DNA of 64,000 bases from an uncultured bacterium. GTDB taxonomy: Bacteria; CAYUVA01. The notes below the pieces were generated by a model. The model did no database searches, was not told where the DNA came from, and saw only the letters and a list, made by a program, of their open reading frames with translations. This document shows positions 1-64,000 of the stretch, piece after piece. How positions within the stretch are numbered: the stretch's first letter is position 1; each line of letters begins with the position of its first letter. Position numbers and translations under genes: made by a program. The stretch covers positions 1 to 64,000 of the forward strand of contig CAYUVA010000011.1 in NCBI GenBank assembly GCA_964448115.1, written 5' to 3'.

Positions 1-1246
1 CCCTTTTTATCACACCCTTGACCAGGTTCACCGCAAAGCGATATGGAATATATTCAGGATTTGGAGCATCGATCAGGATTATATCCGCCTGCTTACCAGG
101 CTCCAGAGAACCGATCACATCTCCCCTTCCCACAGCGCAAGCAGCGTTTATGGTGGCAGCACTGATCGCCTCCGCAGGAGTCATGCCTAGGTCGCGGCAG
201 GCAAGGGTGAGCATAAAGGGCATCGATTCCGAGGGGCAGGAGCCGGGATTGAAGTCGCTGGCAAGTGCTACTACCATACCATTATCGATCATCTTGCGCG
301 CCGGCGCATAGTTGTCGTTTTTCAAATAGAAGTTTACTCCCGGCATCAAGACTCCTATAACCCCTGTATCTGCTAGTAGCTTTATTCCTCCATCGGTTAT
401 ATGGTCAAGGTGGTCTGCGGAGATGGCTTTGATTTCAGCAGCAAGCTCCACCCCGCCGATGCTGTTGAACTCCTCGCTGTGGAGCTTAGGCTTCAAGCCA
501 TGCTCCAAGCCAGCCTCAAGAACCCTTCTTGACTGATTCGCATCGAAAGCACCGAGCTCGCAAAAAACATCGCAAAACTCGGCGAATCCCGCAGCGGCGG
601 GCATTGATTGTTCAATAATAAAATCTAGATATTCATCTACCCTTCCTTTGAACTCCGGCGGTATGGCATGGGCGCCTAGAAATGTATTTACGATATCTAT
701 CGAATGGCTGCGGTGCAGCTCCCTCGCAACCTTTAGCATTTTTAACTCAGTCTCGATATCCAAGCCGTATCCGCTTTTCACCTCCACCGTAGTCGTTCCC
801 AATCTGAGCATGGAATCGAGGTATCGCCTGCCGGCCAGAATGAGCTGCGATTCGGTCGCTTGCCGGGTTGCCATGACGGTGCTCAGGATGCCGCCACCCT
901 TTTGTAATATCTCAAGATAATCAGCTCCCTTTAGCTTAAGAAGATACTCGTTCTCGCGGGAGCCGGCGTAGATGAAATGGGTATGACAATCGACAAAGCC
1001 AGGCATTGCCAAAAGCCCCTGAGCATCGATGAATTCGGTCGAGGAGTCGATCTGAACCAGGTCAAGTAGTTCCTCTTGCAAAGCCACTGAAAGGATCTTT
1101 CCGTCCTTGATGGCGATACATCCTTTGGGGATAATATGAAGGTCATGCAAATCATTGCCGATCTTGGGTTCAGCTCCCTTTTGGGAAACGCACAAGACAG
1201 CGCCAGTGTTGGATACGATTAGCTCCGCAAGCGGTTTATCAGTCAT
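1..1246 (-). CDS. hutI: Imidazolonepropionase (histidine utilisation); 3' end runs off the window
   Basis: Manual translation from ATG at 1246 gives MTDKPLAELIV...MPGFVDCHTHFIYAGSRENEYLLKLKGADYLEILQKGGGILSTVMATR, the HutI signature. Missing from the ORF track because it is open at the edge. Confidence 0.93.
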   Translation of the reverse strand, partial: MTDKPLAELIVSNTGAVLCVSQKGAEPKIGNDLHDLHIIPKGCIAIKDGKILSVALQEELLDLVQIDSSTEFIDAQGLLAMPGFVDCHTHFIYAGSRENEYLLKLKGADYLEILQKGGGILSTVMATRQATESQLILAGRRYLDSMLRLGTTTVEVKSGYGLDIETELKMLKVARELHRSHSIDIVNTFLGAHAIPPEFKGRVDEYLDFIIEQSMPAAAGFAEFCDVFCELGAFDANQSRRVLEAGLEHGLKPKLHSEEFNSIGGVELAAEIKAISADHLDHITDGGIKLLADTGVIGVLMPGVNFYLKNDNYAPARKMIDNGMVVALASDFNPGSCPSESMPFMLTLACRDLGMTPAEAISAATINAACAVGRGDVIGSLEPGKQADIILIDAPNPEYIPYRFAVNLVKGVIKR

Positions 1247-1395
1247 ATTTTATATTTTCAGCCTTGTCTCTTACCACTTCCTGCTACCGACAACCATCAT
1301 ATTCCTTTATTACTTTCCTCTTGGTGCCTTTGTGTCTCTGTGGTTTTTCCGATTTATCACCTGGCCATGATACCGCTCTATCACTTTATCACATC

Positions 1396-4302
1396 CTACT
1401 CGCAGATCTCGCAAGGCAAGTTAGGCCATACTGGGCTGAAGTTCAAGCTCGAATCTCGCGCTTGTAACTGGAGCAGATATTCACCATTGGGGACTCCGGG
1501 ACCTACCGGTATATAAAGCGTCCAGACGCCGTCTCCAGCCACCCAGTCGCCATTAGTGCCGTTGTCATAAAGGAATACGCCGGTCGGAGCATGTTGCACG
1601 AGTATCTCTACCTGGCTGACATCGTTCAATCCATCTGCATCATAGACATAAGCCAATATTGTAATCTGCCCGCCGGTATCGGTGGTAACATCCGTATCCC
1701 AGTAGCCAGCAAGGTATATCATCGGTCTGTTAGCGCCTTTTTGCTTTGCATCATGGGATTCAAGATCCTCCAGGTAGGCATCGAGAGCATAACTGAACTG
1801 GTGGAAAACCTCCAGGTTATCGATCTTGGACAATCCCTTAGAGCTTGTAACCGGAGACTTGGCAAACACGCTCAGGTAGGGCCAGGTATCGATATTGGAA
1901 GCCTTGTCATAAGCTCGCATCTGGAAGGGATATTCGCCGACTGGTACCCCAGGAAGTATATTCAATGCCAGAGAGTAAAGGTCATCTCCCGCTACCCAGT
2001 CCCCGTTGATCCCATTATCATTTAATTCCAGTCCTAGCTCGGAGTTATCATAAAGCAGCGAAACCTTGGTTATGTCATCCTGTCCGGGCAGGTATGCCAT
2101 CATTAGCCAGATAGCAAAGTCGTTCTGGCAAATAATCGTATCCCAGAATCCCCCTGCGTAAATCTTTGGCGGTATTGCATCCTGAGTCGAGCTGACCGTG
2201 CGCGACCAGTCGCTCTCCTTGTCTGGATTGCCCTTTGCTTTTACCCTGTAATAATAGGTGGTCGCATGGGTAAGGTTGGTGAAGGTATGGCACAAGGCTG
2301 TTATCCATCCACTACTAGCAGCAAAGGTAAAACTTGGCGAGGTCGAAGCCTCTGCATAGTAGGCGATAGCCCCGGATCTCGATTCGTCGCTCCAGCAGAT
2401 CTCATTCTCTGTGCCAGCCGAATATGGCGGCTCCGGCGATATCTCAGGCGGGAAGGGGGGACCGGTCGGGCTTGGAGACGGGGTCCAAGTCCTGGTCGGT
2501 GTTGGAGTTGCCGTATCCACTGTCGGGGAAGCGGTCGGAGATGCGGTCGGCGTCGAGGTCGGCGGCTTGGGGACAGCCTCAGAGGCAGGCGACCACCAGC
2601 CCTCATGGTAGTGCACATTCTGACCAGAAGTCCGGTAAACATAGCACTGGTTGTTCTGTACGGTTTCGTCTCTATAGGTGGTCTCGGTCAGAAAAGCCTG
2701 GTTTATCTTGTGGTATGCAACCGGGGTTTCAGTAGCGACACATAAAGCTCGATAAACATTGTACCTGCTGGCATTCTCAGCCTCCCCCCAGGAGAGATCC
2801 ACATAACCATTGCCGCCGTAAGTAACCAGGTATCCCACCGGTCCGGGAGCATCTTCCAGCGGACGGGCATTGGCGTTGTTCGATGGCACCCCCTCGTTTT
2901 TTGCCCTGTCCAGTGAGGTTACATAGAAGTAGTACTCAACATCGTTTCTGAACAGCTTCACCTGGATTGCAGAGCCGGGATAGGGAATATCCTGTGGATT
3001 CCAGCGCTCATAGCTAGCGCCGTAGTCTGAGCTTTTATAAATATAATAACCAAGCAGATCCTCCTGTGTACAATGATCCCACCAAAAGGTTACCGCCCTA
3101 TCACCAGCGTTTGCAAAAAGATTGCCCGGCTTGCATGGCGGTACAGCATCCCAGTAATGGAAACCTAGATCCAGGGTCCCTATATCCGAGACGCCATCGG
3201 TTCTGGTGGTATATATATCAAGTCCCTCGATGGAGGCGTTATGTCCACCAGCATCTAAACAGCAACTGTCGTTGGTCTGCCCGCTGGCTACCTGTTCGAG
3301 GTAGAAATCTCCTCCGCCGCCGGTGAAAAAGCGCGGATTGCAGGAGATATTGCCATTCTCGCCGGTGGGGTCTTCCAAGCCAATATAGTTTTCGGTTGTA
3401 TTCTGCCATAGATTGTTATACTCGATAATAGCTGTGCTGTCCGATTTTAGATATATACCCCCGCCATCACCGTTTGCAGCGGTGGCTAAAGTATTAAAAG
3501 CGATGATATTATGCAGTATATGGGGACGAGAGCTGTTGTCTATCATGATCCCAGCACCATTGCGCCCTACCTGGCAGTAGGCAATTGTATTCGACCATAT
3601 CTCGGGCGTTGAATTGGAGTGCACCTCTATACCACCACCATCCTTTCCTGCGGAACAGTAAATTATCAGGTTATTGAATATGCGCGGACTTGATGCTGTA
3701 AGGTTAATTCCACCGCCAAAGTCGGTGCTCGGCGCATGGCAGTTTTGGATTATGTTGTTGGTTATGGTCAAGGTGGAGATGTTGCACTGGATACCGTGAT
3801 AGCAGTTCTGTATAACAAAGCCGTCTATCCTGCCGTTGTTTATGTTATAGCAAGCAAAGCCAGAACCGCTACCTCCGCCGTCTATGACCGTCTGGAAACT
3901 GGTTGGATCTCGTTTCCAGGTGATATGCTGATAGCCCCCATACATGTAAGTGTAGTTCTTCATAGTTACCTGGTTGGTCTGTTCCGGCTCGTGATAGATC
4001 CCTTCGGCAACATAAATAATATCGTCGTTATCCGCATAATTGACCGCATCCATGATCTTCTGGAAGGGGTTCTCCTTGGTGCCATCCCAGGTGGGACCCA
4101 TGTTCTGCCAATCCACATATATCTTTCGGGCAATGGGCGTATTGGTTGGCGTGGAGGTTGGCGTCGGAGGCGGAGTCGGGGTCGCCTTGGGGGTATCCCC
4201 GCCATATTTAGCCAAAACCGGCTGTGAAGCCAACAGTATCGTAACAGTTAGGGCTAGTATGGATACAAGGCATATCCGTTTATGGATTACAGAAGCTCTC
4301 AT
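1396..4302 (-). CDS. Secreted modular protein: signal peptide, Thr/Pro linker, parallel beta-helix (pectin-lyase-like), FN3-like domains, two C-terminal 'WPYL' domains
   Basis: 968 aa. Signal peptide ending VLA-K; DGTKENPFQKIMDAV...IYVAEGIY beta-helix start; GGGI/NNIIAFN repeats; FN3-like YYFYVTSLD and YYYRVKA; C-terminal NDNGINGDWVAGD loops (choice-of-anchor-X-like). Confidence 0.85.
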   Translation of the reverse strand: MRASVIHKRICLVSILALTVTILLASQPVLAKYGGDTPKATPTPPPTPTSTPTNTPIARKIYVDWQNMGPTWDGTKENPFQKIMDAVNYADNDDIIYVAEGIYHEPEQTNQVTMKNYTYMYGGYQHITWKRDPTSFQTVIDGGGSGSGFACYNINNGRIDGFVIQNCYHGIQCNISTLTITNNIIQNCHAPSTDFGGGINLTASSPRIFNNLIIYCSAGKDGGGIEVHSNSTPEIWSNTIAYCQVGRNGAGIMIDNSSRPHILHNIIAFNTLATAANGDGGGIYLKSDSTAIIEYNNLWQNTTENYIGLEDPTGENGNISCNPRFFTGGGGDFYLEQVASGQTNDSCCLDAGGHNASIEGLDIYTTRTDGVSDIGTLDLGFHYWDAVPPCKPGNLFANAGDRAVTFWWDHCTQEDLLGYYIYKSSDYGASYERWNPQDIPYPGSAIQVKLFRNDVEYYFYVTSLDRAKNEGVPSNNANARPLEDAPGPVGYLVTYGGNGYVDLSWGEAENASRYNVYRALCVATETPVAYHKINQAFLTETTYRDETVQNNQCYVYRTSGQNVHYHEGWWSPASEAVPKPPTSTPTASPTASPTVDTATPTPTRTWTPSPSPTGPPFPPEISPEPPYSAGTENEICWSDESRSGAIAYYAEASTSPSFTFAASSGWITALCHTFTNLTHATTYYYRVKAKGNPDKESDWSRTVSSTQDAIPPKIYAGGFWDTIICQNDFAIWLMMAYLPGQDDITKVSLLYDNSELGLELNDNGINGDWVAGDDLYSLALNILPGVPVGEYPFQMRAYDKASNIDTWPYLSVFAKSPVTSSKGLSKIDNLEVFHQFSYALDAYLEDLESHDAKQKGANRPMIYLAGYWDTDVTTDTGGQITILAYVYDADGLNDVSQVEILVQHAPTGVFLYDNGTNGDWVAGDGVWTLYIPVGPGVPNGEYLLQLQARDSSLNFSPVWPNLPCEICE

Positions 4303-4546
4303 AATTACACCTCTTTTATGAAGTCAAAGCGCATAAGCAACACCTTGTGAGGATAACATATATTTTCTTTTCCCTCATCACCTTTTTTATAACCGCATAT
4401 TTTATTTCTTTCCATTCCGGTGTCTTCAGGTGGAAAGACCTTCCCTCAATCATTACCTAATAAAAAATCAAGAAATTGTCAAGAAACCACAGCGCTGATT
4501 AGCCTGATCAATGATCTGGTTCGCTTTTTTTTTTTATCCCCTCCTA

Positions 4547-7042
4547 CTATAGTTTCTTGACAACAATATTTACGACTCGTCTTCCTGCGATGATAACCTT
4601 GATGACCTTCTTACCCTGTATCCATTTCTGAACTCTATCATTGGCGAGAGCCATCTGGGTCAATGTCTCCTCGGTGGCATCGACTGGTGCCCTCATCTTG
4701 GATCGCACCTTGCCATTTACCATGATAGCCATCTCGACCTCTTCACGCTTGATTGATTGCTCATTCCACCTAGGCCAGGGTGTCTCCAATAGCGTTCTGC
4801 TGGCTCCCATCCGCTCATTCAGTTCCTCAGATAGATGTGGCGCAAAGGGAGATAATAGAGATACCACCGTTTCCAGAGACTCTTTAATAACTGCCTGTGA
4901 ATCTTTTTGCGAAAAGACGGAATCATCGGAAACAAAGGAATATATCTTGTTTACCAGCTCCATCAGGGCAGCGATGGCAGTATTGAAGTGAAGGCGCTCA
5001 TTCAGTTCCTCGGTTACCTTCTTGATGGTCAGATGTACCTGTCGATGAAGCTCCCGCGGGGTAGGGGAGAGGTCTTGAGGCTTGAGGCTTGAGGGTTGGG
5101 GCTTTAGGCGAGGATAATATTCCTTGACCAGATTATAGACTCTGTTCAGAAAGCGATAAACTCCAGATACTCCGCTGCCGCTCCACTCAAGATCTTTCTG
5201 GGGAGGCGATGAGAAGAGCATATAAACCCGGGCGGTGTCTGCGCCGTACTGCTTTATCATATCATCAGGATCGACTACATTCCCCTTGTTCTTTGACATC
5301 TTGGCTCCATCCTTATACACCATTCCTTGGGTCAACAGGTTGGTAAACGGCTCATCGAAGCTAAGCAATCCAAGATCCCTCATTACTTTCGTGAAAAACC
5401 TTGCATACATCAGGTGCAAGATGGCATGTTCAACTCCACCGATGTAGCGATCGACCGGCATCCAATAAGCGACCTTTTTGGGATCGAATGGCGCTTGCTC
5501 GTGTTGTGGGCTGCAATAGCGGCAGAAGTACCAAGAGCTATCCACGAAGGTATCCATGGTATCGGTTTCCCGGCGAGCATCATTTCCGCAAGAAGGGCAC
5601 TTGACCTTGAAAAAATCCTCTCGCTCGACCAGTGGCGAGCTGCCAAATCCCTTGATCTTTACATCCAATGGCAATAGTACCGGTAGATCCTCAATTGGAA
5701 CCGGCACCATCCCGCAGTTACCGCAATAGATAATAGGTATCGGGGTTCCCCAGTAGCGTTGTCTGCTAATGCCCCAGTCGCGAAGCCGGTAGGTTACCTT
5801 GGCTCGTCCTATGCCTTTTTTATCCATATATTCGATTATCTTATCCTTGCCCTCTTCGCTAAAAGTGCCATCGAACTGATCTGAGTTGACCATTATTCCG
5901 TTATCGACATAAGCCTCGCTCATGGTCTTATCATCAAGCGAGCCGCTTGCATCCTGAATCACCACTCGTATAGGCAGATTGTACTTCTTGGCAAACTCGA
6001 AGTCTCGCTGGTCATGGGCTGGGACTGACATGACTGCGCCGGTGCCATATTCCATGAGCACGAAGTTCGCAGTCCAAAGCGGAATTGTCTCGCCGGTCAG
6101 TGGATTGATCATCTTTATACCGGTATCGATGCCCTCCTTCTCGGTCTCGGCAGATGTTCTGTCCATCTTGTTCTGGCGCATCACCTTGTTTCTAAAATCA
6201 GAAATTTGGCTCTTCTTGGTGTCATCGGTAACTAATTCATTCAACAAGGGATGCTCAGGTGCTATGACCATAAAGGTAGCGCCATAGAGTGTGTCAGGTC
6301 TGGTAGTGAATACAGCGATCTTATCATCAGATCCTGCGATGGGGAAATCGACCTCGGCTCCCTCGCTTCTGCCGATCCAGTTTCTTTGCTGTGTAATGAC
6401 CTGTTCGGGCCAGCCGGTCAGCTTGTCCAGAGCATTTAGAAGCTCCTCGGCGTAATGGGTGATCTTGAAGAACCACCCCTCCATCTCTCTTTGGGCAACC
6501 GGCACATCGCATCGCCAACAAAGCCCATTAACCACCTGCTCGTTTGCCAGCACGGTCTTGCATGACTCGCACCAATTAACAAAGGTTCTCTTCCTGTATG
6601 CCAAGCCAATTTCGAACATCTTGATGAAGAACCATTGACACCATCTATAATAATCAGCATCGCAGGTCTTAATCAGGCGATCCCAGTCGTAGCTCAAGCC
6701 CATGGACTTCATCTGTTGAATGATGATCTTGATGTTTTCATTAGTCCACTTCACAGGATGTATTCCTGACCTGATGGCAGCGTTCTCGGCGGGCATTCCG
6801 AAGGCATCGAAGCCGATGGGATGCAGTACATTGTATCCATTGCGTACCAGGTAGCGAGTCAAGGCATCACCTATCGTATAATTGCGAACATGCCCCATGT
6901 GCAGCCTGCCTGAGGGGTAGGGGAACATCTCAAGGCAGTAGAATTTTGGCTTATCCGACTTTTGGACATGGAATGTTTTATCCTTCTCCCATTTGCTCTG
7001 CCATTTTTGCTCGATTCTTATGTGGTCGTAACTAGATTCCAT
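4547..7042 (-). CDS. leuS: Leucine--tRNA ligase
   Basis: 831 aa; MFPYPSGRLHMGHVRNY (HIGH-like), FTTRPDT editing domain, DWGISRQRYWGTPIP, KMSKNKGN. Confidence 0.98.
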   Translation of the reverse strand: MESSYDHIRIEQKWQSKWEKDKTFHVQKSDKPKFYCLEMFPYPSGRLHMGHVRNYTIGDALTRYLVRNGYNVLHPIGFDAFGMPAENAAIRSGIHPVKWTNENIKIIIQQMKSMGLSYDWDRLIKTCDADYYRWCQWFFIKMFEIGLAYRKRTFVNWCESCKTVLANEQVVNGLCWRCDVPVAQREMEGWFFKITHYAEELLNALDKLTGWPEQVITQQRNWIGRSEGAEVDFPIAGSDDKIAVFTTRPDTLYGATFMVIAPEHPLLNELVTDDTKKSQISDFRNKVMRQNKMDRTSAETEKEGIDTGIKMINPLTGETIPLWTANFVLMEYGTGAVMSVPAHDQRDFEFAKKYNLPIRVVIQDASGSLDDKTMSEAYVDNGIMVNSDQFDGTFSEEGKDKIIEYMDKKGIGRAKVTYRLRDWGISRQRYWGTPIPIIYCGNCGMVPVPIEDLPVLLPLDVKIKGFGSSPLVEREDFFKVKCPSCGNDARRETDTMDTFVDSSWYFCRYCSPQHEQAPFDPKKVAYWMPVDRYIGGVEHAILHLMYARFFTKVMRDLGLLSFDEPFTNLLTQGMVYKDGAKMSKNKGNVVDPDDMIKQYGADTARVYMLFSSPPQKDLEWSGSGVSGVYRFLNRVYNLVKEYYPRLKPQPSSLKPQDLSPTPRELHRQVHLTIKKVTEELNERLHFNTAIAALMELVNKIYSFVSDDSVFSQKDSQAVIKESLETVVSLLSPFAPHLSEELNERMGASRTLLETPWPRWNEQSIKREEVEMAIMVNGKVRSKMRAPVDATEETLTQMALANDRVQKWIQGKKVIKVIIAGRRVVNIVVKKL
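5074..5108. repeat. Heptamer tandem repeat (CTTGAGG x3 plus two degenerate units) inside leuS
   Basis: CTTGAGG-CTTGAGG-CTTGAGG-GTTGGGG-CTTTAGG read directly; falls in the RLKPQPSSLKPQD segment. Confidence 0.8.
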
Positions 7043-7060
7043 GAACGTTACCTCGATCTT

Positions 7061-7195
7061 TTAGTTTTTTATCAATAATATACAGTATATCCCATGAATC
7101 TCCGCCTTATAACGACTCTTTGCTTCATCCTTTAGTGTTGACAACATCTGGAGCAATCTTCGTTGTGGAATAGATTTTGATTCAATACTTTTCAT
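7061..7195 (-). pseudogene. Probable truncated MNT-family nucleotidyltransferase (antitoxin-like), N-terminal remnant
   Basis: AAGGAG RBS then MKSIESKSIPQRRLLQMLSTLKDEAKSRYKAEIHGIYCILLIKN*. Resembles an MNT N-terminus and diverges just where FGS-x-x-RG would begin. Confidence 0.45.
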
Positions 7196-7292
7196 TGTTC
7201 TTCTCCTTGACTTTATATATCATTTTGGATGATTTGCTTCAATTTTGGTCAGATAGTCGTGCTTCAACTACACATCATATCTTAGTTACTTT

Positions 7293-8687
7293 CTATTTGG
7301 TTGTTTCTTCTTCGGAAATGCTGAACCTCTTTGTGAACGCCTCAGCAACCTTACCCGCAAAGGATGGGAGGCTATCGTCCCTGGCTCCCATTATGACAAA
7401 GGTGTCGCCACTACTTGCCATATCCAGTGTTTCGTTAATGAATTCAGCTCGCCAGGGGAGATAAATAGCATTCACTCCAGCAGTCAACAATGCCTCAACC
7501 ATACTCATGGCATCAATATCTTTCTTAATGGTACCACCGGCATAATATATTGGGGGTATATAAAATCGATCATCCTTGCCAAGTATCTTTGGTAGCATCT
7601 GGGTAAGCTCCTGCAACATCATGCGAGCGGGAGCATAGCCATGTGGTTGGAAAAAGGCTATCAATCGCTTGGAATATGGCTTGAGTGTGGTCAGGGCAGC
7701 CTTTATCTTGTCAGGGTTGTGTGCGAAGTCATCGTAAATCTTGATCCCATTATGATCATACAGAAGCTGCATCCTTCGATGAATACCTCCAAAACTCGAC
7801 AAGGCATGGGAGATTACATCTAGCTCAATATTCAACATTTTAAGCACTGATATAGCAGCTAAGGCGTTGTAAACATTGAACAATCCAGGAATGCATAACT
7901 TGAAATTGATATCGTTGACCCTGAATTTTGAGCTATCGGCAGATAGCTCGATGTCAACCGCTCGCATAGAAGCTGATGGTGACAATCCAAAGCTGACCAG
8001 CCTAGCCTCGATGACTTGGTCAAATAGGCTCTTGTTTATCGAATCAATGTTATAAACAAGGATATCTTTGGTATTTTCTGCAAAACAGGCGAAGATATAG
8101 TTTAGCTCCTTGAGGGTTTTGTGATCCTTGGATATATTAAGTAACACTCCAATATTTGGCATATAATTTACGATATTTCCATCACTTTCATCAGCCTCGA
8201 CCACCATCCATTCCGATTTCCCATGTTGCATGTTGCCATAAATAGCGCGGTCTCCATCAAGTATGTAGTCTCCGCATAAAAAAGATGCATCGATCCCAGC
8301 ATGATGAAGTGTATAGGCGATCATCCCGGTAACGGTTGTTTTCCCGCTGGTACCCCCCACAGCAATACCTTTGCTTTGATTGAATATCTCTGCGAGAAGC
8401 AGGGATCGATGTATAATCGGCACCTTAAGCGACTTGGCTCGGCAATAGTCGGGAACGGTCTCCTCAACCGCACCGCTGACCACCAGATAATCGAGAGCCT
8501 CGTTCACGCCAGAGCCGTTTTGTGGATAAATCTCAATGCCCATATCGATAAGCTCTTTCATGCGTGGAGTGATGATACCCTTATCATAAGTTCTATCTGA
8601 ACCAGTGATAATAGCTCCTCTGTGCAACATTAGCTTGGCAAGGGGTTGCATGCCGCTGCCGCCGATGCCGCTGAAATGTAACCTCAT
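7293..8687 (-). CDS. murC: UDP-N-acetylmuramate--L-alanine ligase-like Mur ligase
   Basis: HFSGIGGSGM, GGTSGKTT P-loop, VEADESDG, DDFAHNP, FQPHGY. Likely start 8687 (MRLHF), overlapping the upstream stop as ATGA. Confidence 0.8.
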   Translation of the reverse strand: MRLHFSGIGGSGMQPLAKLMLHRGAIITGSDRTYDKGIITPRMKELIDMGIEIYPQNGSGVNEALDYLVVSGAVEETVPDYCRAKSLKVPIIHRSLLLAEIFNQSKGIAVGGTSGKTTVTGMIAYTLHHAGIDASFLCGDYILDGDRAIYGNMQHGKSEWMVVEADESDGNIVNYMPNIGVLLNISKDHKTLKELNYIFACFAENTKDILVYNIDSINKSLFDQVIEARLVSFGLSPSASMRAVDIELSADSSKFRVNDINFKLCIPGLFNVYNALAAISVLKMLNIELDVISHALSSFGGIHRRMQLLYDHNGIKIYDDFAHNPDKIKAALTTLKPYSKRLIAFFQPHGYAPARMMLQELTQMLPKILGKDDRFYIPPIYYAGGTIKKDIDAMSMVEALLTAGVNAIYLPWRAEFINETLDMASSGDTFVIMGARDDSLPSFAGKVAEAFTKRFSISEEETTK

Positions 8688-11128
8688 GGTTTCCTTCTCG
8701 CCTGTATGATACATAGCGAATCAACTTCACGATTTATGGCAGCTTCCTTTACCATACCAGCAAATCTCAACTCCATGCTTTGAACCTTATGTTGAACTAA
8801 AACTTTTGTAGTCTTAATTGAATCATCCTCAAGCGTAACCGTCAATACAAGGGGTAGGGTAAAGGGCTTCTCCTGCAACTGGGTAATATGAAGCCGTATC
8901 CTGTCGCCTGCGATGGTAGTGTTTACATCGAAGATTGGAAGTTCGGATCGTTCCCACCATTGCTCGAAGAACCAGTGCATGTCATCGCTGCCGGTCATCT
9001 CTCTAAGCGTATTATCACCAATGACGCGCTCTGCGAACTGCTCGAAATCCCACAGGTTCATTGTATTGCCTTCCTTCGCGGCTTGCCTTCCCAGTATATT
9101 GAATCCCTTGATGCACTTGAAGAATAACTCATCGCCAAGCATAGTTTGCAGGGTGCGGAGAATCAGTATCCCCTTACATCGTACATACTCGATCCAGTGG
9201 TCTCGATCTTTTACTCTAAGTGGATGACTATTCAATGGAAGAGGATCCTTTAATTCACTTATATAATCGAGCGAGTTCTTCAACCTATCCGCATAAGCAT
9301 CTTGACTAAACTTCCTGGAATATTGCAGTCCATAGTAACTACGAATCATCTCTGCAAACATGGCATCCTCGACATTATGCCAGGGGAACCACTTGCCCCA
9401 CCATTGCCCGGCAAAGCGTTCAAAAGCAATCTGAAATCCCGATGAAACCGATTCCTTCTCCGAAAGCAGGTGCAAAATAGGATTCGACATGCATAGACTC
9501 CCACCAGGTTCGTTGAAGCTATAATTATCGATGGTATATCCCAGGAAAAGAGAATCATAAGGGAAAAGCCCGAAGTATTCCTCCTGAGCTAAAAGCAGCT
9601 CTTCAATACCGTGAAGTTCTGCCTTGAAACCTTTTTGCAGGGCTTCAAGGCTGAAGGAGATATTGCCATCGAGCAAGTGAAAGGAATCATGATAACCATA
9701 AGGTGCTCCCAGGAACCAATCAACAATCGCTACCTCAAACTGTTTTAGCTTATCCTGGTGTTCTGCACTCATATCAACAAATTCAGTAGGCTTGAGCGCG
9801 TAAAAAGGCAATCTCGGTGCATTGCTCAGGATATATTGCTTCTTGGTCGTGGGATAAAGATATATACTGGAGGGTTGGCTAGCGCGGGGAGTCCTGATGC
9901 GATAGATCATCTCATCATTTTGTTGGCTTGCTTCAATAATATTCGCTATCGGTATCATAGTAAGCGACTTTGGCGCTTTTATTACTATCTCTTGAGCATA
10001 TCGCCCATAGACTGATGTTTTTGGAAAAATGTGCCTGGGGATCTGGCAGTATCCATCGCTGAATGCTTCGAGCTTAAAGTCATCATATATGAATTGCAGG
10101 TAATCAGGTGCCGGATTATCTCCATCGAAGAAAATGATCCTGTAGAAGGCCGTATCCCCATAGGTAAGCTGATTATCCTTGTCATCGAGAACCAAAGGCT
10201 CACCATAGAAATTCATCTCCGTATAACCCTTATTATCAGTATCGCTGCTATGCTCAAGCATCAAGACATGGGATATCTTAGCTTTGTTAGATTGTTTAAT
10301 ATGTATCTCTGATGAAATCTGCTTTATATTCAATAAGTTAACCTGCTGTCGAGCACGCTCCCAAGAGGTCATTGACCGATAATCCTTTTCCTTATCAAAC
10401 ATGCTTATAATGCCCAGATCTGGCCATACTTTTCTTTGATCAAGGTTCGGCTTGCAGAGCATTATTTCCTGCGGGATACCATAGCTTTCGTTCCCATAAG
10501 AATACAGCAGTATCTCACCATTCGATTTCTCCTTGGGGAAGAAAACCTTGAATTCATTGTTCTTTTGCGGGATTCTAACCAGGCGTTTATCGCTTCCAGG
10601 AAATCTTATGGTCTCAGGATAGATGCCCAGTACCTTATCTGTAATGTTATTTACATCAATAACATCTTTATCCACCCTGGTTTTCTTCAGTTTCACGCCC
10701 ATGCTCAACCTACCGTAATCGCGCGGATTGCAAAGGATCGCAATCCATGCAGGCTTGAATTCAGGGGTTCGTGACCCAAGGTGTAACTCGGTTGATTTTG
10801 ACTCATATCCTGAGTGTGCGAAAAACTTAACCGCTAGATCCCCGATGAGAATAAGAAGCGGAACATCACTATTTTCAATGCTCAAAGTGATCCATTTGCC
10901 CTCAGTAATATTGATTAAAAGTGAATCCCATTTAAGGCTCGTCTCCTTGCACTGGTAGGACCGAATCTCAAGATTGGCAATATCAAACAGTCCAGGGATA
11001 TCGGAATAATCCGGTTGAGATAAGGTCTCGGCTGCCGATATCGAAAAAAAGACCATTAGAACCAGCCATAAACTAATCAACAAGGACAATCTCCATCTTT
11101 TGGCAAATCCAATACCCAAGATCATCAT
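8684..11128 (-). CDS. Secreted M1 (aminopeptidase N)-fold protein lacking the HExxH zinc motif
   Basis: 814 aa with signal peptide; M1-like C-terminal half (YFGLFPY, QWWG, YVRCKGILILRTLQTMLGDELFFK, WFFEQWW..ELP); HExxH position reads ERFAG. Confidence 0.75.
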   Translation of the reverse strand: MMILGIGFAKRWRLSLLISLWLVLMVFFSISAAETLSQPDYSDIPGLFDIANLEIRSYQCKETSLKWDSLLINITEGKWITLSIENSDVPLLILIGDLAVKFFAHSGYESKSTELHLGSRTPEFKPAWIAILCNPRDYGRLSMGVKLKKTRVDKDVIDVNNITDKVLGIYPETIRFPGSDKRLVRIPQKNNEFKVFFPKEKSNGEILLYSYGNESYGIPQEIMLCKPNLDQRKVWPDLGIISMFDKEKDYRSMTSWERARQQVNLLNIKQISSEIHIKQSNKAKISHVLMLEHSSDTDNKGYTEMNFYGEPLVLDDKDNQLTYGDTAFYRIIFFDGDNPAPDYLQFIYDDFKLEAFSDGYCQIPRHIFPKTSVYGRYAQEIVIKAPKSLTMIPIANIIEASQQNDEMIYRIRTPRASQPSSIYLYPTTKKQYILSNAPRLPFYALKPTEFVDMSAEHQDKLKQFEVAIVDWFLGAPYGYHDSFHLLDGNISFSLEALQKGFKAELHGIEELLLAQEEYFGLFPYDSLFLGYTIDNYSFNEPGGSLCMSNPILHLLSEKESVSSGFQIAFERFAGQWWGKWFPWHNVEDAMFAEMIRSYYGLQYSRKFSQDAYADRLKNSLDYISELKDPLPLNSHPLRVKDRDHWIEYVRCKGILILRTLQTMLGDELFFKCIKGFNILGRQAAKEGNTMNLWDFEQFAERVIGDNTLREMTGSDDMHWFFEQWWERSELPIFDVNTTIAGDRIRLHITQLQEKPFTLPLVLTVTLEDDSIKTTKVLVQHKVQSMELRFAGMVKEAAINREVDSLCIIQARRKP

Positions 11129-11309
11129 GACTATAAACCCTCCTTTTTATATTGAGTTCTATCCATTTCGCTGAACCTGGAAGTTATCATTATTGCTCAA
11201 TGTTGTAAACACAAAAGAAGGGAGGGTTGTTTAATGAAATATTGAATGTCCATCGCTTTGGATGCCCAGAGATTTCTGGTTATAAAAGATAAGGTTATAT
11301 AACAAGGTT

Positions 11310-11337
11310 ATGTCCGATAATATATATTATGTTAATA
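11310..11337. other. dif-like XerC/XerD recombination site
   Basis: ATGTCCGATAA-TATATA-TTATGTTAATA: 11-6-11 layout with ATAA/TTAT inner core; right arm matches the XerD arm TTATGTTAAAT at 9 of 11. Confidence 0.75.
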
Positions 11338-11592
11338 AATTTGGTGGGATTAAAAAGTTGGGTTGAGATTCGCTAGTTTGTGGCTTGCTCTCCCCTATTC
11401 TCGCTCAAGGAAAGGATCACCCAATCGCTTACCCTTTTGTCTCGGATAGGAGACGGTTGCGACTCGAATTTTGTTATCTTTCTGCCTTTGCGATTTTATA
11501 ATCATGGCATTTCGCACTCTTTATTCTTTGAGTCTTTGCGCCTTTGCGTGAACGTCTTTGCTTGAAGATCTGCGGCGTGTGGCGCAGATATT

Positions 11593-11606
11593 TGGAGGCG
11601 GCACCC
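11593..11606 (-). mobile_element. Orphan tRNA-Cys-like 3' tail (possible att-site scar)
   Basis: Minus strand reads GGGTGCCGCCTCCA, an acceptor-stem 3' strand plus CCA, followed by hairpin ATCTGCG..CGCAGAT (11568-11589). No 5' tRNA half is present. Confidence 0.5.
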
Positions 11607-11664
11607 CCCGAAGGCCGAGTTATAAGCAATGTTAAATAATATTAACCTATCCAAAACTTCAATT

Positions 11665-11883
11665 ATATCAATGAGTTATCCCCTCTGCGTGCCATTTTGG
11701 CACGATTATTTGGGGGTAAATTTGAAGGCATGAGGATCCTCGGAAGAAATTTTCAAGAAAAATATTCTTTAATATCAATGAGTTAATCTAAATAGACCAA
11801 TTAGAACCCCTCAATTTGGGCTTTTAAACTTGAGTCCGTTGATGTAGATTTGGAGAAAAACCACCTAATAAATCAAATAATTA
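11665..11883 (+). promoter_or_regulatory. Cluster of IHF-consensus sites, including a 14-bp direct repeat
   Basis: ATATCAATGAGTTA at 11665-11678 and 11772-11785, and AATCAAATAATTA at 11871-11883; all fit WATCAANNNNTTR. Confidence 0.55.
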
Positions 11884-11890
11884 AGTCAGA

Positions 11891-11906
11891 TGTTCCATGT
11901 GGAACA
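11891..11906. other. parS centromere-like site
   Basis: TGTTCCATGTGGAACA, a near-perfect 16-bp palindrome resembling parS TGTTTCACGTGAAACA. Confidence 0.8.
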
Positions 11907-12150
11907 TTAATCTTATTTTTGACAAAGCCCCTATTTGAGCGATCTAGTTTTTAAAAAAGGCAATGGCACTTGGATCCTCAAATTATACCCCCATGAATAT
12001 TAGCTTTAGGTGGTGGTTTATATGCACTATTCTGATATTTATTACGCAAAAACGCCCTACAAATATAATTTTGTATGCATAATTTGATTATTTGAACCAA
12101 GCTCAGTTATTTGTTGCTCTCGATATTTACCGGTGATTTTTAGGCTAATG

Positions 12151-13092
12151 CTAAAGATCGAACAGGTTGGTGCTAAGATACCTCTCGCCGTTGTCAGGGA
12201 GAATAACAACGATCAGCTTGCCCTCGTTTTCAGGTCTTTTTGCCACCTGTAAGGCAGCCCAGGCGGCGGCTCCGCTGGAGATTCCAACAAACAGCCCCTC
12301 CAAGCTGGTCAGTTTCCTGGCTGTATCCATTGCATCTCGGTCGGTTACTTGGATGATCTCGTCGATAAGATCCACCCTAAGAATATCGGGCACGAATCCT
12401 GCGCCGATCCCTTGTATCTTATGAGGTCCCTTTTTCCCTCCTGACAAGATTGGCGAGGATGCTGGCTCTACAGCAATTGCCTTGAATGATGGCTTGCGCT
12501 GTTTGATCACCCCTGCCACACCTGTGATTGTACCTCCAGTGCCAATGCCTGATACCAGGATATGGACCTTGCCATCTGTATCACGCCAGATCTCCTCAGC
12601 GGTCGTCTTTCTGTGAACCTCGACATTGGCGGGGTTCTTGAACTGCTGGGGCATGTAGTAGGTATCGCTTTGTTCGAGCAGTTCCTCAGCCTTGGCGACT
12701 GCTCCAGCCATGCCTTTATCGCCTGGAGTCAAGACCAGTTCCGCTCCGAACGCCTGAAGCAACTGCCTTCTCTCCATGGACATAGTGTCAGGCATGGTAA
12801 GAATGAGTTTATAGCCCTTAACCGCAGCCACGAAAGCCAATCCGATGCCCGTGTTTCCGGATGTTGGCTCTACTATGGTCATTCCAGGCTTGAGCAAGCC
12901 CTTTTTCTCCGCGTGCTCGATCATGGATAGAGCGATCCTGTCCTTGATGCTAGACAGTGGATTGAAGGATTCAAGCTTGGCTGCCACCGAAGCGACACAA
13001 CCTTGGGTTATCCTGTTGAGCCAGACCATTGGCGTATTGCCGATGGTTTTAGTGATGTCATCATGTATTTTGGGGAGATCGTGTTTCATCAT
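12151..13092 (-). CDS. cysK: Cysteine synthase A
   Basis: [14 protein letters not shown] (PLP lysine), [33 protein letters not shown]. Confidence 0.97.
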
Positions 13093-13226
13093 TATACTCC
13101 ATTTGCATGTTCAAGTATTAAAAACAACTCCACCATGCATTTATTCCCCGTCAGCGCTCTTGAAAAGCTCATTTGCATCTATCAAGTCCATTGATCCAAC
13201 ACGATGACCAAGCTTCAATTCGGCTC

Positions 13227-13254
13227 TTGACAGCGAGCAAAAAAGTCATATAAT
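13227..13254 (+). promoter_or_regulatory. Sigma70-type promoter for tRNA-Gly (possibly also dnaN)
   Basis: Perfect TTGACA (13227-13232), 16 nt spacer, TATAAT (13249-13254), 14 nt upstream of the tRNA. Confidence 0.85.
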
Positions 13255-13268
13255 TATCATCGTAGGCT

Positions 13269-13341
13269 GCGGGAATAGCTCAGTTGGTAGAGCAATACCT
13301 TGCCAAGGTATGGGTCGCGGGTTCGAGTCCCGTTTCCCGCT
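13269..13341 (+). tRNA. tRNA-Gly(GCC), CCA not encoded
   Basis: GCGGGAATAGCTCAGTTGGTAGAGCAATACCTTGCCAAGGTATGGGTCGCGGGTTCGAGTCCCGTTTCCCGCT; cloverleaf with GCC anticodon and TTCGA loop. Confidence 0.97.
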
Positions 13342-13525
13342 TTTAAGGTATTAGGAACGGCTGCTAAATAAGCGAAATTAAATGGTAATTGCCCTATCAT
13401 TGGAGCTTTTTTCTTGTCTTTCAAGGTGCTATTGATATTCTTGTCAATGTTCGTATATTCTGTTACCATCAGGATACTCTAATGAGTTAGGAATAACTAA
13501 TCTTTTAGACAAAAGAGGTGCTGAT

Positions 13526-14728
13526 ATGGAGTTTAAGATCGATCGAGACATTTTGTTGGATGGGATAACGAGCGTCCATCATGTCATCGAGAAGATATCC
13601 TCTCGCCCCATCCTGTCCAATATTTATATCGAAGCCAAGGATGGCAAACTGGAGCTAATGAGCACGGATATCAATATCGCAGCCCGAAACTTCGTTCCTG
13701 CTGAGATAATCGTGCCCGGCGCCATCACTACTAATGCACGCAAGTTGATGGAGATCCTTGAAAACATGCCCCAATCCGAGGTTCACTGCACGGTAGATGA
13801 AAACTTGTGGGTCAATCTTACCTGTAGAAAAACCGAGTTCCATATCGCTGGCATGGATGCGGCTGAATTCCCTGATTTCCCTGAGTTCCCCATCAGCGAT
13901 GATGAAATGATGGTGCTGCCCCGGGAGGCTTTGCTTGACCTGATCGACAGAACCAGTTTTGCCATCTCGGTTGATCCCCTAAGACCGATTCTCTGCTCTA
14001 CTAAGATAAATGCATCGAACAATCGAATAACGGCAGTAGTAACCGATGGATATCGATTAGCACACTGCACTCACTTGATCGACGATAATCTTGATTTCTC
14101 GGTTCTCATTCCATCCAAGGTAACCAAGATGCTCCAAAAGGTGCTTCCCAATGCAGAGGAGGAACTACTTTTTTACCAAGAGGCGGATCATATCTATTTC
14201 AAGTGCGAGGAATTCAGCGCCTTCTCCAGACAGTTCACCGGACAATATCCCAACTATGAATCGGTCTTTCCCAAAGATTATGCAATCATAGTACAATTTG
14301 AGAAAGAAGAGGTGCAGAAGGTTATGAAGAGGATGTCGCTCATCGCTTCCGAGAGCACCTTTGGCGTACTTGTGGAATCACGGGACAACATGATGTATTT
14401 CTATACTGAGAACCCGGTACTCGGAGATGCAAGGGATGAAATAGCGATCCAAAAGCAGGGACCTGATTTTATATTGGCATACAATCCCAAGTTATTCAAC
14501 GATATCCTGGCAGCGGTTAAGGGCGATAGAATTTATATGAAACTAGACTCCCCCCCCAAGGCTGCTATCTTCACCAGCGATGAGGATGAAAACTTCTTCG
14601 GTCTGCTGATGCCTTTAAGGGAAGTAAATCCAGAGGTCGAAAGCGTTGTAGATCGATTCGAGTCCGAACAAAGCCAAGATGATAATAACCAGGTTCAAGA
14701 CCCATCAGAAGAAGGTGAAGAATCTTAG
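13526..14728 (+). CDS. dnaN: DNA polymerase III beta clamp
   Basis: PILSNIYIEA, TDGYRLA, YPNYESVFP, LLMPLR, followed by an acidic tail. Confidence 0.95.
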   Translation: MEFKIDRDILLDGITSVHHVIEKISSRPILSNIYIEAKDGKLELMSTDINIAARNFVPAEIIVPGAITTNARKLMEILENMPQSEVHCTVDENLWVNLTCRKTEFHIAGMDAAEFPDFPEFPISDDEMMVLPREALLDLIDRTSFAISVDPLRPILCSTKINASNNRITAVVTDGYRLAHCTHLIDDNLDFSVLIPSKVTKMLQKVLPNAEEELLFYQEADHIYFKCEEFSAFSRQFTGQYPNYESVFPKDYAIIVQFEKEEVQKVMKRMSLIASESTFGVLVESRDNMMYFYTENPVLGDARDEIAIQKQGPDFILAYNPKLFNDILAAVKGDRIYMKLDSPPKAAIFTSDEDENFFGLLMPLREVNPEVESVVDRFESEQSQDDNNQVQDPSEEGEES

Positions 14729-14789
14729 TTTATAGCTAGCGCCCTCTTAACTGCTGCTAATATAACCTTACAACCATAAACATAAATAC

Positions 14790-18375
<3,586 letters not shown>

Positions 18376-18454
18376 GCTATATCATCATAGGATTTGTTGC
18401 CGTAATTGCTTATCCTTGTTAACTTGAGCAGGGTATGAGTAACCATACACAATA

Positions 18455-19450
18455 ATGAGCAAAGGGAATATCATGTTTGAAACCAAGATAACTGAGATGC
18501 TCGGCATCGAGTACCCCATCATTCTCGGCGGTATGATGTGGCTTGGCAGAGCCGGGCTGGCTGCCGCTGTATCTGAGGCTGGCGGATTTGGCATCATCAC
18601 CGCGCTATCTACCCCCAGGCTGAGTGAGCTGAAAGACGAGATGCGCAGGGTGAAAGACCTTACCGATAAGCCCTTCGGGGTGAATGTCTCCATGCTGCCA
18701 GTGCTTACACCCGGTGATATGACCGATAAGATAATTGATGTTATCTGCGATGAGGGGTGTGCTGCCATAGAGACCGCAGGACGCAGTCCGCAACCTTATG
18801 TAAAAAAGATACATAGCGCTGGCATAAAGCTCATACACAAGGTCCCTGCAATAAGGTATGCACAGAAAGCCGAATCTGTCGGCGTTGATGCAGTAACCAT
18901 AGTCGGCTTCGAGTGCGGTGGGCATCCTGGAATGGACGATGTTACCAGCCTCATCCTCATACCATTGGCGGCGGATAAGTTGAAGATCCCGGTGATTGCT
19001 GCTGGCGGCTTCGGAGATGGTCGCGGGCTGGTAACAGCACTTGCATTGGGTGCTGATGCGGTTCTGATGGGCACCAGGTTCGTTGCGACTAAAGAGTGCA
19101 TAGCCCATCCCGGTTTCAAGCAATGGCTGCTTCGGATGAGGGAGACCGATACGATGATAATAGAGCGCTCCATCAGGAATGCCTGCCGGGTGGCGAGAAA
19201 CAAGGCGGCTGAGGAGGTGCTCGAAATGGAGAATAAAGGCGCCACCCTGGAGGAATTGCTCACAGTTATGGGGGGAACACTGGGAAGGAAGGCTTATATC
19301 GATGGCGAGCTTGATGCCGGGGTGGTCTCCATCGGGCAGATAGTCGGCATGATCGATGATATTCCAACTGTAAAAGAGCTTTTCGAGCGCATCATCTCCC
19401 AGGCTAAAGAAACCATTCATCGACTTGATATAATACTGGGCGACAACTGA
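18455..19450 (+). CDS. Nitronate monooxygenase / FabK-like flavin oxidoreductase
   Basis: LGIEYPIILGGM, FECGGHPG, IAAGGFGDGRG, LMGTRF. Confidence 0.88.
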   Translation: MSKGNIMFETKITEMLGIEYPIILGGMMWLGRAGLAAAVSEAGGFGIITALSTPRLSELKDEMRRVKDLTDKPFGVNVSMLPVLTPGDMTDKIIDVICDEGCAAIETAGRSPQPYVKKIHSAGIKLIHKVPAIRYAQKAESVGVDAVTIVGFECGGHPGMDDVTSLILIPLAADKLKIPVIAAGGFGDGRGLVTALALGADAVLMGTRFVATKECIAHPGFKQWLLRMRETDTMIIERSIRNACRVARNKAAEEVLEMENKGATLEELLTVMGGTLGRKAYIDGELDAGVVSIGQIVGMIDDIPTVKELFERIISQAKETIHRLDIILGDN

Positions 19451-19471
19451 TAGGATCAGGGGGGATATAGA

Positions 19472-20899
19472 ATGGAAGAATACAAGCTGCTGATAGACGG
19501 AAAAGAGGTTGACTGTAATACGGTCAAGGTCATTAACAGCCCTTATGATGGCAAGGGTATTGCTGCAGTTCACTTTGGTGGCTCAGAGAAGTTGGCATTA
19601 TCGGTAAAATCGGCACAACAAGCATTCGATGTCACCCGAAGGTTACCGGTATATAAAAGAGTTGAAATACTGACCAGGGCAGCGGATCTGCTTGAGCAAA
19701 AACAGGGCGAGCTGGCTGATATAATCTGCGCTGAGGCTGGTAAGCCGATAACTTATGCCAAGGGCGAGGCAGCCAGGGCAGTGGATACCTTCCGGGCGAC
19801 TGCGGATATACTAAAATCAGGAGCCGGCGAGCTGGTGCCCATTGACTCGGTTGCAGCCGGCGAGGGTCGCTATGGATTGGTGCGTCGCTTTCCAATAGGA
19901 CCCATAGCTGCCATTTCGCCGTTCAACTTCCCGTTGAACCTGGTCTGCCATAAAGTGGCGCCTGCAATCGCTGCCGGCAATACGATCGTGCTCAAGCCGG
20001 CATCGCAAACCCCGATCAGCGCCCTTAAACTGGGACAGATCATCCATGAGGCAGGCTATCCAGCAGGCGGGATCAATGTCATCCCCTGTCCCGGCTCGGT
20101 TGCCGAGGATTTGACCGTAGATCCCCTGGTCAGGGCTATCACCTTCACAGGCAGTGCAGAGATCGGCTGGAGATTGAAGCAAAAGGCATATAAAAAGAAG
20201 GTTACCCTGGAGCTTGGCGGAAACGCAGCGGTTCTGGTCGATAAGGATATCGATCCCGGCAAGATTGCAAAGCGGCTGGTCATCGGCTCTTTTGCTTATT
20301 CGGGTCAAATCTGCATCTCCATACAGCGTATATATATCGAAAAGCCCTTGTATCAACGATTCGTGGAAGTTTTTCTTGATGCAGTGAGAGAATATGGCAT
20401 ATCTGGCGATCCTAGAGAAGAGAATGTAGTCGCCGGACCCATGATCAGCTCCGACGATGCGGATCGCGTGCAAAGTTGGGTTCAAGAGGCGCTGGATAAC
20501 GGTGCAAGGCTGCTTTGCGGTAACCAGCGGGATAACCAGGTCATCTCGCCAGTGGTCCTGGATAATGTCGATCCCAAGGACAAGGTATCCTGGCAGGAGG
20601 TCTTTGGTCCCGTGGTGGTGCTGGATAGCTTCGAGACCTGGGATGAGGGGATCGCCAAGGTCAACGACTCGATATTCGGCTTGCAGGCTGGTGTCTATAC
20701 GAATGATATTGCTCGCTTAATGCAAGCCTTTGAGAGGATCGAGGTCGGTGGTGTGATCCACAACGATTATCCGACCTTTCGGGTCGATCTGATGCCCTAT
20801 GGCGGAGTCAAGGAATCCGGCTTCGGCAGGGAGGGACCCCGCTATGCCTACCAGGAGATGACCGAGCAGAGGCTGCTGGTGCTAAAGCCAAATCAATAA
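19472..20899 (+). CDS. NAD(P)-dependent aldehyde dehydrogenase
   Basis: SPFNFPLN, FTGS, LELGGNA, GQICIS (catalytic Cys), EVFGPV, PYGGVKESG. Confidence 0.93.
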   Translation: MEEYKLLIDGKEVDCNTVKVINSPYDGKGIAAVHFGGSEKLALSVKSAQQAFDVTRRLPVYKRVEILTRAADLLEQKQGELADIICAEAGKPITYAKGEAARAVDTFRATADILKSGAGELVPIDSVAAGEGRYGLVRRFPIGPIAAISPFNFPLNLVCHKVAPAIAAGNTIVLKPASQTPISALKLGQIIHEAGYPAGGINVIPCPGSVAEDLTVDPLVRAITFTGSAEIGWRLKQKAYKKKVTLELGGNAAVLVDKDIDPGKIAKRLVIGSFAYSGQICISIQRIYIEKPLYQRFVEVFLDAVREYGISGDPREENVVAGPMISSDDADRVQSWVQEALDNGARLLCGNQRDNQVISPVVLDNVDPKDKVSWQEVFGPVVVLDSFETWDEGIAKVNDSIFGLQAGVYTNDIARLMQAFERIEVGGVIHNDYPTFRVDLMPYGGVKESGFGREGPRYAYQEMTEQRLLVLKPNQ

Positions 20900-21046
20900 A
20901 TCTTTTATTTTCACTTGACAATAGCTATTAACATTTTTATATAATATAAAAGTGGGAATAGAGGAATTATCTAAAATAAAATGGGCATCATCAAGCCTTA
21001 AAATAACTTGACTATGTTACGATACTAACATAAACTTATAAGGACA

Positions 21047-22690
21047 ATGGCAATTTTAATTATACTAAAGGGCAGTCAAAAGGGACAGAGATTCAAGCTT
21101 ACCAAGGTGGTTAACCATATAGGTAGATCAATAAAAAACGATGTCTGTCTGCCAAATATCCCCAATATAAGCCGAAATCATTGCCTGATCAGAAAGACAG
21201 CCTATGGTTATGAGATCGAAGATCTAGGCAGTCGTAATGGTACTTATGTCAATGGATTTCCTGTGAAAAAAAGCCTGCTCAAGGATGGAGACGAGATCAC
21301 CATTGGCTCCGTGGTGCTTCTGTTCCGGGATAGCTCTGAGGAACAAGCTGAAATCCAGGCAGAGAGCTCACAAGAAGGTCCGACTACCCTTACCGAAGAT
21401 ATCGATACCGAGACGGTTGACAAGCTGATCAAGAACTATCGAGAGACCCAGGATGTCGATGTCTTCGAGGGAACTGTGGGGCACGACAGCATCAACGCCG
21501 CAGACCTCTCGGCAATAGAGCGCAATGCCAAGAAGCTCAAGCTTATATACGATGTCGGTAAGGAGCTAATCTCCATCAAACCGCTCAACGAGTTCCTCGA
21601 AATCGTAATGGATCAGGTCTTCGAGGTCGTGCAGCCGGAGCGCGGCTTCATAATGCTGCTCGATGATAAGACCGGCGAGCTGAAGCCGATGATTACAAGG
21701 CATGTTGGCGGTAAATTCAAGGAGGGCGAGCATCAGCTTCAGATGAGCCGCACCATTGCCCGCAAGGTGATCAGCGACAAGGTTGCTATCTTGACCATGA
21801 ACGCACAGCGCGATGATCGCTTCTCAGACGGTAAAAGTATCCAGATGATGGGGCTGCGCTCGGTCATGTGCGTTCCTTTGATCGTTAAAGAGAAGGTTCT
21901 AGGGCTTATCAATGTGGATACTCGGCTGGCTGATCGAGCATTCTCCTCGGATGAGCTGGCGCTTCTCCAGGCGCTTGCCAACTACGCAGCCATCGGCATA
22001 GAGCAGGCACGACTAAACGAAAAGATTAGACATGAGATAGAGGCGCGCAGCAGACTCCAGCGATACCACTCCCCTGCCGTGCTCGATCGCATACTAAAAC
22101 AGGACGAGACCACAGAGCCAGCTCAAACCAGAAGGATAACCGTCTTATTTGCCGATATAGTAGGCTTCACCTCCATGACCGAGAAGATGGAGAGCCGGCA
22201 GGTGGCTGAGATACTTAACGAGTACTACACGGAGATGACCGAGTGCATCTTCAAGTATCACGGTACTTTGGATAAGTTCATCGGCGACAGCGTCATGGCT
22301 TTATTCGGTGCGCCAATTGCCATCAAGAACAGCGAGGAAAGAGCGATAAAATGCGGACTGCTGATGCAAAACCGCCTTGAAAGGTTGAACAAGGAAAAGC
22401 CAGCGGATAGGCAACTTTTAATGCGAGTCGGGATAAACACTGGCAGCGCAGTGGTCGGAGACTTCGGCTCTCCCAAGCGTATGGAATACACCGCTTTAGG
22501 CAATACGGTAAATACAGCCCACCGCATCGAGCACACAATCGCACAGCCTGGAGATGTGGTGGTAGGCGAGGAGACTTACCTTGCCACAAAGAAACTTTTC
22601 GACTTCGAGAAGCTTGCCACCGTGGAGGTCAAGGGACTGACCGAGCCTATCAGCGTTTATCGGGTAATCAAGCCTAGAGCAAATATATGA
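21047..22690 (+). CDS. FHA-GAF-class III adenylate/guanylate cyclase
   Basis: FHA (IGRS..ISRNH..DLGSRNGTYVNG), GAF (SVMCVPL), cyclase (FADIVGFT, DKFIGD, GNTVNTAHR). Confidence 0.92.
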   Translation: MAILIILKGSQKGQRFKLTKVVNHIGRSIKNDVCLPNIPNISRNHCLIRKTAYGYEIEDLGSRNGTYVNGFPVKKSLLKDGDEITIGSVVLLFRDSSEEQAEIQAESSQEGPTTLTEDIDTETVDKLIKNYRETQDVDVFEGTVGHDSINAADLSAIERNAKKLKLIYDVGKELISIKPLNEFLEIVMDQVFEVVQPERGFIMLLDDKTGELKPMITRHVGGKFKEGEHQLQMSRTIARKVISDKVAILTMNAQRDDRFSDGKSIQMMGLRSVMCVPLIVKEKVLGLINVDTRLADRAFSSDELALLQALANYAAIGIEQARLNEKIRHEIEARSRLQRYHSPAVLDRILKQDETTEPAQTRRITVLFADIVGFTSMTEKMESRQVAEILNEYYTEMTECIFKYHGTLDKFIGDSVMALFGAPIAIKNSEERAIKCGLLMQNRLERLNKEKPADRQLLMRVGINTGSAVVGDFGSPKRMEYTALGNTVNTAHRIEHTIAQPGDVVVGEETYLATKKLFDFEKLATVEVKGLTEPISVYRVIKPRANI

Positions 22691-23073
22691 CCATTCCAAA
22701 GCGCATCATGAGGCTCATACGAAGCGAGCTTAATGCCCTGCTTTCAAGCAGAGATGACTGGGATTACAAGGATTGGTGGGATGAGCTGCTTAAGCACCAC
22801 GAGCCTTATGATCATCAGCAATCCCAGGAGGGCACAACCCGCGATGAGCAGCCACAGACAAAAGCAAAGCTAACCATCGAGGAGTGCTATTCGATCCTTG
22901 AGATCCCGGCTACAACTGACCTAAAGGTCATCAAGGAAGCCTATCTCAGGCGCATGGCTGAGTATCACCCGGACAAGGTCTCGCATCTAGGCAGGGAGCT
23001 TCAGGTATTCGCCGCCGAGAAGGTCAAGAGCATCAACCTCGCCTACCAAAAGCTCCTCAAGCATCTAAGCTGA
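22687..23073 (+). CDS. Small C-terminal J-domain protein (DjlA-like)
   Basis: CYSILEI...IKEAYLRRMAEYHPDKVSHLG...INLAY with intact HPD; ATGA overlap with the cyclase stop. Confidence 0.85.
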   Translation: MTIPKRIMRLIRSELNALLSSRDDWDYKDWWDELLKHHEPYDHQQSQEGTTRDEQPQTKAKLTIEECYSILEIPATTDLKVIKEAYLRRMAEYHPDKVSHLGRELQVFAAEKVKSINLAYQKLLKHLS

Positions 23074-23178
23074 GCTTTCCTTTATTCCTTAAGTACATGT
23101 AAGATCCTTTATCTATCGGGGGGATTAACTGGTTCAGCGCTGGACCAGTTGAATTACATTGCCAAGAATAGCCTTACA

Positions 23179-23194
23179 TGGTCTATGTGGAACA
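23179..23194. other. Degenerate second parS-like site
   Basis: TGGTCTATGTGGAACA, 14 of 16 identical to the site at 11891; intergenic. Confidence 0.4.
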
Positions 23195-23257
23195 ATTCCT
23201 TATTATTCTTGTCATAACAACCTTGAGAAAATACTAAAATTCAGGGGGTAAGAGCTG

Positions 23258-24247
23258 ATGCATCCCGATATCAGGGTATTGAACGAAAAGATCAAGGAAG
23301 AAAGCGCTTTTATAGATAGGATCTTCAATGAGTTTTCCAAGATCATAGTCGGTCAGAACTATATGTTGGAGCGTCTATTGATCGGCTTGCTGGCAGATGG
23401 TCATGTCCTTCTGGAAGGTGTGCCCGGGCTGGCAAAGACCCTTGCGGTCAAGACGCTTTCTGAAACAATAGATACTCGATTTCAGCGCATTCAATTCACC
23501 CCGGATCTCTTACCAGCCGACCTTATCGGCACAATGATTTATAACCAGAAGGATGGTGTATTCATTCCCAAGAAAGGACCTATCTTTGCCAATATCATCC
23601 TCGCAGACGAGATCAACCGGGCGCCGGCTAAGGTACAAAGCGCCCTGCTGGAAGCCATGCAGGAACGGCAGGTTACCATTGGTGAAACCACATATCCGCT
23701 CGATAAGCCATTTCTAGTCCTTGCCACCCAGAATCCCATAGAGCAGGAGGGCACCTATCCCCTACCCGAAGCTCAGGTTGATAGGTTCATGCTGAAACTC
23801 AAGGTAATCTATCCCAACAAGGATGAGGAAAGACAAATCCTGGATAGAATGACAGTTGGAAAGAGCTTTAGGGCTGAAAAGGTTGTGGATCCGGATGACA
23901 TTCTGAAAGCACGCCAGATGGTCAACCAGATTTATGTTGATGACAAAATCAAGGATTACATAGTCGATATCGTCTTTGCCACCAGGACAGCGAGGGATTA
24001 CGGCTTGGAGCGCCTGAGTAACCTTATAGAATGGGGCGCATCACCGAGAGCGACCATATACCTGACACTCGCGGCTAAGGCTCATGCATTCCTGCGCCAT
24101 AGAGGCTATGTTACACCGGAAGATGTCAAAGCAATCGGAATGGATGTGCTTAGGCATCGAGTCATCATCACCTACCAGGCAGAGGCTGAAGGGATGAACT
24201 CAGAGGATATAATCGCCGATATTTTCAATACAATCGAGGTACCCTAG
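23258..24247 (+). CDS. moxR: MoxR-family AAA+ ATPase
   Basis: LEGVPGLAKT, RIQFTPDLLPAD, LADEINRAPAKVQSALLEAMQE, ATQNPIEQEGTYPLPEAQVDRF. Confidence 0.95.
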   Translation: MHPDIRVLNEKIKEESAFIDRIFNEFSKIIVGQNYMLERLLIGLLADGHVLLEGVPGLAKTLAVKTLSETIDTRFQRIQFTPDLLPADLIGTMIYNQKDGVFIPKKGPIFANIILADEINRAPAKVQSALLEAMQERQVTIGETTYPLDKPFLVLATQNPIEQEGTYPLPEAQVDRFMLKLKVIYPNKDEERQILDRMTVGKSFRAEKVVDPDDILKARQMVNQIYVDDKIKDYIVDIVFATRTARDYGLERLSNLIEWGASPRATIYLTLAAKAHAFLRHRGYVTPEDVKAIGMDVLRHRVIITYQAEAEGMNSEDIIADIFNTIEVP

Positions 24248-24326
24248 AACCATGTTGTGGTAACTTGACAATCAGGTGGATTCGATCGAAAATAGTTACT
24301 GGAAAATATCTTTAGGGAGTTGAACG

Positions 24327-24875
24327 ATGAAGAGGACATACATTCTTTTATCCTGCCTGGTGGTTATCGCCTTTGCCGGCTTGATACTGAACTTTATGGG
24401 ATGCGAAAACAAGGACGATGTCAATACCTCTCCCCCGCAGTGGACTAATACGCCTACCAATACCCCGGTACCGAGCTACTCCCCCTCCCCGACTCCATCA
24501 CCCACCTATGGCGAGGAGATAGATATCGAAGGCGACTGGCTGGTGGAGCGAGATTACTTCGATATCTCCGATCCTTATGGCAACATCCAGGACTCCTTCA
24601 TGATGAATGTGGTTCCTGGCGAGTACGATCCCATGGGTATGGAGTTCGATTGGACCGGCGACAGCCCCACCTCTAGCGTTGATCGCGGCACTGGATATGT
24701 AGCCGGCATGGCTGGAACCCACATGGTGCAGTTTCAGACCGATCCTGGCGGAGACGGTGTCGAGACATATCAAGCGCCTGGTGTAGCTAGCGTAAACACT
24801 CGCTGGGATGGGCAGTTCAATAAGCAGGGGTATCCCCAGATGCTTGTAGGAAGTTTTGTTGCCACAAAGCAATAG
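24327..24875 (+). CDS. Hypothetical lipoprotein with Thr/Pro linker
   Basis: Lipobox-like FMG-C after a hydrophobic stretch; TNTPTNTPVPSYSPSPTPSPT. Confidence 0.7.
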   Translation: MKRTYILLSCLVVIAFAGLILNFMGCENKDDVNTSPPQWTNTPTNTPVPSYSPSPTPSPTYGEEIDIEGDWLVERDYFDISDPYGNIQDSFMMNVVPGEYDPMGMEFDWTGDSPTSSVDRGTGYVAGMAGTHMVQFQTDPGGDGVETYQAPGVASVNTRWDGQFNKQGYPQMLVGSFVATKQ

Positions 24876-24900
24876 GAAGAAGTGCTAGAGCGGAGAGAAC

Positions 24901-25656
24901 TTGCCCAGCCCATGTAATAAGGCGTTCATTGTAATAATTATCCTTTCGATACTGGCGAGCAGTAGCCTTATTACCGAAGCATCACTATCTGGAGATTATA
25001 TCTCCATGCCTCAGCTCGCTGCTTCCGATGATGTAGGTTATGGCGGCGGTTTAGGCTTTGGAATGGTTCCAGGGCCGGAGACATCGCCACTAGCGATGTA
25101 CATGATTATAATATTCATCTTGCTTGCATTGGTAATAACTGCGCTTCGCATGAGCAAACATTGGTTAATCATGAATGGAAGATTTATAAAGCTAATTCTT
25201 GCAGTCATGTTGATGGTCTTTGTGTTTGCTTCAATAAGTGAGATCTACAATGAATCCAGCAACGATCTTATCGTAGCACTGCGCAATATCGACAAGGATG
25301 GAGAATCGATGCGCAAAGATGCTTGTGGCGCACAGATATATGATTTTTACCAAAAATGCGGGCAGATAATACCACAAAATTCGATGATTAGGTTATATAC
25401 AAACTCTAATTTCTCGCGGTTTCAGTTGATCTATCTTTTAGCCCCCCGTATATCGCATACGCACCTCACCGATGAGATCAAGCCAGATTACATCGTTGCC
25501 TATAAAAGAGATGATGTTACAAAGCGGTTGACATTGACCGAGCAGAGGATCGATGACGATAATATTGCTGAATACGAATACTACCGGCGGTTCACCCCAG
25601 ATAGCTTCATAATGATAAGAAGTGATTTGAAAAACCTGCCGAAGTCTAATGATTAG
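24901..25656 (+). CDS. Hypothetical membrane protein
   Basis: 251-aa ORF with three hydrophobic segments, overlapping the next gene; start uncertain. Confidence 0.6.
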   Translation: MPSPCNKAFIVIIILSILASSSLITEASLSGDYISMPQLAASDDVGYGGGLGFGMVPGPETSPLAMYMIIIFILLALVITALRMSKHWLIMNGRFIKLILAVMLMVFVFASISEIYNESSNDLIVALRNIDKDGESMRKDACGAQIYDFYQKCGQIIPQNSMIRLYTNSNFSRFQLIYLLAPRISHTHLTDEIKPDYIVAYKRDDVTKRLTLTEQRIDDDNIAEYEYYRRFTPDSFIMIRSDLKNLPKSND

Positions 25657-27070
25657 CATTTTTCTAACATTACTTTATCTTTTATTTCTTGGCTATCCGT
25701 ATCTATTATTATTTTGCAAGGTTTTCAGGCTGAAAAAGGGATTTTGGGAGAGGTTATTTTTAGGATTTATATTCGGCACGCTAACTTTTTCGATACTAGC
25801 ATTTCTCTTATGTGCATCGATTATGCGCCTGGATAACTGGCTTCTTTTTGTAGTTTCATTGCCCTCTTTAGCTATATGGGTGTGGCATATAGCTAAAAAA
25901 GCCTTTAGAAATGGTGATAATAAGGGAAGCGAACCGGGGCTGCTCGATGAGAGTCCGCTTCATCCAAAAGAGATAACATCCCGTAAAATACTCAAGTACT
26001 TTATTATTATTTTGCTCTTAACTACCGTATTTTACTCTATTTTTATTTCTCGACACACCCCCTTAAGTCCCAATGATGAAATATCAATATGGGGCTACCG
26101 GGCGCGACTATTCTATCTAGGAGGGGATATTCCCAAGGAATATTTTACAACCCACAAGCACTTCAGACACGCTGATCACCCCTTGCATTTAAGCCTGCTT
26201 CATTCCCTGGTGCCGATGCTGATGGGTGCCTGGGACGAGACATCAATCAAGGTGATAAATCGACTTTATTATATCTTTTTAGGAGTTGGAATTTACGCCT
26301 TGTTTCGGCGAATGGTGCCTGGGTACCTGGCAGCGCTCTTTTCCCTTTTAGCTTGCTGGCTTCCAATGATATTTGTCTTTTCTTATGGCGCCATGTGCGA
26401 TGAGGTAGCTGCAACGCTGGAGCTGTTTATGTTTATTTATTTTGCACTTTGGCTAATGAACGATCGGAGCCATGATCTTTTCCTGTCCGGTATTTTTCTA
26501 ATGGGAGCGTACTGGACAAAACGGGATACGGTGATGGTCCTGGCTTGTATTATCATGGTGCTTGTATTGGAACTTTATCGTAGAAAGGAATCAATCATCC
26601 AAACGCTTCGCAAGATTACATTCTTTCTCTTTCCGCTTGTGCCGATATTCTTGATATGGGGCTATTTCAGCAGGAAATATAATCTTGTAGCTGTTGATAC
26701 AAAGATTTTTCCACTAGATTCAGCGCGATTGAGCGAGGTTTTCATTCGATTACCGGTAGTGATTGAATGGATGGCAAGGGAGCTATTTTTGACGCTTCAT
26801 TTTTCAACAATCTGGTTTACTTTGATTTTACTTTTGCTGATGATAGATCTTAGACAAGTAAAATGGCTGGTTCCTTTATTAGTTTATATATTTTTGCGGA
26901 TCATGCTTCTTACTCTCCCTTACCTGTTTGCCACCGTTGAGGTTGACCTGTTAATGAGCGGCAGCATTTTCAGGATAACTATGGGTGCATCGCTGGTGGC
27001 ATTAGCTACAGTATATCTTATCACCACTAGGTTGCTAGGATATGATAATGACTCAATCAAGTCCGAGTAA
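25649..27070 (+). CDS. Multi-pass GT-C (ArnT/PMT-like) glycosyltransferase-like protein
   Basis: About 12 TM segments; loop PNDEISIWGYRARLFY...HADHPL typical of GT-C first loops. Confidence 0.65.
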   Translation: MISIFLTLLYLLFLGYPYLLLFCKVFRLKKGFWERLFLGFIFGTLTFSILAFLLCASIMRLDNWLLFVVSLPSLAIWVWHIAKKAFRNGDNKGSEPGLLDESPLHPKEITSRKILKYFIIILLLTTVFYSIFISRHTPLSPNDEISIWGYRARLFYLGGDIPKEYFTTHKHFRHADHPLHLSLLHSLVPMLMGAWDETSIKVINRLYYIFLGVGIYALFRRMVPGYLAALFSLLACWLPMIFVFSYGAMCDEVAATLELFMFIYFALWLMNDRSHDLFLSGIFLMGAYWTKRDTVMVLACIIMVLVLELYRRKESIIQTLRKITFFLFPLVPIFLIWGYFSRKYNLVAVDTKIFPLDSARLSEVFIRLPVVIEWMARELFLTLHFSTIWFTLILLLLMIDLRQVKWLVPLLVYIFLRIMLLTLPYLFATVEVDLLMSGSIFRITMGASLVALATVYLITTRLLGYDNDSIKSE

Positions 27071-27173
27071 AGATGAACTTATCAGGCTCTCCGCGATAGC
27101 CCTTGCAAGGTTGATAAAACAAGGCAAGATATCATCTTTTATTGCTGCGAAAAAAGTTAACAAATCGGGTTGA
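27048..27173 (+). pseudogene. Amidase-signature family N-terminal remnant
   Basis: MTQSSPSKDELIRLSAIALARLIKQGKISS then diverges and stops at 41 aa; matches the amidase/GatA-type N-terminal helix pattern. Confidence 0.55.
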
Positions 27174-27243
27174 GATTATCGATAAATTAGATACAATCAA
27201 GATGTCTAATGATGATGATGATGAAACCAAAGGAGAAAATGGG

Positions 27244-28869
27244 ATGCAATGGAACCATAAGATTCTAGTGGATCTATTTCTGATGTTGATTGTTGCCATA
27301 GCTATCTCAGCCAATTTTCAAGGCTGTTCCAAAGATGATACAGACCTGTGGAGTCCGCACCAGCTACTTAAAAGGATTATTGAACATTATCCCAGGCAAG
27401 GCGGAAGCGAGCAATGCGAACAGGCTGCAACATATATCTGGGAAATGATGAGAGTGATCGGCTTGGATAATATTCGCTATGAGGAGTTTAATTTCCCCTA
27501 TTTTGAGGTAAGAAACTCCGTCTTCACCACAGATATTTATATCGATTTCAATTATTCGGTACTATCCTATTGCGGTTCTGGGGATATTGAGACAGAGCTA
27601 GTCTATGTCGGGACCGCTACTGATAATGAGCTTGAGAATATGGATATAAACGGGAAGATCGCGCTGGTCGATCGCCATCTGATGTTCCACCGCAGCGCAC
27701 AGTACAGAAATATAATCGAGCACGGCGGAGCTGGGATGGTTTATATAAGCTCTACTCCAAATAATGCGATCCAGGTAGGGTCGGTGCGCGATGGCTACGA
27801 GGGATATGATGATAACATTCCAGCTATATCCATCGGTGCACAGGATGGGCAGATGCTAAAGGAAGAACTTGCCGCCGGGAGCCTAAATGCCCATCTTCTT
27901 GTTGATGCGAGATTGACTAAAGCAAAATCATCCAATGTTATTGCACAGCTAACAGGGACAACATATCCTGATAAATACATGCTCTGGATAGCGCATTATG
28001 ATTCCTGGTTCGTGGGTGCTCTGGATAACGGCAGCGGGGTAGCCACCATGCTCAAGGCAGCGGAGAAATTGCATGACAGCAAGGCATACAAGTACACAAA
28101 TATCTTCATAGCCTCAAGCGGCGAGGAGACCGGCTTGTACGGAGCTTACCATTTTATCAAGACACACCCTGAGATCATTGATAACCTGGTATTGGCGGTC
28201 AGCTTCGATATGGTAGCCTACCAGCCGAATAACGATGAATCGGTATTGGCGGTGCCAAATAACGATGCCTTAAGGGATCTATTGGAGCAGCTCGTATTGG
28301 TTGAGCATTACAATCTGCTGGTCGAGCCACAGACCGTATGCGATTTCTATGGTGGAACCCTTGCCAATGACCTTCAGGGCTTCTTCTGGAGCAATAAAAT
28401 GGGGATAATGATGGCTGCCGGCTCGCCATATTATCATACAAAGCTCGATGTCTTCGAGACCATTGATCACGCATACTTCGACCAGGTGGCGAAGCTGTGG
28501 ATGGATTTCACCGTTGATGTACAAGATTTATCGCCAGAATCGTTGGTAGGCAACCAGGTGCATATCATAACCCTTGATTATCCTGCTGAGCTTCCAGTCG
28601 ATACGCCATTGGAGGGCACTGCCACAATTATCGATCCAGCGACCAACCAGCCGGTAACTGATGCCGAGGTCACTTGGGTTGTCTTTGAGAACGACTTCTG
28701 GCCTGTGCGAAGGGGGACTGCACAGCATCAAGGTGATGGTGTCTATAGCTTCCATATATGCAAAGACTTCATCGCAAATCCCGAACTTTCACATTACATA
28801 CAGGTGAGATCCAAGTCTGGGAATATCATCTCGGAGAGCTACGGGAGCTTTACAGTTATTCCGAAATGA
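27244..28869 (+). CDS. M28 metallopeptidase with PA domain, probable lipoprotein
   Basis: Likely start 27244 with lipobox FQG-C; PA domain (LVYVG..GKIALV); AHYDSW..GALDNGSG, SGEETGLYG, DMV, YYHT..D. Confidence 0.88.
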   Translation: MQWNHKILVDLFLMLIVAIAISANFQGCSKDDTDLWSPHQLLKRIIEHYPRQGGSEQCEQAATYIWEMMRVIGLDNIRYEEFNFPYFEVRNSVFTTDIYIDFNYSVLSYCGSGDIETELVYVGTATDNELENMDINGKIALVDRHLMFHRSAQYRNIIEHGGAGMVYISSTPNNAIQVGSVRDGYEGYDDNIPAISIGAQDGQMLKEELAAGSLNAHLLVDARLTKAKSSNVIAQLTGTTYPDKYMLWIAHYDSWFVGALDNGSGVATMLKAAEKLHDSKAYKYTNIFIASSGEETGLYGAYHFIKTHPEIIDNLVLAVSFDMVAYQPNNDESVLAVPNNDALRDLLEQLVLVEHYNLLVEPQTVCDFYGGTLANDLQGFFWSNKMGIMMAAGSPYYHTKLDVFETIDHAYFDQVAKLWMDFTVDVQDLSPESLVGNQVHIITLDYPAELPVDTPLEGTATIIDPATNQPVTDAEVTWVVFENDFWPVRRGTAQHQGDGVYSFHICKDFIANPELSHYIQVRSKSGNIISESYGSFTVIPK

Positions 28870-29301
28870 TATTTAGCGCTTCAGCATAGTTATACCGGGT
28901 TATTACCGTGTTTTGGGTTCTTTCTTTGTGGGCGCTGGGTGGTGCTTCTTCGCCTGTTTTTCACACACGAATAAATTTGGGTTTTCTCTTTGTTTGTGGT
29001 TTCACCCCCCTGTGCTCTCCTCCCGAAAACGGTGGGGCTTGGGTACCCGCTCAATAATATTCGAATAATCATAGCGATATGCTTGCAGGTTAAATAAGTT
29101 AAGTGTCGAGTACTGCTATAAAATCATTTAAGCAAGAAAAATAAAAGATGCCGATTGCCAGCCAACTCTCCTTATTTAAAAATTACTGTTATAATAATAG
29201 CGTAGATTAAAATTTGAGTTGGATGAAGGTATTTTATTGTCAGGAAGTTTATGCTATAATATAGAACAACCGGTTAACTAATTGACAAGGAGCGTATTAA
29301 G

Positions 29302-31620
29302 ATGGAAAACAAGGTAAAAGTTTACGCTGTTCTATTGGTATTGCTCGCTTTTGCAGCATGGTCGTGGGCGGCTTATCCGCCAGGGTTCCAGGTCTTCTTC
29401 AACAATGCCTCGGAAGGAGAAAGCAACGACATCGACACCGAGCTTATCGCATTCATCGACTCGGCACAGGTGAACATCTCGGCTCATTTTTACCAGATCA
29501 ATCACATGGGCATTGTAGATGCTTTTGTAAGGGCTGCTAATAGGCTTGGTCCTTGTAATGTCCGCATCATTAGCGACGCTCACTACTCGCAGGATCCAAA
29601 TCCGGATTACAACCAGGCTTACAAGGCGCTGATCGATGCAGGTATCCCAGTAATCGATGAGACATGCGACGGCTCCTCAGACCAGTCGGAACATAGCCAT
29701 AACAAGTTCTGCATCGTTGATGAGGAAGCGGTTTGGACAGGAAGTTACAACATCACGCACAATGGCACCTTCAACAACAATAACAATGCGGTGCTGATTG
29801 AGGATGCCGGGCTAGCACAGGCATTCCTTACCGAGTTCAACGAGATGTGGGGCTCAAGCGGATGTGTTCCAGGCTGCGGCTCGACCTCTAAGTTCGGCAA
29901 TAAAAAGGCAGATAATACTGCCCATAACTTCAATATTGGCGGCGTGCAAGTGGAGGCTTACTTCGCGCCTAGCGATGGGTGCGAGCAGGCGATCTTGAAT
30001 GAGCTGTCCGCTGTGGATCAGGGCGTCTATTTCTGTATCTTCGTGTTTACCACCAATAGCATGGGAGATTCTATGATCGCAAGTTACGACAGCGGCTACG
30101 AGATTATGGGTGTCTTTGATAACCTCCAGGCATGGACGCAATACAGCGAGGGCACAAAGATGCGCAACCACGGGATGCCAGTCAAGGCAGACAGTGAGGT
30201 AGATCCACACGGAGATCTCCTGCATCACAAATTCATGGTAATCGATCCCTACGGTCATGATCCGACCGTAATCACTGGTAGCTATAACTGGACCGCCTCT
30301 GCGGAGGAAGATAATGACGAGAATATCCTTATCATCCACGATCCTGTTATAGCGCAGGCTTATTACCAGGAGTTTCTGAAGCGGTACTATGGCGATGAGA
30401 TTCCCACAGCGGAGCTTGTGATCACCGAGGTTATGGCAAATCCGCTGGAAGAGAGCACAGGAGAGTTTATCGAGATCTACAATTATGGAACTACTAGCGT
30501 TGATATGACTGGTTTCAAGATTACTGACGGCGATTCGACAGAAGAACTGTTTTCGTATTCAGGTGGTGATATGGTTCTAGGAGCGGGTAAATATGCTCTG
30601 ATTCTTGACCCCGATTATGCAGGCGAGTACTCGATTCCTAGCGGCACGCTACTATTGACCACAGGAGATAGCGCCATTGGTAATGGCTTGTCAGTGAATG
30701 ACCCTGTAACTTTATATGGCTCAGATGGCTCAACGGTAATCTCGACTTACGCTCATCCATTTAATCCAGGCAATGGCATCTCGGCGGAGAAGATAGATAT
30801 TCTTGGTGCGGATACAGCGGATAATTGGGCAGCCTCAACCTGTGCAAGCGGTAGCTCTCCTGGCGAGGTAAATTGCGTATCCCCACAGCCAAACACAGCG
30901 CCGGAGATATATGCGCTGGGTTATCTGGGCAGCTATATCAGCAGTCAATGGGGCGGCAACCTCGATATCCTGGTCATGGTGGATGATGCAGACGGCTGGC
31001 AGGATGTTACCGATGTGCAGATTCTCATGGGCGGTTCGCCGTCGGGTTTACATCTAAGCCTGGATAATCATTACGATGAGACGGTAACTAGCTGGACATT
31101 TCACGGCTCAGTAAGCCCGGGAGCAGCCAGGGGAGATTATCTGTTGGAGTTCGTGGCAACCGACAGTCAAGGAAATCAAAGCAATATATTCCCCTACATC
31201 ACCATTTACTCGGAAACAGGCGCACAAAATTACCGGATAAACGCTTTCCAGAGGGCGCTTGTGAGCAATAAGGCGATCATACTGGCAAATAAAAAGGCTA
31301 AAACAGGAAACCATACGCCTGTAATACTTGCTGGCGGTTACCTTTATCCCAAGGTTACCTATGAAAGCGGAGGGATTCTAGGCTTAACGGTGGTTGCAGA
31401 TGATGCAAACGGTGTGCTGGATATAATCGGCGCCCAGTTATGGTATGGAGGTAGTTACACGGGGATAGACCTGTATTCACTTGGACCTGGCGTCTATGAG
31501 GTAGCGTTCGATGTAGCACCAGGTATGCTTGATGCAGGTATCTACAGTCCGTTTGAGGCATTGGTTTATGACACGGGATATTCAGAGAGCGACCTGTGGC
31601 CATACTTGCGGGTGCATTAG
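29302..31620 (+). CDS. Secreted phospholipase D-family nuclease/lipase with lamin-tail domain and two C-terminal 'WPYL' domains
   Basis: Signal peptide; two HKD motifs (HNKFCIVD..TGSYN, HHKFMVID..TGSYN); LTD (LVITEVMANP..EFIEIYN). Confidence 0.88.
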   Translation: MENKVKVYAVLLVLLAFAAWSWAAYPPGFQVFFNNASEGESNDIDTELIAFIDSAQVNISAHFYQINHMGIVDAFVRAANRLGPCNVRIISDAHYSQDPNPDYNQAYKALIDAGIPVIDETCDGSSDQSEHSHNKFCIVDEEAVWTGSYNITHNGTFNNNNNAVLIEDAGLAQAFLTEFNEMWGSSGCVPGCGSTSKFGNKKADNTAHNFNIGGVQVEAYFAPSDGCEQAILNELSAVDQGVYFCIFVFTTNSMGDSMIASYDSGYEIMGVFDNLQAWTQYSEGTKMRNHGMPVKADSEVDPHGDLLHHKFMVIDPYGHDPTVITGSYNWTASAEEDNDENILIIHDPVIAQAYYQEFLKRYYGDEIPTAELVITEVMANPLEESTGEFIEIYNYGTTSVDMTGFKITDGDSTEELFSYSGGDMVLGAGKYALILDPDYAGEYSIPSGTLLLTTGDSAIGNGLSVNDPVTLYGSDGSTVISTYAHPFNPGNGISAEKIDILGADTADNWAASTCASGSSPGEVNCVSPQPNTAPEIYALGYLGSYISSQWGGNLDILVMVDDADGWQDVTDVQILMGGSPSGLHLSLDNHYDETVTSWTFHGSVSPGAARGDYLLEFVATDSQGNQSNIFPYITIYSETGAQNYRINAFQRALVSNKAIILANKKAKTGNHTPVILAGGYLYPKVTYESGGILGLTVVADDANGVLDIIGAQLWYGGSYTGIDLYSLGPGVYEVAFDVAPGMLDAGIYSPFEALVYDTGYSESDLWPYLRVH

Positions 31621-31640
31621 ATCTCATCATAATATGAATC

Positions 31641-31673
31641 TTCAAGGGATGGGATCTTTTCTCATCCCTTGAA
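31641..31673 (+). terminator. Stem-loop after the PLD gene
   Basis: TTCAAGGGATGGGA-TCTTT-TCTCATCCCTTGAA, 14-bp stem, no clear U-tract. Confidence 0.55.
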
Positions 31674-31711
31674 ATGAAAATCGATCAAGCAGAAAGGCTG
31701 AACATAAGATA

Positions 31712-32881
31712 ATGGCTGATAGCGAAAGGGATTTTATCCTTTTTGACCAACTATTGACTGAAGATGAGCTTATTGCCAGGCAAACAGCAAGGAAGTTCGT
31801 AGATGATATGGTCTTGCCGATCATAGCTGAAAGCTATGAACAAGCCAGGTTCCCCTTGCACCTGGTGAAAAAGATGGGAGAACTAGGCTTTCTAGGTTGC
31901 TATTTACCAGAGCGATACGGTTGTGCAGGAACCAATAACATAACCTACGGGGTGATCATGCAGGAACTTGAGCGTGGGGATAGCGGTATTCGCAGTTTTG
32001 CCTCCGTGCAGACATCGCTAGTTATGTATCCAATCTTTGCCTTTGGCTCCGAAGAGCAGAAAAGATATTGGCTGCCAAGGCTAGCTTCTGGAGAGGCGAT
32101 CGGATGCTTCGGCTTGACTGAGCCAGATCATGGTTCGGATCCTGGCTCCATGAAGACCAGGGCTATCCCTGATGGTGATGGTTATATCTTGCAAGGCTCT
32201 AAGATGTGGATCACTAATGGCTCAATTGCTGATCTGGCAGTTGTCTGGGCAAAGGACGAATCGGGGAAGGTTAAAGGCTTTCTAGTGGAGAAAGACACCA
32301 AGGGCTTCAGCGCCCCGGAGATAAAAAATAAGCTATCCCTTAGAGCATCCATAACCTCGGAGCTTGTCTTTGATGAATGCAGGGTTCCAAAGGAGAACAT
32401 GCTTCCCGGAGCAAGCGGTTTGAAGGCGCCGCTGGAATGCCTCTCCCAGGCGCGCTATGGCATCGCCTGGGGGGCTATGGGAGCTGCCGAATTCTGTTAC
32501 CAGGCTGCGTTAAACTACGCCAGGCATAGGATACAATTCGGAAAGCCGATCGCCTCTTTTCAGCTTATTCAGCAGAAGTTGGCATACATGCTTACTGAGA
32601 TAGTCAAAGGGAAGCTTCTTGCCTATCATGTGGGCAAACTGAAGGATCAAGGAAAAGCGAAGCATTATCATATCTCCATGGCAAAGATGAATAATGTTGA
32701 AAAGGCGCTTTATATTGCCCATCAAGCCAGAGAGATCCACGGCGCTAACGGCATCTCGCTCGAATACCATGTTATGCGCCATGCCTGTAACCTCGAATCG
32801 GTCAAGACATACGAGGGAACTCATGACATACATTTATTGATCCTTGGACAGTGGTGCACAGGTATTGAGTCGTTCAGGTAG
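31712..32881 (+). CDS. gcdH: Glutaryl-CoA dehydrogenase-type acyl-CoA dehydrogenase
   Basis: ELERGDSGIRSFASVQTSLVMYPI, GLTEPDHGSDP, LSLRASIT, NLESVKTYEGTHDIH. Confidence 0.85.
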   Translation: MADSERDFILFDQLLTEDELIARQTARKFVDDMVLPIIAESYEQARFPLHLVKKMGELGFLGCYLPERYGCAGTNNITYGVIMQELERGDSGIRSFASVQTSLVMYPIFAFGSEEQKRYWLPRLASGEAIGCFGLTEPDHGSDPGSMKTRAIPDGDGYILQGSKMWITNGSIADLAVVWAKDESGKVKGFLVEKDTKGFSAPEIKNKLSLRASITSELVFDECRVPKENMLPGASGLKAPLECLSQARYGIAWGAMGAAEFCYQAALNYARHRIQFGKPIASFQLIQQKLAYMLTEIVKGKLLAYHVGKLKDQGKAKHYHISMAKMNNVEKALYIAHQAREIHGANGISLEYHVMRHACNLESVKTYEGTHDIHLLILGQWCTGIESFR

Positions 32882-32902
32882 CCCCTTTAGTCATTAGTCC
32901 AT

Positions 32903-34975
32903 CTAATACAGGATCTTGTAAAGCTCAAATGGAGATTCTGAGGCTATCAGCACCAGGTAGCCGTCTTTGAAAACTCGCAAGCGTTCAAAGCGTTGCCTGA
33001 AGGAATACCTCTGCCCAGAAGGAATCTTGCTTGGCTGCATCGACATGGCTTCCAGGTTGATCAGGATATGCGTGAAGCCTTCATCGTTAAGTTCGTCAAG
33101 GATCTGATCATAGCTTCGCTCAGGAGACATGAACCACAAGATAGAAGCAACATCGTAAACTGCATCGTATGCGCGATCAAGGTATAAAACACGCTTCTCA
33201 AATAAGACCAGTATTCTTGTATTTTGGGGCAATCTTTCCTTGATGAAATCACAGATCCGATAGTATCCTCCAAGATTAGCATATAAATATTCTTCGTCAG
33301 TTTGGTAGCCTGATAGATATGGCAATCTCGTCTGAAGATCTATTATGTGGGGCAAAATTACCGCTGCCACAAGAAAAATGACCATTACATAAACTATTAT
33401 CTTTGTTGATATGCTCCAGGCGCCTATATATTTGTTCGATTTTTCTTGCAAAGCAAGGACACCGCAACTCGATAGGATTGATAAAAGCGGAAATATGGGC
33501 AGTAGATACCTTAACTGAAGAAATACTATCCAAGCAATAAAGTAAAATATGCTGAATAGGGCAATGATTCCAAGAAATCGCCTGGATTCTTTATATAATA
33601 AAGAAAATGGTATGAACATTAGAAAAAAAGGTCCCGTAATGCCATCAAAACCCTCTATTGTGAAATCGGAACGAACGCTTATATCCCAAGGAAGGGATAA
33701 CAGGCTTAATGCATCCCTCCCTTGACCATAATTTGAGTAATATTTTCCAAGCTGGTCAGCTTCCTCCTCGGTTAATCCGCTTCCTTTGAAGATGCTTGAA
33801 AAAAAAGGATAAACAGGGTTCCCAGTGCCTACCTGGTTCCTAATCAAGTATGGCAGGGCGGCAAGAAGAGTCATGGTTACAATAATGATGACAGATACGG
33901 TTATGGTTCTTAGGGAACGAGAGGTTATAAAACCCTCGAAAATAAGTATGATGATCACACCTGATGTGACCAAAAGACCGGTGTACTTTACTCCAAAAGC
34001 TATACCGCATAAAAAACCCATTAAATAAAGATATTTCAGATCCCAGTCTTGTATGAATCTACATAGAATAACAATAACGGTTAATGTGTAAAAAGTTAGA
34101 GCAAGGTCGTTGTATGCCATCTTGGCCACGAAGATAACCAGAGGATTAAAAGCGAAAAACACCAGGCTAAAACCATATCCCTTTATACCCAGGTGCTCCT
34201 TGCAGATAGCGTAAAGCAATAAAATGATGCCGATATAAAAACCGAAATGCAGGCTGCGAGCAAGCTGTGGGGAATCGATAGCGAATCCAAGCAAATTGAG
34301 CATTTGCATATTAAGTGGGTACCATGAGAATATGTTCCCAGCCAATTCGATTATCGAGTGCGCTCGGTAAAACTGCCTTGGCAGCTCGATGTGATATATC
34401 AGCGCATCGCTGCTGGTCGGAGGCAACAATGTATTAAGCCAGATAATGCTTAGAACCAAAAATAGCGCGATAATTAAAACTAGAACCGGGATCGGATGTT
34501 CATGTAAGTCCTTTGCTATGGAATATTTATTTTGCCTATCAGCCTTTTCCCATGAGAAAGTAGCATCATAACCGTGATCATCCTTTAACCTGTTATGCTT
34601 TGAAGAATCTTGATTAGGGCGCGATAATCTAAGAAAAAGGGCAAATCCTGAGATAACAATCACTACGAGTACACCCAACAGGCTCCAATGATAAAGCAAA
34701 CCAGCAAATCCTAAAATAAGATAGAGCAGTGCTATCAATCCAAGCCCGGTCGCAAGGCGTATCATCGCACCTTGAAGCCCTGCACCTATACCAGGAATCC
34801 ACGATAAACAAAGCCTTCCCAGGTAATAGGCAGCCAGGTAAAGCAGAGCTAGTATGCTTAAATGCAGAATCGATTTGGTTACAAGCGGGGTGCTAATAAA
34901 CCCGGGGGGATGATAACGAAAAAAGGCAATATATACAACAAGTAGCCAGGTAATGCCTCCGATAAGTAGAAGCAT
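32903..34975 (-). CDS. Multi-pass GT-C-like glycosyltransferase
   Basis: PPTSSDALIYHIELP, YNDLA, GVKYTG, RNQVGTGNPVYPF, RYLLPIFP; many TM helices. Confidence 0.7.
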   Translation of the reverse strand: MLLLIGGITWLLVVYIAFFRYHPPGFISTPLVTKSILHLSILALLYLAAYYLGRLCLSWIPGIGAGLQGAMIRLATGLGLIALLYLILGFAGLLYHWSLLGVLVVIVISGFALFLRLSRPNQDSSKHNRLKDDHGYDATFSWEKADRQNKYSIAKDLHEHPIPVLVLIIALFLVLSIIWLNTLLPPTSSDALIYHIELPRQFYRAHSIIELAGNIFSWYPLNMQMLNLLGFAIDSPQLARSLHFGFYIGIILLLYAICKEHLGIKGYGFSLVFFAFNPLVIFVAKMAYNDLALTFYTLTVIVILCRFIQDWDLKYLYLMGFLCGIAFGVKYTGLLVTSGVIIILIFEGFITSRSLRTITVSVIIIVTMTLLAALPYLIRNQVGTGNPVYPFFSSIFKGSGLTEEEADQLGKYYSNYGQGRDALSLLSLPWDISVRSDFTIEGFDGITGPFFLMFIPFSLLYKESRRFLGIIALFSIFYFIAWIVFLQLRYLLPIFPLLSILSSCGVLALQEKSNKYIGAWSISTKIIVYVMVIFLVAAVILPHIIDLQTRLPYLSGYQTDEEYLYANLGGYYRICDFIKERLPQNTRILVLFEKRVLYLDRAYDAVYDVASILWFMSPERSYDQILDELNDEGFTHILINLEAMSMQPSKIPSGQRYSFRQRFERLRVFKDGYLVLIASESPFELYKILY

Positions 34976-35023
34976 CCCTTTGAAAACTTCTTTCGATATC
35001 CCCTCTTCCCCTTGCTAGGTAAT

Positions 35024-36370
35024 TTACAGGATATACCTGCTCAAATCCTTGTCCTCGACAATGTCTGCCAGGCGCTCGGTTACATACTTTTCATCTATAA
35101 CCAGCTTAGTTATGCCTCGCTCGTCGGCATCGAAGCTGATATCCTCGAGCAGGTATTCCATGACCGTGTATAGCCTCCTGGCGCCGATATTTTCCGTCTT
35201 CTCGTTTATTATCTCAGCCATCTCGGCGATTTTAGCAATAGCACTCTTTTTAAAGACGATATTTACCCCCTCTGTTTGCAACAGTGCTTCGTATTGCTTG
35301 GTCAAGGCATTGCGCGGCTCGGTTAGAATGCGGATAAAGTCTTCCTTGTGAAGAGGATCTAATGAAACTCTTATGGGAAATCTTCCTTGTAATTCAGGGA
35401 TCAAGTCAGATGGCTTCGAGATATGGAAGGCTCCGGCAGCGATGAAAAGGATATGGTTCGTGTTTACAAGACCATGTTTTGTAGCGACCGTTGTACCCTC
35501 CACGATTGGCAGGATGTCCCGCTGCACGCCCTCCCTGGATACATCCGGTCCTCTGCCTGCCGACTCTCTGCTAGCGATCTTATCAAGCTCATCGATGAAG
35601 ATGATCCCCTTTTGCTCCACCGCATCTATCCCCTCGGCTACTGCCTTATCCTGGTCAATCAGCTTCTGCGCCTCCTCCTGGGTGAGATATTCCAGGGCTT
35701 CAGGGATCTTCATGGTTCGCTTTTTCTTGTTTCCAGACATGAAGGGGAGCATCTTGGAAAGGTGCATACTGATCTCCTCAATGCCGCTGCTGGAGAAGAT
35801 CTCTATGCCTTGCATTCCGCTGGCTTGCACCTCGACATCGACAGAGCGATGATCGAGCTTACCATCCCTGAGCAAGGAGCGCATCTTCTCCCTGCTTTTT
35901 TGATAGTGATCCTCGATCCCGTTAGCTTGCTGCCCCTTGGATGATGTATGCCTAGGAATCAATATATTAAGCAGCTTCTCCTCTGCTTGTTCTCTGGCTC
36001 GGATCTGGACTTCCTCATACATCCTGGCTTTGACCATATTGATCCCGATATCGACCAGGTCTCGTATCATGGACTCGACATCTCTGCCCACATAACCGAC
36101 CTCCGTGTATTTAGTCGCCTCGACCTTGAGGAACGGGGACTGAGCCAGTTTAGCGAGCCGGCGAGCGATCTCGGTCTTCCCTACCCCGGTTGGTCCCATC
36201 ATTATTATATTTTTGGGCAGTATCTCTTCTCGCATATCTTCGGGGATCTGCATCCTGCGCCAGCGGTTGCGAAGCGCGATAGCCACAGCCCTTTTTGCCT
36301 TATGCTGCCCGATTATATACTTGTCCAGCTCCTCTACGATGCGCCTGGGAGATAATATGTTGTTATCCAT
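35024..36370 (-). CDS. hslU: ATP-dependent protease ATPase subunit HslU
   Basis: [46 protein letters not shown]. Confidence 0.98.
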
Positions 36371-36377
36371 AATCCGG

Positions 36378-36914
36378 TTACAGTTCCTCTATGGTTATGT
36401 TTTCATTTGTATATATGCAAATCGACGCAGCTATTTTCATCGCTTTTTCAACAATCTGCCGGGCGGTAAGTTCCTCGTCATCTATTAGCGCCTTGGCTGC
36501 TGCGTAAGCAAAGGGTCCACCGGAGCCGATGGCTGCTATGCCCTCATCAGGCTCTATGATATCGCCCTGACCTGATATTATAAAAAGGTCATCCTTGTCA
36601 GCAGCGACGAGTAGTGCCTCTAATCTTCTGAGTATCTTGTCCGTGCGCCAGTCCTTTGCTAGCTCCACCGCGGCTCGGGTCAGGTTGCCGCTGAACTCGT
36701 TGAGCTTGCCATCTAGCTTCTCGAACAGGGACAAGGCATCCGCAACGCTTCCAGCGAAACCGACCAGGACCTTACCCTTATATAGAGTTCTTATCTTATT
36801 CGCCCGCTGCTTCATTATTGTATTGCCGATGGTTACCTGCCCATCGCTTGCGATAGCGACCTGGTCGCCTTTCTTCACCGCTAAAACGGTTGTGTGATGT
36901 ATAGCTCTATCCAT
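36378..36914 (-). CDS. hslV: ATP-dependent protease peptidase subunit HslV
   Basis: [34 protein letters not shown]; likely start 36914 with a short propeptide MDRAIHH. Confidence 0.96.
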
Positions 36915-36988
36915 AAGATACCGATCCCGTCTCGGATGTTTTCCTAAGTATAATAATATAGCAGCAACCGCCATTGTCAAAATCGTGT

Positions 36989-37030
36989 AAAAAAAGCCGG
37001 GTAAAGGAATTCCTTCACCCGGCTTTTTTT
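36989..37030. terminator. Intrinsic (bidirectional-type) terminator
   Basis: A7-GCCGGGT...ACCCGGC-T7 between the Spy-like gene and hslV. Confidence 0.85.
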
Positions 37031-37060
37031 ACATTCTTAGTTTTTAAGTGTTAACGGGGA

Positions 37061-37594
37061 TTATTCATCATCACTATCATCGAAGTCCTGCTCCCAGAAG
37101 GCACCAAAGCCCATTCCAGGACCCATTCCCATGCCGGGAGCCATTCCTCTATCAGGTCCCATACCTCGGCAATGCCCCATCATGCCCTTTCCCATTCCAG
37201 GCAACATGTCGAAGAATTTCTCGAGCTGTTCTGGGGTAAGCACCTTTCGCATGGCTAGTTTCTTCTTGAAGCGAGTGTCCATCATCTTGCTTTGCAACTG
37301 GTTCAACTCGGAATGTTTTGCCAGCAGATCCTTTTCTGAAGCATTCGGATCCCGTAGCATCTTGAAAAGCTCGTTTCTTTTCACCATAAGGTCCGCCTTG
37401 ATGTCAGCGGTCTCCTTGATGAAGTCAGCCTTGATCTTGATCATCTGCGCCTGCTGCTCATCGGTGAGGTTAAGCTCATCCTTGATAGCTTGTCTCTTGT
37501 GATGCCTCCAGGCACCTTTTTCCCATGCGTAGCCGACCGAGGCTATCATGGTTACTACCAGGAGCACAGCCATAACTGTCATTGCTTTTTTCAT
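37061..37594 (-). CDS. Periplasmic Spy/CpxP/ZraP-family chaperone
   Basis: Signal peptide; LNLTDEQ and VLTPEQ (LTxxQ) motifs; Gly/Met-rich tail. Confidence 0.85.
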   Translation of the reverse strand: MKKAMTVMAVLLVVTMIASVGYAWEKGAWRHHKRQAIKDELNLTDEQQAQMIKIKADFIKETADIKADLMVKRNELFKMLRDPNASEKDLLAKHSELNQLQSKMMDTRFKKKLAMRKVLTPEQLEKFFDMLPGMGKGMMGHCRGMGPDRGMAPGMGMGPGMGFGAFWEQDFDDSDDE

Positions 37595-37647
37595 CTTGAC
37601 CTCCTAGTCAAACGATGGTTAATGATCCTCATTCAAACTCAACCTTA

Positions 37648-37675
37648 TAGACCCCTGGCAGGGAAAAAGGTTTAA
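37648..37675 (-). promoter_or_regulatory. Possible ECF-sigma promoter of the Spy-like gene
   Basis: Minus strand TAAACC-N16-GTCTA, resembling AAC.../GTC ECF promoters, about 55 nt upstream of the start. Confidence 0.4.
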
Positions 37676-37731
37676 CCAGAATTAAAAGATTTTTTCGATT
37701 GCAAAAGAAAAAGGAAATGTATTCGAGAATC

Positions 37732-38310
37732 TTAAGGAATAAGTTGTCTGCGGATGTACTGACAATATAAGGCAGCAACCGGATTGTGAGCCAAAACGCG
37801 ATCTTTTACGACCAAAGTGGTTACAGGCGCCTTAGAATGCTTGGTGAATAGGATGTCATGTCCAATACATAAACCGAGAATGATATTCAACTCTGTCCCC
37901 TCTTTATTCAATAATCGTGCTTGTCCAATGGGATTGCATATCGCCTCGTACCGGCTGTGATCTATCTTCTCCAGACCAAGCTCCTCCTTAGCCGTCCCGC
38001 TGAACTTGCAACATACCGAGGAGACCTTGAAGCCATTTGATTTTAATATATGGTGAAGCACTCTAGCTTCCTGCTCGAAGCCAATGCAGAACGCGATTCC
38101 GAGATGACTCATCTTTGCCAACTTGCAGAATTGTATGATCTCCTGTAACCTGTTCCACCTTAAATATCCCCTAGCCTCTATTGCCGTGGCGGCTGCATGT
38201 AGCCTTTTATCTTCTGAATCCGAGTAATAATCGTCCCCGATGAAAGAACGCACCTCGAGACAATCTTGTCCCTGTGTACATTTCTTATACTCACAGATCG
38301 CACATTTCAT
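37732..38310 (-). CDS. DUF1847-family Cys-rich metal-binding protein
   Basis: GIAFCIG, SVCCK, CNPIGQA, GLCIGHD, KDRVLAHNP. Confidence 0.85.
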   Translation of the reverse strand: MKCAICEYKKCTQGQDCLEVRSFIGDDYYSDSEDKRLHAAATAIEARGYLRWNRLQEIIQFCKLAKMSHLGIAFCIGFEQEARVLHHILKSNGFKVSSVCCKFSGTAKEELGLEKIDHSRYEAICNPIGQARLLNKEGTELNIILGLCIGHDILFTKHSKAPVTTLVVKDRVLAHNPVAALYCQYIRRQLIP

Positions 38311-38359
38311 AAGAGTTCCTTACACCTGGTGAATTGTTATTTAGCCGACAAGCTTTAGG

Positions 38360-38719
38360 CTAAGTAATTCGTTCCTTAACACGGTTCTTCTCATCTACCA
38401 GAAGCACTATAGGCTTATGCTCTTTTGCTTCCTCGGGCGTGTAGAGGCTATAGAAGGCAAGAATCACCAGGTCTCCCTTGCTAACCAATCGAGCGGCGGC
38501 ACCGTTTAGGCATACCACTCCAGATCCTTTGGCTCCAGGGATGATATAGGTGCTGAAGCGAGCACCATTGGTGATATTGTAGATATCCACATGCTGATTG
38601 TTAGCCACGCCAGCTTGCTCCATGAGACCCTCATCCACGGTAACGCTCCCCTCATAGTCGAGGTCAGCATCGGTAACCGTAGCTCGATGGATCTTAGCTT
38701 GTAACAACTTGACAAGCAT
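38360..38719 (-). CDS. panD: Aspartate 1-decarboxylase
   Basis: KIHRATVT..YEGSVTVD (Gly-Ser cleavage site), NGAAARL. Confidence 0.97.
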   Translation of the reverse strand: MLVKLLQAKIHRATVTDADLDYEGSVTVDEGLMEQAGVANNQHVDIYNITNGARFSTYIIPGAKGSGVVCLNGAAARLVSKGDLVILAFYSLYTPEEAKEHKPIVLLVDEKNRVKERIT

Positions 38720-38770
38720 CCCTTATTGCCTCACTTTTTGCTTAATTTATCGATAATTAAAACAAGATAT

Positions 38771-39643
38771 CTAATCAGTTTGTTCAACTTTTATCACCAT
38801 ATTATCCAATAGCCTGGTCTTACCTATCTTGACTGCCATTGCGATGACAACCTTGCCTTGAATTTCCTTAATCGGCTTGAGATCATCAGCGTTCCTGATC
38901 TCGACATAATCGACCTCTGCCTCGGAGATGGAGCTTATTGTTAGCAATATAAGGTCATAGATCTTTTCTGGATCCCTCTCACCTTTCGTGATAGCATCCT
39001 TGGCAGCCAATAGGGATCTATATAATATGGTCGCTTTGCTTCTTTCTTGATCATTTAGATACTCGTTTCTTGAGCTCATTGCCAGACCATCCGGTTCCCT
39101 TACAATAGGGCAAATCTCGACATTTATGTTCATATTAAGATCAGCCACCATCTGCTTGATGATAAGCGCCTGCTGGTAATCCTTTTGCCCAAAGTAAGTA
39201 TTATGCGGTCTGACGATATTGAATAGCTTTGCGCACACGGTAGCCACTCCGGCAAAGAAGTGCGGTCGGGAGATGCTGCACAAGCCCTCGGCGAGTTTGG
39301 GCACCGTTATCACTGTCTGAAAACCGTTTGGATACATATCTTCCGCTTTTGGGCAAAAGATAATATCAACCCCCTCTTGTTGGCAGAGCTGCGCATCTTG
39401 GTCGAAATCTCTGGGATAGTCCTTGAAGTCCTCGCCGGGGGCGAACTGCATCGGGTTGACGAAAATGCTCACCACGGTAATATCATTGTCCTTTTTCGAG
39501 GCGCGAACCAGGCTCAGGTGTCCATCGTGCAGGTAACCCATGGTTGGCACGAAGCCGATCGTCTTATCCTCGCGGCGCAGGCTCTCGCTGGTGCTGGACA
39601 TGATCTTTGGTGAGCGAATGATCTCCATCTTCATATCTTCCAT
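38771..39643 (-). CDS. panC: Pantoate--beta-alanine ligase
   Basis: VPTMGYLHDGH, FVNPMQF, FGQKDYQQ, DGLAMSSRN. Confidence 0.97.
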   Translation of the reverse strand: MEDMKMEIIRSPKIMSSTSESLRREDKTIGFVPTMGYLHDGHLSLVRASKKDNDITVVSIFVNPMQFAPGEDFKDYPRDFDQDAQLCQQEGVDIIFCPKAEDMYPNGFQTVITVPKLAEGLCSISRPHFFAGVATVCAKLFNIVRPHNTYFGQKDYQQALIIKQMVADLNMNINVEICPIVREPDGLAMSSRNEYLNDQERSKATILYRSLLAAKDAITKGERDPEKIYDLILLTISSISEAEVDYVEIRNADDLKPIKEIQGKVVIAMAVKIGKTRLLDNMVIKVEQTD

Positions 39644-40479
39644 CCCATATCTCTTAGTATTTCCAACTCTTGCCGGGGGAGCTTGTAGGTATGCTCATCA
39701 GCAGGATATCTTAGGTTCTTTACATCATCGATAAACTCATCGGTTGCTTTTCTTATAGTTTCATTCAAATCAAGGTATTTTTTCACGAACTTTGGTAGCT
39801 TGGCATCTGTATAGCCTATAAAATCGTGGAATACGAGCACCTGTCCATCGCAACCGGCGCCAGCTCCTATGCCGATTGTGGGTATGGATAGTCTTGAGGA
39901 GATATACGGACTTAGCTCTGCTGGAATGCCTTCCAGCACGATAGCAAAGACTCCAGCTTCCTGGAGGGCAAGCGCATCCTCCAACAGCTCCTGCGCAGCC
40001 TGTGCGGTCTTGCCCTGAACCCGATAGCCTCCGAAGCGATGGATCGATTGCGGAGTAAGTCCCAGGTGACCCATGACAGGTATTTGTGCATCCAATATGG
40101 CTTTTATGGTCGGTATTATTCGCCTTCCGCCCTCCAGTTTGACTGCCGAGGCGCCGGCTTCCTTGATAAAACGACCAGCATTAGAAACCGCATCCGAGAT
40201 TCCAGCCTGGTAAGACATAAAGGGCATATCCCCTACCACCAAGGCTCTTTGAGCACCACGAGTTACCGCCTTTGTATGATGGATCATCTCATCCATGGTA
40301 ACCGGCAGGGTGCTATCGTAACCGAGCACCACCATTGAGAGTGAATCTCCGACCAGGATTATATCCACACCAGTTCTATCGAGGATTACGCTAGACGGAT
40401 AGTCATAAGCGGTGAGCATGATGATCTTCTCGGCGCGGGATTTAGCCTGGAGCAGTGAGGCTACGGTTATTTTTTCCAT
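39631..40479 (-). CDS. panB: 3-methyl-2-oxobutanoate hydroxymethyltransferase
   Basis: LTAYD, LVGDSL, DMPFMSY, VKLEGG, GHLGLTPQ; likely start 40479. Confidence 0.97.
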   Translation of the reverse strand: MEKITVASLLQAKSRAEKIIMLTAYDYPSSVILDRTGVDIILVGDSLSMVVLGYDSTLPVTMDEMIHHTKAVTRGAQRALVVGDMPFMSYQAGISDAVSNAGRFIKEAGASAVKLEGGRRIIPTIKAILDAQIPVMGHLGLTPQSIHRFGGYRVQGKTAQAAQELLEDALALQEAGVFAIVLEGIPAELSPYISSRLSIPTIGIGAGAGCDGQVLVFHDFIGYTDAKLPKFVKKYLDLNETIRKATDEFIDDVKNLRYPADEHTYKLPRQELEILRDMGWKI

Positions 40480-40548
40480 GATCGAAAATCTCTCCTTCCC
40501 CGTCATGGGGGATAGAAGTATTTTCACCTTTTATTATTCAGGCTAGTG

Positions 40549-41211
40549 CTACCTTATATAAAGCCGTCCCGGGCTATATTTTGCTCCCGGCGGCTCGAAG
40601 TAGTGCCTACCCGATTTTATTCGTGCAATCTCGTCTATCAATATATCTATATTAGCATCTATATTTATAAAGTCAACTCCAGTAGTCTTCACGATGAGCA
40701 GCGGTGCTGCTGTAAACCGGAAAAAGAAGAGGTTATATTCCCTGTTCAGTTGCTCGATGTATTCTGCATCCATCTTTTTCTCAAAATCTCGATTCCTAGC
40801 CTTTATTCGCTCCATAAGCGTCTGCGTCTCCGCTTGCAAAAATATGACCAGGTCAGGTTTAACTATCGAATTTTTAAGCAGATCGTAGAGTCGCCGGTGT
40901 ATGATCAGCTCATTCTCGTTCAAGGTTAGCGCAGAGAATATGAGATCCTTCTCAAAAAGGTAATCGGTTATTATATATTCATCAAGAATGTCGGTCTGTC
41001 TTATGGTTTGGAGCTGCTGATATCGGCTGAGAAGGAAAAACAACTGGGTCGGCAACGCATTTGCCTTCATATCCTCATAAAAATCAGCAATAAAGGGATT
41101 CTTCTCGTATCCCTCCATGAAGACTCTTGCGTTCAAACGATCTCCCAGTCTTCTTGCCAAGGCAGACTTCCCTACCCCGATAGCTCCCTCGATTGCGATG
41201 TATTTACTCAT
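40549..41211 (-). CDS. Deoxynucleoside kinase
   Basis: IAIEGAIGVGKS, QLFFLLSRYQQ, KPDLVIFL, RNRDFE; likely start 41211. Confidence 0.92.
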   Translation of the reverse strand: MSKYIAIEGAIGVGKSALARRLGDRLNARVFMEGYEKNPFIADFYEDMKANALPTQLFFLLSRYQQLQTIRQTDILDEYIITDYLFEKDLIFSALTLNENELIIHRRLYDLLKNSIVKPDLVIFLQAETQTLMERIKARNRDFEKKMDAEYIEQLNREYNLFFFRFTAAPLLIVKTTGVDFINIDANIDILIDEIARIKSGRHYFEPPGAKYSPGRLYIR

Positions 41212-41218
41212 GGAATGA

Positions 41219-41755
41219 TCACCCCTTGTATGAATTGGTTTTAAGATCACCAGTAACCTCGATAACTTTCTCTAATGGAACCACCGACTGCCCAGCTTTC
41301 AATGCAGCGATCAGCTCACCGATACTTTGCCCGACACCTGGGATAACATAATCTAACCCAAGAAGGTCTTTAAGCGGCACCAATACGAAAGCGCGCTCTG
41401 GCAGCCTGCTGTGGGGAATGGTAAGGTCGGATGTGTTGATTTGCTGGTCATCGTATAGAAGTATATCAATATCGATGATCCGGGGACCCCATCGCTTGCT
41501 GATGGTTCTTCCCAACTGAAGCTCGACCATCTTGCAGGCCCTAAGCAGCTCTGCGGGTTCCAGATCGGTGCTAGCCATGACAACAGCATTGATGAACCAA
41601 GGCTGGGATGCTTCACCAACAGGGCTAGTGGCATATAGCGGAGATATATCAAGAATCCTTAAACCCGAAGATTTACTAAGTCCTTCGATAGCGTTCGATA
41701 TGTTTGCCATTCGATCTTGAAGGTTAGACCCTAAGCCTAGTAATACCCTAGCCAT
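41219..41755 (-). CDS. folK: 2-amino-4-hydroxy-6-hydroxymethyldihydropteridine diphosphokinase
   Basis: GLGSNL, FINAV, RWGPRIIDIDIL, IPH..ERAFVLVPL. Confidence 0.96.
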   Translation of the reverse strand: MARVLLGLGSNLQDRMANISNAIEGLSKSSGLRILDISPLYATSPVGEASQPWFINAVVMASTDLEPAELLRACKMVELQLGRTISKRWGPRIIDIDILLYDDQQINTSDLTIPHSRLPERAFVLVPLKDLLGLDYVIPGVGQSIGELIAALKAGQSVVPLEKVIEVTGDLKTNSYKG

Positions 41756-41908
41756 TTTTATTCACCGTATTCGTCCTAATATACTAAAATTCTTGATCAT
41801 TTTCCAGTTGGCGTTTTATTTCTATGAATCCAGTGATGAGTTTACCTTGATTGTTTTGTCATACCTGGCGCTTGCAAAAAAAAGTGATTTAATCTACAAG
41901 GTCATAAC

Positions 41909-43087
41909 ATGGCAAGAAGAGAGAAGATACTAAGAGCAATTAGATATCCCAGCATAATCAAGAATCGCCTTTTAAGGAAGCTGGGGGACTGGAAGATCGA
42001 CTATCATCTAGGCAAAGGCAAGGCGTTTCCTCCCTACACCGTCTTTATGGCGCCGACCTTCAGGTGCAACCTCAAGTGCATAATGTGCAGCATCAAGGAC
42101 ATGGTTCACGACAAGAACCTTCCTGCTGAGGTGAAACGATTATATAGCGAGCTATCCTGGGAGGATATGAAGAAAGTGGTGGATAATTTCTGCCAGATAA
42201 AGCCGAATGTCTACCTGGGCGGCGGAGATCCGATGGACTACCCGCATATCCTTGACCTGTTGGAGTATGTTCTTTACCACCATCACTGCTTTATAGGCAT
42301 GACCACTAACGGCACATATTTCAATCAGGATGTCGCAAAGGAGATAGTAAGGCTTAAGGTGCCGTATATCCATATATCCTTTGATGGCATACATGAAGTC
42401 TTTGATTCGGTGCGCGGAAAGGGAGTCTTTGAGAGAGCATTGAGGGGATTCGACAACATAATCGAGCAAAAAAAGGTTCAAAAAAGCGAGTTCCCGGAAC
42501 TTTCGATAGTATATACGATTACCACAACCAACTACCATAACCTGGTCGATACATGGAATTTCTTCGTTGAGCGCGGGGTGAAGAATTTTCTGATCCAGCA
42601 CCTGGCTTTCTTTCCACCGGATCTCCTTAGGGCTAATAATGAAAAATATGATGACCCGCTGTTTCATGTTGGCTGGGAGTATGGTGGCGCGCAGATTGAG
42701 GCTGATAAGATAGACATAAACATGGAAGTATTCATCGAGCAGATTGAAAAGCTAAAGCAGTTGCATAAACAGACAAAAGGCTCAACACTGAAGTTCATAC
42801 CCGAGCTTTCCCCCGAACTGCTACGCATATACTACTCTGACCAGCCAATGCCGGTAACAAAGGATGACCTCTGCCTCGTGCCCTGGAAGTTCACCGTCGT
42901 ATATCCGAGCGGTGATGTCATGGTAACCAGCTTCTGCTTCTTCCAGACCATGGGTAACCTGCTAAAGCAGGATTTCATGGAGATTTGGAACGGTGAGAAA
43001 TACCAGAAGGTGCGCAGATTCCTCAAGAAGGAGAAATGGATGCCAGTCTGCACCAAGTGCAAGGGTATCTATGGAGGATGTACCTAA
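41909..43087 (+). CDS. Radical SAM protein with C-terminal SPASM/twitch domain
   Basis: CNLKCIMC; GGDP; CLVPW...GDV..C...GNL..IWNG...CTKC. Confidence 0.88.
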   Translation: MARREKILRAIRYPSIIKNRLLRKLGDWKIDYHLGKGKAFPPYTVFMAPTFRCNLKCIMCSIKDMVHDKNLPAEVKRLYSELSWEDMKKVVDNFCQIKPNVYLGGGDPMDYPHILDLLEYVLYHHHCFIGMTTNGTYFNQDVAKEIVRLKVPYIHISFDGIHEVFDSVRGKGVFERALRGFDNIIEQKKVQKSEFPELSIVYTITTTNYHNLVDTWNFFVERGVKNFLIQHLAFFPPDLLRANNEKYDDPLFHVGWEYGGAQIEADKIDINMEVFIEQIEKLKQLHKQTKGSTLKFIPELSPELLRIYYSDQPMPVTKDDLCLVPWKFTVVYPSGDVMVTSFCFFQTMGNLLKQDFMEIWNGEKYQKVRRFLKKEKWMPVCTKCKGIYGGCT

Positions 43088-43130
43088 ACCTGAACCTTAA
43101 AATTGACACCTTTAGTCGCTCACCTGATCT

Positions 43131-43637
43131 ATGGCTATAACGGTAAGAACCAGAACGGTCCGAATAGTCGGCGGCATTATTCTGGGCTTGGTCGTTATCT
43201 TCTACCTTCTCTCAAGGGATGATCCTTTGGAGTCAGCGCTTAATGGGGCAATTGATGCTGTTTTTCGAGAAGATATGCCACGACTGATGGGATATTTTGC
43301 TGAGGATTATCGAGGTCAGTTCGGCAATACGAAGGTTGACCTCAGGCTTTATGCCCAGCGGGGCTTCGAGAAGTATGACAAGATAAAGATCATCACACCG
43401 CTCAAACAGACGAACAAACAGGACCACAAGGCTGTAATAGACCTTCGCTTCAAGGTGGTAGCGACCTTTGATCGGGGGAGATTCTATCTTGCCGGGAGTT
43501 TCACCGAGACAGAGCGCGCAATCATCCAATACATTAAGAAAGATGGAAGATGGCTGATCCAGAGCATCGAGTTTCCTCAGTATAGCTTCAAATCAAAGCA
43601 AGAAATAGACCATCAAATCGAGGCGGTTTTGGATTGA
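43131..43637 (+). CDS. Membrane-anchored hypothetical protein (NTF2-like fold suspected)
   Basis: N-terminal TM; FAEDY and KKDGRWLIQS ending typical of SnoaL/NTF2-like domains. Confidence 0.6.
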   Translation: MAITVRTRTVRIVGGIILGLVVIFYLLSRDDPLESALNGAIDAVFREDMPRLMGYFAEDYRGQFGNTKVDLRLYAQRGFEKYDKIKIITPLKQTNKQDHKAVIDLRFKVVATFDRGRFYLAGSFTETERAIIQYIKKDGRWLIQSIEFPQYSFKSKQEIDHQIEAVLD

Positions 43638-43693
43638 TTTATGAACCAGGTTTAATAATTCGTTGTTCGGCTTTGGTTGTTATTCATCTTATT

Positions 43694-46600
43694 TTATTCA
43701 TCGACATTGAGATATGGCCATAGGGGACTTAGGTTGCCATTATCGTTACCGGCGACCAGTTCGAGCATGTGTTGCCTTGCCTCCATGCCTGCACCCACCG
43801 GGATGTCAGCCATGCCATAAACGCCAAGCCTTTCATCCAACACCGGCAAATAGATGCCAGTGGGGCTTTGTCCAAGATAGATCTCTACATAGCTGACCCC
43901 CGTGTCCCTATCCACAAAGGCATAAAGATTTAACACTCCACCTGTTTGCGATGAAATTCGGGTGGTCATGTAACCGGAGACCAATATGCGTGGCACAACC
44001 GCGCTGGTCGGCGTTGCGCTCGGCGTTGAGGTCGGAATTGCTGTCCCAGTTTGAGTCGGCGACGATGTCGGGGTGCTAGTCGGTATTGCGCTCGGAGTTG
44101 TGCTGGGAGTCAGGCTTGGAGTTGAAGTTACGGTCGGTGATGCGGTTGCTGTAAAGGTCGGCGTTAGTGATGGCGTTATAGTCGGAGTTGAGCTTGGTGT
44201 ATTCGTTAGCGTGCTGGTCGGAGTTTGCGTGGGACTCGATGTAGGCGTGTCGGTCGGAGTGAGGCTTGGGGTGGCGCTTGGAGTTCTGCTTGGCGTGTTG
44301 CTCGGCGTTGCTGTGGGACTAAAGGTGGGTGAATTAGTTGGCGTACCGGTAGGCTCCAGCAGCTCTATATAAGCATCGGGTGTTTCCGGCGCATGCTCAA
44401 TAAAGCCGAGAAGATCTACCCCAATGGTGTAAAACTCGAACAGGCCATAGCCGCCAAGCTCAAACAGGTCGATGGTTACCGGGCTGCTATATATTGGCAT
44501 ATCCAGCGTGTCCCAGGATCCATATTCATATCGAAAATAAAGGGTTGCATAATCGAAGCCGACCCCCTGATCATAATAGCTGAAGTTGATATCGATCACT
44601 GGTGTAACCGTATCCGGCGGCAAATAAAGAACCTCGGTCATCGGTGGCGAGTTATCCTGAATTGAACTCACCGGTTGGGACCAGATGCTCTCGGTCAGCC
44701 ATAGATCGCGGTACTTCACTCGGTAATAATAAGGTCTATTTTCGGTTAGCTGGCAGAACTGGTAATTAGTATCGTAAATCCAGCCTGAGTTCAGGTCAGC
44801 ACTGGTGAAATCGCTGTTCATATCAGCCTCGATGTAGTAGTCGAGCGCATTATATATGCCAGCGTCGCTCCACCATAAGGTGTTGCATAATCCAGCCGTG
44901 TAGGGTGGCTCCGGGGTGATAATGACTGGAGGTCCAACCGTGTAAGTGGCGGTCGGGGTCAAGCTCGGAGTCAGGCTCGGAGTCCTGGATGGCGTTGTGC
45001 TCGGAGTCAGGCTAGCTGTGTTGGTCGGCGTTGTGGTCGGTGTTAGGCTGGGGGTGTTGCTGGGGGTCGATGAGGGGGTCATGGTCGAGGTGGGGGTGCT
45101 GCTCGGGGTCGCCGTGGCGGTTGGAGTCGTAGTTGGAGTTTTAGTCGGTGTCGGCGTGGATGAAGGAGTCGAGGTCTCGGTTGCAGTTGGAGTGGTTGTC
45201 TCTGTGCTAGTTGGTGTTGCAGTCGGGCTTTGGGTCGGTGTCTGCGTCTCGGTCACGGTCGGGGTAGAGGTTACAGTGTTGGTCGGGGTTTGCGATGGGG
45301 TTGAGGAAGGCGTCTGTGATGCAGTGGTGGTTGGAGTGCTGGTCGGGCTTCTGGTCGGCGTATTGGTTACCGTCGGCGTCTGGCTTGCTGTGCAGGTCGG
45401 GGTCGCAGTCGGCGTAAAATATGCAAGTATGAAATCATAGTAAGCATCATGTCCACCGAGACCCAGATTGTTCTCTATCACCACATAGTGAAGTTCCTCG
45501 CTGGTAAAGATATACTCCATGTAAGCAGGATCAAAGCCACTTTGTTTGATTGGATTGAGCATCTTGTCATAAAGGTAGATGATCGCCTGGGAGTCAGCGC
45601 CGATATCATTTGCCATGAACACGGTCGTATCAGAGGTGCGGCTGATAAACTGGTGCCAATCTATATCCCCAGCATAGCAGAAGTAATGTCGGGTAGCTCC
45701 AGTCAAGTAGTTGATGAACTTTGCCTGGTAATACTCATCATCAGGCTCATAGAAATCGACATCGCTGCAAGGGGTATTGGTCGGGGTCATGGTAGGCGTA
45801 ACCGATGGGGTATGTGTCGGAGTGCGCGTGTTTGTCATGGTCGGGATGATGGTCGGAGTCATGGTCGGGGTTATGCTCGGAACATTGGTATTAGTCGCTG
45901 TAGGGCTAGCGCTTGGGGTGCTTGATGGGGTAGATGTCGCGGTCGGTGAGAGGGTTGAGGTATGGGTTGGAGTATTGGTTGAGGTAGCGCTTGGGGTTGC
46001 GCTAGGTGTGCTGGTAACCGTTGGCGTGTTTGTAGGGGTCGAAGATGGGGTATTCGATGGCGTCCTGGTCGGCGATTGAGTTGCTGAACCGGTCGGCGTG
46101 GCGCTGGGGGTCATGGTCGGGCTAACGGTTGCAGTATTGGTAGGAGTATGCGTCCTTGCCAGAACCTGAATGTTGTAGTCTGCCGCTGGGCTTCCCCAGG
46201 CGCTTCCCAGGGGATCGACCACGAAATAATAGAAGCTTGACGAGGGGAACAAACCGTAGGTGAGCTTTGCCGCGCCAGTCTCGAAATCAGGAGCGGCAAA
46301 CGCTAACTCGTTGCTAGCCCATTGATCGTAAAGCGTGATGGAGGTCTTTACATTATTACCCAAGTCCGATGTCCAGAAATCGTAAGTATATTGCGCGGTT
46401 GCAAAGAATATATGCCAATCACGATCCGTCATAGTACAGAAGATCTCCTGGATCGGATAGCCGTTGGTATCGATTATGGTGGCATCTTCGGGTTCATCAT
46501 TTCCAAAGGGGTACTCCACCGGATCATCCATCCAGCATGGTGTATTGGTAGGCGTGCTGGTGGGGGTTAGAGTCGGAGTTGGGGTGTTGGTGGGGCTTGC

Positions 46601-48760
46601 TGTTGGAGAAGTAGTCGGCGTGTTGCTTGGCGTCCAGGATGGCATGCCGGTATAAGTGGCGGTTGGCGTCTTGGTAACCGTGTTGGTTGGCGTGTTGCTA
46701 GGTGTTCTTGATGGAGTACCAGTAGGCGTTGGTGTGCCAGTGGGAGTGTGTGTGCAGGTACTGGTTTCGGTGGCGGTTGGACTATGAGTAGCCGTGTAAG
46801 TGGGGGTTGTTGTCGCGGTGGAGCTTGGCGTTCGGGTCGGCGTTTGGGTTGGAGTATGAGTCGAGGTAAATGTCGGTGAATAGGTCGGGGTACTAGTGGG
46901 AGTACTGGTCGGAAGGTCTGTTGGGGTCGGCGTGCTGGTCGGCCACCCGGTTGGGGTCAATGATGGGGTTAAAGTCGCTGTATTTGTCGGCGTGGAAGTA
47001 CTAGTCGGCGTTCTGGTCGGTGTGTGGGAGGGAGTGCGAGTCGGCGTTTCGCTCGGAGTCTGGGTCGGTGTTTCGCTCGGAGTCTGGGTCGGAGATCTGG
47101 TAGCTGTATGCGTGGGCGTGAAGGTCGGCGTTGCACTAGGCGTGGAGGTAGGAATATTGGTATCAGTCGGGGTGCTGCTCGGGGTGTGGCTTGGTGTCCT
47201 GCTCGGAGTCGCGCTCGGGGTTGCGGTCGGAGTATCCGTGCTGGTTGGGGTCGTGCTCGGGGTTACAGTCTCTGTCGCGGTTGGAGTCGTGGTCGCCGTA
47301 TTCGTTACCGTTAAAGTCGGTGTTACCGTTGGAGTAATAGTCGCTGTAGCTGTTGGAAATGTAGTAGGTGTGAAACGGTTGATCCTGACCTTGTAGTCGC
47401 TGGCTCCATGTGTTCCCCAGCCCGAGCCAGTAGGGATGACCAGAATATAATACCACCATTCAAAGTTGTCCGAAAAATCTATCCTGGAGGACCCTGGCTC
47501 AGATCCTGAGTCATTGTCCGAGGCTATCATCTCCATGGAAATCATGTTTTGGAGATACATGAAAGTATCAACGCTTGGATCGAGATCGAAGGTCTCTATC
47601 GAATAAGTCTGGTTTGGGTGATCGTATCTGAAGGGGATTAGATCATTATCTAGAAGATCACAAAAGAGATGTTGTTGAGCTATGCCTCCATCCTGGATCG
47701 GCTTGATCCAGTTCGGTGCCTCTGTCGGAAAAGGAGCTGCGTCATAATCATTAGGCTCATAAGCATCAACATCGGAGCAGGGTGTCGGTGATGTGGTAGG
47801 AGTAGGTGTGCGCGTAGGTGTACGAGATGGGGTATAAGTTGGCCATCCGGTTGGAGTGTGGGTTGGAGTGCGGGTCGGGGTGCGGGTTGGGGTTCTAGTG
47901 CGTGTCGGGGTTCTGGTTGGTGTAGCGGTGGGTATATAGCAATCCACGGTACCAACCATCTTCATATCAACACCAAGTTCTACGCATAGATCCCACCATT
48001 GCCCGTTATAATAGTTCCAGGCAGTGCAGTTGGAGCATCCAGACTTATATACAAACCATGCGTTGCAAGGATTGTAATAGAAATAATACTCCAGAAAATA
48101 ATTGGCACCTGTGTTTTCCAGGCAGCATGATCCAGAATATATATTTAAAATCAGATTCCAATAAGTTGGATCTGAGTGGCTCGGTATCTCCCAGGTGCCT
48201 AGATATCCTCCACATACTGTGTTTCCTGGTCTTTTGCAGCCACCACCGAGGTCGTATTCTTGCTTTAATGAGACCAATATCGATTGAGTACAGGCTCCAG
48301 AGCCACCAACCCTGAATATTGTATGTTCAGTCTGAATTAGACAGAAATATGGACAGTTTGGGCACTGAGATGGGTTAATTTGGCGGGCATAAGCTTCATC
48401 CCCGGTAAAGAAATTGGCCCATGGGTAACCATAGACCCCAGTATATTGGCTTTGCCCAAGACTGCATGATAGCTTACTGTCTTTTGACTTTCTTAAAGTA
48501 GTCGATTCTATGTCGGAAACTTCTTTCAGGAAGACATGGATCTCATGTTTCTCTGCATCCACATAGTACTCTCCCGGCTCCAAGCCATCCAACCTGTCCT
48601 TGCGAATAAATTTAATCTTGGAGAGATCCTTAGGGATATCCTCCTTCGATTGTACAATGGTGGATGAAGTAAAAATGAGAAGTATAATCGTCACAATAAA
48701 CCATGTATATGTTTTCCCTGGGATAGCTATCGAGTACGACTTGCTTGTTGTTATATTCAT
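43694..48760 (-). CDS. Large secreted surface protein with long Thr/Pro linkers, three PPC-like domains, FN3/Ig-like domains and a C-terminal 'WPYL' domain
   Basis: 1688 aa; signal peptide; Cys-rich N-domain; repeats opening DVDAYEPND / [11 protein letters not shown] / DVDFYEPDD; long TPT tracts. Confidence 0.85.
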
Positions 48761-48938
48761 CAGGTTGCCAATAAATTACCCTCTAAAGGAGCGCATGTAA
48801 TGTCCTCAAACTACCATTAGTAATATAAGCCCTTGAGATCATTAAATCAATATAGGTTTAGTTTTTAAAAGAGCCACTATGATCACGCCAACAGTCGATA
48901 ATACTACGGCAATCGCTTTTCTCAGGGTGAAGATCTCC

Positions 48939-49667
48939 CTAGTCCTGACATGTTGACCTGTTGTTACCTTGATCAACATCCATAGATACATACCGCCATA
49001 GAGCATCTTTGGGAACATTGAATAGAAGATCGATTATCGATAAGCCAGGAAGAAAATCACCATGTCGTTGTTTATAGGGTACAGGCGAAAACTCGTGGAA
49101 TATTACCTTGATCTCTTTTTTTTCAAAATAAGACAATTCAAGGTATTTCCTCGCTCCCATACCGGAGATGTACTGCTTTGCTCCAACCTGCTCAAGTAAG
49201 GCGATCAACCTTTGTGTTCCAGCAAGATCTTCAGCAATATCAAGTGAAGATGACTTAACGATAGTATTACAAATTCCGATACGAAGGCGACAAAACTCAA
49301 GTAAATCGTAGCAAAAATCGACCAGCAGCAGATGATCCTTGGAGTAGATTTGCTCTAATTCATTATAGATCTCCTCGAAGCACTCTGCCTTGCTGTAATT
49401 TTGCCTGATGGTTGCCAGGTGCTTTTTCTTCCACTTCGTATCGTTGTTTATTCGTACCTGATTGGTCAATTGTCCACTTTTTCCCCTAGTGAGTACCGGC
49501 ACCGTCAGCCACTCCCAACCTTTTGGTGTTTTTATCTTATTTTTATTCTGCAAGCCTCCCTTGGTGAACTGCACATCATCAAGATAAATAAAAAACTCTG
49601 CCATTGCCATCTTCTGAAAATACCCTACCCAGGGTAAGAAGTTTGGTTGATGTATGGCTACTATCAT
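48939..49667 (-). CDS. WbqC-family protein (surface glycan modification)
   Basis: IHQPNFLPWVGYF, LDDVQF, WLTVPV, YISG.GA..YL, LSIIDLLFN. Confidence 0.9.
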   Translation of the reverse strand: MIVAIHQPNFLPWVGYFQKMAMAEFFIYLDDVQFTKGGLQNKNKIKTPKGWEWLTVPVLTRGKSGQLTNQVRINNDTKWKKKHLATIRQNYSKAECFEEIYNELEQIYSKDHLLLVDFCYDLLEFCRLRIGICNTIVKSSSLDIAEDLAGTQRLIALLEQVGAKQYISGMGARKYLELSYFEKKEIKVIFHEFSPVPYKQRHGDFLPGLSIIDLLFNVPKDALWRYVSMDVDQGNNRSTCQD

Positions 49668-49801
49668 AAGTTAGTTTCTCGTTTTGAGTTTCTGGTTCTT
49701 TTTTTCAAGTTATTGGTTTTTTTCAGTGATGTAGTTAACTAGAAATGAATACCTGATGTCAATGGGTCAATTATGCTTTTCTTGGTAGGCTGAGATAGAT
49801 T

Positions 49802-50008
49802 TTACACTACAATGCTCTGCTTGATGATCGGCATAAAGCCGAGAATGGTTATCAGTGGACTTTTCAGATCATGTGAGACCGCATAGGTAAAGCATTTGAG
49901 TTCGGCATTTCGAGTCTCCAACTCGGCGTTCAACATCTTTTGCTCATCGACAGCCTTTTTTTGTTGAGTAATATTTCGCACTACCGCCAATACCTCATCT
50001 ACCCCCAA
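49802..50008 (-). pseudogene. Sensor histidine kinase fragment (end of PAS plus H-box)
   Basis: EVLAVVRNIT...ELKCFTYAVSHDLKSPLITILGF then stop; no HATPase domain follows. Confidence 0.75.
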
Positions 50009-50076
50009 TGGAAGCTAGCCGATTTTTCTTTGGTTAACTGGAAAATATTGGACAGAGAGTTATACTTATAGATGCA

Positions 50077-51021
50077 ATGCGCTTGGCTAATGAAAATCAT
50101 TTTATTCTTTTTTTCTTGGCAATCTTGGCTTTTATAATTTACATGGCTGGTTGCCATGGCGGGGATAAATCAAGGGACGATATCGATGTTGATCGCCAGG
50201 AAAGATCATCTGTTATCGATTTTTTATCCAAAGGCTCACTTCATGGCAATTGGCTTAAAAAAGGCGAGCCGAGGTCCTATACGGCTGAGAATCTGTACTT
50301 GTTCAACAATGGTGAGTCGGTCAATTTTACCTCTTATGATCTCGATAACATGTCCCACTTCGAGTATTCCCGTGGAGAGGAGATCCTCAGTATCGAGGTT
50401 TATCGCTTTAAAAATCCGAGCGGCGCATTCGGAGTATATAGCCTCTATCGCGCGCCCAAGTTAGCCCTGTCGTTCAATTTCGCGCATATTTGCCTAAACG
50501 GCAGAGGGATCAACCTTCTAAAGGGGAGTTATTACATGGTCATGATCATTGACCCCTGGCAAAAAAAGTATCAGGGTGAGGTCATCGCACTGGCTCGATT
50601 GATCGCTGAAAACATACCAGAAGATACTGTGATACCTAAGGTCGTGTTGAACCTGCCCAAGGAGGAATTGGTGCAACGCTCGCAGGTTTATATCGAGAGC
50701 ATAAACATACTTCTAAATTTCTATCCGTGGGTATCAAAGGATATCTTTGGATTCGAGGAGGGCACAGTTGCAGCGCTTGCCTCGTATCGCCGTAGTAAGG
50801 ATAAATACTTTATCATTAATATAGAGTTTCCCAGCGCAAAGCAAGCTTCCAAGGCATTTGGCGAGCTTAAGAAGGTTATCAAAGATAATGAAACCTTTGC
50901 AAACAAGAAGTTCAGCAATACCCTAATAACATACACTAACCGTGAGAAGGTTAGTCGCATCAAGTACATCCCGCCCAATCGGATACTGATTTATGATAGC
51001 ATGCCCATCTTGGAACAATAG
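50077..51021 (+). CDS. Putative lipoprotein (DUF6599-like)
   Basis: Lipobox MAG-C; YTAENLYLFNNGE, IEVYRF..AFGVYS pattern. Confidence 0.7.
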   Translation: MRLANENHFILFFLAILAFIIYMAGCHGGDKSRDDIDVDRQERSSVIDFLSKGSLHGNWLKKGEPRSYTAENLYLFNNGESVNFTSYDLDNMSHFEYSRGEEILSIEVYRFKNPSGAFGVYSLYRAPKLALSFNFAHICLNGRGINLLKGSYYMVMIIDPWQKKYQGEVIALARLIAENIPEDTVIPKVVLNLPKEELVQRSQVYIESINILLNFYPWVSKDIFGFEEGTVAALASYRRSKDKYFIINIEFPSAKQASKAFGELKKVIKDNETFANKKFSNTLITYTNREKVSRIKYIPPNRILIYDSMPILEQ

Positions 51022-51031
51022 GGCTTGAATC

Positions 51032-52168
51032 CTATCCCCATACCCCTGGGATCTTTGTTTCGCAGAATTTACACTTACCATCGGTGATATTATTCTCTGT
51101 GATGTAGTAGCCGTATCGTGCAATGAGCTTCTTTTTGCAGTTATGGCAGTATGTATTCTCCGCATCGTGTCCGGGCACATTGCCGACATAGACATATCGG
51201 ATTCCCTCTTCCATGCATGCCTTGCGAGCTCTCTCCAGGGTGCTAACCGGCGTGGAGGGGAGGTTCTGCAACTGGTACATGGGATGGAAGCGTGTGAAAT
51301 GTACGGGTACATCTACTCCAAGCTCCTTGACTATCCACTTAGCCATCTTGCGGATGTCGTCGATCTGGTCGTTCAGGGTGGGTATTACCAGATAAACGAT
51401 CTCGGTCCAGACCTTCCTCTCAACAAGCAACTTCAGGCAATCTAACACCGGTTGAAGAGTCCCGGCGCAGTAATTCTTGTAGAAGCTATCGGTAAATGCC
51501 TTGAGATCGACCTTCATGGCGTCAAGGTACCTGCACCAGTCCTCTAGCGCCTGCTCAGTTATGTATCCGTTGGATATGCTGATCGTCTTGATATCAGAGC
51601 CTTTGGTTAGCCTGGCGGTCTCGTAAACATACTCGAAGAATACCACTGGCTCTGTATATGTAAAGGCGATCGACTTTGCGCCCTTCATTTTAGCTAACGG
51701 GACCAGCTTCTCCGGGGGAAGGTTCAAGTTATCCACCTGTTCAGGGCGTACCTGCGAGATCTGCCAGTTCTGACAGAACTTGCAGAGCATGTTACAACCA
51801 GCGGTTGCCAGCGAGAATGCTTTTGTACTGGGAAAGAAGTGAAATAACGGCTTTTTCTCCACGGGATCGATATGAACCGAGCAGGGTCTGCCATAAACCA
51901 GCGTGTAGTATGTGCCATCCTTGTTTTCTCTGCATCCGCAGTATCCTCTCTCCTTATCTGCGACCTCGCAATGTCGGGGGCATATATCGCAGCGCACCAT
52001 CTTCTCATCACGCTTCTGATAGTGCATCGCTTCCCGCCATGAAAGGGAGCTGGAGGTGGAGAGTTCAAGGCTGTTGGCTATTGAGACAGGATTGCCCTTT
52101 AAAAGGCTAGAAGCACATACCGCACCGCTTCCCGCAAGCATTAGCCTAATGAATTCCCTGCGATTCAT
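51032..52168 (-). CDS. AmmeMemoRadiSam-system radical SAM enzyme with twin-arginine leader
   Basis: MNRREFIR; CDICPRHC; DPVEKKPLFHF; GCNMLCKFCQNWQISQ; FTYTEP; YVYVGNVPG. Confidence 0.92.
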   Translation of the reverse strand: MNRREFIRLMLAGSGAVCASSLLKGNPVSIANSLELSTSSSLSWREAMHYQKRDEKMVRCDICPRHCEVADKERGYCGCRENKDGTYYTLVYGRPCSVHIDPVEKKPLFHFFPSTKAFSLATAGCNMLCKFCQNWQISQVRPEQVDNLNLPPEKLVPLAKMKGAKSIAFTYTEPVVFFEYVYETARLTKGSDIKTISISNGYITEQALEDWCRYLDAMKVDLKAFTDSFYKNYCAGTLQPVLDCLKLLVERKVWTEIVYLVIPTLNDQIDDIRKMAKWIVKELGVDVPVHFTRFHPMYQLQNLPSTPVSTLERARKACMEEGIRYVYVGNVPGHDAENTYCHNCKKKLIARYGYYITENNITDGKCKFCETKIPGVWG

Positions 52169-52169
52169 A

Positions 52170-53060
52170 TCAAACCTCCACGGTTAGCCTTTCGATCTTC
52201 TGAATATCGCTCACTCCGAGTGAGTACTTATCGCTCGATGCCTCGAAAATGTACCTGGGATACCGATTCATATCCTTTAGCGCCGAAATGCCATTCTTCT
52301 CACGCATCTGGCTGATTATCTCGTAAATGACCCGATCAAGGGCAACAGCATCGGTTGATAGCAAAATTGCCCCGTACCTCACGGCATACTGAGGCTTATA
52401 TCCAGGACCGCCGTGATATTGCACCCGCAGGGCATCGCAGATGCATAGCTTCAGTTTACGCTTGATTTCAGGGATGGCAAGCAAATCGCAAAGGTATGGC
52501 GTGCAGTTGTTGTCATGGTACTTGTTGGGATTATTGATGATGCCGTAGAGGTTCTTCATGGCACCGCATACTCCTGACAGGTTGTGATCCTTCATAACTG
52601 GCATACTCACCAGAGCATCGCACTCGGAGACGATGCGGCTAAGCTGTGAGCATAGGTCGCCCTGGATGGTTAAACGAGGCTCATAGCCATAGCCAGCCTG
52701 GTCGGTGCCAAAGCAGCGAACGCCACTTTTACCAGTGTATATCTGATAACCAGCGCCCTTGAGTTCCCTATTAGTGCGGTCGAAGATGATGATGCGATTG
52801 TCTTTCAGCCCTGATGCTACTAATATCTTGGCAAAAGACATGGCAAGTTCGGGATGGGTAGTTAGGTGCCTTCCAGCTATCGGGTTAACCTTGATACCGA
52901 CTGTATGCGAGGCTTTGAAGAGCTTGTTGACAGAATCCTTGGCATTTGACGCCTCGAACAGCCTACACAAGCCCTGGTTAAGCATCGTAGAGAGGACTTT
53001 AGGATCGACATCTTCTCCCTTGAAGGCTTTGCCCGATTTTACTATGACTACCTTGCTCAT
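52170..53060 (-). CDS. DUF362-domain protein
   Basis: VGIKVN, PVMKDH, GAMKNLYG, STDAVALD. Confidence 0.85.
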   Translation of the reverse strand: MSKVVIVKSGKAFKGEDVDPKVLSTMLNQGLCRLFEASNAKDSVNKLFKASHTVGIKVNPIAGRHLTTHPELAMSFAKILVASGLKDNRIIIFDRTNRELKGAGYQIYTGKSGVRCFGTDQAGYGYEPRLTIQGDLCSQLSRIVSECDALVSMPVMKDHNLSGVCGAMKNLYGIINNPNKYHDNNCTPYLCDLLAIPEIKRKLKLCICDALRVQYHGGPGYKPQYAVRYGAILLSTDAVALDRVIYEIISQMREKNGISALKDMNRYPRYIFEASSDKYSLGVSDIQKIERLTVEV

Positions 53061-53142
53061 GGTTATCGTTCAGCGGCTGTTGATTATGGGATAATTGAAA
53101 ACTGAAGCCCTGTCAAGGATAATAAAGAAGGAAAAGGTAATC

Positions 53143-54228
53143 ATGAACATTCTTCACCTAAACTCGGAACCGGCTCTTCGAGGTGGGGAGCGACAGACAC
53201 TCAGCCTCATTAAGTACCTTAATCAATGGGGACATAACTGCCTGTTAACCTGCTCCCAGGGCAGCGCCATTGCACAGAAAGCAAAGGAACTAGGCATCAT
53301 TACTTATGAGATCAAATTTCAGTCAGAATATAACATTTTTACCTTGCTGAAACTTTATGATATTGTAAAACAAAATAAGATCGACCTAATTCATGCGCAT
53401 ACATCGAGAACTGCAACCTACGCCGGCTTGATAGCCAGGCTGCTTTGCGGTAAAAATGTGCGCTGCGTGGTATCCCGAAGGGTACAATTCTCCACCAGGG
53501 GCAATCCGCTGCGCAAGCTCAAGTACCAATGCCTCCCTCATAAGATCATCGCTATCTCCGAGGGGGTCAAGAAGGTGCTCGTTGCTGATGGAATAAGTGA
53601 AGCTAAGATCTCAGTAGTTTACAGCGGCATAGAGCCACAACGCTTTGATGTGGCAACCGAACCTGATTATCTTCAGAGACAGCTTGGCATCCCCAGAGGC
53701 GCCATCATCATCTTGAATATCGCCTACCTGAATCCGAGCAAGGGATTGAAATACCTGCTTGATGCAATGTCAATTCTACTTGGATCCGTGCGCAATATAC
53801 ACCTGGTACAGGTTGGAAGCGGGGAGATGAAACAACGCCTATTGGCTCATGCGGATTACCTTGGCATCTCTCGCCATGTAACCTTTGCTGGACGCAGAGA
53901 GGATATACCACAACTCATGCATAGTTGCGATATTTTTGTCATCTCATCAGAGCAAGAGGGACTGTGTACCTCGATCATGGATGCCATGGTCTGCGCCAAG
54001 CCGGTGGTAGCGACCAAAGTCGGCGGAATACCGGAGATAGTCAAGGATGGGGAGACAGGGTTCCTGGTGTCCCCGCGGGATGCTCAAGCGCTGGCAGACA
54101 AAATAAGGGTTATGCTGCTCGATGATAATCTGCGCAGTGAAATGGGAGCCAAAGGGAGAGAACTAATACTTGATAGCTTCACTGCCGAGAGGATGGCAAG
54201 AAATACACTTGATGTTTATCCAAGATAG
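53143..54228 (+). CDS. GT4-family glycosyltransferase
   Basis: RGGERQ, EGLCTSIMDAM..KPVVATKVGGIPE; likely start 53143. Confidence 0.93.
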   Translation: MNILHLNSEPALRGGERQTLSLIKYLNQWGHNCLLTCSQGSAIAQKAKELGIITYEIKFQSEYNIFTLLKLYDIVKQNKIDLIHAHTSRTATYAGLIARLLCGKNVRCVVSRRVQFSTRGNPLRKLKYQCLPHKIIAISEGVKKVLVADGISEAKISVVYSGIEPQRFDVATEPDYLQRQLGIPRGAIIILNIAYLNPSKGLKYLLDAMSILLGSVRNIHLVQVGSGEMKQRLLAHADYLGISRHVTFAGRREDIPQLMHSCDIFVISSEQEGLCTSIMDAMVCAKPVVATKVGGIPEIVKDGETGFLVSPRDAQALADKIRVMLLDDNLRSEMGAKGRELILDSFTAERMARNTLDVYPR

Positions 54229-54237
54229 TCGAACTAT

Positions 54238-57200
54238 CTACTCAACTACCGGGCTGAATTTTTTTATTACATCGTTATCGCGGTCCGCTATGTAAATATT
54301 ACCCTCAGCATCCATCTCGATTTCGCCGGGGTGATTGAAGAAAGTTTCATTATAAAACACGCTGAATTTATTACTTCTATCATCGCTCACTAACCGGTTG
54401 CCACTCTGATCATAAACCAGTATGCTGTTATCCTCGGTAGCACTTAGAATTATGGAATCAAACCTGTCGATACAAAGCCTGCTTCTCTCATATATCCTGT
54501 TGCAGGGTATGCTCCAGGCTAGGTCCCCATTGGGATTGTATTTCAGGATCAATTCCAAGTCCTTATCCGCTACATAGATATTATCATTGCTGTCGATTGC
54601 AACTGATACCGGGCGTTTGAGGATAACAGGGTTTTTATCGTCATTTCCGATACTTTTTAGGAACTTACCTTGCGGAGAATATATCCAAATCTGGTGAGCA
54701 TTTGCATCTGCAAAATATAGATTCCCCTTGCTATCTGTTGCGATATCCTTTACTACACCAGGATTCTTGCCTTCACCTGTAAAAAACACTCCCAGGTAGT
54801 TGCCCTGTTGATCAAAGCTGTAGATCGCCTGCTGTATCTCCGAGGCGACCAGGATCTGGTTTTCAGGAGCCAAACCGATATTTATGGGTATCTCGAAGCC
54901 TCCATCGCCGTGCCCTTTCTTGCCGAATAGTCTTATCAATTCGCCATTATGAGAGAATATTTTGATCTTATAGCGTGCTCCGTCGGCGACAATGATCTCA
55001 TTATCTTTTGAAATAACGAAATCATGTGGGTCTCTCAGCGAAGCATCATCATGGCCGGTATGTCCATATATCGAGGAGAGAACATATCGATAATTTGTCT
55101 TTCTTACTGGTTCACCTTTTAAGTATGTTGATGGATTGGAGTTAGGATTCAGCCAGTAGTAAGGTATATCCTTCATCGCCCCCTCCCCTACCCCAATTTG
55201 GCACTTCAGGTATGTTCCCACGCTTGCATTCTCTACCAGGATATCCACCTGGTGCAATCCGGGAGACAACATCGTATTCAAAGAATATTCACCAATCTCA
55301 TCAGCAGGCTGAGCCTTATATTCATCGATACTTGCGCTAAGGAACGCATTACACCATAGCTTGAATCGATACCTCTCCAATTTGGGGATATATATGCTGC
55401 CGCTTATACGAATATTAAAACTGGAACCCTCGATGCCTTTCGGTGTCTTATCCCAAAGTATGTTCAAGCTGCTTATCTTGTCGCTATGAATCAACTTATG
55501 CTGTTTTGAATCATAGTATTCGATCTTGAGCGATTGCCTTTTTATTATCGCCTCGTGAGGTATCAAATATGCGATATAGGCTATCTCATGGCTTTTGCCG
55601 GGCAAAGGATTATGCCCCTTGAAATAATGCGCCTCGGGGTAAAACTCCTTTATGTACTTGGGCAAGATATTCAGAGCCATGAAACTAGGGGTAAGCACTA
55701 TGGCTACTCCCTTATCGACCCGTTTGCTGATCGGAAAGACATCCTTTAGCTCAAAGATAGGAAAAGCAGGCGTGGTCTCATGTTTGTATTTGGTAAGGAC
55801 AGGTTCTGAGAAATCATAGCCATAATATCGTATGGTGTCGTGTAACGCGAGTTCCTCAGATACATAAAAGTCATAGTCGGGCAGATGTTTTTTTATAAAC
55901 TTCCCCGCTTCGGTCTTCATGGCGTAATATCCGTAGCAAAACTGCCCATCATGCAATGCCTTCTTGAAGTAATAACGATAATCTTGAACCAATCCAGCCC
56001 CCAGGCTGACCGCGACCAGCAAGACAAATATTCCTGTGCCAGCCTTGGGTAAAATCATTTTTAGAAATTCATGAAGCCATGCATAAAATATTGCTGCGAG
56101 CAAAAATATCATGGGAGTAACGCCAATCATTCGTACATAGCTCGGCACAGATAAAAGTGATGGTAGGCTGGTTCCCCAAAATATGAACAGTAGGAGCATC
56201 ATATCGATTCGACGCCAGTTCTTGAATGCTAGTAACAAGCCGAATGTGAAAGCTATGACCAATGATAAATTCAAAAGCGGTTCTAAGGGGATGAGGAAAC
56301 TACCGGTACCACCCTGGACATAAAATGTCTTAATCCAGTTAGACAAGTTTTCCCACAATGGTGCAAAGCTGCCGACCTGCTTTATTCGGTTTCCCACGAA
56401 CAGGTACTGGGCGCGAGCGCTGGTGAATAATCCCTCCTGGATTGTATAGATTAAAAGCGGTCCATAGCTGACCAGGATTCCCAGAATAACTATGAATAAA
56501 GATCCTATATAGCGGCGGAGAAAACCTCGTTTAGTAAGCGCTAATAAAAGAAACCATCCCAGGACGATCAGGGGAATCCCCTTGCCTGATAGATAGGTAT
56601 GCGTGCATAATCCGATTCCGAGACCACCTAGAAAATAATATATGCGCCTATGCTTGTGGAAACCTAATAATAGAAAGTAAAGCCCGATCAACAAAATGGT
56701 GGGAAGCAGGATTCCACGCAAGCCGGTTCGGCTATAGCTCACATGTCCGGGAAACGATGCCATGAAAAAGGCAGCGATGAAAGCATATCGGTTTCCCAGG
56801 ATTAAACGAGCCAAGAGATATACAAAGATTAATCCAACCATGCCTATCATAACCGATGTTAATCGCATGGAAAGCACCGATACACCATGCATCCTAAATA
56901 CAAGGCTCATTATGAGAAAATATAAAGTCTCCTGACCCCAGTGAAAGTACGAGAAAGGAAGATATGGTCTCCCTTGCATAAAGCCGATCGCCTCCAGGAT
57001 ATTCCATGCTGAGTCGCTATGCAGCCCCGGCGGTATCTCGCTGATTCGATAAAGCCTGAAAAATAGTCCTAAAGCAAGGATTATACAGAATAGTAAAATC
57101 TCGGCTATGATCGGCATTCCTTTAGCCGGTTTTATTACATCCACTTTGGAGTCATAAATTACTATAAAGAGGATGCAAGCTATGGACATGGTTAGTGCGC

Positions 57201-58521
57201 CGGCTAGTATCTTTTCCTGCATTAAAAACAGCTCACCGAGCATTGCTAATGATATGTTTGCAGCTAAAATCAAGAATAGTAGGTGCCTTTTATGACTAAT
57301 AGAATCGCGAAATCTATGTGATAAAGGCTTTCGAGGTGGTAATCGTTCGCTAATCCCGTCCAATAATAGATCCTCGCCTACCACTTCATCGCTATGGTCT
57401 TTGATAAGCGATGTTCGAACTAGTAAAGGCATCAGGATGTGAAATACAAAGATATAAAGGGCTGCCAGGCAAGCTAAACCGAGAAAGTAAACCTTGAAGG
57501 GGAAACGCTCAGGATTGACCCATGACTTCGGCTTATTAAACAAAGGAAACATTATATTAGCCAAGGCTGTTTTTGTTAATTCCCTGGTTGGTTTCCTTGA
57601 AAGCACGGCTATACGGCAGCGAGTAGCATCCACAGCGTAAATCTTGCCCTGCTTGCCAATACAGATCCCGCAGACATAAATAAGGTCGGGTTTCTCCCCA
57701 ACATACCGCAACCAGGACATTTTATTGCCACTTATCCTGGCTGCCTTAATCTCTTTAGCCATCGGAAGGGTTACATAGATGATATCGCCATCTACAGCGA
57801 TGTAGCTCTCTCCCCACTTGTCAACCTCTGTATAAGATAGCTGTGATAAATAATTCCCCTTGTTATCAAATAATTGCAGCCTTCTATTGCCCGTATCGGC
57901 TACCAGAATGTTGCCATTGTCAAATACATGTATGCCTACCGGCTCCATAAGTTGACCGGGCAGATTGCCGCCACCACCAAAAGCTCCCAGAAAGACGCCT
58001 TGCGGGGAGAACCTTTTGATCATCTTATGCCCAGTATCAACGACATATATGATACCCTCCCCATCAAGCGCAATCCCCTTTGGCGCAAAGAAATGACCTG
58101 TAATTTGCATAAGAAATTCACCATGGGGAGAGAATTTCTGCACCCGATGATTCCAGGTGTCTGCTACATAAATATTACCTTGCGAATCGCAGGCAACTCC
58201 TGTAGGGTCACTGAATTGTCCCGCTTCTGCTCCTCTGGAGCCAAAAGATAATTTGAGCCTGCCATCTGGGAGGATTACCTGTATCCGGGCATTCCTGAAG
58301 TCGCAGGCAACAAGCGAGCCATCATGAGAAGAAGCTATCCCTTTTGGCTCATTAAACTGTTTTTCGCCAGTTCCGCAACTACCATAGAAAGCTATTGTCT
58401 TAAATGCAAACAAGGATTCATTAAGCTTTGCTTTAACGATAAAATAAACAACAAATAAAACCATTAAAAATATTGCGAGTAAAAGAATAAAAAATATAAC
58501 TTTATTTTTCCTCAAGTTCAT
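54238..58521 (-). CDS. Fusion protein: NHL-repeat propeller, GT-C (PMT-like) membrane domain, PA14-like domain, second NHL propeller
   Basis: 1427 aa; NHL repeats (FNEPKGIA, YVADTWNHRVQKF) at both ends; central RLYRISEIPPGLHSDSAWN plus many TMs. Confidence 0.85.
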   Translation of the reverse strand: MNLRKNKVIFFILLLAIFLMVLFVVYFIVKAKLNESLFAFKTIAFYGSCGTGEKQFNEPKGIASSHDGSLVACDFRNARIQVILPDGRLKLSFGSRGAEAGQFSDPTGVACDSQGNIYVADTWNHRVQKFSPHGEFLMQITGHFFAPKGIALDGEGIIYVVDTGHKMIKRFSPQGVFLGAFGGGGNLPGQLMEPVGIHVFDNGNILVADTGNRRLQLFDNKGNYLSQLSYTEVDKWGESYIAVDGDIIYVTLPMAKEIKAARISGNKMSWLRYVGEKPDLIYVCGICIGKQGKIYAVDATRCRIAVLSRKPTRELTKTALANIMFPLFNKPKSWVNPERFPFKVYFLGLACLAALYIFVFHILMPLLVRTSLIKDHSDEVVGEDLLLDGISERLPPRKPLSHRFRDSISHKRHLLFLILAANISLAMLGELFLMQEKILAGALTMSIACILFIVIYDSKVDVIKPAKGMPIIAEILLFCIILALGLFFRLYRISEIPPGLHSDSAWNILEAIGFMQGRPYLPFSYFHWGQETLYFLIMSLVFRMHGVSVLSMRLTSVMIGMVGLIFVYLLARLILGNRYAFIAAFFMASFPGHVSYSRTGLRGILLPTILLIGLYFLLLGFHKHRRIYYFLGGLGIGLCTHTYLSGKGIPLIVLGWFLLLALTKRGFLRRYIGSLFIVILGILVSYGPLLIYTIQEGLFTSARAQYLFVGNRIKQVGSFAPLWENLSNWIKTFYVQGGTGSFLIPLEPLLNLSLVIAFTFGLLLAFKNWRRIDMMLLLFIFWGTSLPSLLSVPSYVRMIGVTPMIFLLAAIFYAWLHEFLKMILPKAGTGIFVLLVAVSLGAGLVQDYRYYFKKALHDGQFCYGYYAMKTEAGKFIKKHLPDYDFYVSEELALHDTIRYYGYDFSEPVLTKYKHETTPAFPIFELKDVFPISKRVDKGVAIVLTPSFMALNILPKYIKEFYPEAHYFKGHNPLPGKSHEIAYIAYLIPHEAIIKRQSLKIEYYDSKQHKLIHSDKISSLNILWDKTPKGIEGSSFNIRISGSIYIPKLERYRFKLWCNAFLSASIDEYKAQPADEIGEYSLNTMLSPGLHQVDILVENASVGTYLKCQIGVGEGAMKDIPYYWLNPNSNPSTYLKGEPVRKTNYRYVLSSIYGHTGHDDASLRDPHDFVISKDNEIIVADGARYKIKIFSHNGELIRLFGKKGHGDGGFEIPINIGLAPENQILVASEIQQAIYSFDQQGNYLGVFFTGEGKNPGVVKDIATDSKGNLYFADANAHQIWIYSPQGKFLKSIGNDDKNPVILKRPVSVAIDSNDNIYVADKDLELILKYNPNGDLAWSIPCNRIYERSRLCIDRFDSIILSATEDNSILVYDQSGNRLVSDDRSNKFSVFYNETFFNHPGEIEMDAEGNIYIADRDNDVIKKFSPVVE

Positions 58522-58567
58522 TTAAATAATATTTATGCTAGTATTTTTAATTATCAGTTTTCACATT

Positions 58568-59983
58568 TTAATGGAGATACTTAGCCAAAAACTCCTCGAC
58601 CTCCGGTAATCCACCCTGAAGGATGATATACCCATTAGGTGGCTCTTTATCTGTTATCTCTCCGGCAATAGGATTAAGCATCAGGTTTTTAACCTCTTCA
58701 AGCTCGTGTGTCTGTCCCAATGCCCAGCCTAACTTTACATAAGCAACCTCGGGGAGCATGTTCTGGGCAGGAATTACACCGAGCGCCTGGATATCCCGCC
58801 CAGTCTCGTAAACATTCATGTGCACAAACCCCCAAAGAGTCTGTACGGTCATGTACATGGCAACTTTTTTTTCGTGTGCATATCTCAAGGCTGGGTATAG
58901 AGGCTTATTGACATGTCCCAACCCAGTGCCGGCTATGACTATTCCCTTGTAGCCGAGATCCACCAGGGCAGTGATGATATCAGGATGCATATTTGGATAA
59001 TAATATTGGATGGTTACCCTTTCCTCAAAGGTGGGTATGAGTTTAGGTTTCCTATTTTTATCCCGTTTTCTGTAGTCATGCTTGAGGTGGGTGAAACTCT
59101 CCAGGTTGACCATTGCTAAAGGAATATCGCTAATCGTGCGAAAAGTACTGCGATAGCTTGAGTGCATCTTGCGCACCCTTGTCCCGCGATGAAGTAGAGA
59201 GTAGGTATCACTAGTTGGACCGAACATGCAGACCATAACCTCTGCGATATCTCCATAACCTGCTGTCCAACAGGCGTGCAGGAGGTTATAAGCAGCATCA
59301 GATGAGGGGCGATCGCTGCTTCGTTGGCTGCCGACTAAAACGACCGGTACCGGCAGGTCTTGAACCATGAAGCTCAAGGCAGCCGCTGTATGATGTAGGG
59401 TATCGGTGCCATGTCCAATGACAATACCGTCAACACCCTTCTCGATCTCTTCTACTATTGATTTTGCCAAGGTGATGTATGCAGATGGGGTCATATTTTC
59501 ACTGAATATCCCAAATAACTTCTTGGTCTCAATATTGCAGATATCGGCTAGCTCCGGCACCGCACCGTATAATTCGCCGGGGGAAAATGCAGGTATCACC
59601 GCTCCGGTACGATAATCGAGCCGACTGGCTATTGTGCCACCAGTCCCTAGTAAAGTGATCTTAGGCTTATGTGTATCGTATGGAAACTGCTTTTCCGGTA
59701 TGCGATAGTTCGCCTTTCGATAGTCCAATACTTTTACATCGATGATAGACTCAGCCAAAACGCCTGTGTTATAACCCGATTCCAGCTTCATAACTATGTG
59801 CATGTCATCATCGTTCTCGCTTCTTGGCAATATTACTCCGCTGAAACAGCCTTTATTGGTAACAAACTCGACCACCATCCAGACAACTACACCGAGCTTT
59901 TCCATTATCTGCCTGGTCTTGCCTCTGTAGCCTTTATAATTTTCGCCCTCGTCGTTGGCAACCTCAAAGCCATGTAGTCTCAT
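58568..59983 (-). CDS. gatD: Glu-tRNA(Gln) amidotransferase subunit D-like glutaminase (archaeal type)
   Basis: N-terminal domain with KLESGYNTG, then GTGGTIASRLDYRTGAV, HGTDT, GSQRSSDRPSSDA, RKMHSSYR, GTGLGH; likely start 59983. Confidence 0.88.
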   Translation of the reverse strand: MRLHGFEVANDEGENYKGYRGKTRQIMEKLGVVVWMVVEFVTNKGCFSGVILPRSENDDDMHIVMKLESGYNTGVLAESIIDVKVLDYRKANYRIPEKQFPYDTHKPKITLLGTGGTIASRLDYRTGAVIPAFSPGELYGAVPELADICNIETKKLFGIFSENMTPSAYITLAKSIVEEIEKGVDGIVIGHGTDTLHHTAAALSFMVQDLPVPVVLVGSQRSSDRPSSDAAYNLLHACWTAGYGDIAEVMVCMFGPTSDTYSLLHRGTRVRKMHSSYRSTFRTISDIPLAMVNLESFTHLKHDYRKRDKNRKPKLIPTFEERVTIQYYYPNMHPDIITALVDLGYKGIVIAGTGLGHVNKPLYPALRYAHEKKVAMYMTVQTLWGFVHMNVYETGRDIQALGVIPAQNMLPEVAYVKLGWALGQTHELEEVKNLMLNPIAGEITDKEPPNGYIILQGGLPEVEEFLAKYLH

Positions 59984-60140
59984 GCTTACACCTTTCTTAA
60001 AAACAGATATACCTAAAAAGGCATATAATCTTATCATATTCTTGCCTGCAATCGAAGCTGGTAAGAGCCTATATTAAGGACAGCAACCTTTGACAAACCT
60101 TTGCTGATGTTGAATAAATAACCTGGCGGCGAGGTTTGTC

Positions 60141-61565
60141 ATGCTATTGATCGATCCCATACCACCTCATACATCGATGGGACCTCATCTCGGAATGGGG
60201 ATAATATCAGCCTGCGCGAAAAAGGCTGGAATAGAGAAAGTCGAGTTTATCGATGGCGGATTGGAACATTCGATCAAGGGATTGAACGATCATGCATTAG
60301 AAAGAGCTGGACACCATGACATCATCGGACTCACCTGCAATGTACAAAGCATGCCTAATGCACATCGTCTAGGCAAGCAACTTAAACAGAGATATCCGGA
60401 CAAGCTAGTAATCATGGGCGGTCCCTATGCGTCGGTAACCTACGATAGCATCCTTCCCGAGGCGGCTGACATCGTTGTGATCGGCGAAGGGGAGATCACA
60501 ATCCAAGAGATCCTTTCAGGAAAACCGCTTGATCAGATCCCTGGCATCGCTTATTACGATGATGGAATTCAATTAACCAAGCCGCGAGAGCTGCTTGAGG
60601 ATCTCGATTCCCTACCTTTGCCTGACATGGATATCTACCAGGTGGACAAGTATCGGGTATTGCAGACCGGTCGGCGCTTCATGGTTACTATGACCTCAAG
60701 GGGGTGCATTTATAACTGCGCCAATTGCTATCGAGGTCCTTATCCGCGCAAGATGCGCACCCGCTCAATAGACAGCATCATGAATGAGATCGATATGCTT
60801 TACAACGATCATGGGATCAGGGAGATCCACCTTTACGACGACCTTTTGACTTATCGGTTTGATAGGCTTTATGAGCTTTCCGAGCGCTTGGGGGAACGAC
60901 AATATGATCTTAAGTTTGCTGTTTTGAATGGCCTGAAGGCTGATCTTGAGTATGATGAGTTCTTTCGGCGATTTTCCGAGGTCGGTCTTTATTATATTAC
61001 CGTTGCAGTGGAGTCAGGCGATCAAAACATTCTGAATCGGCTCTCCAAGAAAACCGATATAAGCAAGGCATATAGGACCTGTGAAACTGCGCGTAAATAT
61101 GGCATCCAGGTGCTTTGTTTCTATATGTGGGGAACTCCCTGGGATACTCCTGAGAGCCTTAAGAAGACCATCGAATTCGCGGTTAGCCTCCCTTGCGATT
61201 ACGCCCAATTTTATATGGCTGTCCCTTTTAAGGGCACCGGGATGCGAATGATAGTGGAGAAGAAGGGAAAAATGCTTCAGGATCCTGATATACTTGGGTC
61301 GGTTTATAATTATGGCAAGCCTTTCTTTGAGATGCCACAGCTACCTGCCGAGGTTACCGAGCGCCTCTACAAGGTTGCCTACCAGCGCTTTTACATGCGT
61401 CCCCGCATCATTATCAATTTTCTTAAAAGGGTACTTAAAAGCCCTATTCGTAGGGATTACTTCGCAGAGTTTGCTCGTCATTACTGGAACATACTCAAGT
61501 GGTACCCGATCTTTCTCGGATTTCGACATCTAAAAAGATTCCTGAAGAGGTTTATGCAAAGATAA
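60141..61565 (+). CDS. B12-binding radical SAM protein
   Basis: Cobalamin-binding N-domain (VIMGGPYAS, VVIGEGE), TSRGCIYNCANC, AVESG. Confidence 0.9.
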   Translation: MLLIDPIPPHTSMGPHLGMGIISACAKKAGIEKVEFIDGGLEHSIKGLNDHALERAGHHDIIGLTCNVQSMPNAHRLGKQLKQRYPDKLVIMGGPYASVTYDSILPEAADIVVIGEGEITIQEILSGKPLDQIPGIAYYDDGIQLTKPRELLEDLDSLPLPDMDIYQVDKYRVLQTGRRFMVTMTSRGCIYNCANCYRGPYPRKMRTRSIDSIMNEIDMLYNDHGIREIHLYDDLLTYRFDRLYELSERLGERQYDLKFAVLNGLKADLEYDEFFRRFSEVGLYYITVAVESGDQNILNRLSKKTDISKAYRTCETARKYGIQVLCFYMWGTPWDTPESLKKTIEFAVSLPCDYAQFYMAVPFKGTGMRMIVEKKGKMLQDPDILGSVYNYGKPFFEMPQLPAEVTERLYKVAYQRFYMRPRIIINFLKRVLKSPIRRDYFAEFARHYWNILKWYPIFLGFRHLKRFLKRFMQR

Positions 61566-61653
61566 CCCAATCGGAGTTTATCTTGCTTGGACCGATTAGA
61601 TAAATTGCATCACTACATTCCAGGACTTTTTACGATCATTTTTTATAAAGACT

Positions 61654-61683
61654 CTTGACAAGAACTCACTCAAGTATTATATT
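61654..61683 (+). promoter_or_regulatory. dnaK sigma70 promoter overlapped by a HAIR-like inverted repeat
   Basis: TTGACA (61655-60), 17 nt spacer, TATATT; CTTGACA-N7-ACTCAAG (61654-61674) versus HAIR CTTGAGT-N7-ACTCAAG. Confidence 0.7.
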
Positions 61684-61715
61684 ATAGTCGAACTAAGAAA
61701 CGAGGAGGACTGAAA

Positions 61716-63653
61716 ATGGGAAAGATAATTGGAATCGACCTAGGAACAACGAACTCCGTGGTTGCTGTCATGGAAGGCGGCGACCCGGCGGTCATAGTTA
61801 ATCAAGAGGGCAACCGCATCACCCCATCAGTGGTCGCCTTTACCAAGAAAGGAGATCGCCTGGTCGGACAGGTCGCCAAAAGGCAGGCGGTTACCAATCC
61901 AGAGAATACTGTATTCTCCATCAAACGATTTATGGGGCGTAAATACCATGAGGTTGCCGAGGAGATCAAACAGGTGCCCTACAAGGTTATCAAAGCCTCA
62001 AATGGAGACGCCAGAGTAAAAATCCTAGATAAGGAGTACTCTCCACCGGAGATCTCTGCGTTTATTTTAATGAAACTCAAGGAGGCTGCTGAGAAATATC
62101 TTGGCGAGAAGGTAACCGATGCTGTAATCACGGTGCCGGCTTACTTCAACGATAGCCAACGACAGGCGACTAAGGATGCTGGAAAGATCGCTGGACTGAA
62201 TGTTAGGCGATTGGTCAACGAGCCTACCGCTGCATCGCTTGCCTACGGCTTGGACAAGAAGAAGGACGAGACTATTGCTGTTTTTGACTTCGGAGGCGGC
62301 ACCTTTGATATCTCGATACTGGAGGTCTCCGAGGGGGTGGTCGAGGTTAAGGCAACCAACGGCGATACGCACTTAGGCGGTGACAACATCGACCAGGCGA
62401 TTATAGAATGGCTGGTTGAAGAATTTAAAAAGGACCAGGGGATCGACCTGGGCAAGGATCAGATGGCTCTACAGCGACTCAAGGAGGCTGCGGAGAAAGC
62501 CAAGATCGAGCTTTCTGAGGTTACATCCACTGATATAAACCTACCCTTTATAACCGCTGATGCATCCGGACCAAAGCATCTCAACATTACTCTATCACGC
62601 GCCAAGCTGGAACAGCTCGCTGAGAAAATACTGGGCAAGCTGATGCCACCAGTGCATCAAGCCCTCGAGGATGCCGGTTTGAAACCCTCTGATGTAAACG
62701 AGGTGGTTCTGGTAGGTGGCTCCACGAGGATGCCCAAGGTGATCGAAATGGTGAAGGAGCTATTCGGAAGGGAGCCGCATCAGGGGGTTAATCCGGATGA
62801 GGTTGTCGCCCTTGGCGCTGCCATACAGGGAGCAGTGCTTAGCGGTGATATCAAGGATATGGTGCTGCTCGATGTAACTCCGCTATCGCTGGGCATCGAG
62901 ACGCTTGGCGGTGTCATGACCAGGCTGATCCCAAGAAACACTACCATCCCTACCCGCAAGAGCGAGATCTTCACCACCGCAGCCGACAATCAGACCAGCG
63001 TTGAGATCCATGTCCTCCAGGGCGAGCGAGAAATGGCTGCCAATAACCGCACTTTGGGCAAGTTCCATCTTGTCGGCATACCGCCTGCCCCTCGCGGAGT
63101 CCCCCAGATCGAGGTTACCTTCGATATCGATGCCAACGGTATCGTTAATGTATCGGCTAAGGACCTGGCGACCAATAAACAACAACAGATCACCATCACC
63201 TCTTCAAGCGGGCTTTCCAAGGAGGAAATCGATAAGCTGGTGAAGGATGCAGAGGCTCATGCTGAGGAAGATAAGAAGAAACGCGAGTTAGTGGATCTAA
63301 AGAACCAGGCAGATGCTGTGATCTATTCTACTGAAAAGCTGATCAACGAGAACCGAGAAAAGGTTTCTGTTGGCGATCTGAGCAAGCTGGAAGATGCCCT
63401 CGAAGAGCTTAAGAAAGCCAAGGATGGCGATGATGCACAGCAGATAAAGAACGCGCTGGAAAATGTGCAAAACGCCACTCACGCAATATCACAGGTGCTA
63501 TATCAACAAGCCAGTAAGGAAGCTCAAGCTGCACAGGGACAGCAAGCCGGTGAAGAAAGCCAGCAAAGCGATCAACAAGCTGGCGGCAGCCAAAAAAGTG
63601 GCAGCAAGGGGGATGATGATGTGGTTGATGCCGAGTATGAGGATGTAAACTGA
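61716..63653 (+). CDS. dnaK: Chaperone DnaK
   Basis: [47 protein letters not shown]. Confidence 0.99.
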
Positions 63654-63725
63654 GCAGCATCTTGGTAGAATCACTAAGTACTGATAGTACATCAGTATAA
63701 AACAGACAACAATCGAGGATAAAAG

Positions 63726-64000
63726 ATGCCAAAGAGACGCGATGTGGAATCGGCAGAAGAGATTTGGGCGCTCATCGATCGAGTGCGTGACTGGTTCGAC
63801 CTGTTCAGCAGGCGGATCCCAGCCTCCATCTCTTCCATTAGGAACTATAGCGAGGGCGGCTCCACCTGGGCGCCCCCTATCGATGTGCTGGATACTGGAA
63901 AGGATATAGTTATTCTTGCAGAGGTACCCGGCATTGCCAGGGAAGATATTGATATAAGCCTGTTGGGTGATACAGTTCTCGTTAAAGGCACCAAGAAGAT
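63726..64000 (+). CDS. Hsp20/alpha-crystallin small heat-shock protein, partial
   Basis: From ATG 63726: ...WAPPIDVLDTGKDIVILAEVPGIAREDIDISLLGDTVLVKGTKK; open at the window edge. Confidence 0.88.
   Translation, partial: MPKRRDVESAEEIWALIDRVRDWFDLFSRRIPASISSIRNYSEGGSTWAPPIDVLDTGKDIVILAEVPGIAREDIDISLLGDTVLVKGTKK

Follow-up and report, generated by a model that had tools for sequence, protein, structure and literature searches.

What is the function of a domain that recurs at the ends of exported proteins with quite different passengers: does it direct their export, hold them in place afterwards, or simply extend them? The question is raised by a 64,000-nucleotide stretch of DNA from an uncultured bacterium (the window), in which the preliminary description had picked out five copies of such a domain. 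All five are in frame, in open reading frames 1396-4302(-), 29302-31620(+) and 43694-48760(-).

A recurrent domain on exported proteins

Carrier 1 (P0001, 968 aa; 1396..4302, minus strand) consists of a signal peptide, a beta-helix (DUF1565), FnIII domains, a P/T linker and a tandem pair of the domain. Its first copy (1864..2172, minus strand; residues 711-813) is joined to the second, terminal copy (1396..1728, minus strand) by a linker (1729..1863, minus strand) predicted to be helical (model residues 116-139, pLDDT 60-67), and the last residues of the second copy are predicted to complete the last strand of the first. Carrier 2 (P0002, 772 aa; 29302..31620, plus strand) has a signal peptide, two PLD domains, a lamin-tail domain and a tandem pair (30898..31209 and 31315..31620, plus strand); the linker between its copies (31210..31314, plus strand) is helix-like, with a basic end and without Trp. 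Carrier 3 (P0003, 1688 aa; 43694..48760, minus strand) begins with a signal peptide, continues with unassigned domains between long P/T/S linkers, and ends in a single copy (43694..43999, minus strand) directly preceded by a P/T/S-rich stalk, read from the sequence at approximately 44000..44347 (minus strand). The signal peptides were judged by inspection and with a crude hydrophobicity test. In an alignment of the five copies, 8 columns are invariant and identity to the first copy is 29-40%. The hosts, at first taken to be unrelated, are only partly so, since the beta-helix and 1688-aa proteins have a common FnIII-like stretch (44-47% over 80-89 aa); their passengers are otherwise unrelated.

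An HMM seeded from the five window copies was iterated on the 17,286 six-frame ORFs of the genome of the window (G000; diderm, 94.45% complete). At E<=1e-3, and before filtering for near-full-length copies, it gave 201 matches in 165 ORFs, in line with the many matches that the preliminary description had looked for as support, while the same ORFs reversed gave one match (E 0.51); the matches are therefore not due to chance. The domain is about 105 residues long and Ig/FnIII-like, with 198 near-full-length copies in 162 ORFs and a median identity among copies of 31%. It ends at most 15 aa before the stop in 142 of the 162 ORFs (88%), and for these the original placement at the extreme C-terminus stands; it does not for the other 20, where the domain lies inside the chain, in five cases solidly N-terminal and directly behind the signal peptide. 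Multi-copy carriers account for 36 of 165, with four-copy proteins besides the tandem ones.

An N-terminal hydrophobic stretch was present in 148 of 152 complete carriers vs. 926 of 2,336 other proteins, and the 135 terminal carriers with a passenger fell into 100 sequence clusters, which bears out the earlier view of a domain on exported proteins with different passengers. Carriers also make up 91 of the 105 proteins with P/T linkers. Indeed, the domain marks nearly all large modular exported proteins of G000, the longest exported non-carriers resembling envelope machinery, lipoproteins or membrane-tailed proteins (by eye, 90 longest of 119). A crude lipobox pattern matched in 9 of 152 carriers. 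Carrier C1:74029 has a membrane helix C-terminal to its pair, an arrangement that fits a periplasmic location equally well. Altogether, carriers represent 161 of 2,928 non-overlapping genes (about 5%) and 151,094 of 1,213,588 aa (12% of coding capacity), and this one domain is probably how their products reach or stay on the cell surface.

As initially proposed, the domain matches no known family: no Pfam family reached its cut-off, and a search of 45 copies against the curated families of Pfam and NCBIfam (E<=0.05) gave no full-length match. The resemblance to choice-of-anchor X (NF041940, 37 positions) noted at the outset is real and local. Within the window this model matched both copies in the beta-helix protein, over 23-26 residues and with 28.1 (1396-1728) and 21 bits against a cut-off of 25, the other three of the five copies giving no match; P0001 scored 42.3 bits, and P0004, a stand-alone protein described below, 25.2. 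Across the 45 copies, 19 matched at E<=0.05, with 18-26 of the ~105 residues covered. NF041940 thus accounts for an optional Asp/Gly loop alone (1504..1572, minus strand, in carrier 1; a candidate Ca2+ loop) and not for the whole domain, whose defining motifs A-G-Y and W-P-Y-L lie outside it. The loop is present in 45 of 125 single and 28 of 35 second copies. It should be noted that the carriers would be annotated 'choice-of-anchor X', a term not found in the literature searched; nor was a description of the domain found there (coverage excluding subscription journals and bioRxiv supplements).

By sequence searches, the domain is restricted to a few uncultured lineages, in keeping with its first description as lineage-specific. 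By HMM, at least 76 loci, of the 95 listed in a DNA pattern scan, contained it. Eighteen genomes are clearly positive: G000, 11 from the phylum of G022, and G054-G059. A GyrB tree made by a quick method (27 rows, without G012, G036, G060 and the second G053 match; G045 gave no match) placed the domain-positive lineages in one unresolved neighbourhood with negatives inside, a pattern compatible with a single origin but not showing one.

Predicted pairing of domain copies

The monomer model is all-beta (pLDDT 93.7), with an unpaired C-terminal tail. Searched with Foldseek it gave no match at E<=0.001, and a PDB sequence search gave a single match (E 0.061). In the ESM Atlas, unnamed clusters scored 0.91-0.92 and Ig-family leads below 0.9, while fold comparison gave generic Ig/FnIII matches, the best (Z 7.7) to FnIII domains of glycoside hydrolases; neither a T9SS CTD nor a pilin was among the matches listed. 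The tandem model of carrier 1 (pTM 0.85) has strands at 99-103 and 251-254. Single Ig chains of ~90 aa (1k85, 2vsd, 6k7o, 5eiv, 1g1c, 9kvu and 2w1n) aligned to its residues 1..254/255, adding about 6 C-terminal residues compared to the monomer model, on which most alignments ended at 102-103. The swap in the tandem model is deduced from these alignment ranges and not from coordinates.

The single copy of carrier 3 was also predicted to pair with P0004, whose gene lies outside the window (G000:C4:99847-100407 = L040:7848-8408). Across three runs this complex scored 0.85, against 0.00 for the best of 3 controls, with contacts agreeing at least 62% and a partner pLDDT of at least 68, a mark that 116 of 157 solved complexes attained, compared to 2 of 215 mismatched pairs. 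Its contacts are reciprocal between tail and strand (97-163, 99-160/161 and 77-183), and the two first strands also meet (7-11 with 81-84). Since near relatives of a genuine partner pass this test as well, the result backs the pairing of copies rather than P0004 as the partner. Two predictors thus suggest that the copies dimerise, the stretch that follows the invariant W-P of one copy completing the last strand of the other. Residues G84 and P181 of P0004, both within the predicted interface, are 99% conserved (427 copies), and in 125 of 141 terminal copies the chain ends 5-7 residues past the Pro. Taken as a whole, the interface was no more conserved than the remainder (p=0.28), and in a coevolution analysis of 428 copies the predicted inter-chain pairs did not rank high (81-85, 163-183 and 160-185 at 4108, 4772 and 383, respectively, of 5253). 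Coevolution thus gives the swap no independent support. Where domains are repeated, predictors may produce swapped dimers; fold, dimer and swap are all predictions here.

P0004 is the product of one small gene per genome, encoding a signal peptide, a Trp-containing amphipathic helix and the domain. Besides G000, every positive genome (11 of 11) of a different phylum, that of G022, has this stand-alone gene, where it is the best-scoring copy in 9 of 11 and is retained despite few carriers (4-47 matches). In G022 it is a whole gene, according to orthologues and P0169. The stand-alone protein looks like the linker of a tandem carrier joined to its second copy: an HMM of second copies, trained on other genomes, scored higher for every stand-alone (12 of 12) and for 29 of the 35 second copies, compared to 10 of the 35 first copies and 43 of the 125 single ones. 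The linkers are amphipathic (moment 0.458 vs. 0.382±0.010 for shuffles, none of 200 as high), and a basic-small dipeptide lies upstream of 20 of 35 second copies. A search with P0004 for related loci gave 24 pattern matches, 0 of them confirmed. No stand-alone was found in G054-G059 among the 150 matches listed of 203, one 248-aa contig-end frame being left out; in G057, 16 of 19 carriers are tandem, vs. 36 of 165 multi-copy in G000, although three single-copy carriers occur there as well.

By eye, the stand-alone has neither a lipobox nor a membrane helix (P0004 is without Cys), and its N-terminal helix lies outside the confident interface of the complex model; no anchor is therefore identified in it. 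Its gene neighbours are conserved in at most 8 of 12 loci and not in G000, so that no operon defines a machine; a search for RNA records containing the stand-alone locus listed none. Among paralogue families beside carriers, none was convincingly enriched (best 3/4, uncorrected).

Proposed docking and its alternatives

On balance, we are inclined to view the domain as a non-covalent, strand-swapped docking or anchoring module for exported proteins rather than a T9SS-type export signal. Each copy would be an Ig/FnIII-like sandwich of seven strands, the last of them truncated. The chain is predicted to turn off at the invariant Trp-Pro, its final 5-7 residues (Y-L-x-V) completing the sheet of a second copy, and reciprocally, while the first strands of both copies would meet antiparallel at the invariant Gly; with completion reciprocal, the working unit would be a pair. 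Tandem carriers would form it in cis, with the Trp-containing amphipathic helix between the copies, and single-copy carriers in trans, most plausibly with the stand-alone protein, rebuilding the pair-plus-helix unit. The helix would be the likeliest part to bind the envelope or a higher-order coat. The signal peptide would take cargo across the inner membrane, with type II secretion as the default guess for the outer one. We infer the anchoring, the choice of partner and the export route. The distribution and architecture of the domain and the stand-alone gene are seen directly, as is the exchange of the domain for other modules on homologous C25 peptidases from related genomes (n=8): two end in the domain, one in Dockerin_1 (26 bits, cut-off 22.9) and five in another unnamed module that is not detectably related to it (HHalign probability 0.4%).

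The most serious alternative, which we nonetheless regard as unlikely, is a C-terminal export signal like that of the T9SS: an outer-membrane machine would recognise the folded domain, single or paired, in the periplasm, export the cargo and perhaps cut off the tag, the stand-alone being a co-secreted partner that completes the signal. The predominantly terminal position would fit, as would the presence of the domain on nearly all large modular exported proteins (the non-carriers looking otherwise by eye), cargo like that of the T9SS (C25, S8, FG-GAP, PKD, beta-helix) and the position of the domain at the place where PorU-like proteins have their CTD (G022:C20, G057:C21). G000 also encodes 12 FadL/PorV-like barrels, 4 Omp85 proteins and 6 secretins. 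A signal of this kind is harder to reconcile with the five N-terminal and 14 further internal cases, with tandem and four-copy carriers, and with the replacement by a dockerin, which is an anchor rather than a signal. Moreover, the best PorV and PorU scores in G000 are far under cut-off (34.1 of 90 bits, with the control over cut-off, and 84.6 of 420 bits, with no control over it), and GspD does not track the domain, since 19 of the 21 genomes, the 3 without the domain among them, had it above its cut-off. The FadL/PorV-like barrels were set aside as dedicated partners, having no clear clustering with carriers (2/13 adjacent and 6/13 within two genes; background 10% and 18%). Of the earlier proposal of an export or surface-docking tag read by an unknown machine, the docking tag thus fits better, given the internal and N-terminal copies and a predicted partner that is another copy; the export signal is less supported, and no dedicated machine was identified.

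It seems quite unlikely that the domain is instead a monomeric Ig module, binding a ligand (glycan or LPS) or serving as a structural, Ca2+-stabilised spacer expanded in these lineages, with the swap an artefact of prediction. The common fold, the lack of coevolution between the inter-chain pairs and the occurrence of the Asp/Gly loop in internal repeats of the unrelated giant proteins P0041, P0044, P0125 and P0149 are consistent with such a module, but the tight tail length, the asymmetry between first and second copies, the conserved helix, the stand-alone gene and the concordant pairing in two predictors would be unexpected of a passive spacer. Quite unlikely, too, is a coat, with the stand-alone as an abundant subunit of the envelope that dimerises through the swap and assembles through its helices into an S-layer-like mesh, cargo being built in via copies of the subunit domain: the stand-alone is indeed encoded by a single gene and shows the highest conservation of any copy, close relatives have its N-terminal helices conserved as well, and a surface could be tiled by a two-fold pair together with a helical oligomer, but the stand-alone was not found among the matches listed for G054-G059, the predicted swap is closed rather than open-ended, and promoter and terminator scans were at background level, with no sign of high expression.

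Extended to surface display in several uncultured phyla, the docking module allows a more tentative proposal: any exported protein might become attachable by gaining a single Ig domain whose last strand is incomplete, the domain locking by reciprocal exchange onto a small dedicated partner or a fused copy of it, and the partner's Trp helix, possibly freed or activated by a Lys/Arg-specific C25 protease, might tie the pair to the outer membrane or a coat. If so, one self-pairing fold would achieve what otherwise takes a T9SS CTD and a sortase, or a dockerin and a scaffoldin; diderms would gain a further mechanism of surface display, and the domain would be a compact protein coupling module that tolerates sequence change. 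Two small recombinant proteins would suffice to check the central claim without culturing the host, and the domain profile is an immediate exoproteome marker for these phyla; the domain recurs in other uncultured lineages with unstudied envelopes. New here are the dimer prediction, the stand-alone gene, the mostly tandem lineage in which no stand-alone was found, and the exchange on C25 peptidases.

Relation to known systems

Terminal sorting and docking modules are of a known kind; none of the families tested matches a module that would pair with its own kind through reciprocal exchange of tails, a small dedicated protein being the partner. One parallel is the T9SS CTD of Bacteroidota (TIGR04183 / PF18962), likewise an Ig-like end domain on many unrelated signal-peptide proteins, C25 peptidases included. 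This CTD is described as Bacteroidota-restricted and cleaved by PorU (PMC10202324). In contrast, the domain described here is not strictly terminal and also occurs paired and alone. The profiles TIGR04183, TIGR04131 and PF18962 gave no match in the 45 copies (Pfam, NCBIfam, E<=0.05), and SprA and TIGR04183 none genome-wide in G000, nor in the control genomes.

The dockerin of the dockerin-cohesin pair (PF00404) is similarly a terminal, non-covalent docking module behind P/T linkers. The present domain differs in being modelled as all-beta, not as a duplicated EF-hand helical repeat, and in having a predicted partner of its own fold rather than a cohesin scaffold; PF00404 had no match in the 45 copies. 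The same was true of SLH (PF00395), whose repeats are helical. SLH and CWB2 cell-wall anchors may be N- or C-terminal and common to many surface proteins, and the T7SS has small partner proteins (WXG100/PE-PPE) that complete the cargo's targeting unit. All of these are helical modules of monoderm or mycobacterial envelopes, whereas the host here encodes LpxC and Omp85.

In type V pilins (P. gingivalis FimA/Mfa1), a Pro-containing loop is where the C-terminal strand exits the domain it belongs to, so as to complete a neighbouring one, with Arg/Lys-type C25 proteases nearby (PMC13655056). To that extent, the strand leaving at a Pro-containing loop and the nearby C25 proteases resemble what is predicted here, as may the basic-small dipeptide before second copies. 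Type V pilins, however, are lipoprotein precursors that polymerise head to tail, whereas the domain described here would form a reciprocal, closed swap and is fused as a tag to ~160 cargos.

The WPYL domain family and its host

All five WPYL copies that the preliminary description had placed in the window were recovered in position, and an HMM built from the copies and iterated gave 201 matches in 165 of the 17,286 ORFs of the host genome, G000 (reversed ORFs gave a single match, E 0.51). With three tiny fragment ORFs left out, there are 198 domains in 162 ORFs; 142 copies end within 15 residues of the stop, and six have their start in the first 60 residues of the protein; a single one of these six is weak and lacks the W-P motif. 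Median pairwise identity among copies is 31%. Of 2,928 non-overlapping genes, 161 encode carriers, which make up 12.4% of the total residues. A signal-peptide-like start was seen in 148/152 complete carriers vs. 926/2,336 other proteins by a crude hydrophobicity test, and a membrane helix beyond the N-terminal region in 1/152. Proteins with P/T linkers are mostly carriers (91/105), and the passengers vary widely (135 group into 100 clusters), including PLD nucleases, beta-helices, S8 and C25 peptidases, FG-GAP and other propellers, PKD and GH31.

Some carriers depart from this pattern. The tail of the beta-helix carrier 1 (window 1396-1420, minus strand) unusually contains Cys after a diverged W-P motif. 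Only the carrier at C1:74029-76473 of G000 has a membrane helix and basic tail beyond its tandem pair; this protein could serve as a docking site tethered to the membrane, or could be a family member in the periplasm. In two orthologous carriers of ~1,700 aa (L257:902-5944 and L258:1002-6143), the second copy is longer and strongly diverged, with both terminal motifs kept.

No Pfam family matched more than two of 45 WPYL copies, and NCBIfam choice-of-anchor X matched only the optional Asp/Gly loop (19/45), whose residues co-vary as one unit and form a candidate Ca2+ site. Sequence searches found no solved relative; the monomer model is a confident seven-stranded sandwich with generic Ig/FnIII matches only. 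Identity with a T9SS CTD, already doubted in the preliminary description, fails on the features testable here (profiles and host genes, against the available part of PMC10202324).

Bacteria-wide sampling of 40 other genomes gave 20 matches in one from a different phylum (G022) and one weak partial match in each of two more. In the phylum of G022, 11/14 genomes are positive, the other three having zero matches at E 1e-6. A pattern scan of genome contigs gave at least 95 loci, of which 76/95 were HMM-confirmed. Among the loci it listed, 63/80 with titles were confirmed, from 18 assemblies: five labelled CSSED10-310, two 'Ca. Coatesbacteria', nine without label, one Acidobacteriota (three matches genome-wide) and one Planctomycetota (a weak match, zero genome-wide). 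Genomes G054-G059 have 29-40 matches each. At E<=0.001, 1,321 of 1.84 billion representatives matched, a count that takes in loop-only relatives; the domain was C-terminal in 94/125 non-self proteins examined. CSSED10-310 is described as Gram-negative and sister to Acidobacteriota (PMC8248873), and the domain is not mentioned in the available part of that account. A GyrB tree does not resolve how the positive lineages relate. By genome sampling and pattern scan, the anticipated lineage restriction holds: the WPYL domain is a genuine and large family, confined to certain lineages, that lies outside the curated libraries that were searched.

G000 (3.98 Mb in 86 contigs; completeness 94.45%, contamination 0.46%) alone represents its phylum in the collection used. 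The host is a diderm, with four Omp85 genes, six secretins and LpxC. The six secretin loci of this ~4-Mb genome (on C1, C6, C14, C15 and C40) apparently belong to type II secretion, type IV pilus and Tad systems, as labelled partly by recognition. The C40 locus, which we likewise take to be type II secretion and whose GspD scores above cut-off, offers a possible route for WPYL cargo, although such systems occur in WPYL-negative genomes too. Twelve FadL/PorV-like outer-membrane barrels encoded by G000 are paralogues of 400-480 aa (C60:7249, C5:111540, C39:31063, C2:151798 and eight more). Within the window, GC skew changes sign, from negative to positive, at 12000-16000, near what we recognise as a dnaN-recF-gyrB-like cluster (13526-18375), a possible replication origin region; no dnaA-like ORF was noticed directly upstream of the cluster.

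Exchange with other terminal modules and readings of function

Eight homologous C25 peptidases scanned from related genomes end in a WPYL domain (two), a dockerin (one) or a second unnamed module (five). Such exchange is what anchors do. In G000, the WPYL domain is missing from the five ORFs that have the second module and from five whose tail is hydrophobic and presumably IPTL-like.

The second module (~115 aa) is mostly C-terminal in exported proteins of WPYL lineages (L252:5929-6288, L253, L254, L255, L216 and L256, alignment A8; in G000, C31:30646, C1:135238, C19:51866, C18:67904 and C6:29515). Pfam and NCBIfam gave no match on five of its tails, and HHalign detected no relation to the WPYL domain. 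C25 peptidases of G022:C20 (L217), G050:C27 (L259) and G057:C21 and C15 (L216) carry one or other module where a T9SS CTD would be; three of this set have long PorU-model matches (190-243 bits, cut-off 420), and those in G000 and G045 are partial only. Separately, a lone ~14-residue P-x-x-P-x-P-x-[DN]-G-A-T motif, elsewhere the start of an Ig domain, ends five exported G000 proteins (C1:76596, C16:63855, C29:36661, C53:14193 and C61:14109), after a WPYL copy in four and in a likely lipoprotein in the fifth. It is possibly a second donor-strand tag.

We consider it somewhat probable that the WPYL domain is a docking or anchoring module. Its N-terminal and internal copies are as expected if docking requires a free strand rather than a free C-terminus; the same copies in G000 speak against an export signal, which we regard as unlikely. 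Of the 'export or surface-docking tag' first proposed, the docking part therefore gains from the anchor exchange and the export part loses ground. A passive or ligand-binding module seems quite improbable, and a lattice subunit slightly more so. In the available part of an S-layer survey (10.1101/2024.05.28.596244), the status of Acidobacteriota is ambiguous and CSSED10-310 goes unmentioned.

The stand-alone protein and predicted strand exchange

A candidate docking partner is P0004, encoded by a stand-alone gene of G000 (C4:99847-100407) and made up of a signal peptide, some 55 residues and a single WPYL domain. All 11 positive genomes of G022's phylum have one such gene, the top-scoring copy in 9/11, with an invariant Trp ahead of the domain; metagenomes contain additional relatives. 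None was found in G054-G059 among the best 150 of 203 matches; of 12 short frames there, six checked are all tandem, five more are too short (83-108 aa) and one was left out. In 8/12 loci (L041, L053-L055, L057, L058, L060 and L061), the neighbours are a ~450-aa gene, which we take to be ATP-grasp-like, and a membrane glycosyltransferase-like gene; G000 differs.

Tandem linkers resemble the pre-domain part of the stand-alone protein: they have median lengths of 35-38 residues, are never P/T-rich, contain Trp in 25/35 and 73/115 cases, exceed shuffles in amphipathicity and are modelled as helical (pLDDT 60-67). Since linkers match, and since stand-alones resemble second copies (12/12) and singles lean towards first copies (82/125), a tandem looks like a single copy with a fused stand-alone. 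In G057, 16 carriers are tandem and three single, vs. 36/165 multi-copy in G000; the three are exceptions for which the model must invoke homodimers or incomplete assembly. Immediately before 20/35 second copies there is a Lys/Arg-Gly/Ala dipeptide, which is likewise found before 2/35 first and 3/125 single copies (shuffles: mean 6.1, maximum 14 in 1,000), and in only 28/115 cases in other genomes. Cleavage there is speculation. Each of the six partial PorU/C25 matches found in G000 is itself a carrier.

The monomer model leaves the residues beyond the W-P unpaired, and most structural alignments to it end at residue 102-103. In the tandem model (pTM 0.85), alignments with single Ig chains run from residue 1 through 254-255, with about six residues gained at the C-terminal strand of these chains, so that the tail of copy 2 is predicted to complete copy 1. 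When the single copy of carrier 3 (P0003) was submitted with P0004 to a second predictor, the pair scored 0.85 in three runs vs. 0.00 for the best control, with contacts agreeing in at least 62% and partner pLDDT of at least 68; the mark for this score is reached by 116/157 solved and 2/215 mismatched pairs. The model shows reciprocal tail exchange, with antiparallel first strands centred on small A/G-G residues. Both 99%-conserved residues fall within the predicted interface, and 125/141 terminal copies end 5-7 residues past the Pro. The interface as a whole is no more conserved than the rest (p=0.28), and coevolution did not single out the predicted inter-chain pairs. Related copies would probably pass the complex test too, so P0004 is a candidate partner only.

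The models thus suggest a specific, testable mechanism for the family, in which WPYL domains would exchange strands reciprocally to pair with a small, conserved partner. Among the papers examined, the closest mechanism in print is the strand exchange of type V pili (PMC13655056, available in part), where the exchange, in contrast, is open-ended and starts from lipoproteins.
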